NCBI GenBank assembly: GCA_019058365.1 | Contig: JAHPZE010000003.1 | Span: forward strand, 128,001 to 192,000 | Direction of reading: 5' to 3' | Source of the DNA: Promethearchaeota archaeon | GTDB lineage: Archaea; Asgardarchaeota; Lokiarchaeia; Sigyniarchaeales; SOKP01 | Length of the DNA: 64,000 nucleotides | Shown: in pieces, positions 1-64,000 of the stretch | Numbering within the stretch: the first letter of the stretch is position 1 | How the letters are laid out: every line of letters starts with the position of its first letter | Program-made: the position numbers and the translations under genes | The notes under the pieces: model-generated | Database searches by the model: none | What the model was told of the DNA's origin: nothing | Seen by the model: only the letters and a program-made list of their open reading frames with translations

Positions 1-785
1 GTATTATCACTTCAGTGGATAATATTAAAACTATATCTTTAAAATCGGGGGAAAATGTTTCTTTATTAGGTTTTATTGTTAGTGATAATACTGATGGAAT
101 TAGAGTTACTCTATGGCGTGAAAAAGCAGATGAATATTCAAAACTCTTAACTACAGGACAGGGATTATTGTTGGAAAATGTTTTAGTAAAATATAGCAAC
201 TTTTCGAATAGAAATGAAATCTCTTTAATTAATGAATCAAAATTAGAGCTAAAAGATCTCGAAATAAAAAATCTTAAAAGCCTTAATTTAGAAAAAAAAG
301 AGAAAGGAGCTAATTTTTCTGGTGATTACGCAAAGATAGACACCATTGAAGCTCCTGGTACGATCGAATTAAAAGGATTTATTGCCAAAGATCTTAATAA
401 TATTACGGTTTATGAAGCATGTAAAAATTGTTTTAAGAAAGTTGAAAATTGTACTTGTGGCAAAGGAGATGAGACTGAATTCCGGATGATCATTAATCTT
501 ATTATAGATGATGGAACAGGAACAATAAGAACTACTTTTATAGGAGATCAAGCAGAAAAGTTAATGGGTGTAGAGACTACTAAAATTCTACAACTAAAAG
601 AAACACCCGAATTTGAGAAATTTCTAGAAAAAAAGTCATCGGAGTTTCTAGGAAAAGATATTATTGTAAAAGGTAGAGCTAAATTTAGTGATTATTCTAA
701 TCAATACGAGATATCAGTTTATGATTTTAAAGATATTAATATTGATGAAGAATTAGAGAGAGTTATGAAACAGATTGAAACTTGA
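1..785 (+). CDS. rpa: Replication protein A large subunit, C-terminal OB folds with Zn finger (probably 5'-truncated by the window edge)
   Basis: OB-fold motifs (VSDNTDGIRVTLW, IIDDGTGTIRTTFIG) and a YEACKNCFKK...CTCG zinc finger, as in RPA70 DBD-C. Confidence 0.85.
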   Translation, partial: IITSVDNIKTISLKSGENVSLLGFIVSDNTDGIRVTLWREKADEYSKLLTTGQGLLLENVLVKYSNFSNRNEISLINESKLELKDLEIKNLKSLNLEKKEKGANFSGDYAKIDTIEAPGTIELKGFIAKDLNNITVYEACKNCFKKVENCTCGKGDETEFRMIINLIIDDGTGTIRTTFIGDQAEKLMGVETTKILQLKETPEFEKFLEKKSSEFLGKDIIVKGRAKFSDYSNQYEISVYDFKDINIDEELERVMKQIET

Positions 786-867
786 GTTTTATACTTTTTA
801 ATATCCCTCTTATTTATTTGACTATTGTTTAAATTTCTTATGTAATTTAATAACTGAGAATATTAAA

Positions 868-1806
868 ATGGGCAAAATAGATATTATTGGACTAGGAGAG
901 GTTGTTGTTGATTGGGTGGCTGAAATCCCCCATTTTCCTGAACCAGATGAAAAGATTGATGCTATTGCCGAGAATTATTTCTCTGGTGGTGTAACGGCAA
1001 ATTTTCTGGTAGCCGTGGCACGTCTTGGGATTTCTTGTGGATTTATTGGTGCCGTTGGAGACGATTCATATGGAGATTTTTTGATTAAAGAATTTAAAAG
1101 AGAAAGAGTAGATACTAAACTTACAGTCATAAAAAAAGGAAAGCAAACTCCAGTAAATTTTATTTTTGTTGTTAAAGGTGAAAAGACGATAATTCAATCT
1201 CCTCATATGTTAACTACGAAATTAGAACTTAAGGATTTGGAGGAATATTATTTATCGGAAGCTAAAGTTTTGCATACAACATTAATTCACCCAGAAATAT
1301 CAGAAAAAGTGATTAATTTAGCAAAGAAATTTGATGTAAAAATTAGTATTGATTTAGAATCTCAAATAGCTCAACGAGGTTGGAAAAAATTAAAAAAATT
1401 GTTACTAATGGCAGATATTTTAATTCCTAATAAAGAAGGGGCTAAGATGATAACAAAATGTAATACACCAGAAGACGCTGCTAAAACCTTAATTGAAAAA
1501 GGGATCCCCCTCGTAATTATAACATTAGGGAATAGGGGTGCATTGGTTTTAACTAAAGAATTTCAAAATGAAATTCCCACTTATAATATAAAAAATATTG
1601 TAGATACTACGGGTGCAGGTGACGCGTTTAACGGAGCATTTTCGGTTGCTTATTGGATTAAGGGATGGAGTTTAGAAAAATCAATCAAATACGCAAATGC
1701 TGCTGCATCCTTAAAAATCCAGAAGTTAGGTGCCAGAACAGGGATGCCTTATGATTTAGAGTTGAGAAAATTTTTGAAAGAAAATGAGAGAGATTTGTTT
1801 ACTTAA
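868..1806 (+). CDS. PfkB/ribokinase family carbohydrate kinase
   Basis: GGVTANFLVAVARLG, VGDDSYG and VDTTGAGDAFNG signatures. Confidence 0.92.
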   Translation: MGKIDIIGLGEVVVDWVAEIPHFPEPDEKIDAIAENYFSGGVTANFLVAVARLGISCGFIGAVGDDSYGDFLIKEFKRERVDTKLTVIKKGKQTPVNFIFVVKGEKTIIQSPHMLTTKLELKDLEEYYLSEAKVLHTTLIHPEISEKVINLAKKFDVKISIDLESQIAQRGWKKLKKLLLMADILIPNKEGAKMITKCNTPEDAAKTLIEKGIPLVIITLGNRGALVLTKEFQNEIPTYNIKNIVDTTGAGDAFNGAFSVAYWIKGWSLEKSIKYANAAASLKIQKLGARTGMPYDLELRKFLKENERDLFT

Positions 1807-1825
1807 ATGTATGCTTAATAATAAG

Positions 1826-2266
1826 TTATTGAGATATTAAACAAATACTACTATAATTATTCGGATGCTGTATCATATCATTGTAGGTTTCTAATATTTT
1901 CTCTTCTGATAAATCTTTAAGATCTATATTGAAAGGCCAGATACCCATGATAATATCTCCTAAATTTTTCACATTTCCAATTAAATATCCTGCTTTCTTC
2001 TCATTTGATTTATTTGTATATAAAATAACAAGATAATAATTATATGTATGATTAAATGTAGGATTTCCAATTATGAGAACTTCTTCAATATTTTGAAAAC
2101 TAATTATATGTTGATGTATTTCACTTATTTTTTTTAATTCTAAGGTAAATTTAGCGGGAATTGATATAAGCTTTTTAAATTCTAGACTTTTAAAACTTAG
2201 AGTAAGGTTTTTATGTTCAAATTGCTCGTGTGCCGTAAAGATTACTTTATATATAATAGAATCCAT
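1826..2266 (-). CDS. Hypothetical protein
   Basis: 146-aa ORF downstream of aIF1 on the same strand; no recognisable motif. Confidence 0.65.
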   Translation of the reverse strand: MDSIIYKVIFTAHEQFEHKNLTLSFKSLEFKKLISIPAKFTLELKKISEIHQHIISFQNIEEVLIIGNPTFNHTYNYYLVILYTNKSNEKKAGYLIGNVKNLGDIIMGIWPFNIDLKDLSEEKILETYNDMIQHPNNYSSICLISQ

Positions 2267-2366
2267 TGAAATTATGTTAATCCGATTTATTCAATAATTT
2301 TTTTAATACTTAAGTCTTCCAGCTTTTTATAGATTGTATAATGTGGTGATTTTTCATTTTCAACAA

Positions 2367-2684
2367 TTATTCTTGAATAACAATATTTTCTTCAGGAAAT
2401 CCAAGATCAATCAAGAATTTTTTCAATTTAAACCGATGATCTCCTTGGAGTTCGACTTCATTATCTCTTACAGTTCCACCAGAAGCGCATTTTTTTTTTG
2501 CTTTTGTTAGAATATTCTTAAGATTTACTTCGAAATTTCCAACGAACGTGATTACAGTAACAACCCTCCCCCATTTCCTCCTAGCGTTAGAAATTATTAT
2601 TTGTTGTTCATCGGCGCTTAAACTATCACATATACATAGTTCTTTTGGAAAACTACATATAGGACAAATCTCGTCGTCTTTAAT
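2367..2684 (-). CDS. sui1: Translation initiation factor aIF1 (SUI1), probable AUU start; absent from the ORF track
   Basis: Hand translation: IKDDEICPICSFPKELCICDSL...RRKWGRVVTVI...KKKCASGGTVRDNEVELQGDHR...LGFPEENIVIQE*. Archaeal N-terminal Zn knuckle plus SUI1 core (GGTV, LQGDHR). In-frame TGA TAA lies two codons upstream of ATT. Confidence 0.93.
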   Translation of the reverse strand: MKDDEICPICSFPKELCICDSLSADEQQIIISNARRKWGRVVTVITFVGNFEVNLKNILTKAKKKCASGGTVRDNEVELQGDHRFKLKKFLIDLGFPEENIVIQE

Positions 2685-3057
2685 GCTGTCTTATCACAAC
2701 CTTTATTGTTAAAACTTTTTAAAATTTAGTTCTAAAAAATAATAGAACAAAATCTTATAAAAATCTTTTTTATTTTGGAAAGAAACTTTTATAAAAACAA
2801 TACTTATTTAATTTGTTAGTTTTTTCACTGCAAATTTTTAGGATTTCAAAATTTTAAATTAAGTGTTACAGAAATTTAATGAGATAAATGAAAGTAACTA
2901 TTAATTACTAATTTCTCTCTAAATTAATTCAGTTTTCAACCTAAATTTTCTAAAATTTAGAATTGACCTTCCTAAGCAAAAAATATTTAAAGAAAAATTT
3001 TTATTATTTATCAATAAGCTTATTCTTAAAGTTAGAATATTAATGTGATAAATTAAA

Positions 3058-3585
3058 ATGCAGAGCTCATGGATTTTTAAAGTAATTGTTGCGGGTGCAG
3101 GGGGCGTTGGAAAAACAGCGATGATTACAAGGTATTGTACAGGAAAATTCGAGGAGGGATATAAAATGACAATAGGAGCAGGATTTCATACGAAAGCCGA
3201 AATGCTCGACACTGGAGAAGCCGTTAAAATGCAGTTATGGGATTTTGCCGGTGAAAAACGGTTCCGTGAACTCTTACCTGATTATTGCAAAGGTGCAAGT
3301 GGAGCATTTATATGTTTTGATATAAGTGATTATGATACTTTCAGAGAAATACCTGAATGGTTAAGGATAATTCGTCAAAAAGCCGGGTTTGTTCCCATAA
3401 TTCTTTTGGGAATGAAATGGGATCTTCCAGGACATGAAGTAGATTATGAAATTGCGAATGATTATGCTATTAAAGCGAAATGTAATCAATGCGTATTCTG
3501 TTCCTCAAAAGATAATATAAATATTAATGAATCTTTTCAAGCTATGGCAAAATGGCTGATCTATTACGCAGCCCAAGCAGATTGA
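3058..3585 (+). CDS. Rab-like small GTPase
   Basis: G1 GAGGVGKT, G2 YKMTIG, G3 WDFAGE, G4 MKWD, G5 CSSK; no C-terminal prenylation motif. Confidence 0.92.
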   Translation: MQSSWIFKVIVAGAGGVGKTAMITRYCTGKFEEGYKMTIGAGFHTKAEMLDTGEAVKMQLWDFAGEKRFRELLPDYCKGASGAFICFDISDYDTFREIPEWLRIIRQKAGFVPIILLGMKWDLPGHEVDYEIANDYAIKAKCNQCVFCSSKDNININESFQAMAKWLIYYAAQAD

Positions 3586-3693
3586 TTCTCAAATCTTCAG
3601 ATACCGTAAAATTAACTAATCCAAGCGTATTCCTAATATCACTGCCTATACTAATTTTAATAAGATGAGTAAGGAATATTGTTTTTAATAGTG

Positions 3694-4227
3694 TTAGCCA
3701 ATATTATATCTATTTAGAATCATTCTTGTTATTGTATTATACATCTCCTCCACATTTTCTCCCGGTTTTAAAGAAATCTTTATCGATGAGGATATATTAT
3801 AATCTTCTTTAAATTTCACTATTTGCTCTTCGAATACGTCTCGATTCTCCTCTAAATCCAATTTAATTCCTACTAATAGATTTGGAGTTCCCTCTGTTTT
3901 ACGTTCTTTTATCAATTTACTCCATTCAGTTAATTTATTTAGAGTTTCAGTATTAGTAATATCATAAATTAATAATACTCCATTAGCACCCCCAATAGCT
4001 AATTCAAAAACTTTTTTAAATTGATCTTCCAAACTCCATCCCCATACCATTAGTCTTATAAATTTTCCTTCAATCTCTACATCTTTAGTATAAAAATTAA
4101 TACCTATTGTCGATTTAGTATCATCATCAATTAAAGATCTAGTAAATTTACTTGTTACTAATTTTTCTACTTTATTATCAGCAAACATAAAAACTTTAAA
4201 TATAAGATCAGGTTTCTCAAAATCCAT
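3694..4227 (-). CDS. Degenerate Rab-like GTPase (P-loop lost)
   Basis: STIGINFYTKDVEIEGKFIRL, LLIYDIT, LVGIKLDL and SLKPGENVEE are Rab-like; G1 and G3 are degenerate. Confidence 0.8.
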   Translation of the reverse strand: MDFEKPDLIFKVFMFADNKVEKLVTSKFTRSLIDDDTKSTIGINFYTKDVEIEGKFIRLMVWGWSLEDQFKKVFELAIGGANGVLLIYDITNTETLNKLTEWSKLIKERKTEGTPNLLVGIKLDLEENRDVFEEQIVKFKEDYNISSSIKISLKPGENVEEMYNTITRMILNRYNIG

Positions 4228-4919
4228 TTTCTTTTTTCCTCTAATAATATATTCTTATATGTTCAATTTCCAATATCGTTGTAAAAGAATCATTAGATAT
4301 TTGTTCTTATTTTGTTTTTAAAGAAGTATATTCTTTGATGATAATATAAATTTAGGTGTTTAATTGTATATATCAGAATTTCAATTGTTAATCGAATTTT
4401 AAAAGGAGAGATGGTTCTGAAGCGATATGAAATGAGTAAAAGAACCGAGCACCCTCTGAAAACGAGCGGTCGGAAGCAGCAGAAATGGTTTCGTAAAATT
4501 AAACTATATCCAAGGACTACCCTCTAATACGTTCGCTACGATCCCAACGATATTCTGAAAACCTTAATATAGTATCGCAAGAGGGACAAGACCACATCTT
4601 TACACTATGACAATCACTCACTTGAATGACCTCTCATTTAAAATTATACCTTTAAAATTATAAATTTCTCTCAGTAGGTGTAAGGGTATTAATCTTGAAA
4701 AAATCTTGAAGATGACCCTCTTTATTACAATATGGACACTTTCCCATAACAAATACTAAGAACCTCTAATATATATAGTTTACAACGTTCAAGAAAAGTG
4801 AAGAAATTTATATGATAAGTAAAAAAGAACTTTAACTATAAAACCGTGTAAAGAATTAAATATTTTAATTATTAAATTACATTAGATTATCCTCAGATTT
4901 TATTATTATGGTGCCCTAC

Positions 4920-5231
4920 CTATACTTTTTTAGGAAATGTCCTCAATCTTAGAATAGTTTCATCCCCATTAGCCCAATTCTTCAGATTAGCCAATCTTTC
5001 ACCATGATCACCATGTTCAGGATGATCAAATGCTTGTTGAAGCTCCGTACAAGGTAAATCTGGGCAAAAACCACAATGAAGATATCCTTTATCATAACAG
5101 CACTTTGCTACACCGCATTCTCCATAGAACATCTTTCCTTTACATATTTGGCATCCCAAGCAGTTAGTTTTCTCTTTCCATTCGCATATCCCACAATATG
5201 CTCCACACATACCTATTTGTTCTTTATCCAT
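4920..5231 (-). CDS. Cys-rich DUF3795-like small metal-binding protein
   Basis: IGMCGAYCGIC...CLGC...CGVAKCC...HCGFCPDLPC pattern. Confidence 0.75.
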   Translation of the reverse strand: MDKEQIGMCGAYCGICEWKEKTNCLGCQICKGKMFYGECGVAKCCYDKGYLHCGFCPDLPCTELQQAFDHPEHGDHGERLANLKNWANGDETILRLRTFPKKV

Positions 5232-5587
5232 TAGTCAATAACACTTCTTTCAGTTCTTATTGGATAATATTTACTTATATAATTATAGTATAGAATTTTT
5301 CTTTTATTTTTTTACAATAATTTATAGTTTCTTTATCCAATCGTACCCCCCTTTCTAATCATTTGAATATAAGTGATATAAAATAAGCAATAGAACTGTA
5401 AAAAATTAAATTGACCGCAATTTCATAATGTGAAATGCTATAAATGATCTATTACCCACCCCAAGCAGATTGATTCTAAAACTGTTGGTCAATTTTTATG
5501 TTTTATTTAAATACCACTTATTTAATAGAGAAAAAGCTAAATAGTATAGTTAATAAAATAATATATCAATAAAAGTATTAAAAAAGC

Positions 5588-5788
5588 GCCTCCGTAGCTC
5601 AGCTAGAAAAACTACCGCTTTTCGGTGTGCTTGGCAAAGTAGAGCACCCGGCTTAGGTATTTGGCATTATTAAATACCTCCGGAAGTTAACCGGGCGGTC
5701 GCATGTTCGATCCATTCTAAGCAAGATTTCCTTGCTGCGGGAAATATTTGCGGGATATGTTCCGCAATTCCTACAGCCGGGGGCGCCA
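5588..5788 (+). tRNA. tRNA-Asn(GTT) with three introns and encoded CCA
   Basis: Acceptor GCCTCCG/CGGGGGC, G73, CCA; D-stem GCTC/GAGC; anticodon arm CCCGG-CT|GTT-AA-CCGGG; T arm GCATG-TTCGATC-CAT|GC. Inserts at about 5607-5638, 5654-5685 and 5716-5775. Confidence 0.85.
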
Positions 5789-5815
5789 TTTATTTCTTTT
5801 ATGAATTTTTTTTCT

Positions 5816-6248
5816 TTAATGGATGCTTTTTTTTATTTGAAGTTTATTCCGCCAATAATTTATTGTAGTTTGAGATGTATTGGTTAATCGCGCTATCTTT
5901 TTGTCAGATAACCCCCATTCATAATAAACATATTCAAGCCAAGCTTTATGTTTGTAGAGTGGATTGCTTCGGGAGGATTCTTTTGTGGGATTTAGTAGGT
6001 CCCCTGTTGGGAGATTCCAATTTTGAGAAATTTCATTCCAATTAGATGATTTAATTTCTTCTCTAATTCGTTCTTTATCATGTGTAAGTTCATAGGATTT
6101 TGGCTTCCATCCAATCTCAATTTTTTCGGTTTTGATGAATGGATATTGCTTAACAATATTCGCGGAGAATTTAAAATTTTTAATATTTTTCTATGTTATT
6201 TTATAATACTGCTTTATTTGATCCCAATATTCTGACTCAGCAAGATAG
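5816..6248 (-). pseudogene. 5'-truncated HTH protein remnant with an internal TAG
   Basis: Frame reads ...AESEYWDQIKQYYKIT*(6191-6193)KNIKNF...LYKHKAWLEYVYYEWGLSDKKIARLTNTSQTTINYWRNKLQIKKSIH*; no start codon; C-terminal HTH. Confidence 0.6.
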
Positions 6249-9200
6249 TTACAACTTATCTTTAGATATTAAATTTGGATATATTGGTTCAAATTTCGAT
6301 GTGAATACCTTTGGTTTTTTCCAACACTTTTTTTTTTCATTCCATTTAAGATTTTTCAAGGGATTATAGAATTTTAGTAAATCTTCATCTGCATAAATCG
6401 ATTTAATTAGTTCATTACCATCAACTAAATCATTTAATATCAGATAGTCTTTAACCTCTAAATATTCGAATAATAAGTCAAATAATCGTTCAAATTCACT
6501 AATTTCGCATTTAGGAAAATAAATTTTAATCATTAGCCCCGTTGGGAATCTTTTTTCTTGATCAAATCCATAAATGAAATATTCTCCCGTAATTTCAGAG
6601 ATATGTACTAAATTAAAAAAACTAAAAACTTTTACAAGTGATTTAATCATTTCTTTTTTCAAATTCGGTACAATAATGTAAACTTTATTATGAAGGTCTA
6701 AATTCTTTAAAGACAAATAGGGGAAAATTAAATTTTTTCTTAATAGACTAGTGATGTGGCTTATTGTCAACACTTTTTTTGTGATTAAATAGGATTTGAT
6801 ATCTATTGATTGTCTATTATAAATTTGAGAAAGAGATTCAAATTCAGGAGATTCAGGACCAAAATAAGAAGAAATTGATTTGTTGCCGACTTCATATTCC
6901 TTAATAAATAAATTTTCTATTTGATATTTTGGATTGAAAAGTATAGTTTGCATGTGCATTTTAAATCTGTCTTTGTCATAATTCCAACCTTCTAGGGTAA
7001 GGTTATTATCAAATTGAATAATATTATAAACTTTTTTTATAAAAAATCCACAGTATTCTCGTATTATATTTTTCGATCTTGCTAACCAGTGGATATAACT
7101 TAGTTGAGGTGAATCATAAGGCATAATATAATTTATGAAAAGAGAATTAGAATTATCTATCGAGGTGGGATAGTTAATTTTTTGAAAAGTATTAAGGAGG
7201 AGAAGTTTAAAATCGATCTCGTTCATATCTGTTGGATAAAGAAATAAATAATATTGTCCCAGTCCAAAATATTCAAAAGCAGGAATAAATCTTATAGATT
7301 TAATAAAATTTGTGAAAAAATATTCTTCCTTAGCATTTTTAAATTTCTCAATATTTATTAGATACTCTTTAAGGTTTAAATGAAAATCTAACAACCGGTT
7401 TAAATTTTTGTCATTGTAATCACAATTTTCACTCATACCACGGTCGTTAACTTTTTTCACTAAATCTAAGATGTTTTCTTCATTCGACCAAAAATTTTTT
7501 TGATTTCTATTAATCTCTTCTTCACGATATTCTAACCCACTCCTAAAAATACTTTTTACATATAGAAAATATTGTTCATAGAGATCTTTCGTATAAAAGA
7601 AGGTTTTACTATCAAAATCATATAAGTGTTTGCTAGATAATGCTTTAATCCTACCAGTCCATAAAAAAAACTTTCCATAGAGTAAATTTTCTTTAAAAAT
7701 GTTATAAAGAATTGAGAATAATTGTCTCTTTTCTTTTTTAGTCAAATAAGGAGTTGAAATCTCTACATATATTAGATTTTTATCAGAAATTATCTCTTTA
7801 CTATGATCTATAGTGATTCTAGGGAAAAATCTTTTCATTTTAATAAGAAAATTTTGAGTTTCTTGAGAATTGATTAAGATTAATTGGAGAAAGTCATTTA
7901 CATATTCTTCGATGTTAATTGTGTTAATTAAAAGCGGATTGATTATTGGGGGTTCATTCTCCAATAATTTATCTAATATACTAGTTACTTCTTGGCTGGT
8001 TATTTGATAAAGTTTGAATTTTTCATAGAATTTTTCTAATTTTTCCAATTTTATTTGGTAAATATTATCTACTACTGTTTTATCGATAAATGTCTTTTTA
8101 ATCGTACTTAGGTTGAATAATTTCAAATTATAAAAAATGTTAATTAAGTCATGGAAATTTATGTAATTCTCAACCATCATTTTAAAATCCTCTTGAGACT
8201 TAAAGTAAGCTGAAATAAGATCGCTAGAATCAAGATTTTTTAAGTGACTGCTGTTAAATATGATATTATCTTCAATTAAATGAGAATGATATTGATTATC
8301 CAAAATGTCATGAAATTCAATAAGTGTTTTAACTTGAGGGTAGCGGGTTATAATTTTTTTTATAAAATCCAAAACTTGTAAATACTCCTCTAACTTCTTT
8401 TTTATATAGAAAAATCCAAATTTTTTATTTTCATTTAGAAATTCGAGAAATTTTAACTGTAGATCTTTTGAATCATAAAATTTATTTAATTTATCTTTTA
8501 AATCTATAATTAGAGTACGTTGAGTAATAATCTCATCAACCAAATCTGATTTTAAAGTCGCTAATGTTTCAGTCCTTTTTTCAAATCCAAAACCAAAAAC
8601 AGAAATAAAGCGAATTCTATCAATTATTAAAAATTGAAGAAGAGAAAGTTCAGGATTAGAAAAATCAGAACTAAAGTCAATTTGAAATTCGATCTCAAAT
8701 TTCTTATCATAACTACGATGATTAGGGTTTATTATTTTGTATTTTTGTGAATATTCTCTTAAATAATTTAAATTGAGTAGATGATTTTCAAATGTACGAA
8801 GCAAACAATAGCTCTTAGTTATAAAATTAGAACTTTTCAATCTCTTGATAAATTTAATAAAATCATCTAAGTAAGGTCTTGGGAGGATCACATAACCACT
8901 AAGTTCAACCGAAAAACTATTAAGTGAAGTCTTAGTTGCAATAAAGAATGGAGACCCTTCAATAATACTAAATATCTTAGATTTTTTTAATATTGGATTA
9001 AATCGTAGAAATACTGCTATAACACATACATTTATTGCATTCCAATTCAATTGATAAGAAGGTGCGATAAAACTGTACTTTTTGATCCAATCCATGTTTT
9101 TGATAAATTTCCTCAAACTTAAATCAGATTCGAGCTCTTGATTCTCTTTAAATTTCTGAAAATATTTTTTATAGCTTGATAGATCCTTATAATTCTTCAC

Positions 9201-9899
9201 TCGATAAAATATTCTTATTAAACATCTAATTGTTTCAATGATCTCATCATTAGTTATCGATTTTGAAATATAGTTAGCAAATTCTTGAAGGAGGATCTCA
9301 TAGAAATCATCCATTTTATTGGTAATTAATGATTCATTTTTTAATAGATAATGAAAAAAGAATCGTTTAGGAGGGAGGAAAGTATCTTTTTCTTGTTGTA
9401 GAAAAAATTTTTCCAAACGATCAAATATAATTAATCGATTGAATCCCCCTGATAAGAGATCATATTGCTCAAGTTTTCCTCTAATCAACTTTCTCCATTC
9501 ATTCAGCGCAATAGAGTTTGAAAGATCAGTTAATATTATTTGGTTGAGAACAAGTTGAATTGATTCATATTCTTTTAAACTATCTGAAATAAAACAGTTA
9601 TATATTTCACGGAGAATAATAAAGGAGATGAACTTTAGATAATCTTTATGCATTTCTATAATTAAATTTTTATTTTGAGTATACCTTTTTACTCCAATAT
9701 TAAAAATATCTTCAGTTCTTAATTGTTTTGAAATTTTTTTTTTATTAATTATTATTTTCACATTTTTTTGAAATGGTTCCATTTCTAAGGATAATTTAGT
9801 CTCATTAAGAAGACGTTGGAATAGTGAATTCAGATCTTTCTCATTGATTTTCTCTAAAGATTTTTCTAATACTCTAAGATCTAGCTTAAATATTTTCAT
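6249..9899 (-). CDS. Giant (1216 aa) putative multi-module Lrp/AsnC-like regulator, paralog of 57225-60857
   Basis: Collinear similarity to the 1210-aa protein (SDLSLRKF, GFE[KR]R, FFYTKDL, SIRFIP, LIFPYLSLKNL, YNPLKNLKWN, KFEPIYP). Repeated HTH-linker-RAM-like segments; the family call is inference. Confidence 0.6.
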   Translation of the reverse strand: MKIFKLDLRVLEKSLEKINEKDLNSLFQRLLNETKLSLEMEPFQKNVKIIINKKKISKQLRTEDIFNIGVKRYTQNKNLIIEMHKDYLKFISFIILREIYNCFISDSLKEYESIQLVLNQIILTDLSNSIALNEWRKLIRGKLEQYDLLSGGFNRLIIFDRLEKFFLQQEKDTFLPPKRFFFHYLLKNESLITNKMDDFYEILLQEFANYISKSITNDEIIETIRCLIRIFYRVKNYKDLSSYKKYFQKFKENQELESDLSLRKFIKNMDWIKKYSFIAPSYQLNWNAINVCVIAVFLRFNPILKKSKIFSIIEGSPFFIATKTSLNSFSVELSGYVILPRPYLDDFIKFIKRLKSSNFITKSYCLLRTFENHLLNLNYLREYSQKYKIINPNHRSYDKKFEIEFQIDFSSDFSNPELSLLQFLIIDRIRFISVFGFGFEKRTETLATLKSDLVDEIITQRTLIIDLKDKLNKFYDSKDLQLKFLEFLNENKKFGFFYIKKKLEEYLQVLDFIKKIITRYPQVKTLIEFHDILDNQYHSHLIEDNIIFNSSHLKNLDSSDLISAYFKSQEDFKMMVENYINFHDLINIFYNLKLFNLSTIKKTFIDKTVVDNIYQIKLEKLEKFYEKFKLYQITSQEVTSILDKLLENEPPIINPLLINTINIEEYVNDFLQLILINSQETQNFLIKMKRFFPRITIDHSKEIISDKNLIYVEISTPYLTKKEKRQLFSILYNIFKENLLYGKFFLWTGRIKALSSKHLYDFDSKTFFYTKDLYEQYFLYVKSIFRSGLEYREEEINRNQKNFWSNEENILDLVKKVNDRGMSENCDYNDKNLNRLLDFHLNLKEYLINIEKFKNAKEEYFFTNFIKSIRFIPAFEYFGLGQYYLFLYPTDMNEIDFKLLLLNTFQKINYPTSIDNSNSLFINYIMPYDSPQLSYIHWLARSKNIIREYCGFFIKKVYNIIQFDNNLTLEGWNYDKDRFKMHMQTILFNPKYQIENLFIKEYEVGNKSISSYFGPESPEFESLSQIYNRQSIDIKSYLITKKVLTISHITSLLRKNLIFPYLSLKNLDLHNKVYIIVPNLKKEMIKSLVKVFSFFNLVHISEITGEYFIYGFDQEKRFPTGLMIKIYFPKCEISEFERLFDLLFEYLEVKDYLILNDLVDGNELIKSIYADEDLLKFYNPLKNLKWNEKKKCWKKPKVFTSKFEPIYPNLISKDKL

Positions 9900-9988
9900 T
9901 ATGCGTATATAAGATTAGTCAAATAAATTTTAAGAGATTAATATTTAATTTTTTTCATTTTAATATTTAATAATCTTTTTTCTGGGAA

Positions 9989-9996
9989 TTTATATA
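9989..9996 (+). promoter_or_regulatory. TATA box of peptide gene 1
   Basis: TTTATATA after CTGGGAA, 59 nt before the start; conserved in the duplicated copy at 12058-12065. Confidence 0.6.
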
Positions 9997-10047
9997 TTTA
10001 AATTTTAAAAAATTCTTAAGAAAATTTAGTTTTCTTGGTGTATTCAT

Positions 10048-10158
10048 TTGAAAATTAGAAATAAAAATTCAATATTATTAGCTTTATTGACCAGTATTTC
10101 AGCTTTTTTTCATATGTCCATCGGGTATGCATGGTCTGGTGGATATGGGACGCCTTAA
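10048..10158 (+). CDS. 36-aa putative secreted peptide / RiPP precursor, MKIRNKNSILLALLTSISAFFHMSIGYAWSGGYGTP
   Basis: TTG start 7 nt after a GGTG Shine-Dalgarno; basic n-region plus hydrophobic h-region; paralog at 12116-12230; directly upstream of the radical SAM gene. Confidence 0.75.
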   Translation: MKIRNKNSILLALLTSISAFFHMSIGYAWSGGYGTP

Positions 10159-10371
10159 ATATGTTTAAGCTAAAAAATGCTATAAAGCTAACATATATTT
10201 TTATTTTTTTATAGTAATTTAAGAGGAAATGCACCTTTACTTAGAGTAATTATTTCATGTTTAGTCTATTACAGATTATTTTTCAATTATTTCTTTTATA
10301 CTAGAAAAAGAATTCATTTGGTTTATAAATCTAAACTTTCATAATAATACATCCACAGATTTAGCATAAAT

Positions 10372-11952
10372 ATGAAAGCTCAAAATTTTAAAATTCTTTA
10401 TATTCATCCTGAAGAATCCAAAAATCGACCTTATTTCCTTTCAGGTATATTACGAATCTCAAATTATTTAAATTCAAGAAAACACTCACTAAATTATAAT
10501 ATTGAAGAAGAATATTTAGACTTAAGATTTGAACGATTACCTTCATTCTCATTCAAAAATATTCATAATTATAGAAAAAAACTAAAAAAATTATTATTTA
10601 AAACATACGATGATTTCAACTTTAATTTAGTAGCAATATCTTGCTATAGTTCATTTTATTACCTTAACACCTTAGAAATTGCTTTCATTATAAAATATTC
10701 AATTAATCCTGATTGTATAATAGTTGTTGGTGGACCTCACCCATCAATCATTCCAAATGATTTCAATCCTATCAATATTCCAAAATTCTTTTATGAGTTC
10801 TACCCTGATAATATAATCCCATTTAATTATATCATAAGAGAAGAAGCTGAAATTGGTTTTTTTAAATTAATTTGTAGTTTATTGAAGAATAATTCAGTGG
10901 AAAGGTCATCTTCAACGCATAAATTTAGAACCCTTACATCAGATTTAATAATAGACTTAGACAAAATTCCTGTAATAGATTTTTCTCTTTATGAAAAATA
11001 TAAAGAAAAAATTAATAAATTAGGTTTTATTAATATTGATTTCTGTAGGGGTTGTATGTTTCATTGTTCATTTTGCATAAATTCAACAGATTTTATGAAT
11101 TGTTATAAAAAAGTTAGATTAAAAAATATCAATTTATGCATAGAAGAAATAAAAGTTGTTAATGATACTAAATGGTTATCTATAAATGATATTCATATAA
11201 TGGATCCAATATTTTTTCCTAATAGAAGTTACAGAAATAAATTTTACTTAAAACTAAAACAATTTAAACACGAAACTGATGGTTTTCCAGATAAGATTCG
11301 TGTTTTTGATCGGATAGATTTATGTTCAGAAAAAGATTTAGAAAATTACAAAGATTTAAACATTATTCCAGAAATTGGTCTTGAATCAATTTCTAAAACC
11401 ACCTTAACTAATATGAATAAATTAAAAACTCTAGATGATAAAAGTATTATTAATTATACTAATAAAGTAAGAAAAATTATTGAGATTTCTAATAATTTAA
11501 AGCATGAAGTTAATTTTAATTACATATTTGGTTTTCCAGGATCATTGAAAGATGAATATAATGATTTTGATAATTTCTTCTTTAAGAATAATCAAAGAAT
11601 TCACTCATTAATGGAGAATTTTAATATAAATATAGTTTGGACCTTATATGCAGCTATACCAAGATCTAAAATCTATAATGAATGCGAATCTAAATTTGGA
11701 GCAAAAATTTTTTATAAGAATTGGTGGAGAATGCCGAAAGATAATCAAAGGGAGCTATGTAAATTAATAAAACCCAGTTCTAATTTAACTTTTGCTGAAA
11801 CAATTAATTTAGCAGAAAAATATTTTAAAAAAATATATTTTTTTCAACAAAAAAGAGGAAACAGATTTTATTCTAAGAACTATTACTCATTTTATAAAAG
11901 TCACCTTAAGCAATTAAGAGATGAATATTCAGATATTCTCTTCACTCAATAG
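10372..11952 (+). CDS. B12-binding-domain radical SAM enzyme (class B methyltransferase-like)
   Basis: N-terminal cobalamin-binding domain (LVAISC...IVVGGPHPS), CxxxCxxC motif RGCMFHCSFC, IGLES, IFGFPG. Confidence 0.9.
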   Translation: MKAQNFKILYIHPEESKNRPYFLSGILRISNYLNSRKHSLNYNIEEEYLDLRFERLPSFSFKNIHNYRKKLKKLLFKTYDDFNFNLVAISCYSSFYYLNTLEIAFIIKYSINPDCIIVVGGPHPSIIPNDFNPINIPKFFYEFYPDNIIPFNYIIREEAEIGFFKLICSLLKNNSVERSSSTHKFRTLTSDLIIDLDKIPVIDFSLYEKYKEKINKLGFINIDFCRGCMFHCSFCINSTDFMNCYKKVRLKNINLCIEEIKVVNDTKWLSINDIHIMDPIFFPNRSYRNKFYLKLKQFKHETDGFPDKIRVFDRIDLCSEKDLENYKDLNIIPEIGLESISKTTLTNMNKLKTLDDKSIINYTNKVRKIIEISNNLKHEVNFNYIFGFPGSLKDEYNDFDNFFFKNNQRIHSLMENFNINIVWTLYAAIPRSKIYNECESKFGAKIFYKNWWRMPKDNQRELCKLIKPSSNLTFAETINLAEKYFKKIYFFQQKRGNRFYSKNYYSFYKSHLKQLRDEYSDILFTQ

Positions 11953-12057
11953 AACTAACAAAAATTTCGATTGCCTTTTAAATTAGTGATTTTTATAGGA
12001 AGAGATTCAAATTATTTCAAGATCTATCAATCTTAGTTGCTTCTCTTTTTCTTGGAA

Positions 12058-12065
12058 TTTATATA
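12058..12065 (+). promoter_or_regulatory. TATA box of peptide gene 2
   Basis: TTTATATA after CTTGGAA, 58 nt before ATG; mirrors 9989-9996. Confidence 0.55.
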
Positions 12066-12115
12066 ATTAAGTTTTGAAAAAAATTAAAGAAAATTTAATA
12101 TTTAGGTGTTTTTAT

Positions 12116-12230
12116 ATGAAAATTCGTTATTAAATTTTCAATTTTATTAGCTTTATTGACAGCGATTTCAGTTTGGCTTCGAATGGTGATATTAGGATTT
12201 GCAGTTAATGCTGGTGAAGAAGGTCTATAA
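12116..12230 (+). pseudogene. Second peptide-precursor paralog with a 1-nt insertion; reconstructed as MKIR(IKF)SILLALLTAISVWLRMVILGFAVNAGEEGL
   Basis: ATG after an AGGTG SD; reads MKIRY*, then the shifted frame gives SILLALLTAISVWLRMVILGFAVNAGEEGL*. 17-nt identity TTATTAGCTTTATTGAC (12144-12160 = 10075-10091). Confidence 0.72.
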
Positions 12231-12612
12231 ATAAATTTGTATTAAGATAAAGCTAATAATTAATTTCCATTTCTATATTTTTTACTTTAAAAAATACTTA
12301 TTCCTTATTTATACTATTGAAAAATAGTAATATAATTAAACCTTTTTTAAAAAAGAGTGCACAAATTCTTTCCCTCAATTTAATCTAATTTAAATTTAGA
12401 TTGATTATGTATTTACTCAAATTTAAAGCACACAAAATTTCAAGGGGTGCTGTGCAAAATGAAAAATTCTGTTAAAATATGTACATTTATGTCAAATGCA
12501 ATCTTTAATATGCCTTTAGAAGCCTCCCTCTCTTCACTTAAATTTTCACACAAACATTTATAAGGAAAACTCCTTCACCTCTGATCTTAAAATTAAATAA
12601 AAGTGATATTAT

Positions 12613-12804
12613 ATGAAAAATGAAATGATTAAATATAAATGTCCTAGATGCCATGAAAAAAAAATAATCGACTATGGGAAAATAATTGAATGTGTTAAAT
12701 GTCAATTAGAGTTCTATAAAAGAGATATTGAAACTCTAAATAGAAGTAATATCTTAGCAATTTCAGAATTAAATGATTTTATAAGGATTTTAATAGAAAG
12801 TTAA
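12613..12804 (+). CDS. Small Zn-ribbon protein
   Basis: CPRC...CVKC; GTGAT SD upstream. Confidence 0.7.
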   Translation: MKNEMIKYKCPRCHEKKIIDYGKIIECVKCQLEFYKRDIETLNRSNILAISELNDFIRILIES

Positions 12805-12872
12805 AAAATTTTATATATCGATTAGCTATTATGAACTACAATTGAGGATATTTACGATTTCTAAGGATAAAT

Positions 12873-12977
12873 TGGTGCTCCCGCCGGGATTTGAACCCGG
12901 GTCACCAGGGTGAAGGCCTAGCATTCAAGTATTTATTCAAGTATAATTATTGCTTGGCCGGACTACACTACGGGAGC
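12873..12977 (-). tRNA. tRNA-Glu(TTC), 27-nt intron at 24/25 (12924-12950), encoded CCA, C at position 33
   Basis: GCTCCCG/CGGGAGC acceptor; CTAGG-CCTTCAC-CCTGG anticodon arm; GGTTCAAATC T loop; BHB central helix CAAG/CTTG. Confidence 0.92.
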
Positions 12978-13102
12978 AAATTATTATTAAAACAATATAG
13001 GTATATTAATCTTTTAAAATCTTTGATTTGAAAGCTTTTAACTAATTATTAATGTTGTAATTAATTTTGGGTTAAAAATTTTATGAATCATAGTCTTAAT
13101 AA

Positions 13103-13220
13103 TGCGGGAAGGGAGATTTGAACTCCCGAACTCCTACGAGAATGGATTCTAAGTCCACCGCCTATGGTCAGCCATCGATCAAGCGCCTTACAGCCTTTGA
13201 CCAGACTTGGCAATTCCCGC
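13103..13220 (-). tRNA. tRNA-Leu(TAG), 33-nt intron at 21/22 (13164-13196)
   Basis: GCGGGAA/TTCCCGC acceptor; GTGGA-CTTAGAA-TCCAT arm; long variable arm; BHB helix GGTC/GACC. Confidence 0.93.
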
Positions 13221-13396
13221 AAGTTGATATGTTAAAATTGTATTAATAATTAATTAAAAGACTAAGAAATAAAAAAAATTTTTTATAAGAGATTTAAAAA
13301 TTAAATACGATTGAATTAAAAGATAAAAATTTATTATTATACATAATACTAGAAATATAATATCAAGACTTAGCACAAAAAAACCTGATTTCTCTA

Positions 13397-14395
13397 ATGA
13401 GTGTAAGAGAGTCCTTAATAAAACATTTAACATCTATTCTCCGAGCATCAGAAGGTACATTTTTAGTTGTGTTATGTGATCAGAATGGTCTTTCAATAGC
13501 AAAAATAGGGAGAAAGAGTGAGATCGACTTAAACCCAAATCAAATCACAAGTTTAGCTTCAGCAGCTTTTTCTGCTAGCGAAGAAAATTGGGAAGATTTA
13601 AATATTAAAGACCAAGTTATTTCATTTTCATACTTTGATAAAGTTTGTTTAATAACAATTAGAATTAATGAAACACTTCTAACTATAGTGCATGATTACC
13701 ATAAAGATTGGCCTCTAGATGCAGATAATTTAGCCACCGCCATGTATTATTTGAAACAAAAATTAGGTGAATTTTTTGGAAGTGGAGATCAATCAGAGAG
13801 AGATGTTGAAATTTTTTGCGATAAAGTTCGTAGTGCGATTTATCTTTTTGGAATGGGTTCTGAAGTTCCCTTCGTATCTTATAAGCCCGAAAAATTTGAA
13901 CAATCATATTTGTTACCTTCAATAAGTACAATTTTAGATTCCATTCAGAATCCCATTTTTATAAGATATGCTCTAGTTAACCCTTCTGGTTTAACTTTGG
14001 ATGCTAGAGAAGTAAGTGGCCAAAATTTACCTATAACTATTGAGGCTTTCTCTGCAAATGCGAATGCAGCTTTTCAAAAAATGAAAGAGGAATCTCGGGG
14101 AAGTTCTATAGGAGATTTATTATGCTATATTACAATTTCTGGGGAGAATACTGAAAGTTTCTATGGGCTTATTACTTGCCCGTCAGCAAAAATAAAATTC
14201 TCCACAATGGATAAAACATCAAATATAGAAGATATTTCTTTTATTGGTTTATTTACATTAACATATGGGGGAATACCAGTTATCTGTGAATCAAGAAACA
14301 TAATAAGTTCAATTATGCAAATATTTGGTGAAGAACACATAACTATGAACTTTATAAAATCTGTAAATGTTCTTACAAGTTTTAAGTATGAATAG
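13397..14395 (+). CDS. Double roadblock/LC7 (MglB-like) domain protein
   Basis: Two copies of the roadblock signature (VLCDQNGLSIA...SLASAAF; ALVNPSGLTLD...SANANAAF). Confidence 0.8.
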   Translation: MSVRESLIKHLTSILRASEGTFLVVLCDQNGLSIAKIGRKSEIDLNPNQITSLASAAFSASEENWEDLNIKDQVISFSYFDKVCLITIRINETLLTIVHDYHKDWPLDADNLATAMYYLKQKLGEFFGSGDQSERDVEIFCDKVRSAIYLFGMGSEVPFVSYKPEKFEQSYLLPSISTILDSIQNPIFIRYALVNPSGLTLDAREVSGQNLPITIEAFSANANAAFQKMKEESRGSSIGDLLCYITISGENTESFYGLITCPSAKIKFSTMDKTSNIEDISFIGLFTLTYGGIPVICESRNIISSIMQIFGEEHITMNFIKSVNVLTSFKYE

Positions 14396-14425
14396 GAAAG
14401 GAACAAAATTGTTAATTTTAATAAT

Positions 14426-14914
14426 TTGGTGATTGTTTTTAATAATTCAATAATGACTATCTTCGATCCAATAAAAGAAATACCTAAAGTATTTTGTCTT
14501 AATTATGGAGAATGTGATCCGAAGAAATGTACTGCAAATAAACTAAAAAAACTTAATCTTTTAAAATCTATAAATAACATTAAAAGTCCATTAAATAATT
14601 CCATTATTTTAGATCCATTTGCCAGACAAGAGTTATCTGATCTTGATAGAAATATTGTTCTTAGATATGGTTTAATTGTAATTGACTGTTCTTGGAATAA
14701 TATTTTGAATTTAAAGAAATTGACATTTAAAAACGCTCGTAAATTGCCTCCTTTAATTGCTGCTAATCCAACAAATTATGGTAAATGGGAAAAATTAAGC
14801 TCAGCAGAAGCCCTAGTGGCAGCATTATTTATAACAAAATTTATTGAATATGGGAATCTGATTCTCTCAAAATTTTCTTGGGGTATTCAATTTAAAGAAT
14901 TAAACAAATTTTAA
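14426..14914 (+). CDS. tsr3: 16S rRNA aminocarboxypropyltransferase Tsr3 (real start may be the ATG at 14453)
   Basis: CDPKKCT, IDCSW and RKLPPLIAANPTNYGK...LSSAEAL motifs. Confidence 0.92.
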   Translation: MVIVFNNSIMTIFDPIKEIPKVFCLNYGECDPKKCTANKLKKLNLLKSINNIKSPLNNSIILDPFARQELSDLDRNIVLRYGLIVIDCSWNNILNLKKLTFKNARKLPPLIAANPTNYGKWEKLSSAEALVAALFITKFIEYGNLILSKFSWGIQFKELNKF

Positions 14915-14949
14915 AAAAAAAATTAGAAAAATAAAAATCATCAAATATA

Positions 14950-16551
14950 TTAATCCGCGGACCCTTTTGAAAGCCCAGAAGCTGCTATGACGTCATCTAT
15001 CTTAAGGATCATCGCAGAAACTTCCGTTGCAGATTGAATTGCTTGAGTTAGGACAGATAAAGGCTCTAGAACCCCCAGCTTTACCATATCGTCTGTTTTT
15101 CCTGTGTCGATGTTAATACCTTTAGACTTCCCTTCTTCAGTTTCATGTTGTGATCTTAATTCTACTATTAAATCTACTGGATTATATCCCGCATTTTCAA
15201 CTAAAGTCTTAGGAATTATTTCTAAGGCATTAGCATACACTTCGATCGCTAACTGTTCTCTTCCTCCGATTGATCTCGCATATAATTTAAGCCTCTTTGC
15301 AAGTTCTATTTCTGAAGCGCCACCACCAGGTAAGATAAAAGGCAATTCTATAGCTGCTTTGACAACCGATAAAGCATCGTGAAGCATTCTTTCTGCTTCG
15401 TCCACGACATGTTCAATTCCCGCTCTAATTAATATACTCACTGCTTTTGGATCAGCACATTCAGAAACGATTATCATGTTGTCATCTCCTATTTTCTTCT
15501 CTTCCACTTTTCCAGCTTCTCCTAAATCTTTTTCACTAATTTCAAATATATTATTGATAATTTTTGCATTAGTTGCTCGAGCTAATTTCTCCATATCTGA
15601 TCTTTTTACTCTTCGGACTGTTATAATATCTTCTTTTGCTAGATAGTTTTGTGCTTTATCATCAACACCTTTTTGACAAAAAACAACATTCGCACCAATC
15701 TCTTTTAATTTTGCAACACGATTTTTTAACATATTTGCTTCTTCTTCAAGAAATTTATTGATTTGATCAGGGGTTTGAACTCGTATTTCAGCATCGAATT
15801 CTGTTTTTTCTACTTCTAAAGAAGCGCTGATTAACGCAATCCTTGCATTTTTAATTGATTTTGGCATCATAGGATGAACCACTTCTTTATCAACAATAAT
15901 CCCATCTATGATATTAGTGTCTAAAAGGCTCTTTCCTTCTTTTTTGATAATTTGAATTTGATCTAAATCTATTATAACATGACTTCCACGTTGTTCTTTA
16001 ACTTGGCTTACTGCTTTAACAGCAATATCTGCAAAATGACTTTTTACAGTAATTAATTTACTGTTCATTGAAGTTTCTGCAACTTTCATTAAAGTAGCTT
16101 TATCGTTAATCTCTATTTTTGTTGCTAATTCTTTCAAAATCTCTTTACTTTTTAATAACGCTTTTCGATAACCCCTAAAGATAATAGTAGGGTGTACTCC
16201 CTGTTCCATTAACTCTTCTGCAAGATTTAACAATTCTCCTGAAATAATAACACTTGTAGTAGTTCCATCTCCTACTTTATCGTCTTGAGTCTTAGCTACT
16301 TCTACTATCATTTTGGCTGCAGGATGCTCGACATCAATCTTGTCTAAAATCGTTGCTCCATCATTTGTAATCGTAACATCTCCTAGCGAATCAACAAGCA
16401 TTTTATCCATACCTTTTGGACCTAACGTTGTTCTTACAGCTTCAGCAACAGCTTTAGCAGCAGCAATGTTGTTCTTTTGGGCATCTTTCCCTTGTTTTCT
16501 TTCTGCTCCTTCTCTTAATATAAGGATTGGAACACCCGATAATTGTGCCAT
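14950..16551 (-). CDS. ths: Thermosome (group II chaperonin) subunit
   Basis: [22 protein letters not shown] and GDGTTT motifs. Confidence 0.97.
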
Positions 16552-16672
16552 CTCTTATTCACTTTTTCAATTGTTAATATAAATTTTTATTTATATAGAT
16601 CTCTAAGTCATAAAATTAAAAAAGTTTACGAAAAATAATTAAAAGCTTTGTTTCTGGGTTTTTTAAAATTTA

Positions 16673-18496
16673 GTGGTGTTTTTAAAATTGAAGAGTAATA
16701 AAGAGTCAAAATATTCAATTATGATATCCATTACTTTTTTTTCTGGCTTAAGTCTGATATCTCTTTGTGTAAATATTATATTCTATATATATAAAAAGAA
16801 AAAATATTATTTAAGCCGAATTAAAGTGTTGATATTTGGAATTTTAATATGTACTACAATATCTCTTATTGCTAATATACCATTTTTTATCATTAATAGT
16901 GCTGAGCCATTTTTAGAAAAAAAACAAGGATATATTATTCCAACAGTCTTATTCAATTTAGCAAATATACAATATAGCTTTTCGGTTATTCTTTTTTTAC
17001 TAAGTTTTTTACAGGGAGATGAGAACATCATAAATCTTGAAATCCCAACAAAGTTGAGTAATAAAAAAGGGAATATTCCTATTGGAAGAATTTTAAAAGG
17101 AAAAGCTAAAAAAAAAAAGTTTAATTTAGCCTTAAAAGATCTTGAGAAGCATATGTTTATATGTGGAGCAACAGGGACGGGAAAAAGTAACTTTTTACAA
17201 AATTTCTTAATTAATTTTAAAAAAGTGCATGATATTCCTTTCTTTCTTGTTGAATTTAAAGGAGAATATCATTTTCTTCAAAAAAATATACAAGATGTTC
17301 TCATATTATGGCCGGGTCAAAATTTTTCTATAAATATTTTTAATCCAGAAAATGTAAGCCCTATTATTCATGCTGAAAGAATATTTGATATTTTGAAAAG
17401 TGGGAAGTTATTAGATGAGAGTTCTGAGTTTTCTCCACAAATGGAGAAGGTTTTAGTTGAAATTTTAGTAAAAGTCTGTGGAAATAAAGACTATCGAAGT
17501 TGGAAAGGGTTTGAGCACTGGTGCAACGAGTATCTAAAAAATAATAAGAATATCATACCAATGTTGAGCCAAACACTAATAAGTATTAAGAACCGAATCA
17601 GAAGGTTTTCAGTAGGACCATTAAAGGCTTTATTTGAAAAGAAGAATGAAATCAACATATATTATTTATTTAAAAAGAATGTTATCATTGATCTAAGTTC
17701 GATTATCCGTTTAGGTGGTGAGAAAGAGGATGCTCTATTCTTTCTAAATATGATTCTAAAATATTTATGGGATATAAATTTGACAAAAGGTTCATATAAT
17801 TTCAATGGAATCCAGCATATCACTATTATTGAAGATGCCCAATATTTCGCTCCACAAGATTTAATGAAAAAGAGTAAATTAACAACATATTTAGAAGATA
17901 TTGCGTTATTGCAAAGAGGAACGGGAGAGTGCTTAATAACTTTAGCAACACGTCCAGATATAAGTAAAGAAATCTTAGCAAACAATGGTGTTGTAGTAAC
18001 GTTTAAAAATCATATGGAAAAGGACATTATGTGCGAATTGCTAAATATTGACATTGAAGATAAGAATTATCTATCAATTTTAGAGGAGGGTCAATGTATT
18101 ATAAGAGTAAACTCAATTAAAGAATCTTTTTTGTTGAAGATCCCCTTAATAAAGCACAATTCAATATTAATTTCAGATATTAAAAAAAACAATAAAATAA
18201 TCTTATATAAAACTAAAAATAGTTTAAAATCGAATTCTAACTCGAAAATTAATATTCTGGGGGATTACATTCAAGAAATAGTGATTAAAAATAAGAAACC
18301 TCATCCTGATAATTCTGAAAATGTAATTCAAATTTTAGATGAATCTAAAAAAGGTAAGTCTCAAAATTCCTCATCAATTATACAAAATACTGAAAGAAAA
18401 AATATAGTAACACAATATATTTCTAATCTAGATACTTATAGTGAGTTAGAAGCATATATTAATCACCTTTACAAGTTGCATAGAAAAAAGGAATAA
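16673..18496 (+). CDS. HerA/FtsK-superfamily (DUF87-like) ATPase with N-terminal transmembrane helices
   Basis: HMFICGATGTGKS Walker A; EFKGEY; IIEDAQ Walker B; hydrophobic N-terminus. Confidence 0.8.
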   Translation: MVFLKLKSNKESKYSIMISITFFSGLSLISLCVNIIFYIYKKKKYYLSRIKVLIFGILICTTISLIANIPFFIINSAEPFLEKKQGYIIPTVLFNLANIQYSFSVILFLLSFLQGDENIINLEIPTKLSNKKGNIPIGRILKGKAKKKKFNLALKDLEKHMFICGATGTGKSNFLQNFLINFKKVHDIPFFLVEFKGEYHFLQKNIQDVLILWPGQNFSINIFNPENVSPIIHAERIFDILKSGKLLDESSEFSPQMEKVLVEILVKVCGNKDYRSWKGFEHWCNEYLKNNKNIIPMLSQTLISIKNRIRRFSVGPLKALFEKKNEINIYYLFKKNVIIDLSSIIRLGGEKEDALFFLNMILKYLWDINLTKGSYNFNGIQHITIIEDAQYFAPQDLMKKSKLTTYLEDIALLQRGTGECLITLATRPDISKEILANNGVVVTFKNHMEKDIMCELLNIDIEDKNYLSILEEGQCIIRVNSIKESFLLKIPLIKHNSILISDIKKNNKIILYKTKNSLKSNSNSKINILGDYIQEIVIKNKKPHPDNSENVIQILDESKKGKSQNSSSIIQNTERKNIVTQYISNLDTYSELEAYINHLYKLHRKKE

Positions 18497-18524
18497 TTTT
18501 AAGATATCATAATTCAATATACAT

Positions 18525-19742
18525 ATGACCTTAACAATAGGTATTATTGGGAAACCTAGCAGTGGGAAGACAACATTTTTGAATGCCGCTTGTTTAACAC
18601 ATGCGAAGGTTAGTGAAATACCATTTACTACGATAGAGCCTAATAAGGGAGTAGCTTATGTAAAAAACAAATGTGTCTGTAAAGAATTAAATGTCACCGA
18701 TAATCCTCAAAATTCTATATGTATTGATGGAACTCGTTTTATACCAATTAATTTAATTGATGTTGCGGGGTTAGTTCCAGATGCGCATAAGGGAAAGGGT
18801 TTAGGTAATAGATTTTTAAATGACTTGATCAAAGCAGATGTTCTTCTCCATATAGTAGATATCACTGGATCCCTCGATAAATCTGGAAAATTAGTATCTA
18901 TGGGAGAAAACGATCCCTACGATGATATAATATTTCTAGAAGAGGAAATAAATTTATGGTTCAAAGAAATACTTGAAAGAGAAGATTGGACAAAATTCAC
19001 TAAAACCATAACAACAGAGAAGAGAAAAGTTGTGGAGGCATTATATGATAGGCTTTCAGGTGTAAAAATTACTAAACAACAGATAATCCTTTCATTAAAA
19101 GATTCAAATTTAGAAGGTAAAAATCCAACCACATGGTCAGATATTGAGCTTTTAGAGTTTGTAAAAACTTTAAGACGAAAATCTAAACCTATTTTAATAT
19201 TGGCAAATAAAATTGATAAGGAGATTAGCGATAATAATTTAATAGCGTTAAAAAAGAAATATGCGGATCCAATTATCCCTTGTAGTGCGTTAGCAGAGCA
19301 TTTTTTAAGGAAATATCATGAAGAAAACGTGATTAATTATTTACCGGGATCAAATGATTTCAAAATTACTAACGAAAACAAATTGAAGTCAGAAGTACTA
19401 GAGATGCTGAAAAAGATTAAAGAGAAAATTTTAAAAAAATATGGAGGTACAGGAATTCAAAATGCATTAGATTTTGCTTCATTTATCATAGCAAATCAAA
19501 TTTGTGTTTATCCAGTATCAGATATTAATTCATATTCAGATAACAAAAACAATGTTTTACCAGATGCATTTCTAGTAAAAAAAGGGACTTTATTAAGAGA
19601 TTTTGTAAGAGAAAAAATTCACAGTGAGTTAGCTGAAAATTTTATGTTTGGTATTGATGCTAGGACAAAAAAAAGGTTAGGAGAAAATTACGAATTAAAA
19701 GATAAAGATATTATAAGAATTGTAACATCAAAAAATAGGTAA
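18525..19742 (+). CDS. ychF: Obg-family YchF-like NTPase with TGS domain
   Basis: GKPSSGKTT, PFTTIEPN, DVAGLVPDAHKGKGLGNRFL, NKID and a C-terminal TGS domain. Confidence 0.9.
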   Translation: MTLTIGIIGKPSSGKTTFLNAACLTHAKVSEIPFTTIEPNKGVAYVKNKCVCKELNVTDNPQNSICIDGTRFIPINLIDVAGLVPDAHKGKGLGNRFLNDLIKADVLLHIVDITGSLDKSGKLVSMGENDPYDDIIFLEEEINLWFKEILEREDWTKFTKTITTEKRKVVEALYDRLSGVKITKQQIILSLKDSNLEGKNPTTWSDIELLEFVKTLRRKSKPILILANKIDKEISDNNLIALKKKYADPIIPCSALAEHFLRKYHEENVINYLPGSNDFKITNENKLKSEVLEMLKKIKEKILKKYGGTGIQNALDFASFIIANQICVYPVSDINSYSDNKNNVLPDAFLVKKGTLLRDFVREKIHSELAENFMFGIDARTKKRLGENYELKDKDIIRIVTSKNR

Positions 19743-19749
19743 TTTCAAA

Positions 19750-19905
19750 CTAATCTTGTTTTGATGTTAAGAGAATGTAAATTAGAATAATAACTAATAA
19801 AATGATACCAAAAAAAACTAAGATGAAATTATACATTTCAACACTACTAGTTGTAGTTTGAAATATAAAAAGAATAATTAGCAATAATATTCCATAAACC
19901 TTCAT
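19750..19905 (-). CDS. 51-aa small membrane protein (not in ORF track)
   Basis: MKVYGILLLIILFIFQTTTSSVEMYNFILVFFGIILLVIILIYILLTSKQD*; two hydrophobic stretches. Confidence 0.45.
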   Translation of the reverse strand: MKVYGILLLIILFIFQTTTSSVEMYNFILVFFGIILLVIILIYILLTSKQD

Positions 19906-20078
19906 ACTTATAATGAATATTTAATGAATAATTAAAAAATTTCTTATTTTTATTAGAAGTGAAAAGTGAATCCTCAGCTAAAATATAATAACTCTTAATA
20001 ATCCTCAATATTTTAATTTTTTTTTAAGTTCTAATAATTATTTTTTCAGTTTGTCTTATTTCATTTAAAAAAGAAGAA

Positions 20079-20180
20079 TGGACCTGACGGGAATTGAACC
20101 CGTGACCTCTTGAATGCAAGTCAAGCGTTGAAGGTTGGTATTAAATAGAACCTTACAATCTTCCACTGATCTACAGGCCC
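20079..20180 (-). tRNA. tRNA-Ala(TGC), 30-nt intron at 24/25 (20128-20157)
   Basis: GGGCCTG/CAGGTCC acceptor with G3:U70; CTTGA-CTTGCAT-TCAAG arm; BHB helix GAAG/CTTC restores the GATC/GATC D-stem. Confidence 0.93.
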
Positions 20181-20303
20181 AGGTTTTTTACAATTATTAT
20201 TTGTATTAAAAACATTAATAATTAAAATCTTTTACTTTTTTAAAGTCAATACTTTGTATATTTCAAATGAATTTGTTTAATTATAAAATATGAATATAAA
20301 AAT

Positions 20304-21946
<1,643 letters not shown>

Positions 21947-22202
21947 AGTTATATTTATCAAATATATAACTACATTTTTTATACCGCATCTATGATTGAA
22001 CTCTTCATATAACGGAGGTTTACCGTAATCCAAGCTTACACCGGTTAAGATGCGATTTGCTAATATATTATAAAGGTACAATGTATTTTAAATTTTTTTG
22101 TTTTTCTATGAAGGCGTAAGCTTTCTAAATAAATTTTCGTAGTTTAAAAATCTCTATTAAAATTAAAGAATATCATTTCAAAAAGAGAAATTATGGTTTA
22201 AA

Positions 22203-23204
22203 ATGCATCTAAAAGATAAAATTGGAATTCACTTGGATCAAATAAAACAACTCAAAGGGGTAGAAAATGCAGTATTAACTCAGCGAGATGGGAATCCCAT
22301 TCAATCAACTGGAGTATGGTTTTCTAAAGATGAAATTTTTAATGTAAGTTCAGCAACTAGTGCAATATTCAATGTGGGAATCCACTTACATCCAGAGGAT
22401 TTAAAATATATCCTAATAGAAGGGAAGAAAGCAAAAATTTTAATTGCTCCATTGAATAGTCCATTACATACTTCACTAAATAAAATATTAGAAACACAGG
22501 GTATTTTAGATAGTGATCACGAATTTTTTATCGCAATAACAGCACAACCAAACATAAATTTGGGTGGTATCTTCTTACAAACCAGTGAATGTTTAAAAAA
22601 AATTAAAACAACCCTAATAACATCAGGAGAATCTTTTAAACCACCATTAATTCAGTTTAATAATCAGAAGATCCAGAGTATTATCGAAGGATTCAATCTT
22701 AAAGATACTGAAGATTTAGATTTAATATTATCTTCTTTTTCCTTAAGCTTTTCAGAAGCTATATCCTTAGAATTAAGAAAAGTCTTGAAGAATATTTCTG
22801 TAACTATTCCAGATCTAAATTATGCTTTTATAACAATCGAGGGAGGATTTATCGCTTCTAAAATCTTGAAGAAAATTGATATAGATACTGAAAAGCTAGA
22901 TAAGATCTCAGCAATGAGTTATTCACTATTCCAAACAGCTAATAGATGTGCTTGGTTATTAAAAAAAATGCAAGCAGAAAGAATTCTACTTGACTGTCAA
23001 AATTCATTTCAATTCATTGATGGATTAGGTAAAGCAATTTTTAGCACTGAAATAGGAAAACAGAGACAAAAATTAGGTTTGATACGACTAATACTCCCTC
23101 AATTTTCTAAGAAAATCGATAGTCTTGTTAAAAAAGCCTCAGAAATTAAAGATCATAGAACATTTGATATTAAGAGAATGCTGGGGGAATTAATAATAAA
23201 GTGA
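22203..23204 (+). CDS. Double roadblock/LC7 (MglB-like) domain protein
   Basis: KGVENAVLTQRDGNPIQST and DLNYAFITIEGGFIAS...ISAMSYSLFQTA roadblock repeats. Confidence 0.85.
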   Translation: MHLKDKIGIHLDQIKQLKGVENAVLTQRDGNPIQSTGVWFSKDEIFNVSSATSAIFNVGIHLHPEDLKYILIEGKKAKILIAPLNSPLHTSLNKILETQGILDSDHEFFIAITAQPNINLGGIFLQTSECLKKIKTTLITSGESFKPPLIQFNNQKIQSIIEGFNLKDTEDLDLILSSFSLSFSEAISLELRKVLKNISVTIPDLNYAFITIEGGFIASKILKKIDIDTEKLDKISAMSYSLFQTANRCAWLLKKMQAERILLDCQNSFQFIDGLGKAIFSTEIGKQRQKLGLIRLILPQFSKKIDSLVKKASEIKDHRTFDIKRMLGELIIK

Positions 23205-23216
23205 TATGGTGAGTTA

Positions 23217-24113
23217 ATGAATTTTTTTACCTTTTTAGATAAATTAAAACGGAATTATAATTCTATAATTTTATATTGTTTATTAGATAGAATTCCGATA
23301 ATAGTTTTAGGGGAAGACTCAGATAAGATTGATAACTTTTTGATTGAACTTTCGGAACTTGTCGATTTTCGAAAAGACTATGTATTTTATACCGATTTTA
23401 TCTCAATAAATGATTATGAAAATCTTATATCAAATGAAAATATTGATTATAATTCTCAACGTGCCCATATCAGGTGCCCTTGTAGTGTTTCAATTAAAGC
23501 TTTAAATCAATTTGATAATATAGATTCATGGCTTATTGGATTAATAATTCCTGAAAAAAAAGATGAAGTAGTTTTTATCAAAAATTTAATTAAAGAAAAA
23601 GCAAAAGATTTACTGTTTATTACAATTTCATCTGATACCATTTCAATAAAGCTTGAAGGAATTAATTTAAAATTAATAGATTTAGCACTTGAACAAAATA
23701 CATTTAAAAAAATATCTCAAGATACTGAAAAATCCATAGCAAAAATGAAGAGAGTGCTATCAGATAAAATAACAACAAATCAACTTGATAAAGATTTATT
23801 AAAAACGTTATTAGACTTTGAAGAAGAAAAAAATGAGTTAAAAAAAAATATATTCAAAAGAGAAGTCCAAAATTTTTATTCGGGTTCAAAGAGAGCTTTT
23901 TTTATCTTATCTAGATTAAATCTGCTTAATGATATAGGAATTCAAACTCGGATTGGCAGTAAAACTCTTTTAGAAACAATAGATTATGAAGAAGCACCAA
24001 TCGAAAGAATCCTTTCCTTTATTGATAAAGAATGGGGAGAAAATTTTTCGCCCTTAATCGAGGATGGTAAAAAGGCTTTTATGGGTGATAAAATAGTTTC
24101 ACTTTGGGGTTAG
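23217..24113 (+). CDS. Hypothetical protein in the roadblock-GTPase operon, possibly DENN/folliculin-C-like
   Basis: Lies between the roadblock and MglA genes; ILYCLLDRIPIIVLG is reminiscent of a DENN core strand (weak). Confidence 0.5.
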   Translation: MNFFTFLDKLKRNYNSIILYCLLDRIPIIVLGEDSDKIDNFLIELSELVDFRKDYVFYTDFISINDYENLISNENIDYNSQRAHIRCPCSVSIKALNQFDNIDSWLIGLIIPEKKDEVVFIKNLIKEKAKDLLFITISSDTISIKLEGINLKLIDLALEQNTFKKISQDTEKSIAKMKRVLSDKITTNQLDKDLLKTLLDFEEEKNELKKNIFKREVQNFYSGSKRAFFILSRLNLLNDIGIQTRIGSKTLLETIDYEEAPIERILSFIDKEWGENFSPLIEDGKKAFMGDKIVSLWG

Positions 24114-24715
24114 ATAATATTATGATTTTTAATTATGATAATAAAACTTTACAAGTTAAAATAGTGTATTATGGCCCTGCAATGTCAGGTAAAACAACTT
24201 CAATAAAATCTCTTTTCTCTTTTTTTAATAAGGAACATACTGTCAAATCAATTGATAGTTCGGTAGGACGTACCTTATTTTTCGATTTTGGGGTATTGCA
24301 TTTTGAAGGCGCTGAATGGGGGCTAAAATTTTTAATTTATTCTGCAACAGGTCAAGATTTTTATGCAAGTACTAGGCCTGCTACTTTAAATGGTGTAGAT
24401 GGATTAATTTTTGTAGTTGATCCTCAAATTGAATGTTTAGAATATAATAGAAGGTCTTGGAATGAACTAAAAACGTTGTTTGGATCTAATTTTTATAATA
24501 TTCCCATCGTAATTTCATTGAATAAATGTGATATTTTTGAGAAAAAAAATTTAGAGATAGATGATTTTTTATCTTACATAGATTATCATAGGTTTAGACA
24601 TATTTCTTTGAAAAAAACAATAGCAATAAATGGAAAGGGAGTATTAGATTCCTTTAATGAATTAATTAGATTTATCTTTCCACAATTGAACATCAATCTT
24701 AGTATTAATAACTAA
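24104..24715 (+). CDS. MglA-like small GTPase
   Basis: KIVYYGPAMSGKTT, GRTLFFDF, ATGQDFYASTR, NKCD. Confidence 0.88.
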   Translation: MGLDNIMIFNYDNKTLQVKIVYYGPAMSGKTTSIKSLFSFFNKEHTVKSIDSSVGRTLFFDFGVLHFEGAEWGLKFLIYSATGQDFYASTRPATLNGVDGLIFVVDPQIECLEYNRRSWNELKTLFGSNFYNIPIVISLNKCDIFEKKNLEIDDFLSYIDYHRFRHISLKKTIAINGKGVLDSFNELIRFIFPQLNINLSINN

Positions 24716-24912
24716 TTCTTATTTTTATTCTCGCTTTCAGTCTTTAAGTACATATTTTTAGATAATCTTCTTATATAACCTTGTAGATAGAATTGTTTTA
24801 ATAAATTTCTCACTTTACGTACTTCTACAGCGTCAATTCCTAAAAGACTCATTATTTGAAAAATTGAAAATTGTTTTGGTAAATTTTCCTTAATATTATT
24901 ATATAATCCCGT
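24712..24912 (-). CDS. 66-aa small winged-helix-like protein, possible ACG start (not in ORF track)
   Basis: (M)GLYNNIKENLPKQFSIFQIMSLLGIDAVEVRKVRNLLKQFYLQGYIRRLSKNMYLK...; GTGAT SD 5 nt before ACG; in-frame TGA two codons upstream. Confidence 0.6.
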   Translation of the reverse strand, partial: TGLYNNIKENLPKQFSIFQIMSLLGIDAVEVRKVRNLLKQFYLQGYIRRLSKNMYLKTESENKNKN

Positions 24913-25210
24913 TTTTAATCACATCAATTTTTTAAATCTACAAGAATTAAATGAAGAAAGCTTTTTATACTTTATTTAAATTACAGATAACAATTTAAAT
25001 GGCGTTTAGGTTTTTATAATCCTCAAAGTAACTATAATTTATCATTCCTACTTATCGTAGATCATTTTTGTTTAGTTCTTTTCATTGAATTTTTACAACC
25101 TTAATTAATTCCCAATAATCTTTTAGATCATTATTAATTTTTTTTTTAGATTAAGAAAAATAGGAAATTAATATATTTTTCCTGTGTTAATTCTAATAAG
25201 TTTTAAAAGT

Positions 25211-25897
25211 TCAAATATCACGGAATTCTTTAAAATTGTCTCCGATTGGAGCCTCTCCATCACCATATATCTGGTATAACCCTGTTCTTCTAGCACATTC
25301 AATAAAACTACGATATACATTTTTTCTTTGCTCATACAAAGCACAAGAATTATAAATTATAGGATTCCAAATATATAATTTATGATCAGGCTCATACCAT
25401 AATTTTTCATCTTTTAAAACCTGTTTAAAATCTTCTTCGCCAATTACCTCTGTGAGATCTTGTTTATTGAGCATAACTATAAGAGGAATTTCTTTAATTA
25501 ATTTCCCTCTTGTAACATTTTTCAGTTCTTTTAACGATTCTATATTATCTTCAAAAAAGTGGGTTTGTGAGTCAACGGTGAAGATGACTCCATCGGTCCC
25601 CTTAAATATTTTTTTTCTTAAAGGTGAGAATCTTCTCTGGCCAGCAACAGTATATACATGATAAAAAACTTTTCCTCGACTCTTTTGCTTTGTTGATTGA
25701 AAAATACCTCTATCAAAATATAATGTTGATCCACTTGCCATTGAGATTTTTGTTAAATTTCCAGTAGGTTCAATATCTATTTCATTTTCTTTAGTATATC
25801 TATAAAGTGTATCTACGATTGTTGTTTTTCCTGATCCTGCCATCCCCCAATATAAAAGTTTTATATATACTTTATGATCTGCTGTAAATCTAACCAT
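25211..25897 (-). CDS. MglA-like small GTPase
   Basis: KLLYWGMAGSGKTT, GSTLYFD, TVAGQRRF, DGVIFTVDS, NKQD. Confidence 0.88.
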   Translation of the reverse strand: MVRFTADHKVYIKLLYWGMAGSGKTTIVDTLYRYTKENEIDIEPTGNLTKISMASGSTLYFDRGIFQSTKQKSRGKVFYHVYTVAGQRRFSPLRKKIFKGTDGVIFTVDSQTHFFEDNIESLKELKNVTRGKLIKEIPLIVMLNKQDLTEVIGEEDFKQVLKDEKLWYEPDHKLYIWNPIIYNSCALYEQRKNVYRSFIECARRTGLYQIYGDGEAPIGDNFKEFRDI

Positions 25898-26122
25898 TGA
25901 AAATCATACCTTAATTAATAAATTTTAATGTAAAATATTGCTCCTTCCAACATATTTCATAAAAAGAGCATCTTGTTGATGAAATATTCTAGTAATTTTT
26001 ATTTAAATATATTAATACGTATTATTATAATTTAGTATTTATAATTGCTTTGTGATATTTTAAATTTTTTTTTAACAAGATATTTAAATGTAGAACTCAA
26101 CTTTACTAAAAAACGTGAGAAT

Positions 26123-26362
26123 TCATTCAAACTCTACAAATATTTTTCCTAGTCTAATTTTATAATTGCACCATAAAATTAATAGGTTATAATTTTTTCC
26201 TATATAACCTTCTCTAATAATTAGATTTATAATATCTGAGTACATAATCTCTCTTTTCCCTTTAATAATTTGCTTAAGCTTATTTATAATATTTTCCAAT
26301 ATTTCACAATTATTAATTGAAATTTTCTTGATTTTTCCTAGGTTATTAACGTTCTGATGCAT
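26123..26362 (-). CDS. Small hypothetical protein
   Basis: 79-aa ORF with no recognisable motif. Confidence 0.55.
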   Translation of the reverse strand: MHQNVNNLGKIKKISINNCEILENIINKLKQIIKGKREIMYSDIINLIIREGYIGKNYNLLILWCNYKIRLGKIFVEFE

Positions 26363-26596
26363 TTTAATTCAAATCATTTTATTAACTAATTTTATCATCA
26401 CTAGTTCAGGTTTTTGATTAACAATATTCTAAATATAACATTTTAAATTCATACTTTTTTACTTTCAATCTTCTCTCTCTTTCCCTATAGAATTTTATTT
26501 CATTTCATAGGAACATCAATATCATTAACGATACCGTTGTTCTACAAAATAAAATTAATATTGACATTAAATCTTAAACTTAAAATATAAATTAAC

Positions 26597-27631
26597 GTGA
26601 TCAAGATTAGCTATATTAAAAATTGTAGTGAAGATACTGAAAATTGCCCGGAATGTGGAGGCAATATAATTATAAATAGTTATGAAAAAATCTGTCAAGA
26701 ATGTGGATTAGTAATTAATAAATTCTTTAGAGAAACGGCTTTTATTTCTAATGATTTAAAAAGCAAAAGTAATTTAAACAAACAATATGTAGCATTAGGA
26801 GAACGAACTGATTTCATAGGCGGATTAGGTTCGTTTATTGATTATGAAAAATCTAAATATTTAAAAGATAAAAGTGGAAAACTTCTACCTCCTAGTGAAC
26901 AGAAATTATTTCGAAGATTAAAAAAAAACTATGCTCAATTTCTAAGAATCAAAAATCATGAAACTGAATATAGAGTTTTTAATATTTTAAACAAAATTTC
27001 GCTATATCTCAACCTAAGCAGAAATATCCGAAATAATGCTGCTTATTATTATAAAAAAATTATTAAAACTGAAGAAAAAGTAATTAATAACATCTCACTT
27101 ATAGCATTTTGTATTTTTTTTGCAGCACGAAAAGAATACCATAATGCTCCAATAACGATTAATGAAATCTCTAAAGCATTTCAAAATTTTGGTCATCGTG
27201 TAAATCCAAGGTTAATTTTAAGAGATGGTATAAGATATAAGCATCTTTTGAATAATGAATCATCACCTCATAAAAGTGAAGATTATCTCATTAGACTTAT
27301 AGATGAAGTTATAAAACATAAAGACTTAAAATCGAGATTAGTAAAAAAAGGAATTTTTTGGTCTGTTGCTGAATTTCAAAATAAATTACTAGCGAAGTGT
27401 CGTGAGATTTTAAAAGAATTACCATTGTGGAATAGAGGTGGGAGAAATCCCTTTATTTTGACAGGAGCAGTTATATATCTCGCAGATAAATTATTGGGTA
27501 AAGAATATAATCAAAAAGCAATTTTAACTCAAAAAATCATATCTCAAGCCACACACATTGCTGAGTATTCTATTAGAGATCATTATGTAAACCTTTTAAA
27601 GCCATTCTTTATAATTAATCATCCAATTTGA
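26597..27631 (+). CDS. Divergent TFIIB/TFB-family protein
   Basis: CPECGG...CQECGLV Zn ribbon; two cyclin-like repeats ending in TQKIISQATHIAEYSIRDHY. Confidence 0.8.
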   Translation: MIKISYIKNCSEDTENCPECGGNIIINSYEKICQECGLVINKFFRETAFISNDLKSKSNLNKQYVALGERTDFIGGLGSFIDYEKSKYLKDKSGKLLPPSEQKLFRRLKKNYAQFLRIKNHETEYRVFNILNKISLYLNLSRNIRNNAAYYYKKIIKTEEKVINNISLIAFCIFFAARKEYHNAPITINEISKAFQNFGHRVNPRLILRDGIRYKHLLNNESSPHKSEDYLIRLIDEVIKHKDLKSRLVKKGIFWSVAEFQNKLLAKCREILKELPLWNRGGRNPFILTGAVIYLADKLLGKEYNQKAILTQKIISQATHIAEYSIRDHYVNLLKPFFIINHPI

Positions 27632-27795
27632 AATTTATAATTAAAATTGTATAATTTTTAAATAATCCTATATTAGTGTATATTTAATAATTCACTAATG
27701 TGGATTAGGTCGAATTTAGGTCATATTAAATTTTTTAAATTATCTAAATTTATTTATTATAACATTTTTGAATTCATAAAAGATACAAAATTTCT

Positions 27796-27907
27796 GCTTC
27801 TGTAGTGTAGTCCGGTCAATCTAACTTAGTTATCAATATACTATGATTAGGATTAAGCATACGAGGCTCTCACCCTCGGAACCCGGGTTCGAATCCCGGC
27901 AGAAGCA
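27796..27907 (+). tRNA. tRNA-Glu(CTC), 37-nt intron at 21/22 (27820-27856)
   Basis: GCTTCTG/CAGAAGC acceptor; CGAGG-CTCTCAC-CCTCG arm; GGTTCGAATC; BHB helix GGTC/GATT. Confidence 0.93.
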
Positions 27908-27987
27908 TTAATCTATACATATTTTTCTTTTTCTTAACTTAAAGGATAAGTTATCTAAATTTTGAATTAGAGGAATAACTTATTTGC

Positions 27988-28386
27988 CTAAATTTTATCT
28001 CTCTTAATAGATATTTTATTAAGAAGATCGAGAAAATTTAATAACATCTTAGTGTATGTTTCTATCAACTGTAAATGAGTCTCATTTTTTAATTTATTAG
28101 TTACTATTTCTAATTTTTCAAATAGTACATCTTGTAATAAAGACAATACCTCAATCTGTCTGTTTTGATTATTAGTTCCTGGCACTTTATTATTGTATAT
28201 CTCAGTTCTTTTATTGGTATGATTTTGATTGTTTGTAATTAAAACTTTTCTATTACATGTTGGACAGAAAATAGTTCCGTTTTTATTTCGAAAGATTGGG
28301 TTATTACAAATAGGACAAGCCATGTTTAGCATAGTACTTCCAGATCTAAGAAGATCTGCCATTTTTTTTATATTTTCATTAACCAT
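27988..28386 (-). CDS. UPF0148 / Sjogren autoantigen p27-like Zn-finger protein
   Basis: MADLLRSGSTMLNMACPICNNPIF...FCPTC. Confidence 0.85.
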   Translation of the reverse strand: MVNENIKKMADLLRSGSTMLNMACPICNNPIFRNKNGTIFCPTCNRKVLITNNQNHTNKRTEIYNNKVPGTNNQNRQIEVLSLLQDVLFEKLEIVTNKLKNETHLQLIETYTKMLLNFLDLLNKISIKRDKI

Positions 28387-28452
28387 TATCTATAAAATCT
28401 TTAAAATTAGTTAAATTTTAATAATAAAAGGTACAAATTTGAGTTGGAAAAT

Positions 28453-28647
28453 TTATTCTTTTTCCCTTATTTTTAATAAATTTACAATATATCCTGAGAT
28501 TCTATTTCTTAAATGTTTTGAATCAACTTCAAGATATTTATCCAATAATTTTTTATTTTTTTCAAAATCGGTGGTAAACACATTTGGGTATTTGTTTATT
28601 AATTCTTTTGAAACATTTTTTATTAAAATTGATCGTACTTTTCCCAT
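28453..28647 (-). CDS. rps17e: 30S ribosomal protein S17e
   Basis: MGKVRS...FTTDFEKNK...SKHLRNRISGY. Confidence 0.96.
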   Translation of the reverse strand: MGKVRSILIKNVSKELINKYPNVFTTDFEKNKKLLDKYLEVDSKHLRNRISGYIVNLLKIREKE

Positions 28648-28709
28648 TTCGATTACATTTATTTATCATTTCTTATTTTGAAATTAAATATTTAGTAAAA
28701 TAAATTTTT

Positions 28710-29978
28710 TTGGAATTATTTGGGTTTTTATACTTTAAATTAGAAAAATATAGTGTGAAAAAAAAATATGGTATGATACTTCCAATTCTATTAATAGTAG
28801 AATTTTTAACTGTAATCAATCCTGTTAATGCTTTTAATTGTAATTTAAATACTTTGGATACAAATCAAACTGAATATTATATAAATGAAGATATTAATAT
28901 ATTTGCATCTTGGGAATTATATTTTAATCCTGCTAACGAAATCGCATACATTCAAATCCATATATTAGATGACTCCGATCAAATTATATGGAATTCTTCA
29001 AAAAATAATCAGATTGGAACTCATGAACAGAATTGGACTGTAAATATTGAAGAATTTATATTAGATCCTAGAAATAACTCATATATACTCTTTATAAAGT
29101 TTTTTATCTTTTATTTTCAAATTGATACGACAAATACTATGTATACTTATTTAGATACAATAGAAATTAAAGCCATAAAAAGAAATGTCGCATGTGAATT
29201 AATTAGATATAAAGATCATATAAAAATAGGTGAAAAAGTATCTCTTATCGCAAAATTTTATACTGAATCATCAGAAAGTGTTTTCAATTTAACTAATGAA
29301 ACAATACAATTTATGACATCTTTTAATAATACAACAATATATTATTCTAATTACACAACAGATACAAGAGGGATTATTAGCTTCCAAATATCCTCCCTCA
29401 CACATTTAAAATTAGGACAAAATTTTTTAATATTTTTTATTACAAATAACAGAATCTTTAATGATTCAAAATTCGTTTATGAAATATTCGTTGAGAAAAA
29501 TCCCATACTTATTGACATTAATAAATTTAGTGAAACTCTTAAAAAAAATGAAGAATTGGAAATAAATTTGCGATTTTACTATTATTTTAATCAATCCTTA
29601 AAACCTCTTGCTAATTATAACATTTTTTTGAAGATTATCGATAATAAAACACCAGTATTTATCAAAGAATATGAAACTGATAAGTTTGGAAATTTAACAA
29701 TTAATATCTCTCAAGAACTTTTTAATTTTAACCAAAAAAGCCAAAAACTCATAGTTAATATTTATTTTAATGGAACTTATTTTTTAGATAATAAAACTTT
29801 ATCTTTAGATTTAAAATTAAATCAGGATGTATATTCTGAAATAAATAATTCCTTTCAAATTAACTTCTTTTCTTTTATTTCCATTTTGGTGATAATATTA
29901 ATACTTTTTTCTTATATACTAACTAATAAGAGAAGTAAAAGTGAAAAGTTACTAACAGATCTAATTATTAGATATTGA
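28710..29978 (+). CDS. Predicted surface protein: signal peptide, beta-rich Ig-like repeats, C-terminal membrane anchor
   Basis: N-terminal hydrophobic segment; TTDTRG and ETDKFG turns; FNGT sequons; C-terminal TM helix. Confidence 0.65.
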   Translation: MELFGFLYFKLEKYSVKKKYGMILPILLIVEFLTVINPVNAFNCNLNTLDTNQTEYYINEDINIFASWELYFNPANEIAYIQIHILDDSDQIIWNSSKNNQIGTHEQNWTVNIEEFILDPRNNSYILFIKFFIFYFQIDTTNTMYTYLDTIEIKAIKRNVACELIRYKDHIKIGEKVSLIAKFYTESSESVFNLTNETIQFMTSFNNTTIYYSNYTTDTRGIISFQISSLTHLKLGQNFLIFFITNNRIFNDSKFVYEIFVEKNPILIDINKFSETLKKNEELEINLRFYYYFNQSLKPLANYNIFLKIIDNKTPVFIKEYETDKFGNLTINISQELFNFNQKSQKLIVNIYFNGTYFLDNKTLSLDLKLNQDVYSEINNSFQINFFSFISILVIILILFSYILTNKRSKSEKLLTDLIIRY

Positions 29979-30251
29979 ATTAAAAATATACGGTTTTTAA
30001 ATAATTTAAAGATTTATTAAAATTATATTAATAAAAGGTTAACCTTCCAGACGCGACATAAATCTGAGACTCTTCTTTTATTGAGTAATAGCTAAGTTAT
30101 GTTTTGAAAGATTCTAGCGTGATTTTTAGAAAGAAAAGGGTATAAATTCAAGATAAATATTTAAAATTCTGAGTTAAAAAATTAATACTCCGTCCTTTAT
30201 TATAAACGATTATTTTCTTAAATCACCATAAAGTCTCATTTAATAAATCAT

Positions 30252-31457
30252 TTGATTATGGAGTATTTTGAAGAGTTACTAAGGAGACCGTCAATATTTA
30301 AGGATGAGAGTAAACTTGATATTAATTTCATCCCAGATAAATTGCCACATAGAGATAAAGAAATTTCCTTATTATCTCAACTTTTTCTTGGATTAATTAC
30401 TAATCCAAATTCAATATCAAGAAAAATCTTAATAACTGGAAAAACAGGAATTGGAAAAACTGCTACTGTAAAATTATTTGGATTCTTACTAGAAAAAGCC
30501 TCAAAAAAACGAGATATAAATATAAAATATGTTCATGTTAATTGCAGGAAAGAAAGAACAAGTTATAAAGTGTTAATCAAGTTAATCCAATTAATAGATA
30601 ATAAATTTCCGAAACGGGGATATTCTTCACAAGATCTATTAGATATTCTGATTGAATTTCTATATCGCCATGATTTACATTTATTAATTGGATTAGATGA
30701 ATTAAGTTATCTTATAAATAAACATGAAGATTTAATATATTCATTAACCCGGATTAACGATGACACCTTAAAAGGGGATCAACGATTGTCAATTATTGGA
30801 ATTGTAAGAGATATTTCATGTTTAAATAATTTAGATAACAGTACGATGAGTACACTGCAAAGAAATATAATTAATTTTAAGAATTATTCAAAAGACCAAA
30901 TTTATGATATCTTAAAATATAGAGCAGATATAAGTCTTAAAAAAAATGTGCTACCTAATAAAATGCTTGAAACTATATCTGAGATTACATTTAGTTCTGG
31001 TGATGTTAGAACCGGATTAAACATTCTGTGGAGATCATGTAAAATTGCTGAAAGTAAGAATCTGAAATACGTAAATGCTGAATGTATTAGGCAGGGAAAT
31101 CAAGATTTACTTCCCTTTTCTGCATTGGATATTTTAGAATATATGAATTCTCAAAAAAGAATATTCTTGCTTGCTATTATCAAAGCTTTAAATAATAGTG
31201 AGCAAATTGAAATTTCGTTTAATGACGCTTTAAAAAGTTATAATGTGGTATGTGAAAATTTAGGTTTAAAACCTAAATCTCATTCGCAAGTATGGAATTA
31301 TCTCCAAGAATTTAAAAGAGAAAATATCATAGAAACTAATGTCATTAGCGAAAAGATAAAAGGTAGGCATGCAGTTATCAAAATTACTGATTTAAGTTTA
31401 CCTAATTTAGAAAAAAATACAATAGAAATATTAAACTCTAAAGGTTTTAAAATTTGA
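30252..31457 (+). CDS. cdc6: Cdc6/Orc1 replication initiator
   Basis: FIPDKLPHRD, GKTGIGKT, HVNC, LDE, GDVR and a C-terminal wHTH. Confidence 0.95.
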   Translation: MIMEYFEELLRRPSIFKDESKLDINFIPDKLPHRDKEISLLSQLFLGLITNPNSISRKILITGKTGIGKTATVKLFGFLLEKASKKRDINIKYVHVNCRKERTSYKVLIKLIQLIDNKFPKRGYSSQDLLDILIEFLYRHDLHLLIGLDELSYLINKHEDLIYSLTRINDDTLKGDQRLSIIGIVRDISCLNNLDNSTMSTLQRNIINFKNYSKDQIYDILKYRADISLKKNVLPNKMLETISEITFSSGDVRTGLNILWRSCKIAESKNLKYVNAECIRQGNQDLLPFSALDILEYMNSQKRIFLLAIIKALNNSEQIEISFNDALKSYNVVCENLGLKPKSHSQVWNYLQEFKRENIIETNVISEKIKGRHAVIKITDLSLPNLEKNTIEILNSKGFKI

Positions 31458-31747
31458 TTGTCAATAGATTGGAAAAAAAAAATTTAATAGAAGATTTATT
31501 AGGATCACGAGCTAGAGTTAAAATTCTAAAAACTTTAGCAATAAATGAAGAATTAACAATCTCTTTAATTATTAGTAAAACAAGATTAAATTATTCTTGT
31601 GTTTTACGGCACTTGAATTACCTAAAGAAGCTTAATTTAATCCAAGAAAAAAATTTTGGAAGAATAAAAATATTTAGATATAAAATAGAAAATGTGAAAG
31701 CAAGGAGTTTAAGAAATTTAATAGAAATTTGGGAAGGAGCTTTTTAA
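31454..31747 (+). CDS. Winged-helix (ArsR-like) protein coupled to cdc6
   Basis: LGSRARVKILKTL...HLNYLKKLNLIQEKNFGRIKIF; overlaps the cdc6 stop. Confidence 0.8.
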   Translation: MIVNRLEKKNLIEDLLGSRARVKILKTLAINEELTISLIISKTRLNYSCVLRHLNYLKKLNLIQEKNFGRIKIFRYKIENVKARSLRNLIEIWEGAF

Positions 31748-31751
31748 TAAT

Positions 31752-32419
31752 ATGATCTCTATAGTCATTCTAACAACTGTATTTTTTTTCACTATTACTT
31801 TTTCAATTGTATTATATTTAGATTTAAAATTTCGTAGAATTCCAAATAATCTTTTAAAGTTCGCTTTTACTGTTAGTTTTATTCTTAATATAGGTGAAAG
31901 TATTTCATATTTCGACAATTATGTGATATTTTTATTTGGTAAATTTTTTTTTTTTTATTAGCTTTTCTTCCTTCATTTCTATTGTTTAATCTAAAAGTAA
32001 TAGGTGGAGGTGATGGAAAATTAATAATTTTGATATTTATTACTCATCCCCTAGAATATTTAAATCTAAATTTTGTTACTTCTTACTTTTTATTACTTTC
32101 ATTCTTTTTTATGGCAAAATTCATATTAAATTATTTTTTAAATAATATACTTAACGTAAATTCTTCATTTATTACTTTCTTTAACTTAAATTTAAGATAT
32201 TCAATTTTCAAGAGATTTTTTATTAAAAGCTTCTATAGATTCTTACAATTTTCAAAATTAAGTGATTATCAGGAAGAGAAAATTAGACTTAAATCCATTT
32301 TTCTAGTTTTTAATTATAAAAAAAGATCAATCGAAATATTAGTTCAACTCCGTTCACCATTTATCATAATAATTATACTTACTTACTTATCTGTCTGCAT
32401 AATAAAACTAATGTTTTAA
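31752..32419 (+). pseudogene. A24 prepilin peptidase split by a frameshift in a T13 tract (31944-31956)
   Basis: First catalytic Asp motif YLDLKFRRIPN in ORF 31752-31961; second motif GGGDGK in ORF 31982-32419; T11 or T14 would fuse them. Confidence 0.8.
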
Positions 32420-32503
32420 AAATAAAGAACAGATTAATTTTATATTAAATAATTTTTATTAAATTAATGAATTTTAATAATTTTTTAATGTGAAAAATAA
32501 AAA

Positions 32504-32899
32504 ATGGAAATTGAAAAAACAAGAGAAACTTCATGGAAAATTCAATTAAAAAAAAAAAATGAAATTATTGAAATAACTTCTGTTGAGATTAGTGGTGAAG
32601 TCCGGATTATCAAACTAGCTCTTATTAATAATGATAATACAGTAAGAGTTGAGATGAACAAAGAAGAATTTTTTAACTTCCTTTCTTTAATTTCAGCTTT
32701 TAAAGACGTTGTTATTGGAGAAGAACCTCTTATTATTGATGAAGAATTGAAATTGATTGAAAATGAGCAGCAAGAGACTCAAGAAGAAGTACCAAAATTA
32801 AATGGTAATTTATTTCAAATAAAGACTGATACTACTGAAAAACAGATTGAAGACAATGATAATGAGGAATTGAATCCAGAAGAATGGGATCCTTGGTGA
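32504..32899 (+). CDS. Hypothetical protein with acidic tail ending EEWDPW
   Basis: 131-aa ORF. Confidence 0.7.
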   Translation: MEIEKTRETSWKIQLKKKNEIIEITSVEISGEVRIIKLALINNDNTVRVEMNKEEFFNFLSLISAFKDVVIGEEPLIIDEELKLIENEQQETQEEVPKLNGNLFQIKTDTTEKQIEDNDNEELNPEEWDPW

Positions 32900-32908
32900 G
32901 ACTTTTAT

Positions 32909-33397
32909 TTATTTTATCCTTTCTATTTTGTATTCACAGTAATCTAATCTTAATTCCTCTAAACAGCATTGAGTTTCAGACACATTTACTCTATAAAGTG
33001 CAAATTCTCCAATACCAGTTAATAATCCCGTCACAAAATAACAGAAATATTTAGATTTGTTTTCCAATTCTGAGGAAATATTATGAAAAAGATCTATGAT
33101 TATTAAATCCTCAGTAATTTTTTTTAGTTCGAAACGCCCCCATCCATGATTACTCAAAATATTACAGCATTGATTCATTAAATCTTCTAATGTTTTTGGT
33201 TTTAAATTTTCATCCCAATTCTGAATTAATGTCCAACCTGCCTTCTTACCGAGCCAAACTAATAAAGATTTTACTCCCTCTCCATAAATAGAGGATAAAA
33301 TATCGAGTACTTGAGGGGGAAAAAATACAAATCGATCATTATATAGGTGATACTTCCCCTTGCTATACTTAAACCCTTTCAATTTTAAATTTCTCAT
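32909..33397 (-). CDS. V4R (4-vinyl reductase) domain protein
   Basis: HGWGRF, CYFVTGLLTG, SETQC...CEY. Confidence 0.85.
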   Translation of the reverse strand: MRNLKLKGFKYSKGKYHLYNDRFVFFPPQVLDILSSIYGEGVKSLLVWLGKKAGWTLIQNWDENLKPKTLEDLMNQCCNILSNHGWGRFELKKITEDLIIIDLFHNISSELENKSKYFCYFVTGLLTGIGEFALYRVNVSETQCCLEELRLDYCEYKIERIK

Positions 33398-33568
33398 AAT
33401 ATTAATCAGCGTTTTTTCTTATATAATCTTTTGTAACAATTATATCGTTAATAAAAACTTAATTTTGTCAAATATAATAAGGTTAATTCAGATCAGTATT
33501 GTTAAAAATTTAATTTGCAATTATATTATGAGTCCTTTAAATACTTTAAGAATCATATTGTTTAAGGA

Positions 33569-33868
33569 ATGTTAGAGTTCAGTATTTTTTTATTTGAGTT
33601 TTTATTGATGTTTAGTATAATTATATTCATCTTTATATATTCTGCAATTTCTGTTGATATGCTAACAACTTTGATTTCTTTATTAATTTTCTTAATTATA
33701 TTAGTTCCCTTTTATTTAGTAATATATAAATTTGAAATTTTTGTATATATTAATAATTTAGAAAACATTAATTTTTTCAAATTCCTTTTTTTTTATTCTA
33801 AACTCATAAATGTGTTTATTGGGATGTATTTAGTTATAGAATTATTCTATCTTTTCATAATTTCTTAA
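33569..33868 (+). CDS. Small membrane protein
   Basis: 99 aa, three hydrophobic helices. Confidence 0.55.
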   Translation: MLEFSIFLFEFLLMFSIIIFIFIYSAISVDMLTTLISLLIFLIILVPFYLVIYKFEIFVYINNLENINFFKFLFFYSKLINVFIGMYLVIELFYLFIIS

Positions 33869-33885
33869 TTAAGCATTATCTTACT

Positions 33886-35412
33886 TTAGACAATATTCAT
33901 TATATTTATAAATGAAGAGATAAACGTTAAGATGAAGAGTAAGTTAGAAATTATGATTATTAAAAATTTGTTCTGGTATTTAATAATATTCAAGAAATTA
34001 TTGGAAGTAATGGATATACTTGAGATAAATACGAAGGATAGTAAGATTATATAGTAAAAATTTATTATATTATTAAAACCAATTGAAATTGTAGGAGTTA
34101 TTGAATTTATATTTCTTGTCATTACCACGAAAAAAGGAAACATTCCTGAAATTGCCCCAATTAAGATCGGTAGGAGGAAAATGAAGAAGAAAATTTTAAA
34201 TTTCTCTCCTTTTATAATTAAATTTAGTTTTTTTTCCAATTTTTGATGTTTATATACAAGGTTTATAATATCAATTATTTTTTCAGAAGATAGTTTTGAA
34301 TTTTCATCTACAAATTTCTCGATTGCATCTAAGATTAAATTATAACGTATAGATTTTAGTTCTAACTTAAAAAATTGGATTATATCATGAAATGAACAAT
34401 TAAAATTCAAGAGATGAGTTAATTGATTTTTTATGGTTTGTTTAAGAATCTCATATTCATTTTTATTCTGCGTGTATGATTTTAAAAAAGATTTTTCAGG
34501 CGAAATATTGTTTTTTAAATTCATCGCAAAACTTTTTAAAAACAATAAAAATTCATTAAATTTTTTCTTTTCTATATTTGAGTTGTTATTTAGAAAACCA
34601 ATCAAATAAGTATTTTTATGAACAAATTTGGAACTTAAAAAATTTAATAAGTACAAATAGAAAGGAATTAGTAAGATTAGAATTATTAAGTTAATTAATT
34701 GAAATAATATCAAAAAACATAATCCTATTGGAAAAAATGTACCAATAAAAAAGATAATACTAATTTTTGATTGAACTTCTCTTAAAAAGATTTTATAGTT
34801 TTTTTGTAGCGTATTTTCTCTAAACTCATTAAATTCAGCCCTAGATTCAAAATTATTGATTATTAAATTTTTTAAATATAGATTAAAATCCTTAGAAGGC
34901 GTTATTGTCTTTAATAACTCGGCTTCTGGTGTACTCCCTTCATGAATTCTTTTTAATATGTTTTTAAAATCACCTGAAATTGGAATCTGATAATTTTTAA
35001 TTAACTTAATAAAACTAATACAATAATCGGAATTCTTTTTTAAAGTTTTACAAATTAATGAAAAATCTATCTTGATTAAATATAGTATTGCATTAATTTC
35101 TGATTCTTTTTTGTTAATTTCTTGATAGAGAATTGCATTAAATTTATACGAGAGAGCCAAGGATAAAATTACTGAATATAAAATTACTATTATAAGGTTT
35201 AAATCTATTAGAATTAATGAAAGTAATATAATTAAGCTAAATGATGATAAAAAGATTATAAAACTTGCCCTATAAATGTTATCTTGATTAATATTATATA
35301 AATTTCTGTAGAAATAATTATAGCTTTCATTCAATACCTTAAATTTCAATTTAGGTAAATTATGATTCTTGAATTTATTACAAAATGCGATATATTTTCC
35401 GAGATTTTTCAT
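33886..35412 (-). CDS. TadC/ArlJ-like pilus membrane platform protein
   Basis: Two T2SSF-like cytoplasmic domains (KRIHEGSTPEAEL; NISPEKSF) between TM clusters; downstream of the ATPase. Confidence 0.7.
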   Translation of the reverse strand: MKNLGKYIAFCNKFKNHNLPKLKFKVLNESYNYFYRNLYNINQDNIYRASFIIFLSSFSLIILLSLILIDLNLIIVILYSVILSLALSYKFNAILYQEINKKESEINAILYLIKIDFSLICKTLKKNSDYCISFIKLIKNYQIPISGDFKNILKRIHEGSTPEAELLKTITPSKDFNLYLKNLIINNFESRAEFNEFRENTLQKNYKIFLREVQSKISIIFFIGTFFPIGLCFLILFQLINLIILILLIPFYLYLLNFLSSKFVHKNTYLIGFLNNNSNIEKKKFNEFLLFLKSFAMNLKNNISPEKSFLKSYTQNKNEYEILKQTIKNQLTHLLNFNCSFHDIIQFFKLELKSIRYNLILDAIEKFVDENSKLSSEKIIDIINLVYKHQKLEKKLNLIIKGEKFKIFFFIFLLPILIGAISGMFPFFVVMTRNINSITPTISIGFNNIINFYYIILLSFVFISSISITSNNFLNIIKYQNKFLIIIISNLLFILTFISSFINIMNIV

Positions 35413-35425
35413 TTAATTAACATTT

Positions 35426-35848
35426 TTAGTATAAATTAATAATATTAACTTTTATCAAAATAGAACATCGAGAAATATTTAAAAGATATTCTTTGGGTAG
35501 AATTTGGTGAAAGTTACAATTTATAAATGTCTCATTGTATTCTAAAATTTTATAACAAATTTTTTCTTCAATAATGAATTCATATTTAACAATATGGTTA
35601 TAAAAAGTGATGTTTAAATTACCCGGATATTGTATTTTTTTAAGATATATTTCATCTGTATTTTCAACAACGTAGTCAATACCCTGGTTAATTTCCTCAA
35701 TAATTTTCATATAGGCGTCTAATTCATTCTTTTCAATATGATTAAATTCTGTTAACCTTCCAAGAAAGGGAATTAATATTGAAGAAAAAATCGTTAGAGT
35801 AAAAATCCCAAACCCAATTAGTAGCGTTTTTTCTATTAGGTTTGTCAT
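35426..35848 (-). CDS. Pilin-like protein
   Basis: N-terminus MTNLIEKTLLIGFGIF with pilin Glu followed by a hydrophobic helix; inside the ATPase-TadC operon. Confidence 0.6.
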   Translation of the reverse strand: MTNLIEKTLLIGFGIFTLTIFSSILIPFLGRLTEFNHIEKNELDAYMKIIEEINQGIDYVVENTDEIYLKKIQYPGNLNITFYNHIVKYEFIIEEKICYKILEYNETFINCNFHQILPKEYLLNISRCSILIKVNIINLY

Positions 35849-35864
35849 ATAAATGAATATTAAT

Positions 35865-38045
35865 TTAAGGATTTAAACTTCTATTCTTTTTCCATTTATT
35901 CCAAAAGTGTTCTAATTGGTCTATAGTTCTTAAGGAATAATATGAAATTTTATGAAAGAAATCAACTAGCTCACTATTTCTTAATTTTTTATTATGTAAT
36001 AAAAATTCGAATATTTGATTGAATATTTTAATGAATGATAAGAACCTCTCTTTAGTTAAAGCTATATATTTTGTTAATTCAACAATCACATTTGTTTCAT
36101 AAAGGGGTTTTTTCAATAACCATTCTTCAGCTTCCGGATTATATTCAAAAATTGAATTACAAATTGAAATTTTTGTATCACTGGATTTACTAATTTCAAA
36201 TACACCTACAACCCTTCTTTTATTAAAATCTTTTTTCATTAAAATAATTAGATCAAGATCATTTAGACATGATCTATTTATATTGAAGTGATAAATAAAA
36301 CGATTTATAAGCGAATCAATATCTTTTGAGTGGATTGTTTGAAAACCCCTTAATCCAGCAGCAAGACAATGAAACATAGCTTCTGCTTCTTCCTTTGTTA
36401 AAATCTCTCCTAAGTAGATAGTATCCGGTGTTCTATGTAAAAGAGTTTTGATTTGATTGCTTTTTGAATAATTACTTGATATTGATTCTTCTAAGGAGTC
36501 TACCCTATATTTTAATTGATGTTTACAATATTCAAATTCATTTAATGATTCTGTAATATTTTCAATATATATCTTTCGAAATTCTTTTGGTGTCAATAAA
36601 TCTAAAGCATTAATTAGTGTTGTTTTTCCAGTATCAGTTTCACCTGTAACTGTAATATTTTTTCTTCTGATAATAGTGAAATACAAAAATGCTGCTATTA
36701 ATGGATCTATGGTTCTATTTTTTAGTAAATCTTGTATAGTTAGAATATTTTTATTTAACTTTCTTATATCTAAAGCAAAATTATTAATTTGGATAGGCTC
36801 TACATCGATAGAAAATCTACAATGAAAATGTTTATTCTTAATAACAAATTTTATACTTGGATTCATAAAATCGAGCCTCTGACCACTATATAATCTAATT
36901 AATGTTTTAATTCGTTCGATTTCTTTCGAATTAAATCTTATTTGTGTTCGACATCGGCCATAGGTTTGATGATTTATGTAAACTTCATCTTTTGGTGAAT
37001 CAAGGAATATTTCTTCAATAAAATCATCAATTAATAAGGGAAATAATTTTTCTAAGTTTAATTTTTTTAATACTGTAATAAAACCTATTTTTTTATTCGC
37101 AGATTTTGATAACTTATATTTTGAATCTAATACTTTTAGAGCTTCTCTTTTATAGATTTTTATTAAATTTGCTAAGGAAATTAATTGATCAAATTCAGCA
37201 ATTTCTATATTTTGATGGAGAGATTGACTTATTTGTTCGAAGTAATCCTCTTGTTGTTCTCCCTTATAGAAAAAATCCACTATGTAATTTTTTTCAATTT
37301 CATTTGAGTTTTCATAAATTTTTACCTTAAAAACATCATATTTTCCAGTATTATATGACTGTAATAATATTTTTTCATTAAATACGCTTCCAATTTGAAG
37401 TTTTTCAATGGAATTAAATAGAAATGATTTTCCTAAAAAGATATACTGATAGAAATTATCAACATTTTTAGAATTTCCACTTTCTGTTTGAAAATCTTTA
37501 AATTTTTGTATTATTTTCAAATTATTTAGAAGTCTAAGGACAAACTTTTCTGATGTTTTAATAGAATTAATACAATTTTGACAAATTGAATCATTAACAT
37601 CATTTTTCTTCAAATAAGAAATTCTATTTTTAAAATTGAGATAAACTATAACTGGATTATAATATTCGTATTCCTTAATTTTATAGAAAAAAAAAAAATT
37701 CGGCAGATTCTTACATTTAAATTCTTTATAATTACATTTTTCATCTCTAATCTTTTTGATTTTGTAATTTACTCTTCTAATTTTTTTTAAAATCTTGAAA
37801 TAATCTAAAAATAATTTGATTTGATCAGCATTAACTAAAATCTCATTGCATAATATTGAGAGAAAGTCAAATTTTCTATCTCGGTATTTATATAAAATGT
37901 TTAAAAAACAATAAATGCATTTTTCGGATTTAAAGAAATCATTTTCATTATGAGGGCAATTATGACAATCTAAAACCAAAAATATGTCTTTTTTACCTTC
38001 CAAATTATCTTTTTCTGTAAAATAAATTAGATCTTTCAAAGCCAT
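35865..38045 (-). CDS. TadA/CpaF/VirB11-family pilus assembly ATPase with Cys-rich N-terminus
   Basis: GETDTGKTTL, YIENITE, LHRTPDTIYLGEI, QTIHS. Confidence 0.9.
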   Translation of the reverse strand: MALKDLIYFTEKDNLEGKKDIFLVLDCHNCPHNENDFFKSEKCIYCFLNILYKYRDRKFDFLSILCNEILVNADQIKLFLDYFKILKKIRRVNYKIKKIRDEKCNYKEFKCKNLPNFFFFYKIKEYEYYNPVIVYLNFKNRISYLKKNDVNDSICQNCINSIKTSEKFVLRLLNNLKIIQKFKDFQTESGNSKNVDNFYQYIFLGKSFLFNSIEKLQIGSVFNEKILLQSYNTGKYDVFKVKIYENSNEIEKNYIVDFFYKGEQQEDYFEQISQSLHQNIEIAEFDQLISLANLIKIYKREALKVLDSKYKLSKSANKKIGFITVLKKLNLEKLFPLLIDDFIEEIFLDSPKDEVYINHQTYGRCRTQIRFNSKEIERIKTLIRLYSGQRLDFMNPSIKFVIKNKHFHCRFSIDVEPIQINNFALDIRKLNKNILTIQDLLKNRTIDPLIAAFLYFTIIRRKNITVTGETDTGKTTLINALDLLTPKEFRKIYIENITESLNEFEYCKHQLKYRVDSLEESISSNYSKSNQIKTLLHRTPDTIYLGEILTKEEAEAMFHCLAAGLRGFQTIHSKDIDSLINRFIYHFNINRSCLNDLDLIILMKKDFNKRRVVGVFEISKSSDTKISICNSIFEYNPEAEEWLLKKPLYETNVIVELTKYIALTKERFLSFIKIFNQIFEFLLHNKKLRNSELVDFFHKISYYSLRTIDQLEHFWNKWKKNRSLNP

Positions 38046-38177
38046 TTAAACATTTTTTATAAAGAAGAATTTAAATAACCCACTTTTATCTCTAAGGGAA
38101 TATTAGTAAATAAAAATCTAAATGAAAAAATTTATTTATTTTAAAAAATTTATTTCCAAAAGTTAATGTGATAAAGG

Positions 38178-39197
38178 ATGGGTCATCGTAAGAAACACGC
38201 TCCAAGACATGGGTCGCTAGCATTTCTTCCTAGAAAGAGAGCAACGCAAATAAAAGGTCGAGTAAGACATTGGTTAGATAGCTCAGATGAGATTAATTTT
38301 CTTGGTTTTGCTGGATTTAAAGCGGGAATGACTCATATAACCTATATAGAGGATCAAAGAAATAGTCCTTATTATGGAAAAGAATTGATGAAGCCAGTAA
38401 CAGTAATTGAAGTCCCTCCATTAATCCTGATAGGGATAAGAGTCTATAATGAAGATGAATATGGTAAGTATATTGTTGGAGAGCTATATACTCATGAATT
38501 TAATAATTATTTATCTAGGAAAATAAATCTTCCAAATTTAGTTAATTATGATCCTAAAGTGTCTAAAAAAGAAATTCTAAAAGTTTTAAATGACAAAAGT
38601 GAAATTCGAGGCATTTTTCAAACGCAACCATACCACACATCATTACCCAGAAAAAAACCAGATATTATTGAAGTAAAAATTAATTCAATAAACCAATCTA
38701 AGGATGAATTTGATTTCGCTTATAAAAGTTTGGGTAAAGAAATAAGAGCACGAGACGTTTTAGCTGAGGGGGGGTTAGTAGATGTAGTTAGCATTACTAA
38801 AGGAAAAGGTTTCCAAGGTCCTGTTAAAAGATTCGGAATTAAAATTCTAACTCGCAAAAATAATAAAATAAAGAGAGCTGTTGCATGTATTGGTCCGTGG
38901 CATCCCGCTAGAGTTCTCTATACAGTTCCACGTGCTGGACAATTAGGATTTCACCAAAGAACAGAATACCATAAAAGAATTATGGTAATTGGCGAAAATG
39001 AGGAAGAAATTAACCCAAAAGGGGGTTTTATAAGATATGGGAAAATTCGAGGAGATTACATATTGATTTTAGGGTCTATTCCTGGATCTAAAAAAAGATT
39101 AATTAGATTAAGAAAAACTATCAGACCATTAAGATCTTTTGTTGTAAATACTCCTGAAATTACATTTATTAGCCGAGAGAGTCAACAAAGAAGATAA
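38178..39197 (+). CDS. rpl3: 50S ribosomal protein L3
   Basis: PRHGSLAFLPRKR, FKAGMTH, TKGKGFQGPVKRFG. Confidence 0.98.
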   Translation: MGHRKKHAPRHGSLAFLPRKRATQIKGRVRHWLDSSDEINFLGFAGFKAGMTHITYIEDQRNSPYYGKELMKPVTVIEVPPLILIGIRVYNEDEYGKYIVGELYTHEFNNYLSRKINLPNLVNYDPKVSKKEILKVLNDKSEIRGIFQTQPYHTSLPRKKPDIIEVKINSINQSKDEFDFAYKSLGKEIRARDVLAEGGLVDVVSITKGKGFQGPVKRFGIKILTRKNNKIKRAVACIGPWHPARVLYTVPRAGQLGFHQRTEYHKRIMVIGENEEEINPKGGFIRYGKIRGDYILILGSIPGSKKRLIRLRKTIRPLRSFVVNTPEITFISRESQQRR

Positions 39198-39219
39198 TTT
39201 AATACAATCTGGTGATATT

Positions 39220-40008
39220 GTGGATAAAGTCAATGTTTATAATTTGGATGGCAAGAAAAAAGGGCTTATTGATAAACCAAAAATATTTGATGTAAAACCA
39301 AGAATTGATCTTATTCAGATTGTAAGTGCATCCGCTCAAAGTAAAAATAAACAGGTTCAAGGAAGAGATAAGAGAGCAGGGTTAAGAAATACTGCTGAAA
39401 GTTGGGGGACAGGACACGGGATGTCTAGAGCTCCTAGAATCCAAGGTAGTGGGTTTATTACAGCAAGGCAGGTGGGACGAGTCCCTTTTGCTAAGGGGGG
39501 GCGAAGGACACATCCAATAAAAACAGAAAAAAAGATTAAGAAAAAAATTAACAAACAGATCAATAAACAATCAATAATTTCTGCAATTTCTGCATCTGGT
39601 GAAAAAACTTGGATTCAAAAAGGGGGATTTATTATTGAAAATGTACCTGAAATCCCTTTAGTTGTCGATGATAAAATCCAAACAATAAAAAAAACCAAAA
39701 AAATTTATTCAATATTATGTAATTTGGGATTAAAAGAGGATTTAATTAAAATTAAGAAAAGCAGAAAGATTAGAGCAGGAAAAGGAAAGTCAAGAGGTCG
39801 AAAGTATAAAAAAAAGAAGGGAATTTTAATCGTAATTAAAGAGGATTATGGAATTATTAAATCCTCAAGAAATATTCCTGGAACAAGTGTTATTAGAGTG
39901 GAAAATTTATCAATTAAAACATTAACACCCGGTGGCATATCTGGTAGATTGATTCTTTGGACTCAATCTGCTTTCAATGAATTAAATAATTATGAGGTGC
40001 TAATTTAG
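39220..40008 (+). CDS. rpl4: 50S ribosomal protein L4
   Basis: AESWGTGHGMSRAPR, IRAGKGKSRGR, GRLILWT. Confidence 0.97.
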   Translation: MDKVNVYNLDGKKKGLIDKPKIFDVKPRIDLIQIVSASAQSKNKQVQGRDKRAGLRNTAESWGTGHGMSRAPRIQGSGFITARQVGRVPFAKGGRRTHPIKTEKKIKKKINKQINKQSIISAISASGEKTWIQKGGFIIENVPEIPLVVDDKIQTIKKTKKIYSILCNLGLKEDLIKIKKSRKIRAGKGKSRGRKYKKKKGILIVIKEDYGIIKSSRNIPGTSVIRVENLSIKTLTPGGISGRLILWTQSAFNELNNYEVLI

Positions 40009-40272
40009 ATGGAAGAATTCTATAAAATTATTAAAAGACCGTTAATTACTGAAAAAACTTTTGATTTAATCGAAAAGGAGAATAAACTGGTCTTTATAGT
40101 AAATAGACAAGCAAATAAAAATCAAATTAAAAGAGCTATTGAAAAATTACACAATGTAAAAGTAAAAAAAGTTAATACTATGATTACTCCAAAAGGAGAG
40201 AAAAAAGCTTTTATAAAGCTACACCCCGAATATTCCGCCCAAGACATTGCAATTGATTTAGGTATTTTTTAG
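40009..40272 (+). CDS. rpl23: 50S ribosomal protein L23
   Basis: [27 protein letters not shown]. Confidence 0.97.
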
Positions 40273-41391
40273 ATAATAATTACTTTTAAATTCTTGGCAA
40301 TTAAATTTTTGTATGTCTTTTGGATTGATTATTTTAATATTTTCCACTAATTTTATTGATTTAGCTTTTATTAGTTTCTTATATCCCAATTCATTTAATA
40401 TTAGAATATAAATAATATATTTTGGATAATATTTTTTAAGGATTCTTAGAATATATTTAGAATCTATATTTTCTAATATAATAAACAAATAACTGTGTTC
40501 AATAAACATTAGGTTATCACCCAGTCTTACATATTCAATTTGATTATTTAATAGATTTTGTTCAAATTTCTTATTGATTTCTGGTAAAGACAGTGGTATA
40601 GAATTAATTTTAGGAAAAAATAGATCTAAAAAATCATTTAAAAAATAAAAGGTGTCTTTTATTTCTAATCTCCAAAGATAATTAAAAATTGTCCTAATTT
40701 TAATATCTTGTTTCTTAATTAAGTTACTTTGAAAAAAGTCATTAATGCTATTCTCAAGATTAATTGTATTTTCAACATTTTCACATTCTTCGACAAAGTA
40801 AAAGGATATTTTAATATCATCATTATTATCTGTTTTAAAATTAATAATTAAAACTCCTTTACTCCCTAAATTCTTTATTAGATTTAAGAAGTCTAATATG
40901 AATGATTTTTTTTTTTTAATAAAATCTAAATTAATAAGAAAAAAACTAAAAACCTTTGAATTATTGTCATTTGAAATTTTTATTGATTCAGATAATTTGG
41001 TGACAAAAGAATTAGAATTTATTTCTTGAGAGATATTAGATAAAAATTTGGTTTCTAAATCTTTCTCTTTTAAAAATTTAGCAGAATTATGAGTTTCAAA
41101 TATGTTTTGTTGGATAAAATTAAAGGATTTGATTATTCTTTCTCTTTTAGAATCTTCAAAGTTTAAAAATAATAATTTTTCACAATTTTTACGAGTATCT
41201 ATTTGGATAGTGTAATATTGAATTAGTCTTTTTCTTAGAAATTCATTTAAAACGGATAAAATTGATTTAGAATTTTTATAAACAAGTATAGCGAATGCAA
41301 TGATTTTATCATTTTTTCTTATACTCTTATAGTAAATAAGGTGATTTTCAATCAAATAGTTGAATAGTTTATACTTTCCCTTTTTAACCAT
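40258..41391 (-). CDS. Hypothetical protein
   Basis: 377-aa ORF with no recognisable motif. Confidence 0.65.
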
Positions 41392-41644
41392 ATCATTAAT
41401 AATTTTGACAAGAATTATAAAAACTGATACTTTTTATTAATCATTTTAAGTATCAGAAATTCATAATTTCAACCTATTGTAATAGTTTTTTGAAATAATA
41501 ATATTTTTGAGAAATTTAATATTTGTACATTAAAATAGCTGAATAGATATTCTTAACTTTAATCTAATTACTATCAATTAAAACATTAATGTTAAAACAA
41601 AACTTAAAAATCATTTCCATGTTATATTAAATAAATTTCTAATT

Positions 41645-42919
41645 TTGGTGGTAGAATTGTTAAATTCTATTAAGGAGTTTTTGTTAAGTTTAAATCCAGA
41701 TATTATAATTCAAGCACCATCAAGAATAAATTTAATAAATCCCTTAGATGCTGTTGAAGGAGATTTTTGGATGCCGTCAGTAGCGATCAATGGGGAAAAG
41801 AACCCACTTTCAGTATTCTTTTATATTAAAAATATTGTCAATAAGAGTAAATTAAAAATATATAATTTAAAAATTGAACGTAAAAAATATTCTTTCGAAC
41901 TAATTAGAGATGAAAAATTGTTAAAGAGTGAAGATGAAATCAGGCGAAAAATTGAGGGGCAAGACAAGTTAATTTATGCTAGTATCGCTAGATTCTTTAG
42001 AATGAGTTCTTATTTTGAAGAAATGTTTAAAAAAACTAACTTCGAAATTGGGTTAATTTCAACAATTCCTTTACAAAGTGGTTTAGGTGGTAGCGCTGCT
42101 ATAATAATTGCCATTCTTTATGGATTTGCAAATTATTTCAATATTTTTAATAACTTAAAATATGTGAAGAAAAATGAATTTCCAATAAATAAATATATAA
42201 TAGCAGAAATGGCGACTAAAATTGAGGATGAAGATTTAAAAATTACATCGGGTTATGGAGACCGATATGTAATAAGCAGGGGGGGATTGAGTTTTTGTTC
42301 CTATTATGGTAAGCTTTCCCATAAAGAAATTTCAAAAGAACCTTTAGCAATCTATGATAGAATCGATAAAGTATACAATTTAAATGATATTCCTATAATT
42401 GTTTGTTATTCGGGAGTACTTCATGAAAGTGGGGAAATCCATAGGAAGTTAAGGAAACTCTATTTAGAAAGCAATCCTGAGATTATAAAAAGCTATAAAG
42501 AGTTAGGAAAAATAGCTTGGAAGTCTAGATTTGCTATAATGTGTCGTAACTGGAAGGAGCTAGGAAAATATTTTAAGCAAAACACTATAATTATGAACAG
42601 GATAATGAAAGACGCGGGTTTTGAATATGGGATTGGACTAGCAAATAATATTTTAATCGAAATAATAGAAGAACATCCCGAGGTATATGCTGCTAAATTA
42701 ACTGGTGCTGGGGGTGGAGGCTCTGTTTTTGCATTGGTTAACGCAAATAAATTAGAAACCATCTTAAATTATTGGAAAGACAGACTAAATGAGATAATTA
42801 TAAATAAAGAAAAATTTTCTTCAAAATTTCCTTCATATCCATTAGAAATAACCAATAATTTGAAAAAGGCTCAATTTTTCCGAATTAAAATTGATAAAGA
42901 TGGAGTGAAAAAGTTATAA
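41645..42919 (+). CDS. GHMP-family sugar kinase
   Basis: APSRINL, IPLQSGLGGSAA, AKLTGAGGGG. Confidence 0.88.
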   Translation: MVVELLNSIKEFLLSLNPDIIIQAPSRINLINPLDAVEGDFWMPSVAINGEKNPLSVFFYIKNIVNKSKLKIYNLKIERKKYSFELIRDEKLLKSEDEIRRKIEGQDKLIYASIARFFRMSSYFEEMFKKTNFEIGLISTIPLQSGLGGSAAIIIAILYGFANYFNIFNNLKYVKKNEFPINKYIIAEMATKIEDEDLKITSGYGDRYVISRGGLSFCSYYGKLSHKEISKEPLAIYDRIDKVYNLNDIPIIVCYSGVLHESGEIHRKLRKLYLESNPEIIKSYKELGKIAWKSRFAIMCRNWKELGKYFKQNTIIMNRIMKDAGFEYGIGLANNILIEIIEEHPEVYAAKLTGAGGGGSVFALVNANKLETILNYWKDRLNEIIINKEKFSSKFPSYPLEITNNLKKAQFFRIKIDKDGVKKL

Positions 42920-42961
42920 TCCATAAGTAATTATATTATTAAAAGAGATTGAGGATTTAAA

Positions 42962-43138
42962 TTGAGCAAATTCGAGAGATATAAAAAAAAAACTGAAACT
43001 TATATAGACCCCCATAAACATTGTAAAAAGTGCGGAGAAATGATAGATGAAGCGTTTTCTTATTGCCAAGATTGCTATGAAACCTTAAAAGAAAAGAAAA
43101 AAAGAAAATTCTTCAGGAGGAAAAATAAAGATTCATAA
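42962..43138 (+). CDS. 58-aa DUF2116-like Zn-ribbon protein (not in ORF track)
   Basis: MSKFERYKKKTETYIDPHKHCKKCGEMIDEAFSYCQDCYETLKEKKKRKFFRRKNKDS*; GAGG SD upstream. Confidence 0.75.
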   Translation: MSKFERYKKKTETYIDPHKHCKKCGEMIDEAFSYCQDCYETLKEKKKRKFFRRKNKDS

Positions 43139-43177
43139 TTAATAATCCACTATTTCTAAACTACAGAATTTCTAAAA

Positions 43178-44884
43178 TTAGATATTTAATCTCTCTATCA
43201 GCCAATTTTTATCTAATAAGGATAAAAAAGGTCCCAATCGTGGACCGCTTTTTTTACCTAAGATAATTTGATAGAGTGCTTCAAATAATTTTCTCGGGGG
43301 GTAATTTAATTCATTTTTAGCTAAAGAAAAAATCCTATTTTGAATAGAATCAGCATCTAAAGCTTCAGTTTGATTTATATATTCTTTTAATAGTTGTATT
43401 CCTTTAATTTGGTTTTTTTCCATTTTTTTTATAATATTTTTATTAATTTCATTAGGTATTGTGAAAATCTCTATTTTTTTCTCAATTTCTTTCTTTGTTT
43501 TAGGATCTTTTTCTGTTTCTAGTATGTTTTTTACTTCTTCAATCCAATTTTTAGTACGGAAAAGAAGCGCCTCGAATTCCTGTTTTGTCATTATTTTTTC
43601 AAAATTTTGCATTTCCATATAGGATTTTGCTTTTTCATAGAGTTTATCCAAACTTAAAATATTCTGAATTTGAGTGAAAAATGACAAAATTTTCAAGGGT
43701 ATTCTTTTTGTTTTCGTGTATGGAACATCGGATACTTGAGTTAAGGGAAAAATGTAATTGAAAAACCTGCTATCTTCGGAATCTTCAGTTGTTTCTAAAC
43801 CATAATAAATATTTTCCATTCTTTCATAATAATCATAATATTGGGGTAGTTCTTCAATCCTAAATGTAATATGTTTTGTTGGAATAGTTTTTAAAATAAT
43901 TGTCCTATAAATCCTTGGATCTGCCATATCTAGGTATTTCGTTGGAGTAAAAACATGCCCTTTAGAAGTTCCCATATCTTGATCTCCTAATCTTAACCAT
44001 TCATAAGGAACTTTAACCGGTCCTTCATAAGCATATAATTCTTGACATAATTCAATTCCCGTATCATAAGCACCTCCTTTAACACTATGATCTTTACCCG
44101 CGGGTTCACAAGTAGTATTATATATAGCCCATTTTGCAGGCCAATCTACACGCCAATTTAATTTCAGTCTCCCACTCCAAATAGATAGAATTCCATCATA
44201 CCCACACGCCTCACATACGTATGAGACTGTTTCTTTCTCTTTAAAAAATTCTTTCACTCTATTTGGGTTAATAGATCCTTCACCATCTCGGTGTTGAATT
44301 CGATTACAATTTTCACATATCACCATTACGGGCATCCAATTTCTCTGCATTTCAATAAAATCTTCTTTATCTTCTTCTTTTAGGGTGGGAATTATGTATT
44401 TCTTTAATATTTCTTTAATTTTTTCTGTATTCTCTAAGGCAATTTTAATTTTTTCTTGCATTTTTTTTGTTTTGTATAACTCATGAGACCATACAATTTT
44501 TGTTTTAATTCCAAAACTAGGAAATACATTAATTAATTCATTACCAAAGTGATGAGCATAACTCTCACAACTACAATCACTATATGGACATGGAATCATA
44601 GAAAATGGTTTCCCAATGTGTTTATTTTGGAAATCTTTTGAGATATATAACGGAAATCGTTTAGCCGCGTCTAAACTGTCGAAGAATAATAAATTATTAA
44701 CCACTTTACCATCTTTTTCAAAGATTCTTCTTAAAGTATCACAAATTATTATTTCTCGTAATATTCCTAAATGAATATGACCTGATGGTGTTTTACCGGT
44801 AGAGAGTGTTATTTCTTCAGGTTTTCGTGAGTAGATTTTTTCAACAATTTCTTCTACCCAATGAACTGGAAAATCTTCATTCAA
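43178..44884 (-). CDS. lysS: Lysine--tRNA ligase, class I
   Basis: TPSGHIHLG, KLNWRVDWPAKW, EPAGKDH, MGTSKG, GPRLG. Confidence 0.97.
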   Translation of the reverse strand: MNEDFPVHWVEEIVEKIYSRKPEEITLSTGKTPSGHIHLGILREIIICDTLRRIFEKDGKVVNNLLFFDSLDAAKRFPLYISKDFQNKHIGKPFSMIPCPYSDCSCESYAHHFGNELINVFPSFGIKTKIVWSHELYKTKKMQEKIKIALENTEKIKEILKKYIIPTLKEEDKEDFIEMQRNWMPVMVICENCNRIQHRDGEGSINPNRVKEFFKEKETVSYVCEACGYDGILSIWSGRLKLNWRVDWPAKWAIYNTTCEPAGKDHSVKGGAYDTGIELCQELYAYEGPVKVPYEWLRLGDQDMGTSKGHVFTPTKYLDMADPRIYRTIILKTIPTKHITFRIEELPQYYDYYERMENIYYGLETTEDSEDSRFFNYIFPLTQVSDVPYTKTKRIPLKILSFFTQIQNILSLDKLYEKAKSYMEMQNFEKIMTKQEFEALLFRTKNWIEEVKNILETEKDPKTKKEIEKKIEIFTIPNEINKNIIKKMEKNQIKGIQLLKEYINQTEALDADSIQNRIFSLAKNELNYPPRKLFEALYQIILGKKSGPRLGPFLSLLDKNWLIERLNI

Positions 44885-45023
44885 TTTTTATTCACTTTAG
44901 AGCTTTTACTTTAATGAGGTAGTGTTTTGTATTACAAAAATTTTTCTATTATGAAAAATTGTATATTTAACGTAAGCAAATTATATTTATCATTTTTGCT
45001 TTTAAATGGTAGTGAGTTAATTA

Positions 45024-46856
45024 ATGAGGATTGCTGTTTTAAATAAGGATTTTTGTAAACCAGATAAATGCAGTCCCTTTGGGGAAAAACCTTGTATCAA
45101 ATATTGCCCCAGAGTAAGGACTGGAGATAAAACAATAGTTTTAAGCTCTGATGCAAAAAGCGTTATAATAACAGAAAGTTTATGTTCTGGAGAAGGTATT
45201 TGCATTAAAAAATGTCCTTTTAATGCAATACATATTGTAAATTTACCCGATCCTCTGGAAAATCAAATTTCATATCGATATGGACAAGATCAATTTTCCT
45301 TATTTCGAATGGCAATCCCTAAAAAAGGAAAAGTGCTTGGACTCATAGGACAAAATGGAATTGGTAAAAGTACATTATTGAAATTACTTTCGAATGAATT
45401 GATTATAAATTTTGGTCGGTTTGGAGAAGAAACTCCCGAATGGAAGGAAATAATTGAACATTTTAAAGGTTCTGAACTACATCAATATTTCATTGAATTA
45501 AAAGAAGACAAAGCTAAGATTGTCCACAAACCTCAAAATATTACAGTGATCCCTAAATTTGTATCGGGAAAAGTATTTGATCTTTTGAATAAAAATGATA
45601 TGGGAGAACAACTGGATCAAATTTCTAAGGAATTGAACCTTACAGAAATCTTAGACAGAGAAATTTCAGTACTTTCAGGAGGAGAATTACAAAGAGTGGC
45701 CATTGCAGCAGCTTATCTTAAAGACGGAGATATATATTTATTTGATGAACCGAGCTCATATTTAGATGTTAGTGAAAGAATCAATATGGCTAAATTAATC
45801 CGTACATTATCGGATAAAAATAAGACTATAATTGTTGTCGAACATGATTTAGCTATTTTAGATTACTTAAGTGATTACGTTTCAATTTTATACGGAATCC
45901 CTGGTGTTTATGGAATAGTATCATATCCTCAAGGTGTTCGAGTGGGTATAAATATCTATTTGAATGGATATATCAAGGATGAAAACATGAGGTTCAGAGA
46001 GGAGGCTATCTTATTTCATGAACGTCCACCTCAAGAATCTTTATTTGATTCTGGAGATGTCATTTTTTCTTATGATGATATTGAAACTTCATTAGGAAAC
46101 TTTCATCTAACCGCTTCTGGGAGTGAAATTCATGCTGGTGAGATTATTGGAATATTAGGACCAAATGGTATTGGTAAAACTACCTTCATAAACTCAATCG
46201 CAAAAACTATTACTACTGAAATTAAAGATTTGGATGAGAAAATAGAAGAAAACAATGAAGAAAATAATAAAAAATTGAAGGTAATAATAAAACCACAGTA
46301 TATTAAAATTGAAGAGGAAGGATCAGTATCAGATCTTATAGCACAAATTAGATTAGCTCCCCATTTGAGTCAATCCTATAAGAAGAGATTGATAAATAAT
46401 TTAAATTTGGAGAATATAAGAGAGAGAAGTTTTTCTGAATTAAGTGGAGGAGAATTACAGCGAGCAGCAATTGCTAAATGTCTTTCTACAGAAGCAGATA
46501 TTTATTTATTAGATGAACCTTCAGCGTTTTTAGACGTTGAAATGAGATTACAGGTTGCTCAATTACTTCGTAAATCTATCGAAGAGTTAAAAAAATCTGG
46601 TTTTGTTGTAGAACATGATATAATAACACAAGATTTTATTGCTGATTCCATATTAGTATTTGAAGGGATTCCTGGTTTAGAAGGTAAGGCTTTACCTCCT
46701 CAAAATTTGAGGGATGGATTTAATACATTTTTAAAAATTATGGGAATAACATTTAGGAGAGATAGCATTACGAAAAGACCTCGTGTAAATAAATTAGGAA
46801 GTAATAAAGACTTATATCAAAAACGCATAAATGAGTTTTATTATATCCCTAAATAA
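45024..46856 (+). CDS. rli1: ABCE1/Rli1 ribosome recycling ATPase
   Basis: N-terminal Fe-S domain (CKPDKC...CIKYCP...GICIKKCPF); two ABC domains with LSGGELQR. Confidence 0.97.
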   Translation: MRIAVLNKDFCKPDKCSPFGEKPCIKYCPRVRTGDKTIVLSSDAKSVIITESLCSGEGICIKKCPFNAIHIVNLPDPLENQISYRYGQDQFSLFRMAIPKKGKVLGLIGQNGIGKSTLLKLLSNELIINFGRFGEETPEWKEIIEHFKGSELHQYFIELKEDKAKIVHKPQNITVIPKFVSGKVFDLLNKNDMGEQLDQISKELNLTEILDREISVLSGGELQRVAIAAAYLKDGDIYLFDEPSSYLDVSERINMAKLIRTLSDKNKTIIVVEHDLAILDYLSDYVSILYGIPGVYGIVSYPQGVRVGINIYLNGYIKDENMRFREEAILFHERPPQESLFDSGDVIFSYDDIETSLGNFHLTASGSEIHAGEIIGILGPNGIGKTTFINSIAKTITTEIKDLDEKIEENNEENNKKLKVIIKPQYIKIEEEGSVSDLIAQIRLAPHLSQSYKKRLINNLNLENIRERSFSELSGGELQRAAIAKCLSTEADIYLLDEPSAFLDVEMRLQVAQLLRKSIEELKKSGFVVEHDIITQDFIADSILVFEGIPGLEGKALPPQNLRDGFNTFLKIMGITFRRDSITKRPRVNKLGSNKDLYQKRINEFYYIPK

Positions 46857-47108
46857 AATACTCCTTAATTTCGATTGGAAAATAATCAAATTAAAACCAA
46901 TAATCTGGTTTATTTCTATTTTAATAATATTATTTAAATATTTTTTATGAATTATAAGCTGGGTTCTATACTAAAATTTAAAGATATTTTTAATTTCTCC
47001 TATATTAAAATAAGTTTGCAGTGGAAATCTTGGTCCCTATATTGAAATTAATACATTATTAATAAATAGGGTTGAATCAGATATAAAATATAAAGAAAAA
47101 TAAATTAG

Positions 47109-47363
47109 TTAATCTTTAAATTTCCAAAAAACACGTGGTCGTCCTCTATTTCCATCATTGCGAGAAAATCTTTCAATTAATTTCTTTTTCTGAAGCTTTA
47201 CAAGATTGTCATATATAGTAGTTCTTGGAGTTTCTAGTTGCTTTACTAAATCTCGCCTTGTTAATGGCCCCACGTCTTTTAAAGTTTTTATTAAATTAAA
47301 TTGAATGGGTGATAGATATGCTCTTGGTTCAGGATAATTTTCTAATGATGTTTTATTTGCCAT
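47109..47363 (-). CDS. TrmB-like HTH transcriptional regulator
   Basis: GPLTRRDLVKQLETPRTTIYDNLVKL...GRPRVFW. Confidence 0.85.
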   Translation of the reverse strand: MANKTSLENYPEPRAYLSPIQFNLIKTLKDVGPLTRRDLVKQLETPRTTIYDNLVKLQKKKLIERFSRNDGNRGRPRVFWKFKD

Positions 47364-47577
47364 GATTTATTCCTCCACATCTTTAAAATAGAAAGAAATA
47401 CGACAATTTAACGACTTTTTAAATTTTAAAGTGAAAAAATTTATTCTTATGATCTAAATAATTCCAAATGATATATAAATGATGCTTATTTATGTAGTAT
47501 TATCATCAATTAGCATAAGATTTAAAAATTAAAATTTTTACTTTCATATTGTAAAACTAATTGTTATTCATTAAAAG

Positions 47578-47949
47578 ATGACTGAAACTGCAAGAACAAC
47601 TGTTACAATTAATAAAAGTTATATGAAATTAATTGAAGAATTAGTAGATGTTTTTGGAGCAACAAAAGCACAAGTGATCAGTAATATAGTGGAATATTTT
47701 TTTAATGATAGTAAAAATGATCCTCTTTTAAAGAAGTTAAGAGCAAGAAAAAGAAAAGATAAACCCCCTGAGAAATCTGATCTTGATAAAAGAATACAGA
47801 ATTATTTAAGAAGGGCAGATAAAATACCTTTCGAAATATTTATTGAACACTTAAAATTAGATTCTGAGTTTGTAATAGAACATCTAGATGACTGGGCTGA
47901 AAAATATGATTTTATGGTGATTGAGAATAAGATAATTAAAACTAAGTAA
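47578..47949 (+). CDS. Ribbon-helix-helix domain protein
   Basis: RTTVTINKSYMKLIEELVDVFGATKAQVI. Confidence 0.7.
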   Translation: MTETARTTVTINKSYMKLIEELVDVFGATKAQVISNIVEYFFNDSKNDPLLKKLRARKRKDKPPEKSDLDKRIQNYLRRADKIPFEIFIEHLKLDSEFVIEHLDDWAEKYDFMVIENKIIKTK

Positions 47950-47984
47950 ATTTAATAACTTCTTTTAAACGATTATTTAAAATA

Positions 47985-48185
47985 TCACCGAAATAAATCA
48001 AAAAAATCATTTGACAACCCAACAGTCCAATCTAACATTGAAGTAACAACACCAATGATAATGAAAAAAATGAATAATGCAAACCCAACTAATAACGCAT
48101 ATTCAATAAGATTTCCTCCATATTCATCAGAAAAGAACTCTTTAGCTTTAGATCTAAATTTTTTGAAAAAATTTTTAAGCTTCAT
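47985..48185 (-). CDS. Flp/Fap-type (Tad) pilin
   Basis: Basic leader, cleavage site FFSDEYG|GNLIEYALL with E+5/Y+6, then a hydrophobic helix; 66 aa. Confidence 0.85.
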   Translation of the reverse strand: MKLKNFFKKFRSKAKEFFSDEYGGNLIEYALLVGFALFIFFIIIGVVTSMLDWTVGLSNDFFDLFR

Positions 48186-48257
48186 TATTACATCTATTTT
48201 TAATTACTCTTTTAAACTAAACTAATTCTAATTGGACTCTTATTTGAAAATATATTT

Positions 48258-48671
48258 TTAGAATTTTAAAATTTTATAGACTTCATTAAGCTCATCTTCG
48301 GGTGCTTGAGTTCTAGGTATTTTAATTCGAAATTTTTCATCATCATAATTTCGTGGGATTATGTGAATATGAAAATGTTTAATAACTTGCCCTGCAGCGG
48401 CAAAATTATTTTGAAGTATATTATACCCATCAATTTTTAAATTTTTATGAATCTTTGTTGCTAAATTCTTTACTTCCTTATAGACTTCAGTAAGCTCATA
48501 ATTCGGTATGTCTTCTAAATTTGAATAATGATTTTTGGGGATTACAATAGTATGTCCTTTAGAAATAGGAGAAATATCTAAAAAGGCTAAAACTAATTCA
48601 TTTTCAAATAATATTTTTGAAGGAATTTCTTTATTAGTTATTTTACAAAATAAACAATCTTTTCGTTTCAT
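48258..48671 (-). CDS. hit: HIT family nucleotide hydrolase
   Basis: CLFCKI, GHTIVIPK, AGQVIKHFHIHIIPR. Confidence 0.95.
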   Translation of the reverse strand: MKRKDCLFCKITNKEIPSKILFENELVLAFLDISPISKGHTIVIPKNHYSNLEDIPNYELTEVYKEVKNLATKIHKNLKIDGYNILQNNFAAAGQVIKHFHIHIIPRNYDDEKFRIKIPRTQAPEDELNEVYKILKF

Positions 48672-48802
48672 ATCTATTAGACTCTTTTTAGTTTTAAGAT
48701 ATTTTCGATTTAATATATATATTTTAATTTAAAATTAAAAAACCTTTACTCAGTTTTATCATATTAAAATATCCAAATTTTCCATATTAATGCTTTTAAA
48801 GA

Positions 48803-49627
48803 GTGATTGAAATGTCGCTTCAAGAAATAAAAGAGATTTTAACAAATAAATTTTCACCTAAAGCATTTAGATTCAATTCAGAGATATATGGCTTATATTA
48901 TGATAAGAGTTTAAATAATAAAATGATAAAGAAGGTAATGCTAACAATAGATCTAAGTTTACAAGCGATACATTGTGCATTAAAACAGAAAGTTAATTTA
49001 ATAATATCTAATCACAGTCTAATTAATAAACCAATATTAAAATTTAGACAAAATCTAATAAATAAATTAATATTACTATCAAAGTTCCCAATTTCAATAT
49101 TTGTATTAAATTCCTCATTTATTGCAGCAGAAGGAGGAGTTTCAGATACACTCGTAAATGCTCTTTATTTAAAATTAGAAAACATATTTGAAATTAAGAA
49201 TAAAGAAGGAATAAAAATCCCTATTGGAAGGATCTGTTCACCATTACATTATTTAAATAACAAAGACCCATTTACGTTAGAAAATTTAGTACAACGGATA
49301 AAAACAAATTTGAACTTAAAATATGTTTCATTCGTTGGAAATCTCAAAAAATCAATCAATAAGATATGTATTGTTGGTGGACAGGTTTCGGATGCAAACT
49401 GCATAAAGAAAGCTATGAATTTAGGATGTGATTGTTATATATCGGGAAAAATTGACTATTTTGACGCTGTTTTTGCTAGAGATATGGGACTCAATTTAAT
49501 AGAAACACCTCATTATAAGAATGAAATATTAGCAATGAAAAAATTGTGTAATATTTTGAGTCTAGAGTTTCCTGAAGTTGAATTTATATTATTTAAATCT
49601 AAAAACCCATTTAATACTTATATGTAA
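48803..49627 (+). CDS. NIF3-family protein with degenerate metal ligands
   Basis: KKVMLTIDL, LIISNHS, IGRI, ICIVGG, CYISG, HYKNE. Confidence 0.8.
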   Translation: MIEMSLQEIKEILTNKFSPKAFRFNSEIYGLYYDKSLNNKMIKKVMLTIDLSLQAIHCALKQKVNLIISNHSLINKPILKFRQNLINKLILLSKFPISIFVLNSSFIAAEGGVSDTLVNALYLKLENIFEIKNKEGIKIPIGRICSPLHYLNNKDPFTLENLVQRIKTNLNLKYVSFVGNLKKSINKICIVGGQVSDANCIKKAMNLGCDCYISGKIDYFDAVFARDMGLNLIETPHYKNEILAMKKLCNILSLEFPEVEFILFKSKNPFNTYM

Positions 49628-49723
49628 GATGGTTGATAAAAGTTTAAATTTTTTAAGAGATAAGTTGAATTTAAAAAGTAATAATTTTATTTACCTATCA
49701 TAAACATTGTAAGTGAGAATCTT

Positions 49724-50305
49724 ATGCCTATAATGGAATATAATGGTAAGAAACCCGATATAAGCCCAAATAGTTATGTTTCACCTATGGCGACTTTAAT
49801 TGGAGATGTTCGTGTCAACGATAATGTAATAATTTGGCCCGGATCAATTATTCGCGCTGAAAATTCACCAATCAATATAGGAGAGTACACAACTATATTT
49901 GATGGAGTTATCTTGTTTACACGCTCACAAAAGAGCTCAATAAATATTGGTAGATATTGTATTATAGAAACAGCAGTTACACTTTTAGGATGTTTTCTAG
50001 AAGATTACATTCAAATAAAAGAGGGCTCATTAATTTATGAAGAAGCATCAATTGGTGAAGGAGTAATAATTTTAAACCAAAGTCAGGTTCCACCTGGATT
50101 AACCATCCCTGCCCGAGCTGTCATGAGGGGAATTCCCGTTGAACCCATAAGAGAACAAACGCGTAATGATGTTCTTAAACAGAAAGAAAAAGCTGAAAAT
50201 TATTCTCAACTATTCATTAAAATCAAAAATCAACTACCAAATGCTCAAGGATATTTATTAACCCTGCCAGATTTTATCAAAATGATGTTAAGAAAAGAAG
50301 AATAA
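49724..50305 (+). CDS. Gamma-carbonic-anhydrase-fold left-handed beta-helix protein lacking all His ligands
   Basis: Hexapeptide repeats (ATLIGDVRV...IWPGSIIRAE...INIGE) and a C-terminal helix; no histidine in 193 aa. Confidence 0.85.
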   Translation: MPIMEYNGKKPDISPNSYVSPMATLIGDVRVNDNVIIWPGSIIRAENSPINIGEYTTIFDGVILFTRSQKSSINIGRYCIIETAVTLLGCFLEDYIQIKEGSLIYEEASIGEGVIILNQSQVPPGLTIPARAVMRGIPVEPIREQTRNDVLKQKEKAENYSQLFIKIKNQLPNAQGYLLTLPDFIKMMLRKEE

Positions 50306-50327
50306 AAAAAAATCTTTATATATTTAG

Positions 50328-51215
50328 TTATACCATAATATTAAGCATTTTTACAAGATCTTTATACCTTGAACGAAGTGTAACTTCAGTTACTCCCACT
50401 AAGTTTGCAATATCCTTCTGAGAAACCTTTTTATCTTTCTTTTTACAAACTAGATATAATGCACCAGCACATAGACCTTTTGGATCTTTACCACTTGTAG
50501 AATATTTTGAAGTAAAATTGTGTAAAATCTTTATAGTTGCATTTTCTGCATCTACATCTAACTCCAATTCAGCAATAAACCTTGGAATAAGAGAGATGGG
50601 ATCTGTTGAGGGTGCTTTTAAATTTAATTCTCTAATCAAAGTTCTATAACATCTTCTCACATTTTTTGCACTAATAGACGTCTCATCTAAAATCTCTTGC
50701 AAAGTTCGTGGGATTTTTCTTTCTCTGCAAGCGAAATATAAACACGCTGCGACCATCCCATTAATCGATCTCCCGCGTAATAATTTCTTTTTGAAAGCCT
50801 CTATATATAATCGTATTGCTGCTTTTTTAACATGATTAGGCAAGTTTAGATTACTACCTATTCTTTTTAATTCGGTAGTAGCAATTAACATATTCCTCTT
50901 ATCCCATGTCATCCGGGAATTCCATTTAGCAGCTCTTTTCAAATCAGGGCTTTTAATATTTGCTTTATCTATAATTGTGCTTAAACCCATATCTGGTAAT
51001 AAAATTGAAATCGGAGATCCTGTTCTTTCTCTAGATTCCTTTTCCTGCTTGGTAAAGGCTCTTTTTCCACTATGGGATATATCGACTATTCGTTCACTGA
51101 TGACTAAACCGCATTGTCCACATACAGTTTCTCCTTTCTCGTGAAGTAAAATAATCTTACCTTCACATTCAGGACATAAATTTGAAAAATTACTTAAATC
51201 TGATTCAACTTCCAT
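50328..51215 (-). CDS. tfb: Transcription initiation factor IIB
   Basis: CPEC...CGQCGLV, RGRSI...AACLYFACR, GKDP, SQKDIANLVGVTEVTLRSRYKDL. Confidence 0.96.
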   Translation of the reverse strand: MEVESDLSNFSNLCPECEGKIILLHEKGETVCGQCGLVISERIVDISHSGKRAFTKQEKESRERTGSPISILLPDMGLSTIIDKANIKSPDLKRAAKWNSRMTWDKRNMLIATTELKRIGSNLNLPNHVKKAAIRLYIEAFKKKLLRGRSINGMVAACLYFACRERKIPRTLQEILDETSISAKNVRRCYRTLIRELNLKAPSTDPISLIPRFIAELELDVDAENATIKILHNFTSKYSTSGKDPKGLCAGALYLVCKKKDKKVSQKDIANLVGVTEVTLRSRYKDLVKMLNIMV

Positions 51216-51478
51216 AATAACAACCCTATATAATTTTTAAAATAATTTATATTATTAAAACCTATTAATTGAAGATTTTTTAGTAGAAATTATCCCGTGT
51301 AGCGAATAAAATTGTATTATAAAAACTGACTATATTGCGTGACTGAAATGCTAATATATTCTTTGATGCAAATAATATAAATATAAATATAATATATAAA
51401 TATTTCGCTAGTACGTAATTATATTAGAGCATGTCTATGATGGTTTTAAAAAATGATCTATTTTTTCATAATAAGTTC

Positions 51479-52078
51479 CTATACTAAATAAGGAAAACTA
51501 GTTGAAAATCCCAAAAATATTATCATAACGATTGATGTTATCAAGAGTCGAATTATACCATGTGGATTACTTATCACACGATTATTATTAATTAAATAAT
51601 AAAGACTCAAGAAGAAATATATTATACCTAAAAATGAAGCAAGTGCTATAATAGGATGCATGTATAACAATAATCTATCAAACATAAGTTCCGGAATGTA
51701 ACGACCTAAGATATCTATTAAGAAGAAAATTAAACCGTTTGGTAATGGAGACAATATCCAAATCAAAAAATAAATTAGATAATTGAATAGGATTCCAAAA
51801 CCAAAAGATATATAAAGTGTTCCTAATATCAACCGTACTTTTCCGAGCTGATCTTCTTCCTTCATTATACCTTTACTCCTTTGCTGAAGATAAATCCCTC
51901 TTAATCTTGTCAATGTTAATAATCCAATAAAGAATATTAAAAAAACAAATGTATATTTCATGAATGGAAAAATAGCTTGAAAAAACCCAAAATACGACCG
52001 TTCTAACTCAGATAATATAATACCTGAAAGCAAATCTTCTATGAAATCGTTATTCATGAAATTTAGTATAAAATTCAA
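51479..52078 (-). CDS. Hypothetical membrane protein
   Basis: Four to five hydrophobic helices. Confidence 0.6.
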   Translation of the reverse strand: MNFILNFMNNDFIEDLLSGIILSELERSYFGFFQAIFPFMKYTFVFLIFFIGLLTLTRLRGIYLQQRSKGIMKEEDQLGKVRLILGTLYISFGFGILFNYLIYFLIWILSPLPNGLIFFLIDILGRYIPELMFDRLLLYMHPIIALASFLGIIYFFLSLYYLINNNRVISNPHGIIRLLITSIVMIIFLGFSTSFPYLV

Positions 52079-52185
52079 TCTATTTTATTATTCTATTGTG
52101 AATATTTAAAGTCTACACATAATCTAATTTAAAATACTTATAAAAATGAGACAAAAACCAGCACCCAAGATAAGTACACTTACAA

Positions 52186-52653
52186 TTAAGTTATCTTTTC
52201 ACATTCATTATTGACAATTTTCATTGTCGCGTTAAAATCTTGCCACCAATCTTGCCCTTGCTGAGCTACCAACATAGGATCGATCTTATGAGAATCTAAG
52301 CATCTGATTTCTTCTTTATGGGCTTTAATTTTTCCTTTCCATATTTGAGAAATAATATTTTGTAAATTAATTTTTACTTTTTTAATTAATTCTTCGTAAG
52401 GAACCGAAACATCTTCAGTTTTTTGTAATCTTTGAAGTTGGTCAAACTTAACCTTTTCTTTTGCTCGATTTAAATCACTACAACTGATTTTAATAGAAAA
52501 CGGTTCCTCCTTTCCCCATTTGCAAAATTTTTGAATATCACATAAAGAACAATAACTTTCAAAACTAATTGTGTAATCCTCAAGACCAACTATAGAATAA
52601 TTTAAAATTTTTGGCATTTTTCTACTTTTGTTTATTAATAATAACATACACAC
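52186..52653 (-). CDS. Hypothetical Cys-containing protein (start probably at MPKILNY)
   Basis: CSLCDIQKFC motif. Confidence 0.65.
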   Translation of the reverse strand: MCMLLLINKSRKMPKILNYSIVGLEDYTISFESYCSLCDIQKFCKWGKEEPFSIKISCSDLNRAKEKVKFDQLQRLQKTEDVSVPYEELIKKVKINLQNIISQIWKGKIKAHKEEIRCLDSHKIDPMLVAQQGQDWWQDFNATMKIVNNECEKIT

Positions 52654-52724
52654 TTTAAGCTATTATATTTTAGGGCTTTCAATTTTTTGGTTTAATTTAA
52701 AAAGGTATTTATAAAAAAAAATTC

Positions 52725-53554
52725 ATGAAACCATCAAATAAAAAGACATTTTATCTCACGGTAATCTCTATATCTGTTATAATTGGTATTATTTCAGTTA
52801 TCTTATTGTATATATTTAATTGGAATGCAATAGTTCAGTAATATCTTATCCATGAGGGCGCTTTAGGCGTAGTATTGATCCTTTCGAGTAGAATAATTAT
52901 TTTATCTGGAATGGTCACATATACCTTTTATAATAGTTTCAGCAAGAACAACAATATTTTTCGGATTTACCGTTTTTATTCGGGATTTTCTTCTTATTTC
53001 TTGTATTCGGAAAGGCTTTTGATTTATTTGTGGATTTCATTTATTTTCAATTGAATGAGACTCTTGTTTTAAATACCCTTAAGATTCGATACTTCATTAT
53101 GATCTTTGACTTCTTACCAATGATATTTCTTAGTACTGAAATGATTCTATTTTCCTTTTCATTGCGATCAAGATTAAACAGACTTACCAACGAGGAAATG
53201 CGCAATAAGATTAGCTGTCGATTGATTTTCAGCATTTTATTTATTGAGTTCATAGTCGGAATATTAGCACCAAGTATTCGAACCTTAACCATATATTATA
53301 CTGTTATAATCATTCCTTCATCAATTACAATATTCTGGCTCTTTCGATTTGCTTATAAAAGCAAACATCTCTCTCCAGTCAACACGTTAATCTTGACAAT
53401 AGGATTTGGAGCTTATTTAATTTCTCAAATAGTCCTCTCTTTAGCACAGTTTATTATCGGAGAATCTGATACTTTCTTGATTTTTCCTAAATCAATAGAT
53501 TTGGTTATTTTCCATGTTATCTTTCTAGGTTTTTACCGGGAATCTAAGTATTAA
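52725..53554 (+). pseudogene. Disrupted multi-pass membrane protein
   Basis: MKPSNKKTFYLTV...NWNAIVQ* (TAA 52839-52841); the frame continues, then shifts near 52935 into FQQEQQYFSDLPFLFGIFF..., which runs into ORF 53030-53554. Confidence 0.7.
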
Positions 53555-53615
53555 ACTAATTTTTTTCTAAATTACTTTTTCTTTAAATAATTCGTATTAA
53601 AGTTTAAGTTATATT

Positions 53616-54842
53616 ATGTTTAAATTAAAAAGAAACGGATCAAAATCATATTTTAATATAAATTATGTTTCATTTGTATTTATATATTTAACCTATTCAT
53701 CTATATTTGTTTTTCTTAATAAATTTCTTCCAATTCTCTTTTTTGATGTATTAGATATTAATAGAATTATTCTTGCATTAATGCAGTTTCTTGCTTATTC
53801 CATATTATTATTACGTCCTGTTTTAGCTACAATAACAGATAACTTCAGAATTAAGGGTTATCAACGGAAATATTATATTATTCTTTCTGGATATTTATTA
53901 GCGTTATTCTACATTCTTATTGGGTTTAACTTCAATAATATTTTAATGTTTGGAGTCCTTTTATGTTTGATTTATATTTCAAGTATGATGCTAGATGTTT
54001 GTTCAAAATCCTTAGTTATTGATATTTCACCAACTAACGTAATAAAAAAAAGAAACCTCTTTTTTGTGTCTTTAGGCGAAGCTTTAGGAAATTTTTTTCC
54101 TTTCTTTTTATTCTTTCTTCTTATCAATGATGTTCATTCAATAAATTCTTGGGAAACTATGATTTACTGTAGCTTTCTTTTATTAATACCTTTATTAAGT
54201 ATTTTGCCATTTATTATTGAGAGAAGGCAATGGAATCCTCAAGTCATCGAAAAGCCCGAAAGGATTGAAATTTCTGAAGAAATTAGTCTAAATTCTAATC
54301 ATAAACCTAAATTAACATTCATTTTACTCTGCATTTTTATCTTTTTTGCATTTAGCGATGTAATTTTCGCATATCCTTTTTTTCCTTATCTAATACACAA
54401 ATTTGGACTCAATAACTTTAATATATTTAATCTCTTTTTAAGCTTTTATTTTCTCATAAGTATAGTGAGTAGTGCAATTGGTGGATTTCTTGTTAAAAAA
54501 GCAAAACCTAAAATTATTATATTCATTCTAATCCCAATAATCGGAATTATTTATTTGATGTATATAATTGTCCCTTTTACATATTTTACTATATTATATT
54601 TTTTAGGATGCTCTTTAGGGACAATTGCTAACTTTAACATTACAGTATATATTATGAAGTTTAAACAAGGAGATAAATCAGTCTATTTTCACCTTATAGC
54701 ATCCTTCAGACATCTAGCATGCTTCATTTTTATTCCATTAGGAACTCTACTTTCCAGTTTTATAATTACTGAATATCTTATTATCATTGGTGCTATATTG
54801 TTGAATATCTCAATCCTTCCTTTAATTTTTGTAAAACTCTAA
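53616..54842 (+). CDS. MFS transporter
   Basis: About 12 TM helices; LRPVLATITDN...RKYYI and MLDVCSKSLVID motifs, as in BT1/AmpG-like MFS proteins; convergent with YcaO. Confidence 0.82.
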   Translation: MFKLKRNGSKSYFNINYVSFVFIYLTYSSIFVFLNKFLPILFFDVLDINRIILALMQFLAYSILLLRPVLATITDNFRIKGYQRKYYIILSGYLLALFYILIGFNFNNILMFGVLLCLIYISSMMLDVCSKSLVIDISPTNVIKKRNLFFVSLGEALGNFFPFFLFFLLINDVHSINSWETMIYCSFLLLIPLLSILPFIIERRQWNPQVIEKPERIEISEEISLNSNHKPKLTFILLCIFIFFAFSDVIFAYPFFPYLIHKFGLNNFNIFNLFLSFYFLISIVSSAIGGFLVKKAKPKIIIFILIPIIGIIYLMYIIVPFTYFTILYFLGCSLGTIANFNITVYIMKFKQGDKSVYFHLIASFRHLACFIFIPLGTLLSSFIITEYLIIIGAILLNISILPLIFVKL

Positions 54843-54879
54843 AAAAATTAAAAGAAATATTTTTATGATAATTATAATT

Positions 54880-56649
54880 TCAACAAAAGAAATCTTGGAT
54901 CTTATGATCATAGTGATTTTTAATAACCTTGAAAAGATCCGGATATTTAGATGTAATTTTTTTCTCGATAAATTCAAGTAAACCATATCTACATGTTCGC
55001 ACATGCCTGCAATTATTACATTCTTGATGACAATTTGGAATCAATTTTTCTAGCCTTGTTAAGAGTTTTTTTGAAAAATCTTTAAATGGTTCATTTTTAA
55101 ACGTAATTGGGATCTCATTGGATTTCCTTAATTTCCAAAATTTTTTAAAGAGATCAGAATTGCCGTAAGCTAAACAAAGCAAAGAAAAAAACTCCCATGT
55201 AGATATTCGTCTTAGAGCAAGTGTATCAATTCCTAGAAATGTTGAAAGGTTATAATTTTTTATCACTACATAAATCAACGATTCAGATCTAGATAATATT
55301 TCTAAGTCAATTGATTGGATATCTCTTATATTTGTTATGAGTATTTTCTTTAGCTTAAATACTTGATCTGGCATGTATAAGAGATAATCAAGTATGCAAC
55401 ATTCGAGTTCTGGAACAAATAATCTTATTGTAGGAAAACCAAGCCAATTATAGTCTCTCATATAAATATACCAACCATTTTTTCTACAAAATTCTGTAAG
55501 ATTTTTTAGTTCAACAAGAAAATTTTTATCACTATAATCCCATTTCTTAAAACTTCCAAAATTTACAATTAGAAATTCTAATTTTTTTGAAGGATACATT
55601 TGCTGGACTTCAAATCTATATTTGAAAAAACCTTCTAATGGGAAATAGTTGTTTATTTCGGGAAAAACTTTATACAATTTTGAAATACTTAATAAATAGC
55701 GTTTAGTATATCTTAATCTAATTTTATGAAATGGAAAGACTTGTAATTTTTCGGTAAAACATCGCTCAATTGCGAAATTAATGGAAGTAGCTGCGGATAT
55801 ATGAAATTCCAGTTTATCGATCTGTTTATGGTGAAAAACTACACCGACTACAGGGATTCCTTTGTTTAAGCTCAAATCTTTTACAATAATATCAATATTC
55901 TCTTTATTAAATTTCTGTATAATTTCTTTATTATTATTTGAAATATATTCTGATGGTATTGTAGGGCATTTTATATTATCAGAAATTACTTTTATTATAG
56001 TATAAGTTTCGAAAATCTCACATAAAGCTTGCACAAAAGCTTCTTCGTATGAATTTCCCGAGGCACATCCTTTAGTTGAGGATAAGAAAATAGTATCAAG
56101 AAAAACTTCTTCATTTGTATAAACATTCTTAAATGGGAGATACATCTTATTGTATCCATCCCAATTAGGTAAGTATGGATTGTTTTTTCGTGTTTTTTTA
56201 AAAATTCTCTCATTTAATTCTTTATCTTTCTCGGATATCTCTGTATTAAATATAGGACAAATCTTTGGTTTTAATAGGTTTCGTGAAAACCACCACCCAA
56301 TTTGAATTCTTTCTATTAATTCAGCATATCCACTAGCAACACTAGCCTCTAAAGTCGTACCTTTCCCAAAGGAATTATATAGAATAAAATCATTACTAAC
56401 CTCTAAAGCATGACTGAGATTTGTACTAGTGATCCATATATCTTCGATTGAACTTGTATAAGAAGAATGCTCAACAAATTTATTTCTTTTTAAGAAAAAT
56501 TTTAATGATTTTGTTATATTCTGAATGGTTTCTTGAAATGAAACGGCTTTATAACCATTCACTTTTTCAGAATTTCTAAAACCATTAAACTTTGGATAAA
56601 AAATATGTGTTCTATCCTGTTTAAAATAGGATTTATCAATTATTGTCAT
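54880..56649 (-). CDS. ycaO: Stand-alone YcaO-family protein with a Cys-rich C-terminal extension
   Basis: GKGTT...ASVASGYAELIER, KGCASGNSYEEAFVQALCEIFE, KDLSL..GIPVVGV, AIERCFTEKLQ, PTIRLFVP. Confidence 0.9.
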   Translation of the reverse strand: MTIIDKSYFKQDRTHIFYPKFNGFRNSEKVNGYKAVSFQETIQNITKSLKFFLKRNKFVEHSSYTSSIEDIWITSTNLSHALEVSNDFILYNSFGKGTTLEASVASGYAELIERIQIGWWFSRNLLKPKICPIFNTEISEKDKELNERIFKKTRKNNPYLPNWDGYNKMYLPFKNVYTNEEVFLDTIFLSSTKGCASGNSYEEAFVQALCEIFETYTIIKVISDNIKCPTIPSEYISNNNKEIIQKFNKENIDIIVKDLSLNKGIPVVGVVFHHKQIDKLEFHISAATSINFAIERCFTEKLQVFPFHKIRLRYTKRYLLSISKLYKVFPEINNYFPLEGFFKYRFEVQQMYPSKKLEFLIVNFGSFKKWDYSDKNFLVELKNLTEFCRKNGWYIYMRDYNWLGFPTIRLFVPELECCILDYLLYMPDQVFKLKKILITNIRDIQSIDLEILSRSESLIYVVIKNYNLSTFLGIDTLALRRISTWEFFSLLCLAYGNSDLFKKFWKLRKSNEIPITFKNEPFKDFSKKLLTRLEKLIPNCHQECNNCRHVRTCRYGLLEFIEKKITSKYPDLFKVIKNHYDHKIQDFFC

Positions 56650-56814
56650 ATTCTTATTACATGTTTATTTATTTCTATAAAATTTCTATAAGTCAAACAA
56701 ATTTCTAATTTCAATTTAAACTCCTAAAAACCTAAAAAATTTGAAAAATGATTTCAGTTTTTCAAAATAGTAGTTAAAAAATAAATATAAAACAGTTTTA
56801 GGACACGAGAAGTT

Positions 56815-56841
56815 AGAAAAGAAGAAATAAAAAGAAGAAAT
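56815..56841 (-). terminator. Oligo-T-rich tract after the peptide gene
   Basis: Minus strand TTTCTTCTTTTTATTTCTTCTTTTCT about 30 nt after the stop codon. Confidence 0.4.
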
Positions 56842-56869
56842 ATAGTAATTTAATTTGATAGTGATTTAC

Positions 56870-57010
56870 TTAATATGGAAATCCAGTTCTGCCATGAGGG
56901 ACTTGAAAGCGTGGGCATCCCTTACCGCCATGAGGGACTTGAAAGCGTGGGCATCCCTTACCGCCATGAGGAATCGTAAATAAATCAAATATCATCTCAT
57001 TGCTATTCAT
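56870..57010 (-). CDS. 46-aa multi-core RiPP precursor candidate, MNSNEMIFDL-FTIPHGGKGCPR-FQVPHGGKGCPR-FQVPHGRTGFPY
   Basis: Hand translation; same strand as YcaO and 220 nt upstream of it; three 12-aa cassettes; TTTAAATA TATA-like box near 57080-57087. Confidence 0.8.
   Translation of the reverse strand: MNSNEMIFDLFTIPHGGKGCPRFQVPHGGKGCPRFQVPHGRTGFPY
56891..56971. repeat. Perfect 36-nt tandem repeat, 2.25 copies
   Basis: GCCATGAGGGACTTGAAAGCGTGGGCATCCCTTACC at 56891-56926 and 56927-56962, plus GCCATGAGG at 56963-56971; GC-rich against an AT-rich background. Confidence 0.97.
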
Positions 57011-57224
57011 CTTTATTAAACCCTAATTATTAAATAATGAATTAATTAGTCATTATTCAATAACTTATGTTATCTCATATATTTAAAGTTCTAATATTTT
57101 CCTACACCTAGAGACAGGTAATAAAAAATAAAAGAAAGTAAAGTAAATCCTTAAATTGAAATAGAATTAAGTTAAATTATTTAAAAGAAAATCAACTTTT
57201 TTTTCTTAAATATAACGTTCTCTT

Positions 57225-60200
57225 TTGCAGATAATGGATTTCATAAATGAATTTGAACATCTAAAAAGGCTTTCATTAGGTAAAGAGCTCGAAGATATTG
57301 ATATAATTTTTCAAAAGTATATAGATTCTATATATAACTATTTAAAGTTAGAACCTGTTCATAAAAATGTGAGAATACACCTCTTGGAAAAAGAAAATTT
57401 ATTAAAAGAAGAAAAGGAAATTAATCCCTTTGATATTGGGGTTGCTCGATTCATCCAAGACAAAATCTTACATTTAGAGATCTCTCAAAAATATACTGAA
57501 TTTTTACCGTATATCTTATTAAGAGAAGCATATTATATTTTTCTTCCGAAAAGAAGTGTATCTGTTGAGATAGCAGTAAATTCATTTATAGAAAAGGATT
57601 TACAAGATTTAGATGAGATTGGCAAGTGGCAATCAATGATTCGAGAATGCTTTATCCATGATGATTCTGTGAGTAAAATTATGACGGCTTTTGAAAAATT
57701 ACATCTGGAAGTAGCAGACTTATGTAAAATATTTTTTAATATGGTTAGGAATAATATTTCCCTAATTGATAAAGACATGGATGATTTAGTTACTCGACTT
57801 CAAGAAGAAATAATGTCTAAACTCTCAAAAATTTTCTATAACGATGAAATGGTTGAGACTTTGAGAGTCCTCATCGAAATATTTTATAGAGTTAAACAAT
57901 ACACCGCATTATTGAATTATCAGGAACATTTTAAAATCTATAAAGAAAAAAATATAATAAAGAGTGATTTGAGTTTAAGGAAATTTACATCAAATATGAA
58001 ATTAATAAGCAATAATTCTCTACTTAGCCCTAGTTATCTAACCCGGTGGAATACAATCGATGTATTTGTTTGTTTCTGTTATATGAGATTCCATCCTAAA
58101 ATAACTGTTTCTCAGATAAATAGGATTTTAAAAACCTTTCCTTTTTTTCTAGAACCCAGAACTGCTTACTCTTCTGGCTTTTGTCCAGATATTTTTGGAT
58201 TTTTCATTTTACCAAGAGTCTACTTTTTAGATTTTATAGGCATATTAAACAGAATGAAAAATAATAATTATTTGACTAAATTATCTGTTTATAGGCTTAA
58301 CTATTTCTTTAATTTTGCTAACTTAAATTTTCTTAGGAGTTTTCATAAATATGAATCTCTTATTAATCCCTTTCACAATCAATATGATATTAAATTTGAG
58401 ATAAATTATTTCTTAAACTATGGTGAAAATTTTCATCAGAAAGAATTAGATCTGCTTGATTTTTTGATTTTAGATAGAATTAGGTTCTTTTCTACAAATT
58501 CATTTGGATTTGAAAGAAGAGCTAATACTTTAACAGACCTAAAAAAAAGTATTATTGAAGAAGTTACATATCAAAGAAATCTTATTATCGATATTAAAGA
58601 ACTTGCCAAAAAAATTTCTGAAAAACCAAAAATTAAATCCAATTTTCTTAAATTTTTAGATACCAACCAAACTTATGGACTATTTTATATTAAAAATGTC
58701 TTAGATTCACTACTAACAATATTGATCTTTATTGAAATATTTTTCATAAAAAATCCGAATATTAAAAACACATTTAATTTTAAAGAATGGATTAAGAAGC
58801 ATGGATTATCTAATCTAATTGAGAGTAATCTATTTTTAAAAAAAAAATTTATAAAAACACTGATTTTTAATGACTTCGTACCGCTTTATTTTAATTCTAA
58901 AGAAAAATTCAAGGAGAAATTAAACGAATACAAGATATACAATCAATTCATAGATATATGTTTCAATCTTAAAACATTCAATTTAAAAGTCATAAAACAG
59001 ATTGTTGAAAATCCGGAAACTTTGAAAAAAGTTTATGAAAAAAAAGAGTTAAAACTAAAAGAGATATATGAAATAGTGAAACTAACAGATATTACAAGTA
59101 AAGAAGTTGAAGAAAGAATAGCAGGATTCCTTAAAAATAAACCACCCATAATAGAACCGTGGTTACTTAACACTCTTGGATATTTATATACGAATATAGA
59201 AGATTTAGTTTTTATAATTAAAAATGATGAAGAAACCTTGAAAAAACTTAATTTAATTAAAAAGTTTTTTCCCTTTTTTATAATCTTTACTTCAACAGAT
59301 TTGATCTCTAATGAGGATATAATTTTTACTGAAGTCAGTTTCCCCAACTTTCATTACCGTGATGCATATCAATTTTATTCCATATTATATAATACATTTA
59401 AGGAAAATCTACTAATCGCTAAGAGATATTTATCTAGTGGATTTACTCCTGTATTTTCTTTAAAATCCTTTTATAATTTCGAGACACGTCAATTCTTTTA
59501 TACTAAAGATTTATTTAAGCAATTCTTTCATTACATACAAAAAACTTTAGGAGAAAATTTTGAGTTTATTCCAATTAAAGATAATAAAATCTTATCAAAA
59601 TTACTCTCAAAAGAAAATAATATGTTTAATTTGGTAAAAACAATAAAAAACAGACAATCAAGAGATAAAATTGATTATAAAATTAAAAACTTAAAAAAAT
59701 TAATAGAATTTAATCTCAATCTTGATAAATCATTAAAAGATTTAGAAAAATATAAAGAAATAAAGCAAGAAACCTTTTTTAAAAAATATGTAAACTCTAT
59801 CCGATTCATTCCCTCTTTTCAACATTTTGGATTTGATCAGTTTTTTTTGTATATTTTCCCGATAGATATGAGTAAAATCGATTTAAAACTTCTATTTCTC
59901 AATAATTTTCAACAAATAAAATGTTCCTCATCAATTGATGCTCCCAATCCATTATTAATTAAATATATCATGCCTAATAACACTCCCAATGATAAATATC
60001 TCCATTGGTTGGTGAAATCAATGAAAGTAATTCAAGAATACTCTTTATTCTCTGTTAAAAAAATTTATAGTTTATTACATTTTGATTACAATCTTGCTGA
60101 AAATGGTTGGGAATATGATGCTGATAAATTTAAAAGCCACTTGGAAAATATTCTCTTTAAGTCGGGTTATGAGATTGAAATTCCTAAAGTGAGAGAATTT

Positions 60201-60857
60201 AATATTTCAAAACAATTAACCTCTTCTTATTATGATCCAAAATCTGAGGAATATGAAACTCTCACCAAAATCTATGGTCGGAAATCCTTGGATATGAAAT
60301 CTTATTTAGGAACAAGAAATTATAAAGTTGTAAACTCAATTAAAAACTTATTAAACAAAAAATTAATATTTCCATATTTATCCCTAAAGAATTTAGGATT
60401 TCAAGATAAACTTCTTATAATTCTTCCCAATATTAAATCCAAATCTAAAGACATTTTATTACAAATATTCAGTTACTTTAATTATGGTTTTATTTATGAA
60501 ATTGAAGGAGAATTTTACATTTATGGATTTGATAAGGAAGTAAAATTTGAGGAAGGATTAATGATAAAACTGTATCTTCCAAAATCCAAGTTTAGCATGT
60601 TTCATAAATTTCTTGAAGTCTTTAATTTATTATTTGAATATTTAGAAATCCCCCATTATTTATTTTTATATGATTTAGTTAACAGTAAGGAGTTAATTAA
60701 ATCGGTTTATGGAAATATTCAGTTCCTAAAACAATATAATCCTTTAAAGAATCTAAAGTGGAATAAAAAGGACAAAATTTGGTTGAATCATAAGGTATTT
60801 ACTCAGAAATTTGAACCTATATATCCAGATTTACTTTATAATAAAGAAGATAATTAG
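57225..60857 (+). CDS. Giant (1210 aa) putative multi-module Lrp/AsnC-like regulator, paralog of 6249-9899
   Basis: End-to-end similarity with the 1216-aa protein; N-terminal LLREAY motif; repeated HTH-RAM-like segments (inference). Confidence 0.6.
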   Translation: MQIMDFINEFEHLKRLSLGKELEDIDIIFQKYIDSIYNYLKLEPVHKNVRIHLLEKENLLKEEKEINPFDIGVARFIQDKILHLEISQKYTEFLPYILLREAYYIFLPKRSVSVEIAVNSFIEKDLQDLDEIGKWQSMIRECFIHDDSVSKIMTAFEKLHLEVADLCKIFFNMVRNNISLIDKDMDDLVTRLQEEIMSKLSKIFYNDEMVETLRVLIEIFYRVKQYTALLNYQEHFKIYKEKNIIKSDLSLRKFTSNMKLISNNSLLSPSYLTRWNTIDVFVCFCYMRFHPKITVSQINRILKTFPFFLEPRTAYSSGFCPDIFGFFILPRVYFLDFIGILNRMKNNNYLTKLSVYRLNYFFNFANLNFLRSFHKYESLINPFHNQYDIKFEINYFLNYGENFHQKELDLLDFLILDRIRFFSTNSFGFERRANTLTDLKKSIIEEVTYQRNLIIDIKELAKKISEKPKIKSNFLKFLDTNQTYGLFYIKNVLDSLLTILIFIEIFFIKNPNIKNTFNFKEWIKKHGLSNLIESNLFLKKKFIKTLIFNDFVPLYFNSKEKFKEKLNEYKIYNQFIDICFNLKTFNLKVIKQIVENPETLKKVYEKKELKLKEIYEIVKLTDITSKEVEERIAGFLKNKPPIIEPWLLNTLGYLYTNIEDLVFIIKNDEETLKKLNLIKKFFPFFIIFTSTDLISNEDIIFTEVSFPNFHYRDAYQFYSILYNTFKENLLIAKRYLSSGFTPVFSLKSFYNFETRQFFYTKDLFKQFFHYIQKTLGENFEFIPIKDNKILSKLLSKENNMFNLVKTIKNRQSRDKIDYKIKNLKKLIEFNLNLDKSLKDLEKYKEIKQETFFKKYVNSIRFIPSFQHFGFDQFFLYIFPIDMSKIDLKLLFLNNFQQIKCSSSIDAPNPLLIKYIMPNNTPNDKYLHWLVKSMKVIQEYSLFSVKKIYSLLHFDYNLAENGWEYDADKFKSHLENILFKSGYEIEIPKVREFNISKQLTSSYYDPKSEEYETLTKIYGRKSLDMKSYLGTRNYKVVNSIKNLLNKKLIFPYLSLKNLGFQDKLLIILPNIKSKSKDILLQIFSYFNYGFIYEIEGEFYIYGFDKEVKFEEGLMIKLYLPKSKFSMFHKFLEVFNLLFEYLEIPHYLFLYDLVNSKELIKSVYGNIQFLKQYNPLKNLKWNKKDKIWLNHKVFTQKFEPIYPDLLYNKEDN

Positions 60858-60958
60858 CATATTTTGATATAAATTTGCTATTGACAAGTAAAGAGTGTAG
60901 ACTCATTCAAGTCTTATTTAAAATTAAAATTTGTCTATCTGGCATAGTTTTATAAAAT

Positions 60959-61102
60959 TCACCCATTCCTTTGTTTTACATCATTATTTTGAAAAGAGTC
61001 AATAACTCCACCACAGATAGGGCAATAATTATATTGTGAATCTATTTCTACACACATTCTACAAGATGGGCATCTTATGTATATAATTTTATGAAAATAC
61101 AT
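60959..61102 (-). CDS. 47-aa Zn-ribbon microprotein (not in ORF track)
   Basis: MYFHKIIYIRCPSCRMCVEIDSQYNYCPICGGVIDSFQNNDVKQRNG*. Confidence 0.55.
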   Translation of the reverse strand: MYFHKIIYIRCPSCRMCVEIDSQYNYCPICGGVIDSFQNNDVKQRNG

Positions 61103-61215
61103 GAAAAATAGTCTATAATCCTCTATTTAAATTCCTACATATTTTTCAAGGTCATAAAATTTAAACATCATATAAGATATTTTTTTAAGTATAAGACATT
61201 TGATAGAGAAAAAAT

Positions 61216-61290
61216 GGACCTATAGCCTAGCCTGGATAGGGCGTCGGACTTCTAATCCGAAAGTCGCAGGTTCGAATCCTGCTAGGTCCG
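61216..61290 (+). tRNA. tRNA-Arg(TCT), intronless
   Basis: GGACCTA/TAGGTCC acceptor; TCGGA-CTTCTAA-TCCGA arm; GGTTCGAATC. Confidence 0.97.
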
Positions 61291-61293
61291 CTC

Positions 61294-62451
61294 TTATTTT
61301 GATGCTTTTATTTTTAAATCAACAACAACTAATTCAGATTTTGGTGAATAATGCTTTACAATTTTAGAATTAATAATAGACTCAATTTCCCAATTAAATC
61401 GAGTTAATTGTTCCTCAAGATTCTTTAAAGATCTCTCTCTAGGGTTTGGTTTTTCTGAGAATTGATAAAAATGTAAGATCCCACCAGATTCTTTCATTAA
61501 AAAAGTAGCAATATCTAAATATTTGATTGAGTCTTCGGGTAAATTCATGATTATCCTACTTGCTCTATTGTATAGAAGTTGACCTAATTGGTTTTTTGGT
61601 TCAATAAGATCTTTAACATCAATGTTGTTGGGGATAATTCTTCCCTTTAGGTTATTTAACTCGACATTATCTTTCAGATATTGATAAGCATTAGGGTTAA
61701 TATCAAAGGCATAAATTTTGACATTTTTTTCTTTAGCAATTTGAATAGAGAAAGTTCCAACACCAGCAAACATGTCAACAATTATCTCGTCTTCTTGTAT
61801 CTCAGTTGAAGCAATCCTTCTACGTTCGAAAACTAATCTTGGAGAGAAGTATGTATTTTTAACATCAACTTTAAAAATGCAATCATTTTCTTTATGAATT
61901 GTCTTAGAAATATCATCACCATATAAGACCTCTAATTCTCGTAAGCGATATTTTCCTTTTATTTGACTTTTTTTCTCATAAACAGTTTCAACATTTTTAT
62001 TTACACTTGATATTACTTCAGCAATTTTCTGTTTGTAATTATTGAATATTTTGTTATTTATATTATTTAACTTATCAAACTCAATAATAGCTATATGTCC
62101 AACAATATCATATGATTTTGGAATAAATTCTGAATATTTATCAGGTATTTTACCTTCTAATGCTTTCTGAAGGGTTCTATATTTATAATTTTCATTGGGG
62201 AGTCCTTCTTTGGAAATTATTTCAAAATTAATTTCTTTATCTACTAATAAAATTACTTTATCGATTAAATCTTGGTCATTTACTATTGGAAATAATATAT
62301 TGTCATTCTCATGTAAAATTTTAAATTTTTGGTCAATAAATTGGGTATTCTTAAACTTATTTCTTAAAAAGTTAATGAAGGTTTGACCATCTTTCATTTT
62401 TAACTTAATAAATAAGATCTCAGCTTGGCTATTGTTTCCCATTTCTCTCAT
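61294..62451 (-). CDS. trm5: Trm5-family tRNA (guanine-37-N1) methyltransferase
   Basis: SYDIVGHIAI, HKEN, YFSPRL..ERRRI, DMFAGVG, RIIMNLP. Confidence 0.93.
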   Translation of the reverse strand: MREMGNNSQAEILFIKLKMKDGQTFINFLRNKFKNTQFIDQKFKILHENDNILFPIVNDQDLIDKVILLVDKEINFEIISKEGLPNENYKYRTLQKALEGKIPDKYSEFIPKSYDIVGHIAIIEFDKLNNINNKIFNNYKQKIAEVISSVNKNVETVYEKKSQIKGKYRLRELEVLYGDDISKTIHKENDCIFKVDVKNTYFSPRLVFERRRIASTEIQEDEIIVDMFAGVGTFSIQIAKEKNVKIYAFDINPNAYQYLKDNVELNNLKGRIIPNNIDVKDLIEPKNQLGQLLYNRASRIIMNLPEDSIKYLDIATFLMKESGGILHFYQFSEKPNPRERSLKNLEEQLTRFNWEIESIINSKIVKHYSPKSELVVVDLKIKASK

Positions 62452-62875
62452 TTATTTCAAATATGATTGATAATTTATTTCCAGGAACTTTTAGCTTTTC
62501 GATTAATTCACGTTTTATATCCTCGGAAGATTTCGTACAATTTATAAGAACTGTTCTATCACAAATAAATGTGCTTTTACGAAAAACCATCTCATTTTTA
62601 TCCAATAATCTTAATTCTTTACTTCCAAAACCATAAAAAGAATCTTGAAGATCTTCTAGTCTTAAAGTGATTTTTATTTTGCTTTCCTCTTGTATTTTTT
62701 TTTTCAAAATGCTATTTAAATCAAAACAAGCTTTTGAGGCATTACTTCCTATGATACAGTTTCCTTTCTTAGTCAAGCTCTTTTCTTTTGTAATTTCTAT
62801 AGTTGTACTATGTGTGCAGAGAATATTTTCGTGTCCATAGGCAGAAATCTTTTCTAATATCGCCATATATTTCAT
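62429..62875 (-). CDS. DUF371 family protein
   Basis: GHENILCTHSTTIEITKEKSLTKKGNCIIG, MVFRKS.FIC.RT. Confidence 0.88.
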   Translation of the reverse strand: MKYMAILEKISAYGHENILCTHSTTIEITKEKSLTKKGNCIIGSNASKACFDLNSILKKKIQEESKIKITLRLEDLQDSFYGFGSKELRLLDKNEMVFRKSTFICDRTVLINCTKSSEDIKRELIEKLKVPGNKLSIIFEINERNGKQ

Positions 62876-64000
62876 TCATCTCTAAAAAATTGTAGTAAAT
62901 CGTTTAAATTAGTAAAAGCCGAATAGTTTGATAGAAATTTAGATTTTAAGATAGGTTCTAATCCATGAATTGGATTAATAGTCTCAAATTCTATAACTTC
63001 ATTAAATTGATTTATGTAGGTCTTGGGAATTAATACTCCACATTTATAATACTTGCTATAATTTTGATTAATGAAAATATTTGACTTCTTAACCGAATTC
63101 TTATAAAGTTCATCATCCTCTTCGGAGACTGATGTTGATTCAAATTGTCCCATCGGATATGTGTTTATTAATTCAAGTGGAATTATTCCAAAATAAAAAG
63201 AATTAAATACAATATGTATGTCTTTAACAGGGATTTTTGTATTATCCTTTATCTCTTTAAGCCAATTTTGGATTGTTGGAGAATTTTCTCCTCTAGCATC
63301 TAATTCTGGTAATATTATTAAAAACATTACATTTTCTGGAACCCGATAATTGATATTAATCCTTTTCTCATATCTGCTAAACAAAGGTCTGTAAATATCT
63401 TCAGGAGAAACAAACATTCTCCCATGCTTCTTATAAACTTTTTCACAGTGTTCAAATGTTAGAGTTTCATTTTTTAAGATACGTGCTGCTTTAACTAAAT
63501 TGGGATGTGCTCGTATACGTTGATTAACAAGTTCCCACAAATTCCCCTCTCTTATTGCTTGTCTAATTGTTTTTAGCTCAGAAAAAGAAATATATAAGTT
63601 ATGTTCTGCTAAGAGTTTAATTCGCAAATTATCATCAAATTTCCTCAGTTCATTTGGGTTAAATTTTGCACAAATTGGGCAGTGACATGGAAATTCTTCT
63701 AAATCATCAAGGTTTTTAGTACCTGTAGATACTGTAAAATATCTATTCTCTTTAGCGAATAAGATATACGCAGCAGAATCCATTAAATCGCAACCGCATG
63801 CTATAGCTAAAGAAAAAAACTGTGGTAATCCTAACCCAAACATATGTAACGGTTTATTTGGGTTTACAATTTTTTTCACATTCAATAAAATTTGAAGAGC
63901 TACATCAAACCTATAATCGAGAAAAGATTTTACTAATCCCCCTATCGCATAGACACCAAAATCTAGTTTATTCATTTCATTAATACATCTTGTTAGAAGA
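62872..64000 (-). CDS. tgtA: Archaeosine tRNA-guanine(15) transglycosylase (5' part outside the window)
   Basis: AIGG, PLHMFGLG, GCDLMDSAAY, PCHCPIC, LAEHNL, IRQAIREGNLWELV..R.RAHP. Confidence 0.93.
   Translation of the reverse strand, partial: LLTRCINEMNKLDFGVYAIGGLVKSFLDYRFDVALQILLNVKKIVNPNKPLHMFGLGLPQFFSLAIACGCDLMDSAAYILFAKENRYFTVSTGTKNLDDLEEFPCHCPICAKFNPNELRKFDDNLRIKLLAEHNLYISFSELKTIRQAIREGNLWELVNQRIRAHPNLVKAARILKNETLTFEHCEKVYKKHGRMFVSPEDIYRPLFSRYEKRININYRVPENVMFLIILPELDARGENSPTIQNWLKEIKDNTKIPVKDIHIVFNSFYFGIIPLELINTYPMGQFESTSVSEEDDELYKNSVKKSNIFINQNYSKYYKCGVLIPKTYINQFNEVIEFETINPIHGLEPILKSKFLSNYSAFTNLNDLLQFFRDE

Follow-up and report, generated by a model that had tools for sequence, protein, structure and literature searches.

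The aIF1 gene lacks a canonical start codon

The stretch of DNA analysed here (64,000 nucleotides of a Promethearchaeota archaeon genome, hereafter the window, to which all plain positions refer) carries on its minus strand, at 2367–2684, a gene for the translation initiation factor aIF1, a SUI1 protein: 105 codons counted from an ATT, followed by a TAA stop at 2367–2369. On that strand the frame reads TTG TGA (2696–2694) TAA (2693–2691) GAC AGC ATT (2684–2682) AAA GAC GAC GAG ATT TGT CCT ATA TGT and continues to the TAA at 2369–2367. The tandem TGA and TAA at 2691–2696 thus close the frame just 5′ of the ATT, as the first-pass annotation had described. Its further statement that no ATG, GTG or TTG precedes the zinc knuckle was also correct, and the earliest in-frame canonical codon proved to be a TTG at codon 86. 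Because none occurs before that point, the gene was missing from the list of open reading frames.

The product counted from the ATT matches Pfam SUI1 (PF01253; E 2.5e-18; 66.7 bits, cut-off 25.5; residues 26–97) and NCBIfam PRK00939 (E 4.6e-33, 113.5 bits against a threshold of 98). In the latter alignment residues 4–103 of aIF1 lie on positions 2–101 of a 102-position profile; therefore, the N-terminus obtained by starting at the ATT of 2684–2682 departs from the family norm by no more than two residues. The protein is of the archaeal type, as it is 105 residues long (about 100 are expected) and has the N-terminal zinc knuckle C7-x2-C10 and C17-x-C19 (C7-P-I-C10 ... C17-I-C19, codons at 2628–2666, minus strand), which is kept in all relatives. 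It is the sole SUI1 homolog in a 4.74-Mb assembly rated 100% complete; a second copy was sought in this genome and not found, the next match having only E 0.49.

In public records the gene is treated unevenly. The NCBI PGAP products of many relatives are called from ATT, begin with MKDD and are 105 residues long, and the products of other callers in public collections are shortened to 84, 90 or 70 residues. NCBI names the aIF1 of this family “stress response translation initiation inhibitor YciH” (P0002–P0008), a name that is a carry-over from a profile and not a functional assignment. Bacterial YciH, a SUI1-family inhibitor of translation initiation in the stress response, has the same Pfam domain, but the protein described here is archaeal, has an N-terminal zinc knuckle and is the only SUI1 homolog of its genome.

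Initiation region of the aIF1 gene

The anti-Shine-Dalgarno sequence of this organism was taken from the 3′ tail of its 16S rRNA gene, which lies in the same window at about 20365–21856 on the minus strand (RF01959, 1451 bits; G000:C35:148365–149856). The 16S end reads GGATCACCTCCT, and GTGAT pairs with the AUCAC of the tail GGAUCACCUCCU, a complementarity that the first-pass annotation had pointed out. Upstream of aIF1, 7 nt separate the GTGATA at 2697–2692 (minus strand) from the ATT. The same arrangement, GTGATA-N7-ATG, was found at 3045–3060 on the plus strand in front of the divergent Rab-like GTPase gene (3058–3585), where GTGATA occupies 3045–3050 and the ATG begins at 3058, so the equal spacing claimed earlier for the two genes was confirmed. 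In aIF1 the pairing is part of an extended Shine-Dalgarno (SD) sequence, AGGTTGTGAT, at 2693–2702 (minus strand), which can form 3 + 5 bp with the anti-SD around a 2-nt internal mismatch. Inside the SD, at 2691–2699 (minus strand), lie a TTG-TGA “start-stop” in the aIF1 frame and, overlapping it, a GTG mini-ORF (MIRQH-stop) whose TAA overlaps the ATT.

The proposed AUU initiation codon (2682–2684, minus strand) is the sole near-cognate codon within SD range and lies 8 nt 3′ of GTGAT, the spacer being the non-coding stretch at 2685–2692 (minus strand). Genome-wide, GTGAT is enriched 3–8 nt 5′ of first ATGs with a peak at 4–5 nt; the aIF1 spacer is longer than this optimum and is within the range that the genome uses, toward its long side. 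About 26 nt 5′ of the SD, a TATA-like ATTTTAAAAA (2716–2725, minus strand) coincides with a conserved alignment block and is a candidate promoter. Its position implies a short leader for the aIF1 mRNA, with a predicted transcription start.

No RNA structure masking the SD or the AUU was found by consensus or single-sequence prediction. The single-sequence fold of the initiation region had a z of −2.6, and the sole consensus hairpin, of 13 bp, is within the zinc-knuckle codons at 2628–2666 (minus strand), about 25 nt 3′ of the AUU; it is kept in sequence and shows no compensatory changes.

The probable AUU start is conserved within the family

The gene belongs to one Promethearchaeota (Loki) family, for which 151 genomes of the order were surveyed and 60 further loci were read. 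The ATT layout was seen across the family genera g1 and g12–g22, that is, in at least 12 genera, and was identical in 22/22 loci read from the same genus. When 79 named MAG loci, assigned to Promethearchaeota or Promethearchaeia and deposited by many studies, were compared, the start position was ATT in 76 and ATC in 3; a canonical in-frame start was present in none of the 79, and GTGA stood 9 nt upstream in all of them. Among 84 distinct 5′ ends with the layout AGGTTGTGA-N9-ATT, the counts were ATT 81, ATC 3, ATG 0 and ATA 0, where related genomes are non-independent samples. The claim of an AUU start would have failed if the close orthologs all had ATG; the orthologs read gave ATT or ATC. 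In a 30-genome sample of the family, the homologous codon of aIF1 was ATT, ATC or ATA in 25/25 loci and ATG in none.

The sequence around the codon varies in an informative manner. AGGTTGTGA is invariant in 83–84 of the 84 distinct 5′ ends, and its flanks are variable. Its two mismatched T's are as invariant as the rest (83–84/84), for which SD pairing alone is no explanation. The 9-nt spacer differs among the 84 ends and contains an in-frame TAA in 40 of them and a TAG in 4. In-frame stops occur 1–3 codons 5′ of the ATT, the relatives adding a TAG or TAA two codons before it. On the other side of the ATT, codons 2–5 (K-D-D-E) vary mostly at the third position, as is typical of translated sequence. 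The four-fold site of codon 8 has all four bases (CCT 30, CCA 27, CCG 8 and CCC 7). This saturation shows that there was ample mutational opportunity for an ATG to arise, and the change is therefore evidently not tolerated.

Two genus-level variations are helpful in judging the spacer. In some genera the SD and the ATT are separated by N8 instead of N9, and this 1-nt difference puts the GTG of the SD, which there sits within a perfect GAGGTGA, in frame with the ATT. In genus g22 the SD is GGAAGGA, no ATG, GTG or TTG is nearby, and the ATT is kept. The N8/N9 difference, together with g22 having no nearby GTG, indicates that the spacer is non-coding. In addition, three g16 genomes read ATC AAA, hence the TAA that ends the GTG mini-ORF is lost in them.

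Five MAGs, belonging to genera g1 and g14, contain a second aIF1-like locus (L088–L092) with about 60–67% identity and a start of the form GAGGTGA-N8-ATT or ATA. These extra copies are paralogs or, the bins being rated 4–9% contaminated, sequence that comes from a different genus.

The frame, the SD and the family-wide comparison together support AUU well as the start of aIF1, and it is very likely, judging from these comparisons, that the protein is translated from the codon at 2684–2682.

Other ways of starting or reading the frame

An assembly error, or a decaying pseudogene that has lost its true start, would leave the same picture of an absent canonical start, and nothing beyond that absence speaks for either. 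The same layout recurs in about 80 assemblies produced independently by many studies and in the 84 distinct 5′ ends, so an assembly error is excluded; a pseudogene would have to be the sole aIF1 copy of a genome rated 100% complete, with its frame intact. The probability of this explanation is negligible. A different genetic code or readthrough of the TGA-TAA was also rejected, as relatives carry additional TAG or TAA codons and an ordinary layout of SD and start suffices.

Initiation might instead occur further in, at the second ATT (2669–2667) or at the ATA (2660–2658), giving a protein 5–8 residues shorter. Both are near-cognate codons, and one NCBI record of a relative begins with MCPLC, but their distances from the SD, 23 and 32 nt, exceed the range seen genome-wide, and both codons vary among relatives as sense codons do (ATT, ATA or ATC at the one; ATA, TTA, GTA or ACA at the other). 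Starting at the ATA would moreover drop the first Cys of the zinc knuckle. The third-position variation of the K-D-D-E codons and the family profile, which begins within 2 residues of the first ATT, also argue against an internal start, which is highly improbable.

Another possibility is that translation begins at the GTG of 2697–2695, which overlaps the in-frame TGA. A +1 frameshift at CAU-UAA-A would then lead into the aIF1 frame, as would reinitiation after the 5-codon mini-ORF (M-I-R-Q-H-stop), whose UAA overlaps the AUU; the mRNA may in this case be leaderless and begin near the GTG. The TATA-like box about 26 nt upstream would suit such an mRNA. The G-TGA is kept in most of the family, and the GTG frame is open in 25/25 spacer variants, ending at the TAA inside ATTAAA; however, this TAA is absent from the three genomes with ATC AAA, and g22, with its SD GGAAGGA and no ATG, GTG or TTG nearby, nevertheless retains the ATT. 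In the genera with N8 the GTG and the ATT share a frame, but in those with N9 they do not, a difference that a coding spacer would not tolerate. The GTG also lies inside the best anti-SD match and has no SD of its own. We consider this start quite unlikely. For a programmed +1 frameshift of the prfB type in particular, a slip at NAU-UAA could not re-pair, the ATC genomes lack the TAA and g22 lacks the GTG, and this candidate was rejected. More generally, neither the GTG frameshift nor the mini-ORF nor the TTG-TGA “start-stop” is universal, being absent in g22, g12, g20 and the ATC genomes.

Many genes of this genome probably start at AUU or AUA

The use of AUU and AUA as start codons across the genome was examined by an SD-anchored census of ORFs of at least 80 codons that have an in-frame stop no more than 15 codons upstream. 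For a 6-nt SD placed at the best spacing, the census gave ATG 75, ATA 27, ATT 26, TTG 21, GTG 7, CTG 6 and ATC 4, compared with 0–12 (mean ~5) for control codons. With a 5-nt SD, ATT reached 86 and ATA 78 against 8–55 for the controls. ATT and ATA together thus make up about 30% of the strongly SD-led starts, and at the best spacing each has about one-third the count of ATG and is no rarer than TTG or GTG. A strong SD probably precedes an AUU, AUA or AUC start in well over 100 genes, small GTPases among them.

When 20 SD-led candidates were scanned with Pfam, the domain began within residues 1–10 in at least 12, and the first canonical start of these lay 22–103 codons further in. They comprise an actin paralog, an NTP-transferase, ThiF, an SDR, a Fer4-ETF alpha, a Usp, DJ-1, a Ras-like GTPase, MGMT, two phosphodiesterases and a response regulator; example loci of AUU or AUA starts are L133 (C34:311881–313023), L134, L135, L137, L144, L148, L149 and L152. 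Since ATT and ATA starts are common here, the AUU does not single out aIF1, and any gene led by an SD has a high prior probability of starting in this way.

ARAGORN found only 30 tRNA genes in this genome and no tRNA-Met, despite the assembly being rated 100% complete; abundant introns in the tRNA genes, or split genes, are the probable cause. A pattern search of the genome for the initiator anticodon stem matched T-arms only.

The abundance of these starts brings up the possibility that the AUU of aIF1 is real but subject to no special regulation: AUU and AUA would be ordinary second-tier start codons on SD-led mRNAs, which the aIF1 of this lineage may tolerate, aIF1 would be one gene of many that use them, and its conservation would be due to slow evolution and tight constraint in the initiation region. 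The genome-wide surplus of ATT and ATA at the best SD spacing, which matches or exceeds that of TTG and GTG, and the at least 12 AUU- or AUA-start genes confirmed by Pfam fit this explanation. We traced six of these genes through the same 30-genome sample as aIF1. The NTP-transferase mostly kept its start, with ATT or ATC in 9/12 relatives, in line with an ordinary start. The others were more changeable: ThiF had ATT in about 9 relatives and ATG in about 17; DJ-1, which starts at ATA here, had ATC in one congener and ATG in 16 others including a congener; RACo, also ATA here, had ATG in 3/3 orthologs, one of them congeneric; and the actin paralog, ATT here, had TTG in its ortholog. For ETF-alpha one clear ortholog had ATA, and the paralogs had mostly ATG or TTG and in one case ATT. 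In total, ATG or TTG appeared at the homologous codon in 5/6 comparison families, within the genus in the case of RACo and DJ-1. In aIF1, ATG was found in 0/84 of the 5′ ends despite the saturated four-fold site close by, and this contrast speaks against an ordinary start.

The remaining initiation-factor genes of this genome, namely those for aIF1A (two copies) and for aIF2 alpha, beta and gamma, all start at ATG, another point against AUU being an ordinary choice for aIF1. The aIF2 gamma (L340, G000:C37) has an N-terminal extension of about 110 residues before the GTPase domain, with helix-hairpin-helix-like repeats (IGGIGKATAEKM ... IKGVGKTTAQKY).

aIF1 starts in other Asgard lineages

In the sister family, represented by one-contig genomes of 4.36 and 6.04 Mb, the codon before CCA AAA is TTG, GTG, ATG or ATA. 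Two loci of its genus g5 (L026 and L029) show an ATG or TTG in the −1 frame overlapping an in-frame TGA, followed by A6-C and ATA CCA AAA; they carry one extra base compared with a relative reading GTG AAA AAA ATA CCA, and can be read as having an ATA start or a +1 shift.

Beyond both families, loci were read from 21 further Asgard families after a search of 301 genomes. ATG was used throughout in 9 of the 21 families and GTG throughout in 4, GTG was mixed with another codon in two more, and TTG was the start in one. Three families had no canonical start, the layout being AGGAGG-N9-ATA in two and AGGAG-N10-CTG in one (L125 in f12, genus g55; L102 in f14; L118 and L119 in f20); a relative of the CTG case has GTG. 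Altogether aIF1 starts with ATG in about 17 of the 43 Asgard genera read. Weak aIF1 starts are therefore recurrent across Asgard archaea, yet not universal. The conserved near-cognate start that an alignment of Asgard 5′ ends was expected to reveal was borne out within the family and not across the Asgard archaea, and the same can be said of a weak start that is kept and not replaced by AUG (0/84 ATG in the family). Both tendencies bear on whether the aIF1 start is an ordinary one, the ATG starts of many other families speaking for it and the recurrence of near-cognate starts in distant lineages against it. Taken with the evidence from within the genome, an ordinary AUU start is quite possible, if on balance improbable.

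Discussion

The first-pass annotation had suggested that the AUU serves a negative feedback of the kind known for IF3 and eIF1. In the literature cited by PMC4705826, infC, the gene for IF3, starts at AUU and is under translational autocontrol (Butler, Springer and Grunberg-Manago 1987), and eIF1 (SUI1) has an AUG in poor context and regulates itself negatively (Ivanov et al. 2010, cited also in PMC6237735). As cited there too, the Sulfolobus aIF1 allows the 30S complex to bind AUG mRNA and not AUU mRNA in vitro (Hasenohrl 2009, cited in PMC4705826), and Pyrococcus aIF1 promotes local scanning and proofreading (PMC4705826, PMC6237735). That the aIF1 of the present lineage binds the 30S subunit and rejects non-AUG codons is assumed from these Sulfolobus and Pyrococcus proteins.

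In the start that we hold to be very likely, the extended SD AGGUUGUGAU pairs with the 16S tail and places the 30S subunit, and the initiator tRNA reads the AUU 8 nt downstream of the SD as Met; AGGUUGUGA would then lie inside the mRNA. The feedback is a further step. Because aIF1 would destabilise initiation complexes on non-AUG codons, initiation on the aIF1 mRNA would fall when the factor is plentiful and rise when it is scarce, as with infC and eIF1. The conserved, over-long SD spacing may add to this by making initiation rely more on the local scanning that aIF1 controls. Selection evidently holds the start weak, with drift among AUU, AUC and AUA only and never to AUG within the family. 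The level of aIF1 would also set the usage of the many other AUU and AUA starts in the genome.

That the gene of the factor starts at a codon which the factor would disfavour is the hallmark of the infC and eIF1 type, and the AUU start of aIF1 has this property. A weak start that was exceptional in its genome would mark the gene as a specific target, but in this genome the weak start is not exceptional. Because well over a hundred other genes apparently start at AUU or AUA, the AUU does not by itself prove feedback, and the proposal is weakened by the commonness of such starts here and by the many Asgard aIF1 genes that start at ATG. The lack of replacement by ATG in the family, the recurrence of weak starts in other Asgard lineages, the ATG starts of the other initiation-factor genes and the rejection of AUU by Sulfolobus aIF1 favour selection for a weak start on aIF1, as far as can be judged from sequence comparison. 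The conserved weak AUU thus fits a self-limiting feedback and does not prove one; we regard an IF3/eIF1-style feedback of aIF1 on its own AUU start as plausible by analogy, with somewhat less than an even chance of being correct. A further suggestion, that the aIF1 of this lineage, self-limited through the AUU and the long spacer, sets a stringency that allows more than 100 other genes, the actin paralog and small GTPases among them, to start at AUU or AUA, is tentative and rather doubtful.

The resemblance to infC lies in the gene of a factor that rejects non-canonical starts itself beginning at AUU behind an SD, with the weak codon conserved. IF3 and aIF1 are, on the other hand, unrelated proteins, and the feedback is proven for infC, whereas for aIF1 it is proposed from the sequence. 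AUU starts are very rare in E. coli, which makes infC a near-unique target there, in contrast to the numerous AUU and AUA starts of this archaeon. The resemblance to eIF1 is closer in descent: aIF1 is its ortholog with the same role in fidelity, and its own mRNA has a start site that the factor disfavours. The weakness, however, is in the codon itself with SD-guided placement in aIF1, and in the context of a scanned AUG in eIF1.

A literature search found no report of an AUU start for an archaeal aIF1, nor one of frequent AUU or AUA starts in Asgard archaea. The call from ATT is already present in the NCBI annotation, and we found no paper on the AUU start of aIF1.

Whether or not the feedback is real, gene callers that accept only ATG, GTG and TTG miss or truncate aIF1. 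Such callers probably also shorten over 100 further genes in each genome of this family, eukaryote-like signature proteins among them, and this distorts Asgard gene inventories and comparisons of N-termini. If the feedback is real, bacteria (IF3), eukaryotes (eIF1) and archaea (aIF1) would all have a fidelity factor that limits itself by way of a weak start, with the archaeal case in the lineage nearest to eukaryotes, and the same feedback logic would have arisen in all three domains of life.

Follow-up and report, generated by a model that had tools for sequence, protein, structure and literature searches.

A giant Lrp-like protein and hypervariable micro-peptide genes form a candidate peptide-sensing cassette in one family of Lokiarchaeia

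Two giant–peptide loci in one stretch of Lokiarchaeia DNA

The window analyzed here, a 64,000-nt stretch of a Lokiarchaeia contig, contains two genes for proteins of approximately 1,210 amino acids (giants A and B, in loci A and B), each lying head-to-head with a very small peptide gene that is followed, on its own strand, by a single enzyme gene. An earlier note on this DNA had described these six open reading frames; we confirm all of them, together with the gaps of 148 and 214 nt that separate giant from peptide gene and the paralogy of the giants, which share 41% identity across 1201 amino acids and are, by a genome search, the sole two copies in the source genome. Two further genes (an MFS transporter and a frameshifted second peptide gene) had been overlooked. 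The features are as follows.

6249-9899, minus strand: giant protein A, 1216 aa; gluzincin-like head, devoid of zinc ligands, joined to four Lrp/AsnC-like units, a fold carried over from the model of paralogue B
9989-9996, plus strand: TATA box of peptide gene 1 (from sequence; pattern recurs family-wide)
10037-10040, plus strand: GGTG Shine-Dalgarno-like site of peptide gene 1 (from sequence; pattern recurs family-wide)
10048-10158, plus strand: peptide gene 1, signal-peptide-type precursor, 36 aa, TTG start (sequence and family profile)
10159-10215, plus strand: hairpin and T-tract 3' of peptide gene 1, a putative terminator
10372-11952, plus strand: B12-binding radical SAM enzyme, 526 aa (Pfam; CxxxCxxC motif at 228)
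12116-12230, plus strand: second signal-type peptide gene, frameshifted (profile E 1e-8)
53616-54842, plus strand: MFS transporter, 408 aa, convergent on the YcaO gene (Pfam-type search and homologue neighbourhoods)
54880-56649, minus strand: stand-alone YcaO, 589 aa (YcaO E 2e-38)
56870-57010, minus strand: peptide gene 2, repeat-type precursor, 46 aa (orthologue in genome G102)
57225-60857, plus strand: giant protein B, 1207-1210 aa, architecture as giant A (AlphaFold2 model); an ATG start at 57234 is likelier than 57225

Both peptide genes are real micro-genes, preceded by a TATA box and followed by a terminator-like T-tract, and because each has its own T-tract or hairpin behind it, peptide and enzyme (B12 radical SAM in locus A, YcaO in locus B) need not share a transcript. 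The product of peptide gene 1 has a basic n-region, a hydrophobic h-region and a G-x-A cleavage-like site, with WSGGYGTP as its predicted mature tail; it matches a profile of 34 family precursors (itself included) at E 5e-14, and the same tail recurs ahead of the same radical SAM gene in genome G101 (locus L149). The second signal-type gene lies after the radical SAM gene behind a duplicate of peptide gene 1's promoter block, and is frameshifted by a single additional base behind codon 5, which leads to a premature TAA; its same-position counterpart in G101 is intact. The precursor of locus B consists of a short leader and three 12-codon cassettes with the core PHG-x-x-G-x-P, two of them nearly identical in DNA. 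We rejected an assembly artefact as the origin of this 36-nt repeat, since read depth in the likely source sequencing run (143 versus 83-87) fits two copies and the G102 orthologue keeps both length and cores; in run X3, one joint that skips the peptide–YcaO block, with a side of 23 bases, was left unused. With one signal-type and one MFS-type copy, the window would represent two channels.

Predicted architecture of the giant protein

The giants have no Pfam match, a sequence-profile search of the PDB likewise gave nothing usable, and a feature search of the ESM Atlas yielded, as a lead only, a best value of 0.77 to an AsnC-type HTH cluster. The AlphaFold2 model of giant B (pLDDT 85, pTM 0.85) comprises a gluzincin-like head, wHTH units, alpha/beta RAM domains and long helices. 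As modelled, the giant is a zinc-less gluzincin-like head joined to four fused Lrp/AsnC-type units, each with the wHTH–linker–RAM order that is the hallmark of that family, and the earlier view of the giant as a regulator is to this extent borne out by its predicted fold. The repeats are visible at the fold level only; a profile-profile search for internal repeats returned built-in overlaps alone.

In a fold search, the head (model residues 1-190) matched many gluzincin peptidases (Z 7-8, approximately 165 aligned residues, rmsd 3.3-4.7), resembling M1 aminopeptidases and M4 thermolysin in fold, in the position of the HExxH helix and in its Glu, but differing from them in the replacement of both His and the apparent third zinc ligand and in its fusion to a regulator-type body. 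The HExxH position reads RExY, with R in 26 and E in 27 of 30 aligned rows; His is absent from both positions in all 30, and the third-ligand position is mostly Q. The Lrp-fold protein NirDL matched both the first half of the giant (Z 13.6, 295 aligned, rmsd 4.8) and the second (Z 10.0, 267 aligned, rmsd 5.8), and true Lrp/AsnC regulators (NMB0573, PF0864, PH0061 and AsnC) followed at Z 4.8-5.9. The giant shares paired wHTH–linker–RAM units and fused dimers with Lrp/AsnC proteins, NirDL (PDB 4CZC, 4CH7) and AhbA/B (4CZD), but carries four such units on one chain of some 1,200 amino acids, with a long helical insertion, an N-terminal pseudo-peptidase and less than 15% identity to any of them. 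Because the best structural match, NirDL, is an Lrp-fold enzyme, the fold is no proof of transcriptional control.

In the alignment of giants, the first wHTH ranks with the best-conserved parts (50% mean identity), a recognition helix is conserved, and the head is conserved least (33%), a pattern that fits a constant output joined to a variable sensor. No transmembrane segment is evident in giant A, and the highest 19-residue hydropathy of the giants (1.5-1.9) peaks on a RAM strand, consistent with a cytoplasmic receptor. Neither the model nor Pfam revealed a TPR-type peptide-binding domain. A complex prediction that combined the 46-aa precursor with the initial 775 model residues of giant B scored 0.00 with an uncertain partner fold, and so weighs neither way on binding.

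Family-wide pairing of giants with micro-peptide genes

The giant occurs in 115-118 of 134 genomes of a single Lokiarchaeia family and in none of 265 Asgard genomes searched outside it, so that the "Asgard system" of the earlier note shrinks to one family and an Asgard-wide distribution is rejected. Within this family the pairing itself holds: a micro-gene for a short peptide lies beside the giant at 88 of 118 loci, and at the other 30 no peptide gene was detected among the flanks at hand, the downstream side not always being available. Applying a fixed micro-ORF filter to the regions upstream of giant homologues, a test of the kind that the earlier note had proposed, we found that 67 of 108 intergenic regions (62%) pass, compared with 10% on the other strand, 1.8% of shuffled sequences, 34 of 906 regions (3.75%) upstream of other genes in the source genome and 5.4% of other intergenic DNA from relatives. 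The 62% is somewhat optimistic, as the filter was designed after the first loci had been seen; set against the 2-5% of unrelated controls, it leads us to reject chance ORFs as the origin of the micro-genes. Out of sample, locus L310, which has the most divergent giant, likewise has two peptide genes of this type as well as one for a radical SAM protein.

Promoter and terminator elements accompany these genes more often than control micro-ORFs (n=1039): a TATA box at 70 of 90 peptide genes (19% of controls), a Shine-Dalgarno site at 52 of 90 (10%) and a T-tract at 81 of 90 (46%). The peptides are 8-12 residues long, rich in Gly and Pro and hypervariable from locus to locus, and fall into signal-peptide precursors (27 loci) and leaderless or repeat forms (61 loci). 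For signal-type mature tails pN/pS is 0.35, with 45 of 79 differences at third positions; for leaderless peptides it is 0.71, indicating only weak purifying selection. Across genera, clades of the giant keep to peptide families of their own, and different peptides often accompany paralogues within one genome; linkage alone would also yield such peptide–giant co-variation. The arrangement is not always divergent, the peptide gene being situated on the downstream side of the giant at some loci, and stand-alone arrays reach five copies. Clade alignments and palindrome counts showed no shared operator motif, only TATA/BRE-like and Shine-Dalgarno elements. A search of sequencing runs listed no RNA run that contains this DNA.

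Putative export routes and accessory enzymes

The two peptide kinds differ sharply in their neighbors. An MFS gene is present at 49 of the 61 leaderless or repeat loci and at 1 of the 27 signal-type loci (counts in which kin are not independent), and 18 of the 20 closest MFS homologues (at least 57% identity) adjoin a giant. The MFS transporter is a core part of leaderless-peptide loci, although 12 of these have no MFS nearby that would account for export. The source genome also encodes signal peptidase I and four SBP_bac_5 components of an oligopeptide importer, whose role here is putative.

Enzymes are a different matter. A radical SAM or YcaO gene stands at 12 of 118 giant loci and any modifying enzyme at 22, which rejects an obligatory maturase, even though both window loci have one beside the precursor. 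Radical SAM, YcaO, ThiF and methyltransferase genes nevertheless recur beside giants in several tree branches, far above chance. (The giant tree, a quick version from 137 columns with half of its forks unresolved, was used only for the recurrence of accessory enzymes and peptide types in several clades.) The earlier idea of interchangeable peptide-plus-maturase cassettes survives insofar as the enzymes do recur, but the conserved unit is giant, peptide and export route. For many enzyme homologues no peptide lies close by: of 29 close radical SAM homologues, about 9 adjoin a giant and more than half have neither giant nor detected peptide in the vicinity, and 3 of 15 YcaO matches adjoin a giant.

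The radical SAM protein at 10372-11952 matches the B12-binding and Radical_SAM Pfam families, both below curated cut-offs; it is an optional accessory and possibly a peptide C-methylase. The YcaO protein, likewise an optional accessory, has a Cys-rich C-terminus and reads ExxET at its second motif. It lacks the C-terminal PxP tail and an adjacent E1-like partner of azoline-forming YcaOs, and scores 66 against the SagD model (cut-off 219). The TfuA partner of TfuA-dependent thioamide YcaOs is also missing: the 100%-complete source genome gave no match to TfuA (PF07812), which a control genome did.

Comparison with known peptide systems

None of the components has a homologue in any known peptide-signalling system, but the layout resembles the RRNPP systems of Bacillota (Rgg/SHP, Rap/Phr, PlcR/PapR, NprR/NprX, AimR/AimP), in which a cytoplasmic regulator adjoins, and often diverges from, a tiny peptide gene, with an export step, diverse cognate pairs and several paralogous channels per genome. 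The signal-peptide precursors resemble Phr and PapR. The receptors differ, RRNPP proteins being HTH plus TPR where the giant is modelled as a gluzincin-like head on four Lrp units; the peptides here are Gly/Pro-rich, the leaderless ones adjoin MFS genes rather than PptAB, and the host is an archaeon. The likeness to SHP/Rgg drawn in the earlier note accordingly stands for the divergent layout and fails for the receptor, which has no TPR fold. A subset of RRNPP systems also adjoins ThiF or radical SAM genes. The rgg gene is transcribed away from shp, and half of the systems in S. thermophilus have such an enzyme gene as neighbor (PMC13361665). The streptococcal radical SAM enzyme acts on a precursor of its own, whereas the present loci have a single peptide type.

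RiPP clusters (YcaO azol(in)e, thioamide or amidine, B12 radical SAM, microcin C, cyanobactin-type multi-core) likewise place a small precursor beside an enzyme family and an exporter, may have a multi-cassette precursor like that at 56870-57010, and are reported with YcaO and radical SAM enzymes across archaea including Asgard (PMC12144867). They differ in that the enzyme is optional here, no E1-like partner, dehydrogenase or protease is adjacent within the window, and a RiPP leader is missing from most precursors, one third of all precursors having a Sec-type signal peptide in its place.

A candidate peptide-sensing mechanism and its rivals

We consider it somewhat probable that these loci form a lineage-specific peptide-sensing cassette, RRNPP-like in its working and built from unrelated parts. 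At the level of sequence, a self-contained micro-gene encodes a locus-specific, Gly/Pro-rich peptide of 8-12 residues. The near-exclusive gene pattern suggests that signal-type peptides leave by way of Sec with the help of signal peptidase I, and that the neighboring MFS transporter exports the leaderless or repeat ones. Where an accessory enzyme is present (B12 radical SAM, YcaO, ThiF or methyltransferase), as it is at a minority of loci, it would alter the peptide beforehand. The peptide may then re-enter through an oligopeptide ABC importer or the MFS transporter and bind the giant in the cytoplasm, the most plausible site being the cleft of the zinc-less head or a RAM-domain pocket, whereupon the four Lrp-like units, as a single-chain pair of dimers, would change transcription, probably at the divergent promoters. 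The more specific proposal of an Asgard peptide-pheromone system, with a dead-peptidase-head receptor, a cognate peptide (enzyme-tuned in some cases) and a single-chain Lrp tetramer that controls transcription, providing strain-specific density or kin channels that evolved independently of RRNPP, we advance tentatively, giving it a little less than an even prospect.

The peptide could instead be a product (toxin, adhesion factor or metal ligand) of a microcin C- or RiPP-like cluster, with the MFS transporter for export or immunity and the giant as a pathway regulator sensing something else. The combination of a short leaderless peptide with ThiF, methyltransferase, GNAT-ThiF and MFS genes resembles the microcin C gene set; the three-cassette precursor, YcaO and MFS at 53616-57010 form a typical RiPP layout, and besides the enzyme homologues that adjoin giants, a few more lie beside a peptide without a giant (L151, L159, L174). 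We regard this as unlikely, since an enzyme is missing from about 80% of loci, Gly/Pro octamers that are hypervariable and unmodified would make poor toxins, the peptides paired with one enzyme type have no residue common to them all, and most precursors are without a RiPP leader.

Rather less probable is that the giant is itself a peptide-processing or -modifying enzyme, a repurposed Lrp-fold barrel catalyst comparable to NirDL and AhbA/B whose dead peptidase head holds the substrate. NirDL tops the fold matches of both halves, with dimeric ferredoxin-barrel enzymes next; 27 of 30 rows retain the zincin motif's catalytic Glu, and RAM3 and RAM4 match wHTH1 in conservation (46-51%). Yet apart from Gly and Pro the peptides have almost no chemistry in common, the recognition helix retains a conserved basic motif, and divergence from the peptide gene is the usual layout of a regulator. 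It is more improbable still that the micro-ORFs are cis-acting leaders (attenuators or ribosome-arrest peptides) or small RNA starts that tune the downstream MFS or enzyme gene, with the giant an ordinary Lrp-type regulator at the same promoter. Many do end in Pro-stop ahead of a hairpin and T-tract and upstream of a co-oriented MFS or enzyme gene, but at 27 loci the product is a complete signal peptide with a cleavage-like site, many peptide genes face a convergent MFS gene or have nothing co-oriented behind them, and arrays of up to five copies stand alone.

Implications

Cell–cell communication in archaea is little known, and its best model signal, a proteinase K-resistant small molecule, comes from Haloferax (PMC12240190). 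A literature search, with subscription journals outside its coverage, found no prior description of the present system, in agreement with the earlier note. With the system confined to one family, Lokiarchaeia strains of other families are probably unusable for culture work, and nothing direct follows for the ancestor of eukaryotes. Culture-free study is feasible, given approximately 90 natural receptor–peptide pairs, cheaply synthesized 8-12-mers and a soluble protein, and the accessory enzymes, which come with tiny candidate substrates, may reveal new peptide chemistry. If the peptide-sensing reading is true, the giant would represent a new receptor class, a pseudo-peptidase sensor on a fused Lrp tetramer, and the cassette would mean that RRNPP-type logic arose independently a second time, here in the phylum of archaea that is closest to eukaryotes.

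Recurrent pairing of a giant protein with micro-peptide genes

We consider here two paralogous giant proteins of about 1,210 aa, each encoded divergently from a micro-peptide gene that is accompanied by an enzyme gene. The ORFs, strands and gaps of the earlier note were confirmed at their positions, and two further genes had escaped it (the MFS transporter gene and the second peptide gene of the first locus):

6249-9899, minus: giant A
10048-10158, plus: peptide gene 1, signal type
10372-11952, plus: radical SAM gene
12116-12230, plus: second peptide gene, signal type; a frameshifted paralogue of the first, located after the radical SAM gene
53616-54842: MFS transporter gene, convergent on the YcaO gene
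54880-56649, minus: YcaO gene
56870-57010, minus: peptide gene, repeat type
57225-60857, plus: giant B

The giants share 41% identity over 1201 residues, are the genome's only copies, and have no Pfam match. In the second peptide gene of the first locus, one extra base breaks the frame, and the promoter block is duplicated from peptide gene 1. Its counterpart in another genome (G101) is intact. The tail of the window's copy has also moved away from the GGP ending typical of the family, an indication of genuine decay rather than a sequencing slip.

To detect such genes elsewhere, we drew on 6 kb upstream of each of 120 giants, with downstream sequence for 82, and applied to the divergent intergenic regions a fixed filter (7-60-aa ORFs with at least three Gly or Pro among the last ten residues) that was set after the first loci had been seen. 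The small-ORF enrichment anticipated in the earlier note is pronounced: 62% of giant-divergent intergenic regions pass, vs 10% for the other strand, 1.8% for shuffles, 3.75% for this genome's other genes and 5.4% for relatives' other intergenic DNA. As an independent check, the most divergent giant (E 3e-15) has a radical SAM gene and a pair of signal-type peptide genes as neighbours. When both flanks were curated by hand, 88/118 loci proved to have a peptide gene, bearing out a recurring module family-wide, and we regard the giant–peptide linkage as almost certainly real. TATA, Shine-Dalgarno and T-tract signals accompany 70/90, 52/90 and 81/90 of the peptide genes (19%, 10% and 46% among 1039 control micro-ORFs); judged by these signals, the micro-ORFs are complete small genes. 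TTG starts are common among the signal-type genes, with an apparent CTG in one (L182:2562-2680, minus); such starts may hold translation low, and explain why gene callers miss these genes.

Precursor forms and probable export

The peptides take three forms. Signal-type precursors (27 loci, including 10048-10158; 36-41 aa, in arrays of up to five) combine a basic, a hydrophobic and an A-x-A-like region with a Gly-rich 8-12-residue tail that in many cases ends in GGP. Leaderless peptides (59 loci) have 8-14 aa and mostly a Met-Pro start, for example MPHGGEVCP, which resembles the PHG-x-x-G-x-P core carried by the three cassettes of the repeat type (2 loci, including 56870-57010). In small numbers of pairs picked by DNA identity, pN/pS is 0.35 for mature signal-type tails and 0.71 for leaderless peptides, the latter reflecting weak constraint or diversification.

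Precursor form is tied to the presence or absence of the MFS gene, with an MFS gene adjacent at 49/61 leaderless or repeat loci vs 1/27 signal-type loci (Fisher p 4e-12, overstated because kin loci are not independent). Likewise, of the 20 homologues closest to the window's MFS, 18 have a giant as neighbour. More than any other observation, this pattern points to passage of the peptide across the membrane, by either of two routes. Twelve of the leaderless loci depart from it, with no MFS close by; several of the twelve have a methyltransferase or ThiF gene and fall, in the tree, among signal-type loci.

Accessory enzymes

The earlier note stressed the maturase as part of the module; both window loci do have a gene of such an enzyme family, but enzyme genes occur at just 22/118 loci (radical SAM 9, ThiF 9, methyltransferase 4, YcaO 3). 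The conserved core is the giant protein, the micro-peptide gene and a probable export route, and the maturase is an optional extra. A giant adjoins about 9/29 close radical SAM homologues and 3/15 YcaO matches (chance <1%). More than half of the enzyme homologues have neither giant nor peptide nearby, so the enzymes are linked to the system but may not be dedicated to it. We somewhat favor the view that both window enzymes modify the peptides encoded beside them. The enzyme of the first locus carries a CxxxCxxC motif, with B12-binding and radical SAM matches that fall short of the Pfam cut-off; the YcaO of the second locus lacks a Pro-rich tail, the genome yielded no TfuA, and the locus matches neither a TfuA-dependent nor a typical azoline-forming YcaO cluster.

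Three further enzyme loci have a peptide and no adjacent giant: L159 (G082; also MFS), L174 (G109) and L151 (G040). In G082, a genome of 100% completeness, nothing matches the giant. ThiF/E1-like genes adjoin some peptides (L078 in G106, L033, L035, L112, L151); L078 encodes two identical leaderless peptides whose Gly-Gly ends resemble sulfur-carrier or ubiquitin-like tails, alongside a split ThiF gene and a radical SAM gene. In one genus (G036-G039), the radical SAM gene remains close to the chromosomal site that it has in the window, without adjacent peptide or giant (L152, L153, L154, L157), and the giant is located elsewhere, facing an aldo-keto reductase-like gene in three genomes. Tandem or fused double copies from this B12 radical SAM family, including one 1080-aa ORF with two units, lie away from any giant (L155:3535-6777, L162, L164).

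Distribution

Single-sequence search recovers the giant from 118/134 genomes in the window's family and profile search from 115/134; elsewhere in the phylum, 0/265 genomes have it, narrowing the Asgard-wide scope earlier proposed to this family, which we take to be GTDB SOKP01 and of which we know no cultured member. Most genomes carry one giant, some up to four, and a profile search of 1.8 billion representatives yields a closed family of 182.

Across L031-L150, the cassette occupies a handful of recurring chromosomal sites in either orientation, for example between Trm5/tRNA-Arg and a TFB cluster or adjoining CdhD, and neither integrases nor transposases recur beside it. Both window cassettes adjoin tRNA or tRNA-like genes: ARAGORN called only the tRNA-Arg at 61216-61291 (plus), while 12829-12924 and 13088-13222 (both minus) resemble tRNAs with introns that neither ARAGORN nor Rfam picked up. 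Signal peptidase I-like genes adjoining the cassette in L077, L123 and L174 may be an insertion-site effect only. A 16S rRNA gene at 20365-21856 (minus), with no 23S gene within the window, can serve to place the genome.

Fold and proposed function

In an AlphaFold2 model of the giant (pLDDT 85, pTM 0.85), residues 1-190 resemble gluzincin peptidases (Z 7-8, about 165 aligned, rmsd 3.3-4.7). Both His of the zinc motif are lost in 30/30 sequences; an Arg-Glu pair and an invariant Asn are kept. The fused Lrp-type dimer NirDL is matched twice, by residues 194-759 (Z 13.6, 295 aligned, rmsd 4.8) and by the C-terminal 412 residues (Z 10.0, 267 aligned, rmsd 5.8); Lrp/AsnC regulators appear lower down both lists. 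Together, these matches describe an inactive peptidase head joined to four Lrp-like units, with no membrane helix evident. Conservation is highest in the first wHTH and last RAM domain (50-51%) and lowest in the head (33%), whose variability matches that of the peptides, a co-variation also expected from linkage alone.

We propose peptide sensing by the giant as the most likely function, at slightly better than even confidence. The peptide would be exported, optionally modified, re-imported (four SBP_bac_5 genes and signal peptidase I are present in the genome) and bound by the giant, which would set a transcriptional output; a metal-less peptidase fold with its cleft kept would make a natural peptide sensor. 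A RiPP or microcin-like product cluster, which best suits the YcaO locus, is an unlikely alternative. That the giant is itself an enzyme is more doubtful still; its structural match NirDL is one. Least plausible, and improbable indeed, is that the micro-ORFs are cis-acting leader peptides.

Peptide sensing by the giant would follow the logic of Rgg/SHP and Rap/Phr, in which the genes for regulator and peptide are divergent; ThiF or radical SAM genes adjoin half of the S. thermophilus Rgg/SHP systems (PMC13361665). Unlike those regulators, the giant has no TPR domain, and the system therefore falls outside their class; nor does the giant qualify as an active gluzincin. Literature searches found no published description of the system. 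Surveys of archaeal RiPPs give Asgard no more than a passing mention (PMC12144867), and quorum sensing in archaea is portrayed as little known (PMC12240190). The system is new in its parts and familiar in its logic.

Follow-up and report, generated by a model that had tools for sequence, protein, structure and literature searches.

A conserved pairing of tiny peptide genes with a large HTH-RAM regulator in Lokiarchaeia: a probable peptide-signalling cassette with an optional B12 radical SAM enzyme

The window considered here, a 64-kb stretch of contig C35 from a lokiarchaeial genome of 4.74 Mb and 29.5% GC, harbors a locus in which three kinds of genes can be found side by side. Homologues of the genes of this genome are labelled Promethearchaeota or Lokiarchaeota in the databases, in line with a Loki-type Asgard host. 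The smallest, peptide gene 1 (10048-10158, + strand), is intact, has 36 codons and a TTG start, and encodes a product with a basic N-terminus, a hydrophobic stretch and a small-residue site at which a signal peptide would be cleaved (signal peptides were called by charge and hydropathy). The predicted mature octapeptide corresponds to positions 10132-10155. The putative promoter region (9977-10047, +) displays a TATA-like box at 9989-9996 and an SD-like GGTG at 10037-10040, and a T-rich run at 10198-10212 (+) is a likely archaeal terminator. Divergent to peptide gene 1, a gene at 6249-9899 (- strand) encodes a protein of 1,216 aa, a putative peptide-sensing transcription regulator. On the other side lies a gene for a cobalamin-dependent radical SAM enzyme of 526 aa (10372-11952, +), with cysteines 228, 232 and 235 and a TATA-like box of its own at 10322-10329, followed by a second peptide gene with a duplicated promoter (12046-12230, +), which is a probable pseudogene. 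Downstream of the cassette, a 63-aa Zn-ribbon protein (12613-12804) is conserved in G101, L033, L035 and G113. Two tRNA genes with apparent introns (~12876-12978 and 13104-13223, - strand), Glu-like and Leu-like by eye, were both missed by ARAGORN, and a double roadblock/LAMTOR-like protein (13397-14395; weak PF08923), a eukaryotic-signature gene, is convergent with tsr3.

As stated in the preliminary description of this DNA, the promoter, SD and leader are duplicated: the block at 12046-12185 matches that of peptide gene 1 at 79% over 130 nt (E 1e-23), with the copies 2,069 nt apart. This pair is the sole such match in the genome, where a search revealed no additional close copy of either peptide gene. 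The same description placed the enzyme between two paralogous peptide genes; the enzyme and peptide gene 1 stand, but copy 2 is frameshifted. Its ATG at 12116 is followed after five codons by a stop at 12131-12133, and the 115 nt from start to final stop are one base too many. The bases of copy 2 are identical in a contig of run X2 (0 differences or gaps), which belongs to the same study and so is no independent sample. In G101, the orthologue of copy 2 (L001:1371-1487) is intact. The former core (12204-12227) gives a tail without the terminal Pro that is present in 55 of 84 family members. Judging from these features of its sequence, copy 2 is most likely a decaying pseudogene that would have arisen via a one-base frameshift. 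An alternative start at the in-frame TTG at 12156, giving 24 aa without an SD and without a basic N-terminus, is unlikely. Programmed frameshifting was considered as a rescue of copy 2 and rejected, no slippery site being seen and the tail being degenerate. Another decaying copy is seen in G072, where the tail of a peptide gene (L074:5534-5773) appears to be frameshifted or read through.

G101 has the same core as peptide gene 1, and L035 has one with a single residue changed, the codon changes being synonymous; compared with the same relatives, the leader shows deletions and substitutions, and the core is conserved more. Among the closest radical SAM loci (68-86% identity), G101 has four peptide genes, L033 three and L035 two, and some twelve additional genomes yielded relatives in a search with a peptide profile. 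The 84 family ORFs are bimodal in length, with either 8-14 or 34-41 codons; an SD precedes 57 of them and a T-run can be found within 50 nt downstream of 60. After Met removal or predicted signal cleavage, the mature peptides would have ~8 residues, with an aromatic residue or Pro first, abundant Gly, and Pro usually last. Base differences among similar cores fall on the third codon position in 202 cases versus 79 and 87 for the other two, an excess inflated by the choice of core pairs with similar residues. The proposal that pheromone-like C-terminal octapeptides are borne by signal peptides at this locus is supported, the peptides being conserved in relatives. That exactly eight residues follow a constant leader is true of both local tails, each with Gly at position 4, but in the family it is only a tendency, since cores of 9-11 residues occur and many members are leaderless. 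A Cys-containing subfamily of peptide genes was also observed, at L048, L056 and L059 (G022, from another family of the order) and at L050 (G026); the regulator was not found in these genomes with the query used, and in G022 the peptide gene is present in identical form at three unrelated loci.

The constant partner of the peptide is not the radical SAM enzyme but the 1,216-aa protein, whose gene lies just outside the stretch covered by that first description and was missed there. Almost all of the peptides found by profile adjoin a homologue of this ORF, mostly in divergent orientation and mostly without any radical SAM gene. To quantify this coupling, 129 distinct copies of the regulator were collected with their flanks, 121 of which had enough intergenic DNA, and mini-ORFs were scored when Gly/Pro-tailed and provided with an SD or an ATG, a filter that was written after examples and for which the baseline was taken from controls. 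A divergent mini-ORF is present at 65/121 regulator genes versus 17/939 control genes of the genome to which the window belongs; the other strand of the regulator loci gave 12, and shuffled sequences gave 0-6/121. The signal-peptide type accounts for 19 loci and the leaderless type of 8-14 aa for 46. A relaxed scan added ~20 loci with mini-ORFs, some of them downstream of the regulator, and no peptide is seen in some regulator clades, e.g., G023/G025/G027. Hence a small ORF with a predicted secretion signal and a short C-terminal peptide can be found adjoining the gene of the candidate receptor. The peptides are real and conserved, and the cassette is a conserved peptide/regulator pair. Other genes recur in its vicinity. 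In ~25 loci (L084, L086, L088, L091-L093, L169, L174, and others), the regulator has an acyl-CoA synthetase-like (CoA-binding) gene next to it, a cargo gene whose product might acylate the peptide or represent a regulated output. At L146 and L149, a Cys-rich gene, YkgJ-like by eye, follows tandem peptide genes and is a possible cargo enzyme.

The two forms of the peptide differ in their gene neighborhood. In L033, the peptides retain the basic start and the tail while the hydrophobic stretch is gone, and an MFS gene can be found at that locus. More generally, an MFS gene is nearby in 0/19 signal-peptide loci versus 34/46 leaderless loci (Fisher P = 1e-8, a value that overstates the effect since the loci are related); 12 leaderless loci have no MFS gene in the flanking DNA examined. 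In a FastTree phylogeny of the regulators, the signal-peptide and leaderless forms both recur in several separate clades, and the cores track the regulator clades. That cores of one kind are paired with either of two export routes is the best argument that the peptide exits the cell. Inspected by eye, the upstream regions display TATA and SD elements only.

Regarding the regulator itself, searches of Pfam and of PDB sequences with its alignment gave no match, and none of 40 members had a Pfam hit. Its AlphaFold model (pLDDT 87, pTM 0.87) suggests a layout of a minigluzincin-like N-terminal domain, a winged HTH, four Lrp/AsnC-type (RAM) units and a second HTH. The N-terminal domain matches minigluzincins (selecase and jannalysin, Z 5.8-5.9), and the winged HTH with the following RAM unit matches Lrp/AsnC proteins (Z 5.9-6.6) as well as HTH_AsnC clusters. 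A helical insert comes next, then a second RAM unit that would complete a NirDL-like pseudo-dimer (Z 8.1), and the C-terminal half comprises two RAM units and the other HTH. The structural Z-scores of single domains are middling (5.8-8.7), and in a Foldseek search with the whole regulator only NirDL was found below E 0.001. No TPR family was detected among the 40 members, the model consisting of zincin-like, HTH and alpha/beta RAM units, and no membrane helix is apparent in the regulator (maximal 19-residue hydropathy of 1.47). In the HExxH motif of the zincin-like domain, both metal-binding His are replaced across the family, the Glu being kept in 109/110 homologues; by its sequence, the domain appears to be a dead peptidase and stands outside the zincins proper. 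The regulator is present in 116/134 other genomes of its own family and in 0 from other families of the class. Identity amounts to 39-41% for the zincin-like domain and the first two RAM units and to 58-63% for the last two RAM units; such variability is expected where specificity is set, and the zincin-like domain or the first two RAM units could hold the peptide. When residues 11-800 of the regulator were modeled with the whole precursor 1, the complex scored 0.38 versus 0.01 for the best control, to be read against a mark that was reached by 58/80 solved pairs and 2/110 mismatched pairs and in the knowledge that scores at 0.60 or under comprise 7/80 solved pairs and both passing mismatches, so that passes there are more often wrong unless the pair was likely beforehand. 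Between runs, at least 40% of the contacts coincide, and the partner pLDDT is 33-38. The prediction weakly suggests that regulator and peptide may form a complex.

The radical SAM enzyme has an N-terminal B12-binding domain and a radical SAM barrel with three cluster cysteines (228, 232 and 235), invariant in its family, as in class B enzymes. Its Pfam and NCBIfam matches are below the cut-offs, the best in NCBIfam being the RiPP enzyme ApyD (41.8 bits against a cut-off of 750), and the fold of its model (pLDDT 88) is that of TsrM, TokK and MgmA (Foldseek TM 0.54-0.62). An extra domain resembling an RRE is not seen in the model, and some B12 RiPP enzymes are devoid of one. The family is specific to Lokiarchaeia, with members in 25/161 genomes, and a metagenome scan with the enzyme gave no confirmed locus. 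Among 35 distinct loci, 14 have the enzyme beside the regulator and/or a peptide gene, 12 of them beside a peptide, in at least four separate radical SAM clades; two combine regulator and MFS genes with the enzyme and no visible peptide. With one to three regulators in 4 Mb, the enzyme gene would adjoin one by chance in well under 1% of cases, so that this link is functional. Conversely, neither peptide nor regulator can be found in the flanks examined of 21/35 loci, and no member of the enzyme family was found in the peptide-bearing genomes G105, G086, G069, G063 and G113 (96-100% complete), where the best matches are generic B12 radical SAM proteins (best E 1.7e-18). In G105 (99% complete), the same locus comprises three peptide genes, one of which has a core identical to that of G101, and no gene for the enzyme. 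The enzyme loci lacking peptide and regulator, together with near-complete peptide genomes lacking the enzyme, indicate that the enzyme is cargo: it is an optional part of the cassette. Looking for small ORFs beside radical SAM homologues, as suggested at the outset, thus succeeds with the closest homologues, but most peptide loci have no radical SAM gene. No separate precursor gene for the enzyme was found at the locus. The enzyme could be a regulated output with a different substrate, or else serve for optional tailoring; methylation of the peptide by it is conceivable but somewhat doubtful. Two further arrangements were seen in the enzyme family. At L011 (G151:C27:37564-40710), two copies are fused in a single open frame of >1,000 codons; at L006, L008, L009 and L013 (G036-G039), the gene lies between tsr3 and a roadblock gene with no peptide or regulator adjoining, surroundings that represent the same chromosomal neighborhood as the locus in the window.

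A second cassette can be found in the same window (53616-60857). It comprises an MFS transporter (53616-54842, +) of the family that goes with leaderless peptides, a YcaO-family enzyme (54880-56649, -; PF02624, E 2e-38) downstream of a precursor gene (56870-57010, -) with three tandem 8-residue cores of the same Gly/Pro pattern, and, divergent from this precursor, a paralogous regulator of 1,210 aa (57225-60857, +) that is 42% identical to the first. The layout recurs in G102 (L118); in the precursor from the window, the third core is degenerate. The YcaO enzyme probably tailors the three-core precursor, and the whole is likely an Asgard YcaO RiPP cassette, which favors the notion that tailoring takes place in the system.

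Taken together, the first locus is probably a lokiarchaeial peptide-signalling cassette. A tiny gene would give rise to a Gly/Pro-rich peptide of 8-10 residues, which would be exported either by means of a cleavable signal peptide, as at the locus in the window, or, in the leaderless form, by a neighboring MFS exporter. An oligopeptide ABC transporter would then probably bring the peptide back into the cell. Four PF00496 oligopeptide-binding proteins are encoded in the genome, none of them in the cassette; an organism that ferments peptides would be expected to have such transporters in any case. In the cytosol, the peptide would bind the divergently encoded 1,216-aa regulator, a presumed DNA-binding protein that would then alter the expression of the peptide gene and of neighboring cargo genes, so that cell density might be sensed. 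The B12 radical SAM enzyme would belong to this cargo, as a regulated output or an optional C-methylating tailoring enzyme. A broader picture, i.e., an independent Asgard peptide quorum sensing with hundreds of octapeptide codes, two export routes, a receptor of dead-peptidase/Lrp type and B12 or YcaO editing in some lineages, is put forward as a tentative possibility.

Other readings of the locus can be weighed against the same observations. In a RiPP pathway, the radical SAM enzyme would methylate the peptide core, the product would be exported and the large protein would merely regulate the cluster. The two to four peptide genes at all four closest radical SAM loci, the adjacency of enzyme and peptide in at least four enzyme clades, the resemblance to ApyD, TsrM, TokK and MgmA, and the RiPP-like second cassette with its three-core precursor and YcaO enzyme would all suit such a pathway. 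It is nevertheless unlikely in view of the five genomes that carry the peptides without the enzyme family and of the majority of enzyme loci that have neither peptide nor regulator. Moreover, the nine-codon leaderless peptides beside other members of the enzyme family offer no leader and the enzyme model has no RRE-like domain, the cores adjoining the enzyme have only Gly, and mostly Pro, in common, and the enzyme gene has its own TATA-like box downstream of the T-rich terminator. Alternatively, the peptides might be exported end products, whether antimicrobial, metal-binding or nutrient-related, while the RAM domains of the regulator sense another small molecule. The usual ligands of Lrp/AsnC RAM domains are single amino acids, and MFS exporters with tailoring enzymes would suit a product cluster, but this account seems improbable considering that the cores track the regulator clades, that neutral, unmodified, Gly-rich octapeptides would hardly act as toxins, that the peptide/regulator pair persists with all other genes absent, and that the complex prediction weakly points to binding.

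The mini-ORFs might instead act in cis, as attenuators or ribosome-stalling leader peptides for a downstream MFS or radical SAM gene. Many leaderless ORFs do lie upstream of such a gene on the same strand, hairpin or T-rich sequences follow the ORFs, and these are rich in Pro and Gly; yet many loci have a convergent MFS gene or no gene downstream, tandem copies have their own promoters and terminators, and the same cores can be found behind a signal peptide in sister clades, which makes a role in cis very improbable. The single hydrophobic stretch of the 36-41-aa forms (12-residue hydropathy of 2.36) might point to type I toxin-like peptides or to small membrane proteins; however, this stretch is dispensable, as orthologues in L033 and G073 drop it and keep the tail, and the tail is more conserved than the leader, so that there is hardly any likelihood left for this explanation. 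The signalling cassette is the preferred reading. Its interest stems from how little is known about signalling between archaeal cells, and from the fact that short predictable peptides can be synthesized and the receptor expressed. If the peptides govern growth or aggregation, they could help to cultivate very slow-growing Asgard archaea. In addition, genes of 8-14 codons that annotation misses are exposed, and an orphan family of B12 radical SAM enzymes gains a candidate substrate.

Archaeal quorum signals are little known, and the signal of Haloferax, unidentified, has been described as a small molecule (PMC12240190). In a literature search of partial coverage, no system of a peptide and a cytosolic receptor in Asgard archaea was found, nor any description of the cassette, which most likely serves signalling. 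Among the parts taken individually, the radical SAM enzyme resembles TsrM, TokK, MgmA/QCMT and ApyD in its B12-binding domain, TIM barrel and three-cysteine cluster motif, but with 12-14% identity it is far below all family cut-offs, and the enzyme and precursor are too inconsistently linked (12/35 enzyme loci) for a plain radical SAM RiPP cluster. The regulator shares with Lrp/AsnC and NirDL-type fused HTH-RAM proteins a winged HTH followed by RAM folds, but differs from them by four RAM units per chain, a long helical insert and the N-terminal zincin-like domain. As in the streptococcal Rgg/SHP RaS-RiPP operons, a regulator, a signal peptide and a radical SAM enzyme can be found in one locus, and there the radical SAM operons are a regulated output of Rgg/SHP; the RaS-RiPP enzymes have a separate precursor, in which they introduce cross-links, whereas the locus described here has a cobalamin-dependent enzyme and yielded no separate precursor gene (PMC13361665).

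Both forms of the peptide have bacterial precedents in the available text of PMC10518010. The leaderless form is reminiscent of leaderless communication peptides (RopB/SIP, LCP), with an ultrasmall ORF, a mature peptide of 8-10 residues and an adjoining receptor, and leaderless and propeptide forms occur there too on one receptor tree; their receptor is unrelated, and their transport route is non-canonical with no MFS partner described in that text, unlike the dedicated MFS that accompanies the leaderless form here (PMC10518010). The closest parallel in organization is with the RRNPPA systems of Bacillota and phages (Rap/Phr, PlcR/PapR, AimR/AimP, Rgg/SHP), which in the same available text have a peptide beside a cytosolic regulator, a propeptide of ~40 aa with a secretion signal and a short C-terminal peptide, usually divergent from the regulator gene, and cores that vary with the receptor clade (PMC10518010). 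A cytosolic receptor with an HTH is likewise suggested here by the HTH-RAM matches and by the lack of a membrane helix. In contrast to RRNPPA, the host is an archaeon, the peptides are Gly/Pro-rich rather than hydrophobic, signalling is inferred, and the receptor, of 1,200 aa, would combine a dead zincin-like domain, HTH and four RAM units without a TPR domain, which places it outside RRNPPA. With the logic of RRNPPA but no homologous parts, such a system would have arisen by convergence, in the lineage to which eukaryotes are closest.

Follow-up and report, generated by a model that had tools for sequence, protein, structure and literature searches.

The closest known systems include bacterial ones in which a tiny peptide gene lies next to its sensor. 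In RopB/SIP and other leaderless communication peptides, and in the Rgg/SHP systems of streptococci (RRNPP family), a tiny peptide gene, of 8-10 aa in the leaderless class, is transcribed divergently from a cytoplasmic regulator; both leaderless and leader-bearing forms exist, and tailoring-enzyme genes (radical SAM RiPPs) lie next to some pairs (PMC13361665). In the agr system of Staphylococcus (AgrBDC), the gene of a post-translationally modified peptide varies together with the sensing part of its receptor in one sharply bounded block, which spans agrD and the 5' part of agrC (PMC3673130), and Bacillus ComQXP is a pherotype system of the same sort. YcaO enzymes, on the other hand, act on peptides or on folded proteins. 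Bottromycin has partner-less YcaOs, one of which makes a thiazoline from Cys in an 8-residue core, whereas the streptamidine YcaO works with an E1-like partner (10.1101/2020.05.04.076059). Cyanobactins have several short cores per precursor (PatE/TruE), ending in Pro or Cys, which are processed by a YcaO enzyme (PatD/TruD/LynD). The YcaO of E. coli (PDB 4Q84-4Q86) is a uL16 thioamide synthase that acts without TfuA (PMC13063428), and methanogen YcaO/TfuA thioamidates MCR. In the papers found, no YcaO-made RiPP has been characterised from archaea: they are listed as predicted only (PMC12144867), and archaeal thioamidation is reported only on MCR (PMC8120280).

We analysed a stretch of 64,000 nucleotides (hereafter, the window) from a Loki-type Asgard archaeon. 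An initial annotation had described in it a minimal archaeal YcaO RiPP cluster made of a three-cassette precursor, a YcaO, and a convergent MFS transporter. The observation itself was confirmed, but the cluster had been drawn too small, because it left out a divergent gene of 1210 aa that belongs to the system. The components are as follows:

56870..57010 (-): 46-aa precursor gene, with a 13-residue leader, three Pro-to-Pro octapeptide cassettes, 4-residue linkers starting with Arg, and a terminal Tyr
56948..56971 (-): core 1 (residues 14-21)
56912..56935 (-): core 2 (residues 26-33), identical to core 1 at the DNA level
56876..56899 (-): core 3 (residues 38-45), a variant without Cys and with a Thr
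57080..57087 (-): TATA-like site 77 nt upstream of the precursor start, kept inside the variable block in a same-genus genome (weak evidence)
54880..56649 (-): 589-aa stand-alone YcaO with E. coli YcaO-like full-length architecture and a C-terminal 4-Cys motif
53616..54842 (+): 408-aa MFS transporter, convergent, inferred exporter
57225..60857 (+): 1210-aa protein, head-to-head with the precursor, with a gluzincin-like head (residues about 7-190) plus Lrp/AsnC-like modules; inferred peptide sensor and regulator
56880..59985 (no strand): variable block that covers the precursor, the shared intergenic region and the first ~920 aa of the 1210-aa protein, and leaves out YcaO and MFS

The 46-aa ORF reads exactly as first described. 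It holds an exact 36-bp repeat (2.2 copies, 56891-56971), and the genome has only 6 such long near-perfect tandem repeats. Its GC content is 45%, against 19% in both flanks. The repeat is not an assembly artefact: in the likely source run, the repeat unitig has a depth of 143, against 72-87 beside it. Since the repeat opens several frames on both strands, the ORF could be a chance reading of repetitive DNA, but we regard this as very unlikely. Only this frame keeps its start, stop and core in a same-genus genome (G005), the same core is encoded by one-copy genes elsewhere, and position and strand match the pattern of the family (see below). Between the window and G005, there are four synonymous changes in kept codons, and the leader, PHG, Gly, Pro and stop are kept while the linkers change. 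The G005 allele is a called protein on 5 contigs. Sediment and salt-marsh samples hold the locus. A promoter and terminator scan, bacterial in design, was at chance level.

The comparison with G005 also corrects the repeated unit. G005 keeps three PHGGDGCP cores and the terminal Tyr, but has Val-Arg-Thr/Ala where the window has Phe-Gln-Val. The conserved unit is therefore P-H-G-x-x-G-x-P, an octapeptide bracketed by Pro (PHGG[K/D]GCP) after a 13-residue leader, and not F-x-[IV]-PHG after a 10-residue leader as initially proposed; we rejected F-x-[IV] as a recognition motif. In G005, and in the 7 other assemblies of that allele with a complete ORF, every cassette has Cys, so that the third cassette of the window is a variant in which one base turns Cys to Phe. 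Assemblies show 2, 3 or 4 cassettes, some of which may be assembly effects.

These results bear on the earlier interpretation, which is only partly supported. A real multi-cassette precursor beside a partner-less YcaO from a RiPP-associated clade, with an MFS that plausibly exports the peptide, is supported. The idea of a minimal YcaO cluster is not, since the peptide gene and the MFS are the core of a module built round the 1210-aa gene, and this module occurs without YcaO at the same chromosomal site in other genomes. The inference of amidine or macrocycle formation from the Cys-less third cassette is not supported either, given the Cys in every cassette of the G005 allele; moreover, streptamidine-type amidines need a free N-terminal amine (10.1101/2020.05.04.076059), whereas this core begins with Pro. 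Finally, the variation in cassette number does not support a fixed 2:1 ratio of two products.

The YcaO matches PF02624 well above the curated cut-off (132.9 bits against 25.7, E 2e-38) and is the only one in the genome. Its structural model (pLDDT 81.6) gave 41 Foldseek hits at E<=0.001, all of them YcaO. The closest solved structure over the whole length is E. coli YcaO (TM 0.61, E 3e-21, 19% identity), whose ATP/Mg residues K61, S71, E75, E78, N187, E191, E199, E202, R286 and E290 are kept. In the window's enzyme, all acidic ligands and K96, S106, N199 and R296 are present, but the second ExxER reads ExxET: Thr215 replaces Arg203 of E. coli YcaO, an Arg kept in 95 of 98 homologues, and Lys193, where most have Asn or Thr, may compensate. 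The enzyme does not belong to the uL16-thioamidating group, as it scores 92 bits against a cut-off of 700 (NF040716), is basic (pI 9.13) instead of acidic (4.4 for E. coli YcaO), has the extra 4-Cys motif, and is patchy, not core. Membership of the MCR-type enzymes is also rejected (TIGR03266, 60 against 365): it is 200 residues longer, groups instead with bacterial ~600-aa YcaOs and those of Thermoplasmatales, and no TfuA (PF07812) was found in the genome, which is 100% complete by markers. The same absence sets it apart from thioamitides. It is not of the SagD type (TIGR03604, 66 against 219), and the adjacent ORFs include no ThiF/E1 partner, fused or separate, no dehydrogenase and no recognisable protease. 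Unlike bottromycin, streptamidine and klebsazolicin loci, this one has no RRE-radical SAMs, amidohydrolase or other adjacent hydrolase, and its precursor shows no sequence likeness to theirs. Unlike cyanobactins, it has no PatA/PatG-type proteases, no fused E1/RRE domain and no conserved recognition sequences between the cores, the linkers being the variable part; TruD and LynD match only the catalytic part (E 0.01-0.03).

The best-supported partner of the peptide is the 1210-aa protein. A Pro-ending, Gly-containing small ORF lies divergent within 600 nt of 38 of 109 homologues of this protein, against a mean of 4.0 (maximum 8) in shuffled sequences, 5 on the other strand and 4% for other genes of this genome, although kin are not independent. 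One-copy genes of the form Met-PHGG-x-x-x-P-stop occur in four genomes (G026, G028, G128 and G132; 88-98% complete) in which no YcaO was found. Such genomes keep the MFS, so YcaO is optional in the module. A class-wide DNA pattern for PHG-x4-P-stop matched about as often as its control, so we used only individual in-frame hits. The giant proteins of the one-copy PHGG genes form a clade that leaves out the window's protein, which rejects a grouping of the two for the whole protein, the head and the tail; the shared PHGG core may thus be convergent or shuffled.

The two alleles differ in a sharply bounded manner. DNA identity between the window and G005 is 73% inside the variable block and 96.5% outside, with a boundary at the precursor's stop. 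The head of the 1210-aa protein is 56% identical between the alleles and the tail 91%. Peptide and N-terminal three quarters of the protein diverge as one block, as in agr, though this rests on one allele pair. Such joint divergence is expected of ligand and receptor, although toxin and immunity would give it too. Unlike in agr and comQXP, there is no histidine kinase, AgrB or ComQ, the inferred receptor is predicted to be soluble, and YcaO and MFS (96-99% identical) lie outside the block. In particular, YcaO is 97% identical while the core changes Lys to Asp, whereas part of agrB varies with its peptide.

Searches of Pfam and PDB sequences with the family of the 1210-aa protein were blank, and Foldseek with the whole 1200-aa model gave nothing at E<=0.001. 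In the model (pLDDT 72, with a poor region at 860-990), the head matches M1 aminopeptidases and thermolysin (Z 8-9, rmsd 3.5-4.6, about 166 aligned residues) and the rest matches NirDL (Z 14.6) and Lrp proteins (Z 7.1-7.7); Z-scores of 7-9 are middling. The head lacks the HExxH zinc motif of gluzincins: Arg100-Glu101 is invariant in 32 rows of the alignment, with no His at either ligand position. The listed structural matches are gluzincin and Lrp/ferredoxin-like, in a comparison that barely covered the helical middle (440-640), and give no evidence of the HTH-TPR fold of RRNPP sensors. The locus shares with those systems a divergent small peptide gene, but the partner is a 1210-aa gluzincin-like plus Lrp-like protein, a dedicated MFS stands in place of PptAB/Opp, the precursor is multi-copy, and the tailoring enzyme would act on the signal itself.

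The MFS protein has weak MFS_1 and BT1 hits and is a homologue of the MFS genes beside leaderless mini-peptide genes in loci without YcaO. An MFS gene lies within about 1.5 kb of 19 of 32 leaderless peptides and of 0 of 18 signal-peptide-type ones (classes assigned by eye), which points to two export routes for one kind of cargo. This argues against an alternative in which the 46-aa product, or a regulatory leader peptide, is never cut or never leaves the cell and binds or tunes the giant protein directly, possibly as a multivalent ligand, while the MFS carries something else. The lack of a linked protease and of a signal peptide, and the varying number of cassettes, fit this alternative, but we consider it improbable.

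We favour a model, with a probability of roughly 0.45, in which the 46-aa ORF is a polyprotein form of the Pro-ending mini-peptide encoded head-to-head with members of a Loki-family of 1200-aa proteins. Sequence and comparison establish that the gene is real, that its unit is a Pro-bracketed octapeptide, that peptide, shared promoter region and N-terminal part of the giant protein diverge together, that the MFS travels with peptides lacking a signal peptide, and that YcaO is present at some such loci and absent from most. Everything that concerns function, including expression, modification, cleavage, export and binding, is inferred, in the absence of expression or biochemical data. In this view, the precursor is made in the cytoplasm and YcaO uses ATP to activate a backbone carbonyl in each cassette, most likely closing Cys to a thiazoline (-18 Da). 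If YcaO acts at all, we would weigh thiazoline at about 50%, TfuA-independent thioamide at about 30%, and amidine, macrocycle or ATP-dependent cleavage at about 20%. An unlinked protease would cut in the Arg linkers, exopeptidases would trim back to the two prolines, and the MFS would move the octapeptides across the membrane. The peptide would then bind the zinc-less peptidase-like head of the 1210-aa protein and switch its Lrp-like modules, giving an allele-specific cell-to-cell signal in the manner of agr or RopB/SIP but with unrelated parts. The repeats would raise the yield per translation, and the leader would give a handle for processing.

The role of YcaO is the weakest part of this model. 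In its favour, the gene is co-oriented just behind the precursor, although a T-tract follows the precursor stop and a TATA-like site precedes YcaO, so they may be separate transcripts. Three other lineages (designated L008, L202 and L198/L102) have this YcaO beside a peptide gene of the family, which makes four lineages in three chromosomal settings. These YcaOs lie on one side of a branch (FastTree 95; IQ-TREE 47/74), but their monophyly is not shown. The dN/dS of 0.24, like that of the neighbours, argues against decay. Bacterial relatives sit in RiPP-type neighbourhoods, with radical SAM/SPASM in 59 of 149 loci, a peptidase/ABC exporter cluster in 40, B12 radical SAM in 29, and Nif11-type leaders; one locus (L026) has a Nif11-like precursor of Gly-Gly-Cys repeats.

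It remains possible, if less likely, that the module releases the peptide unmodified and that YcaO is a passenger or a regulated output gene, acting on another substrate (a folded protein, as E. coli YcaO does on uL16 and methanogen YcaO on MCR) or decaying. PHGG octapeptides are encoded in genomes where no YcaO was found, YcaO lies outside the variable block and has lost a near-invariant Arg, its best structural match is a protein-modifying enzyme, and about 7 other Loki lineages of this clade, the majority of its Loki members, have no peptide gene nearby. The ~100-aa acidic protein beside YcaO in the three other peptide-linked lineages was not found in this genome, and a search with it gave no usable hit. 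Against this reading, the leader and repeats are seen only in the YcaO-bearing locus, the pI is unlike that of the acidic uL16-modifying group (PMC13063428), and a B12-binding radical SAM takes the same position at a second module in the window. A complex prediction of YcaO, ATP, Mg and precursor gave no verdict and counts neither way. YcaO cannot be called a recent insertion, since L198, from another genus, has peptide plus YcaO without the giant gene at the same TFIIB-adjacent site, so that loss elsewhere is as possible as gain here.

A further reading, which widens the initial one, is that YcaO makes a RiPP end product (antimicrobial or metal-binding, given His and Cys) exported by the MFS, the 1210-aa protein being only a transcription regulator or resistance factor. 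The row of precursor, YcaO and transporter, the multi-core layout, the RiPP-type bacterial relatives, and the radical SAM and ThiF-like genes at other module loci are in line with it. However, most module loci have no tailoring enzyme at all, only an 8-10-codon gene, which fits leaderless communication peptides better (PMC13361665), and together with the joint divergence of peptide and N-terminal region this makes the reading unlikely.

The boldest reading that our data allow, which we hold as doubtful, is that Loki-type Asgard archaea have an allele-specific peptide signalling system built from unrelated parts (a zinc-less peptidase head fused to Lrp modules as sensor, MFS or Sec for export), and that this locus makes a YcaO-matured, polyprotein-encoded pheromone. 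In the literature searched, which lacked most subscription journals, neither a YcaO-modified signal nor a gene-encoded peptide signal of Asgard archaea is described, and we found no paper on peptide signalling in these archaea. The locus makes both questions testable with small reagents, as it offers two natural alleles of an 8-residue peptide, two matching alleles of the candidate sensor, one nearly identical enzyme, and YcaO-less loci that encode the same kind of core as a built-in control. If the enzyme acts, it is a partner-less YcaO of an uncharacterised ~600-aa clade that is common in anaerobic bacteria. If the peptide is a signal, close prokaryotic relatives of eukaryotes use polyprotein-encoded peptide signals.

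The second module of the window has a different peptide and a different neighbouring enzyme:

6249..9899 (-): second copy of the giant protein (1216 aa, about 42% identical)
10048..10158 (+): its divergent 36-aa peptide gene, with a signal-peptide-like leader and a Gly-rich tail ending in Pro
10372..11952 (+): 526-aa B12-binding radical SAM protein behind that peptide gene, 35% identical to the radical SAM beside YcaO in L008

The three parts of the locus described in the initial annotation are present as reported, and this observation holds:
56870-57010 (-), 46-aa ORF
54880-56649 (-), 589-aa YcaO
53616-54842 (+), 408-aa MFS, convergent

The ORF is built on an exact 36-bp repeat, which is one of only six long near-perfect tandem repeats in the 4.7-Mb genome. 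The contig depth in the likely source run fits two copies of the shared unit. The closest homologues of the YcaO are named Promethearchaeota or Lokiarchaeota, from which we infer that the genome is that of a Loki-type Asgard archaeon. The genome has a single YcaO and we found no TfuA in it.

To assess whether the small ORF is a gene, we compared it with the same-genus genome G005, whose YcaO is 97% identical. G005 has the same start, stop, spacing, and terminal Tyr, with three PHGGDGCP cores and different linkers. The ORF is thus a gene, and we regard a chance reading of the DNA as very unlikely. Assemblies carrying the G005 allele show 2, 3, or 4 cassettes, although part of this variation may be due to the collapse or expansion of repeats in the assembly. 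The conserved unit is thus a Pro-to-Pro octapeptide. The interpretation in the initial annotation is only partly supported. It derived a possible chemistry from the Cys-less third cassette of the window, but every cassette of the G005 allele has Cys, so that this cassette cannot define the chemistry. The system is also larger than the minimal cluster that was initially proposed.

Head-to-head with the precursor lies a gene encoding a 1210-aa protein without a Pfam match. The family of this giant protein is found in 118 of 134 genomes of this family and in none of the 26 other genomes of the class that were searched. We searched the regions upstream of its homologues and found small divergent ORFs ending in Pro in 38 of 109 regions, against a shuffle mean of 4.0, 5 on the other strand, and 4% for other genes of this genome. 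These ORFs have two forms: leaderless genes of 8-14 codons, and genes of 36-45 codons with a Lys-rich, hydrophobic leader and a short Gly-rich tail. Some leaderless genes encode nearly the same core as the window, namely MPHGGEVCP in genome G026 and MPHGGEIVP in genome G028, with similar in-frame matches in genomes G128 and G132. No YcaO was found in these four genomes. One-copy mini-genes at five loci (L280, L282, L273, L256, and L270) share a purine-rich site resembling a ribosome-binding site before the start, and a short inverted repeat plus T-tract right after the stop, i.e., they look like self-contained transcripts. At six other loci (L234, L235, L277, L281, L298, and L301), two or three tandem, separately encoded peptide genes lie upstream of one giant gene, a gene-level amplification that parallels the cassette-level amplification in the window.

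The MFS of the window is homologous to those found beside leaderless genes (27-29% identity, E 1e-16 to 1e-39). Within about 1.5 kb, an MFS is found near 19 of 32 leaderless genes but near none of 18 leader-bearing ones, with the caveat that the classes were assigned by eye and that kin are not independent; locus L008 has one farther off. Genomes G004, G107, and G099 have the giant gene, a one-copy peptide gene, and a convergent MFS at the same TFIIB-adjacent site without YcaO. In the window, a tRNA-Arg(TCT) (61216-61291) lies 360 nt downstream of the giant gene, and tRNA-like sequence also flanks several homologues, so the module may favour tRNA-adjacent sites. The alternative that the peptide stays within the cell or is never cut seems improbable to us.

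The window holds a second complete module (6249-11952), with a leader-type peptide and a B12 radical SAM gene in the position that YcaO occupies in the first:
6249-9899 (-), 1216-aa paralogue of the giant protein
10048-10158 (+), divergent 36-aa leader-type peptide gene with a TTG start; this exact sequence was not found in the protein collection
10372-11952 (+), B12 radical SAM gene, from a family with many Promethearchaeota members

The fullest version of the module that we observed is at L008 (11468-11863), where two near-identical 39-aa leader-type peptide genes lie between a 1212-aa homologue and a converging pair of YcaO and B12 radical SAM genes, with an MFS beyond. At locus L208, a 224-aa ORF with an E1/ThiF-like motif (seen by eye) lies about 670-1350 nt upstream of the giant gene and near a co-oriented mini-peptide gene. 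It is possibly a third kind of tailoring enzyme for the module.

The peptide tracks the giant protein. Against G005, the DNA identity is 96.5% on both sides but 73% from 56880 to 59985. This block begins at the stop of the precursor and ends about 920 residues into the giant protein, whose head is 56% identical and whose tail is 91% identical. YcaO and MFS lie outside the block. This is the pattern of the agr hypervariable region (PMC3673130), seen here in one allele pair. The structural model of the giant protein (pLDDT 72) has a predicted N-terminal domain like M1 aminopeptidases and thermolysin (Z 8-9) and repeated Lrp/AsnC-like units (NirDL Z 14.6; Lrp proteins Z 7-7.7). The position of the zinc motif has invariant Arg-Glu and no His. 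We infer that the head is a noncatalytic peptide-binding domain. The rival reading, in which the locus makes a RiPP end product and the giant protein is a plain regulator, appears unlikely. One result does not fit neatly: the giant proteins associated with the one-copy PHGG genes form a clade without the protein of the window, so the shared core may be convergent or the result of shuffling.

The model of the YcaO matches E. coli YcaO over the full length (TM 0.61). Because the latter is now shown to thioamidate uL16 without TfuA (PMC13063428), the lack of TfuA does not exclude a thioamide. The YcaO of the window is basic, not acidic like that group, and it scores below the cut-offs of the uL16, MCR, and SagD families. 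It belongs to a clade of ~600-aa proteins with a C-terminal four-Cys motif, whose bacterial members sit among radical SAM/SPASM, B12 radical SAM, peptidase ABC exporter, and Nif11-leader genes. In Loki genomes its distribution is patchy: 12 of 161 have any YcaO, and 2 of 54 in this genus. Four lineages have it beside a peptide gene of the family (window/G005, and the loci L008, L202, and L198/L102). These lie on one side of a branch, with weak support in the careful tree (47/74). In L202 (genome G069), a transposase-like region (4026-5900) separates the peptide gene from YcaO. All their peptide tails hold Cys, Ser, or Thr, which about half of the YcaO-less peptides lack, but this was assessed by eye and is weak evidence.

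Several features argue against a role of YcaO in the module. It is outside the variable block, and Thr215 replaces an Arg kept in 95 of 98 homologues. A ~100-aa acidic, probably helical protein, which is a possible YcaO partner, lies beside YcaO in the three other peptide-linked lineages (L008 6385-6699, L202 1602-1925, and L198 9042-9341; L008 and L202 match with E 2e-4, L198 only by alignment), but it was not found in this genome. In addition, about seven Loki lineages have the enzyme with no peptide gene nearby. On the other hand, the YcaO of the window is under purifying selection like its neighbours (dN/dS 0.24). We consider it somewhat more likely than not that it modifies this precursor. 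The same module with YcaO as a mere passenger is doubtful but remains the main competing explanation.

In the most likely scenario, the precursor would be modified at Cys by YcaO, cut in the Arg linkers by an unlinked protease, trimmed to the prolines, exported by the MFS, and sensed by the head of the 1210-aa protein, which would regulate transcription through its Lrp-like units. Our analysis shows the gene, the genomic links, and the joint divergence, whereas the modification, processing, export, binding, and regulation are inferred. The chain as a whole is therefore tentative (probability of about 0.45). In this view, the system would work like the streptococcal RopB/SIP or Rgg/SHP pairs, in which leaderless 8-10-aa peptides are divergent from the regulator (PMC13361665), and like agr in its variable cassette. 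Yet it does not fulfil the criteria of agr, and it has no demonstrated RRNPP fold. By the defining genes tested, it is not a cyanobactin, TOMM, thioamitide, or bottromycin cluster. Literature searches found no description of such a system; its putative logic is of a known type, but it is built from unrelated parts.

The survey of YcaO loci also revealed other arrangements. Bacillota and Mycoplasmatota relatives of the YcaO (loci L035, L052, L062, L080, L084, and L155; one clade, although L155 was not in the tree) are followed just downstream by low-complexity repeat ORFs, Met/Cys/Ser-rich on one strand and His-rich on the other. Whichever of these frames is coding, they are possible precursors of an undescribed RiPP class. 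In genome G049, three 845-877-aa YcaO proteins with long N-terminal extensions (loci L017 4852-7485 and L019 1847-8872), two of them in a tandem duplication, are next to SNF2-type helicase and NYN-domain genes. In genome G042 (locus L018 8344-11129), a YcaO is co-oriented directly behind a RimK-like ATP-grasp gene. Finally, in a Negativicutes genome (locus L026 5308-5637, +), a Nif11-like leader followed by five Gly-Gln-Gly-Gly-Cys-type repeats lies directly upstream of a partner-less YcaO.
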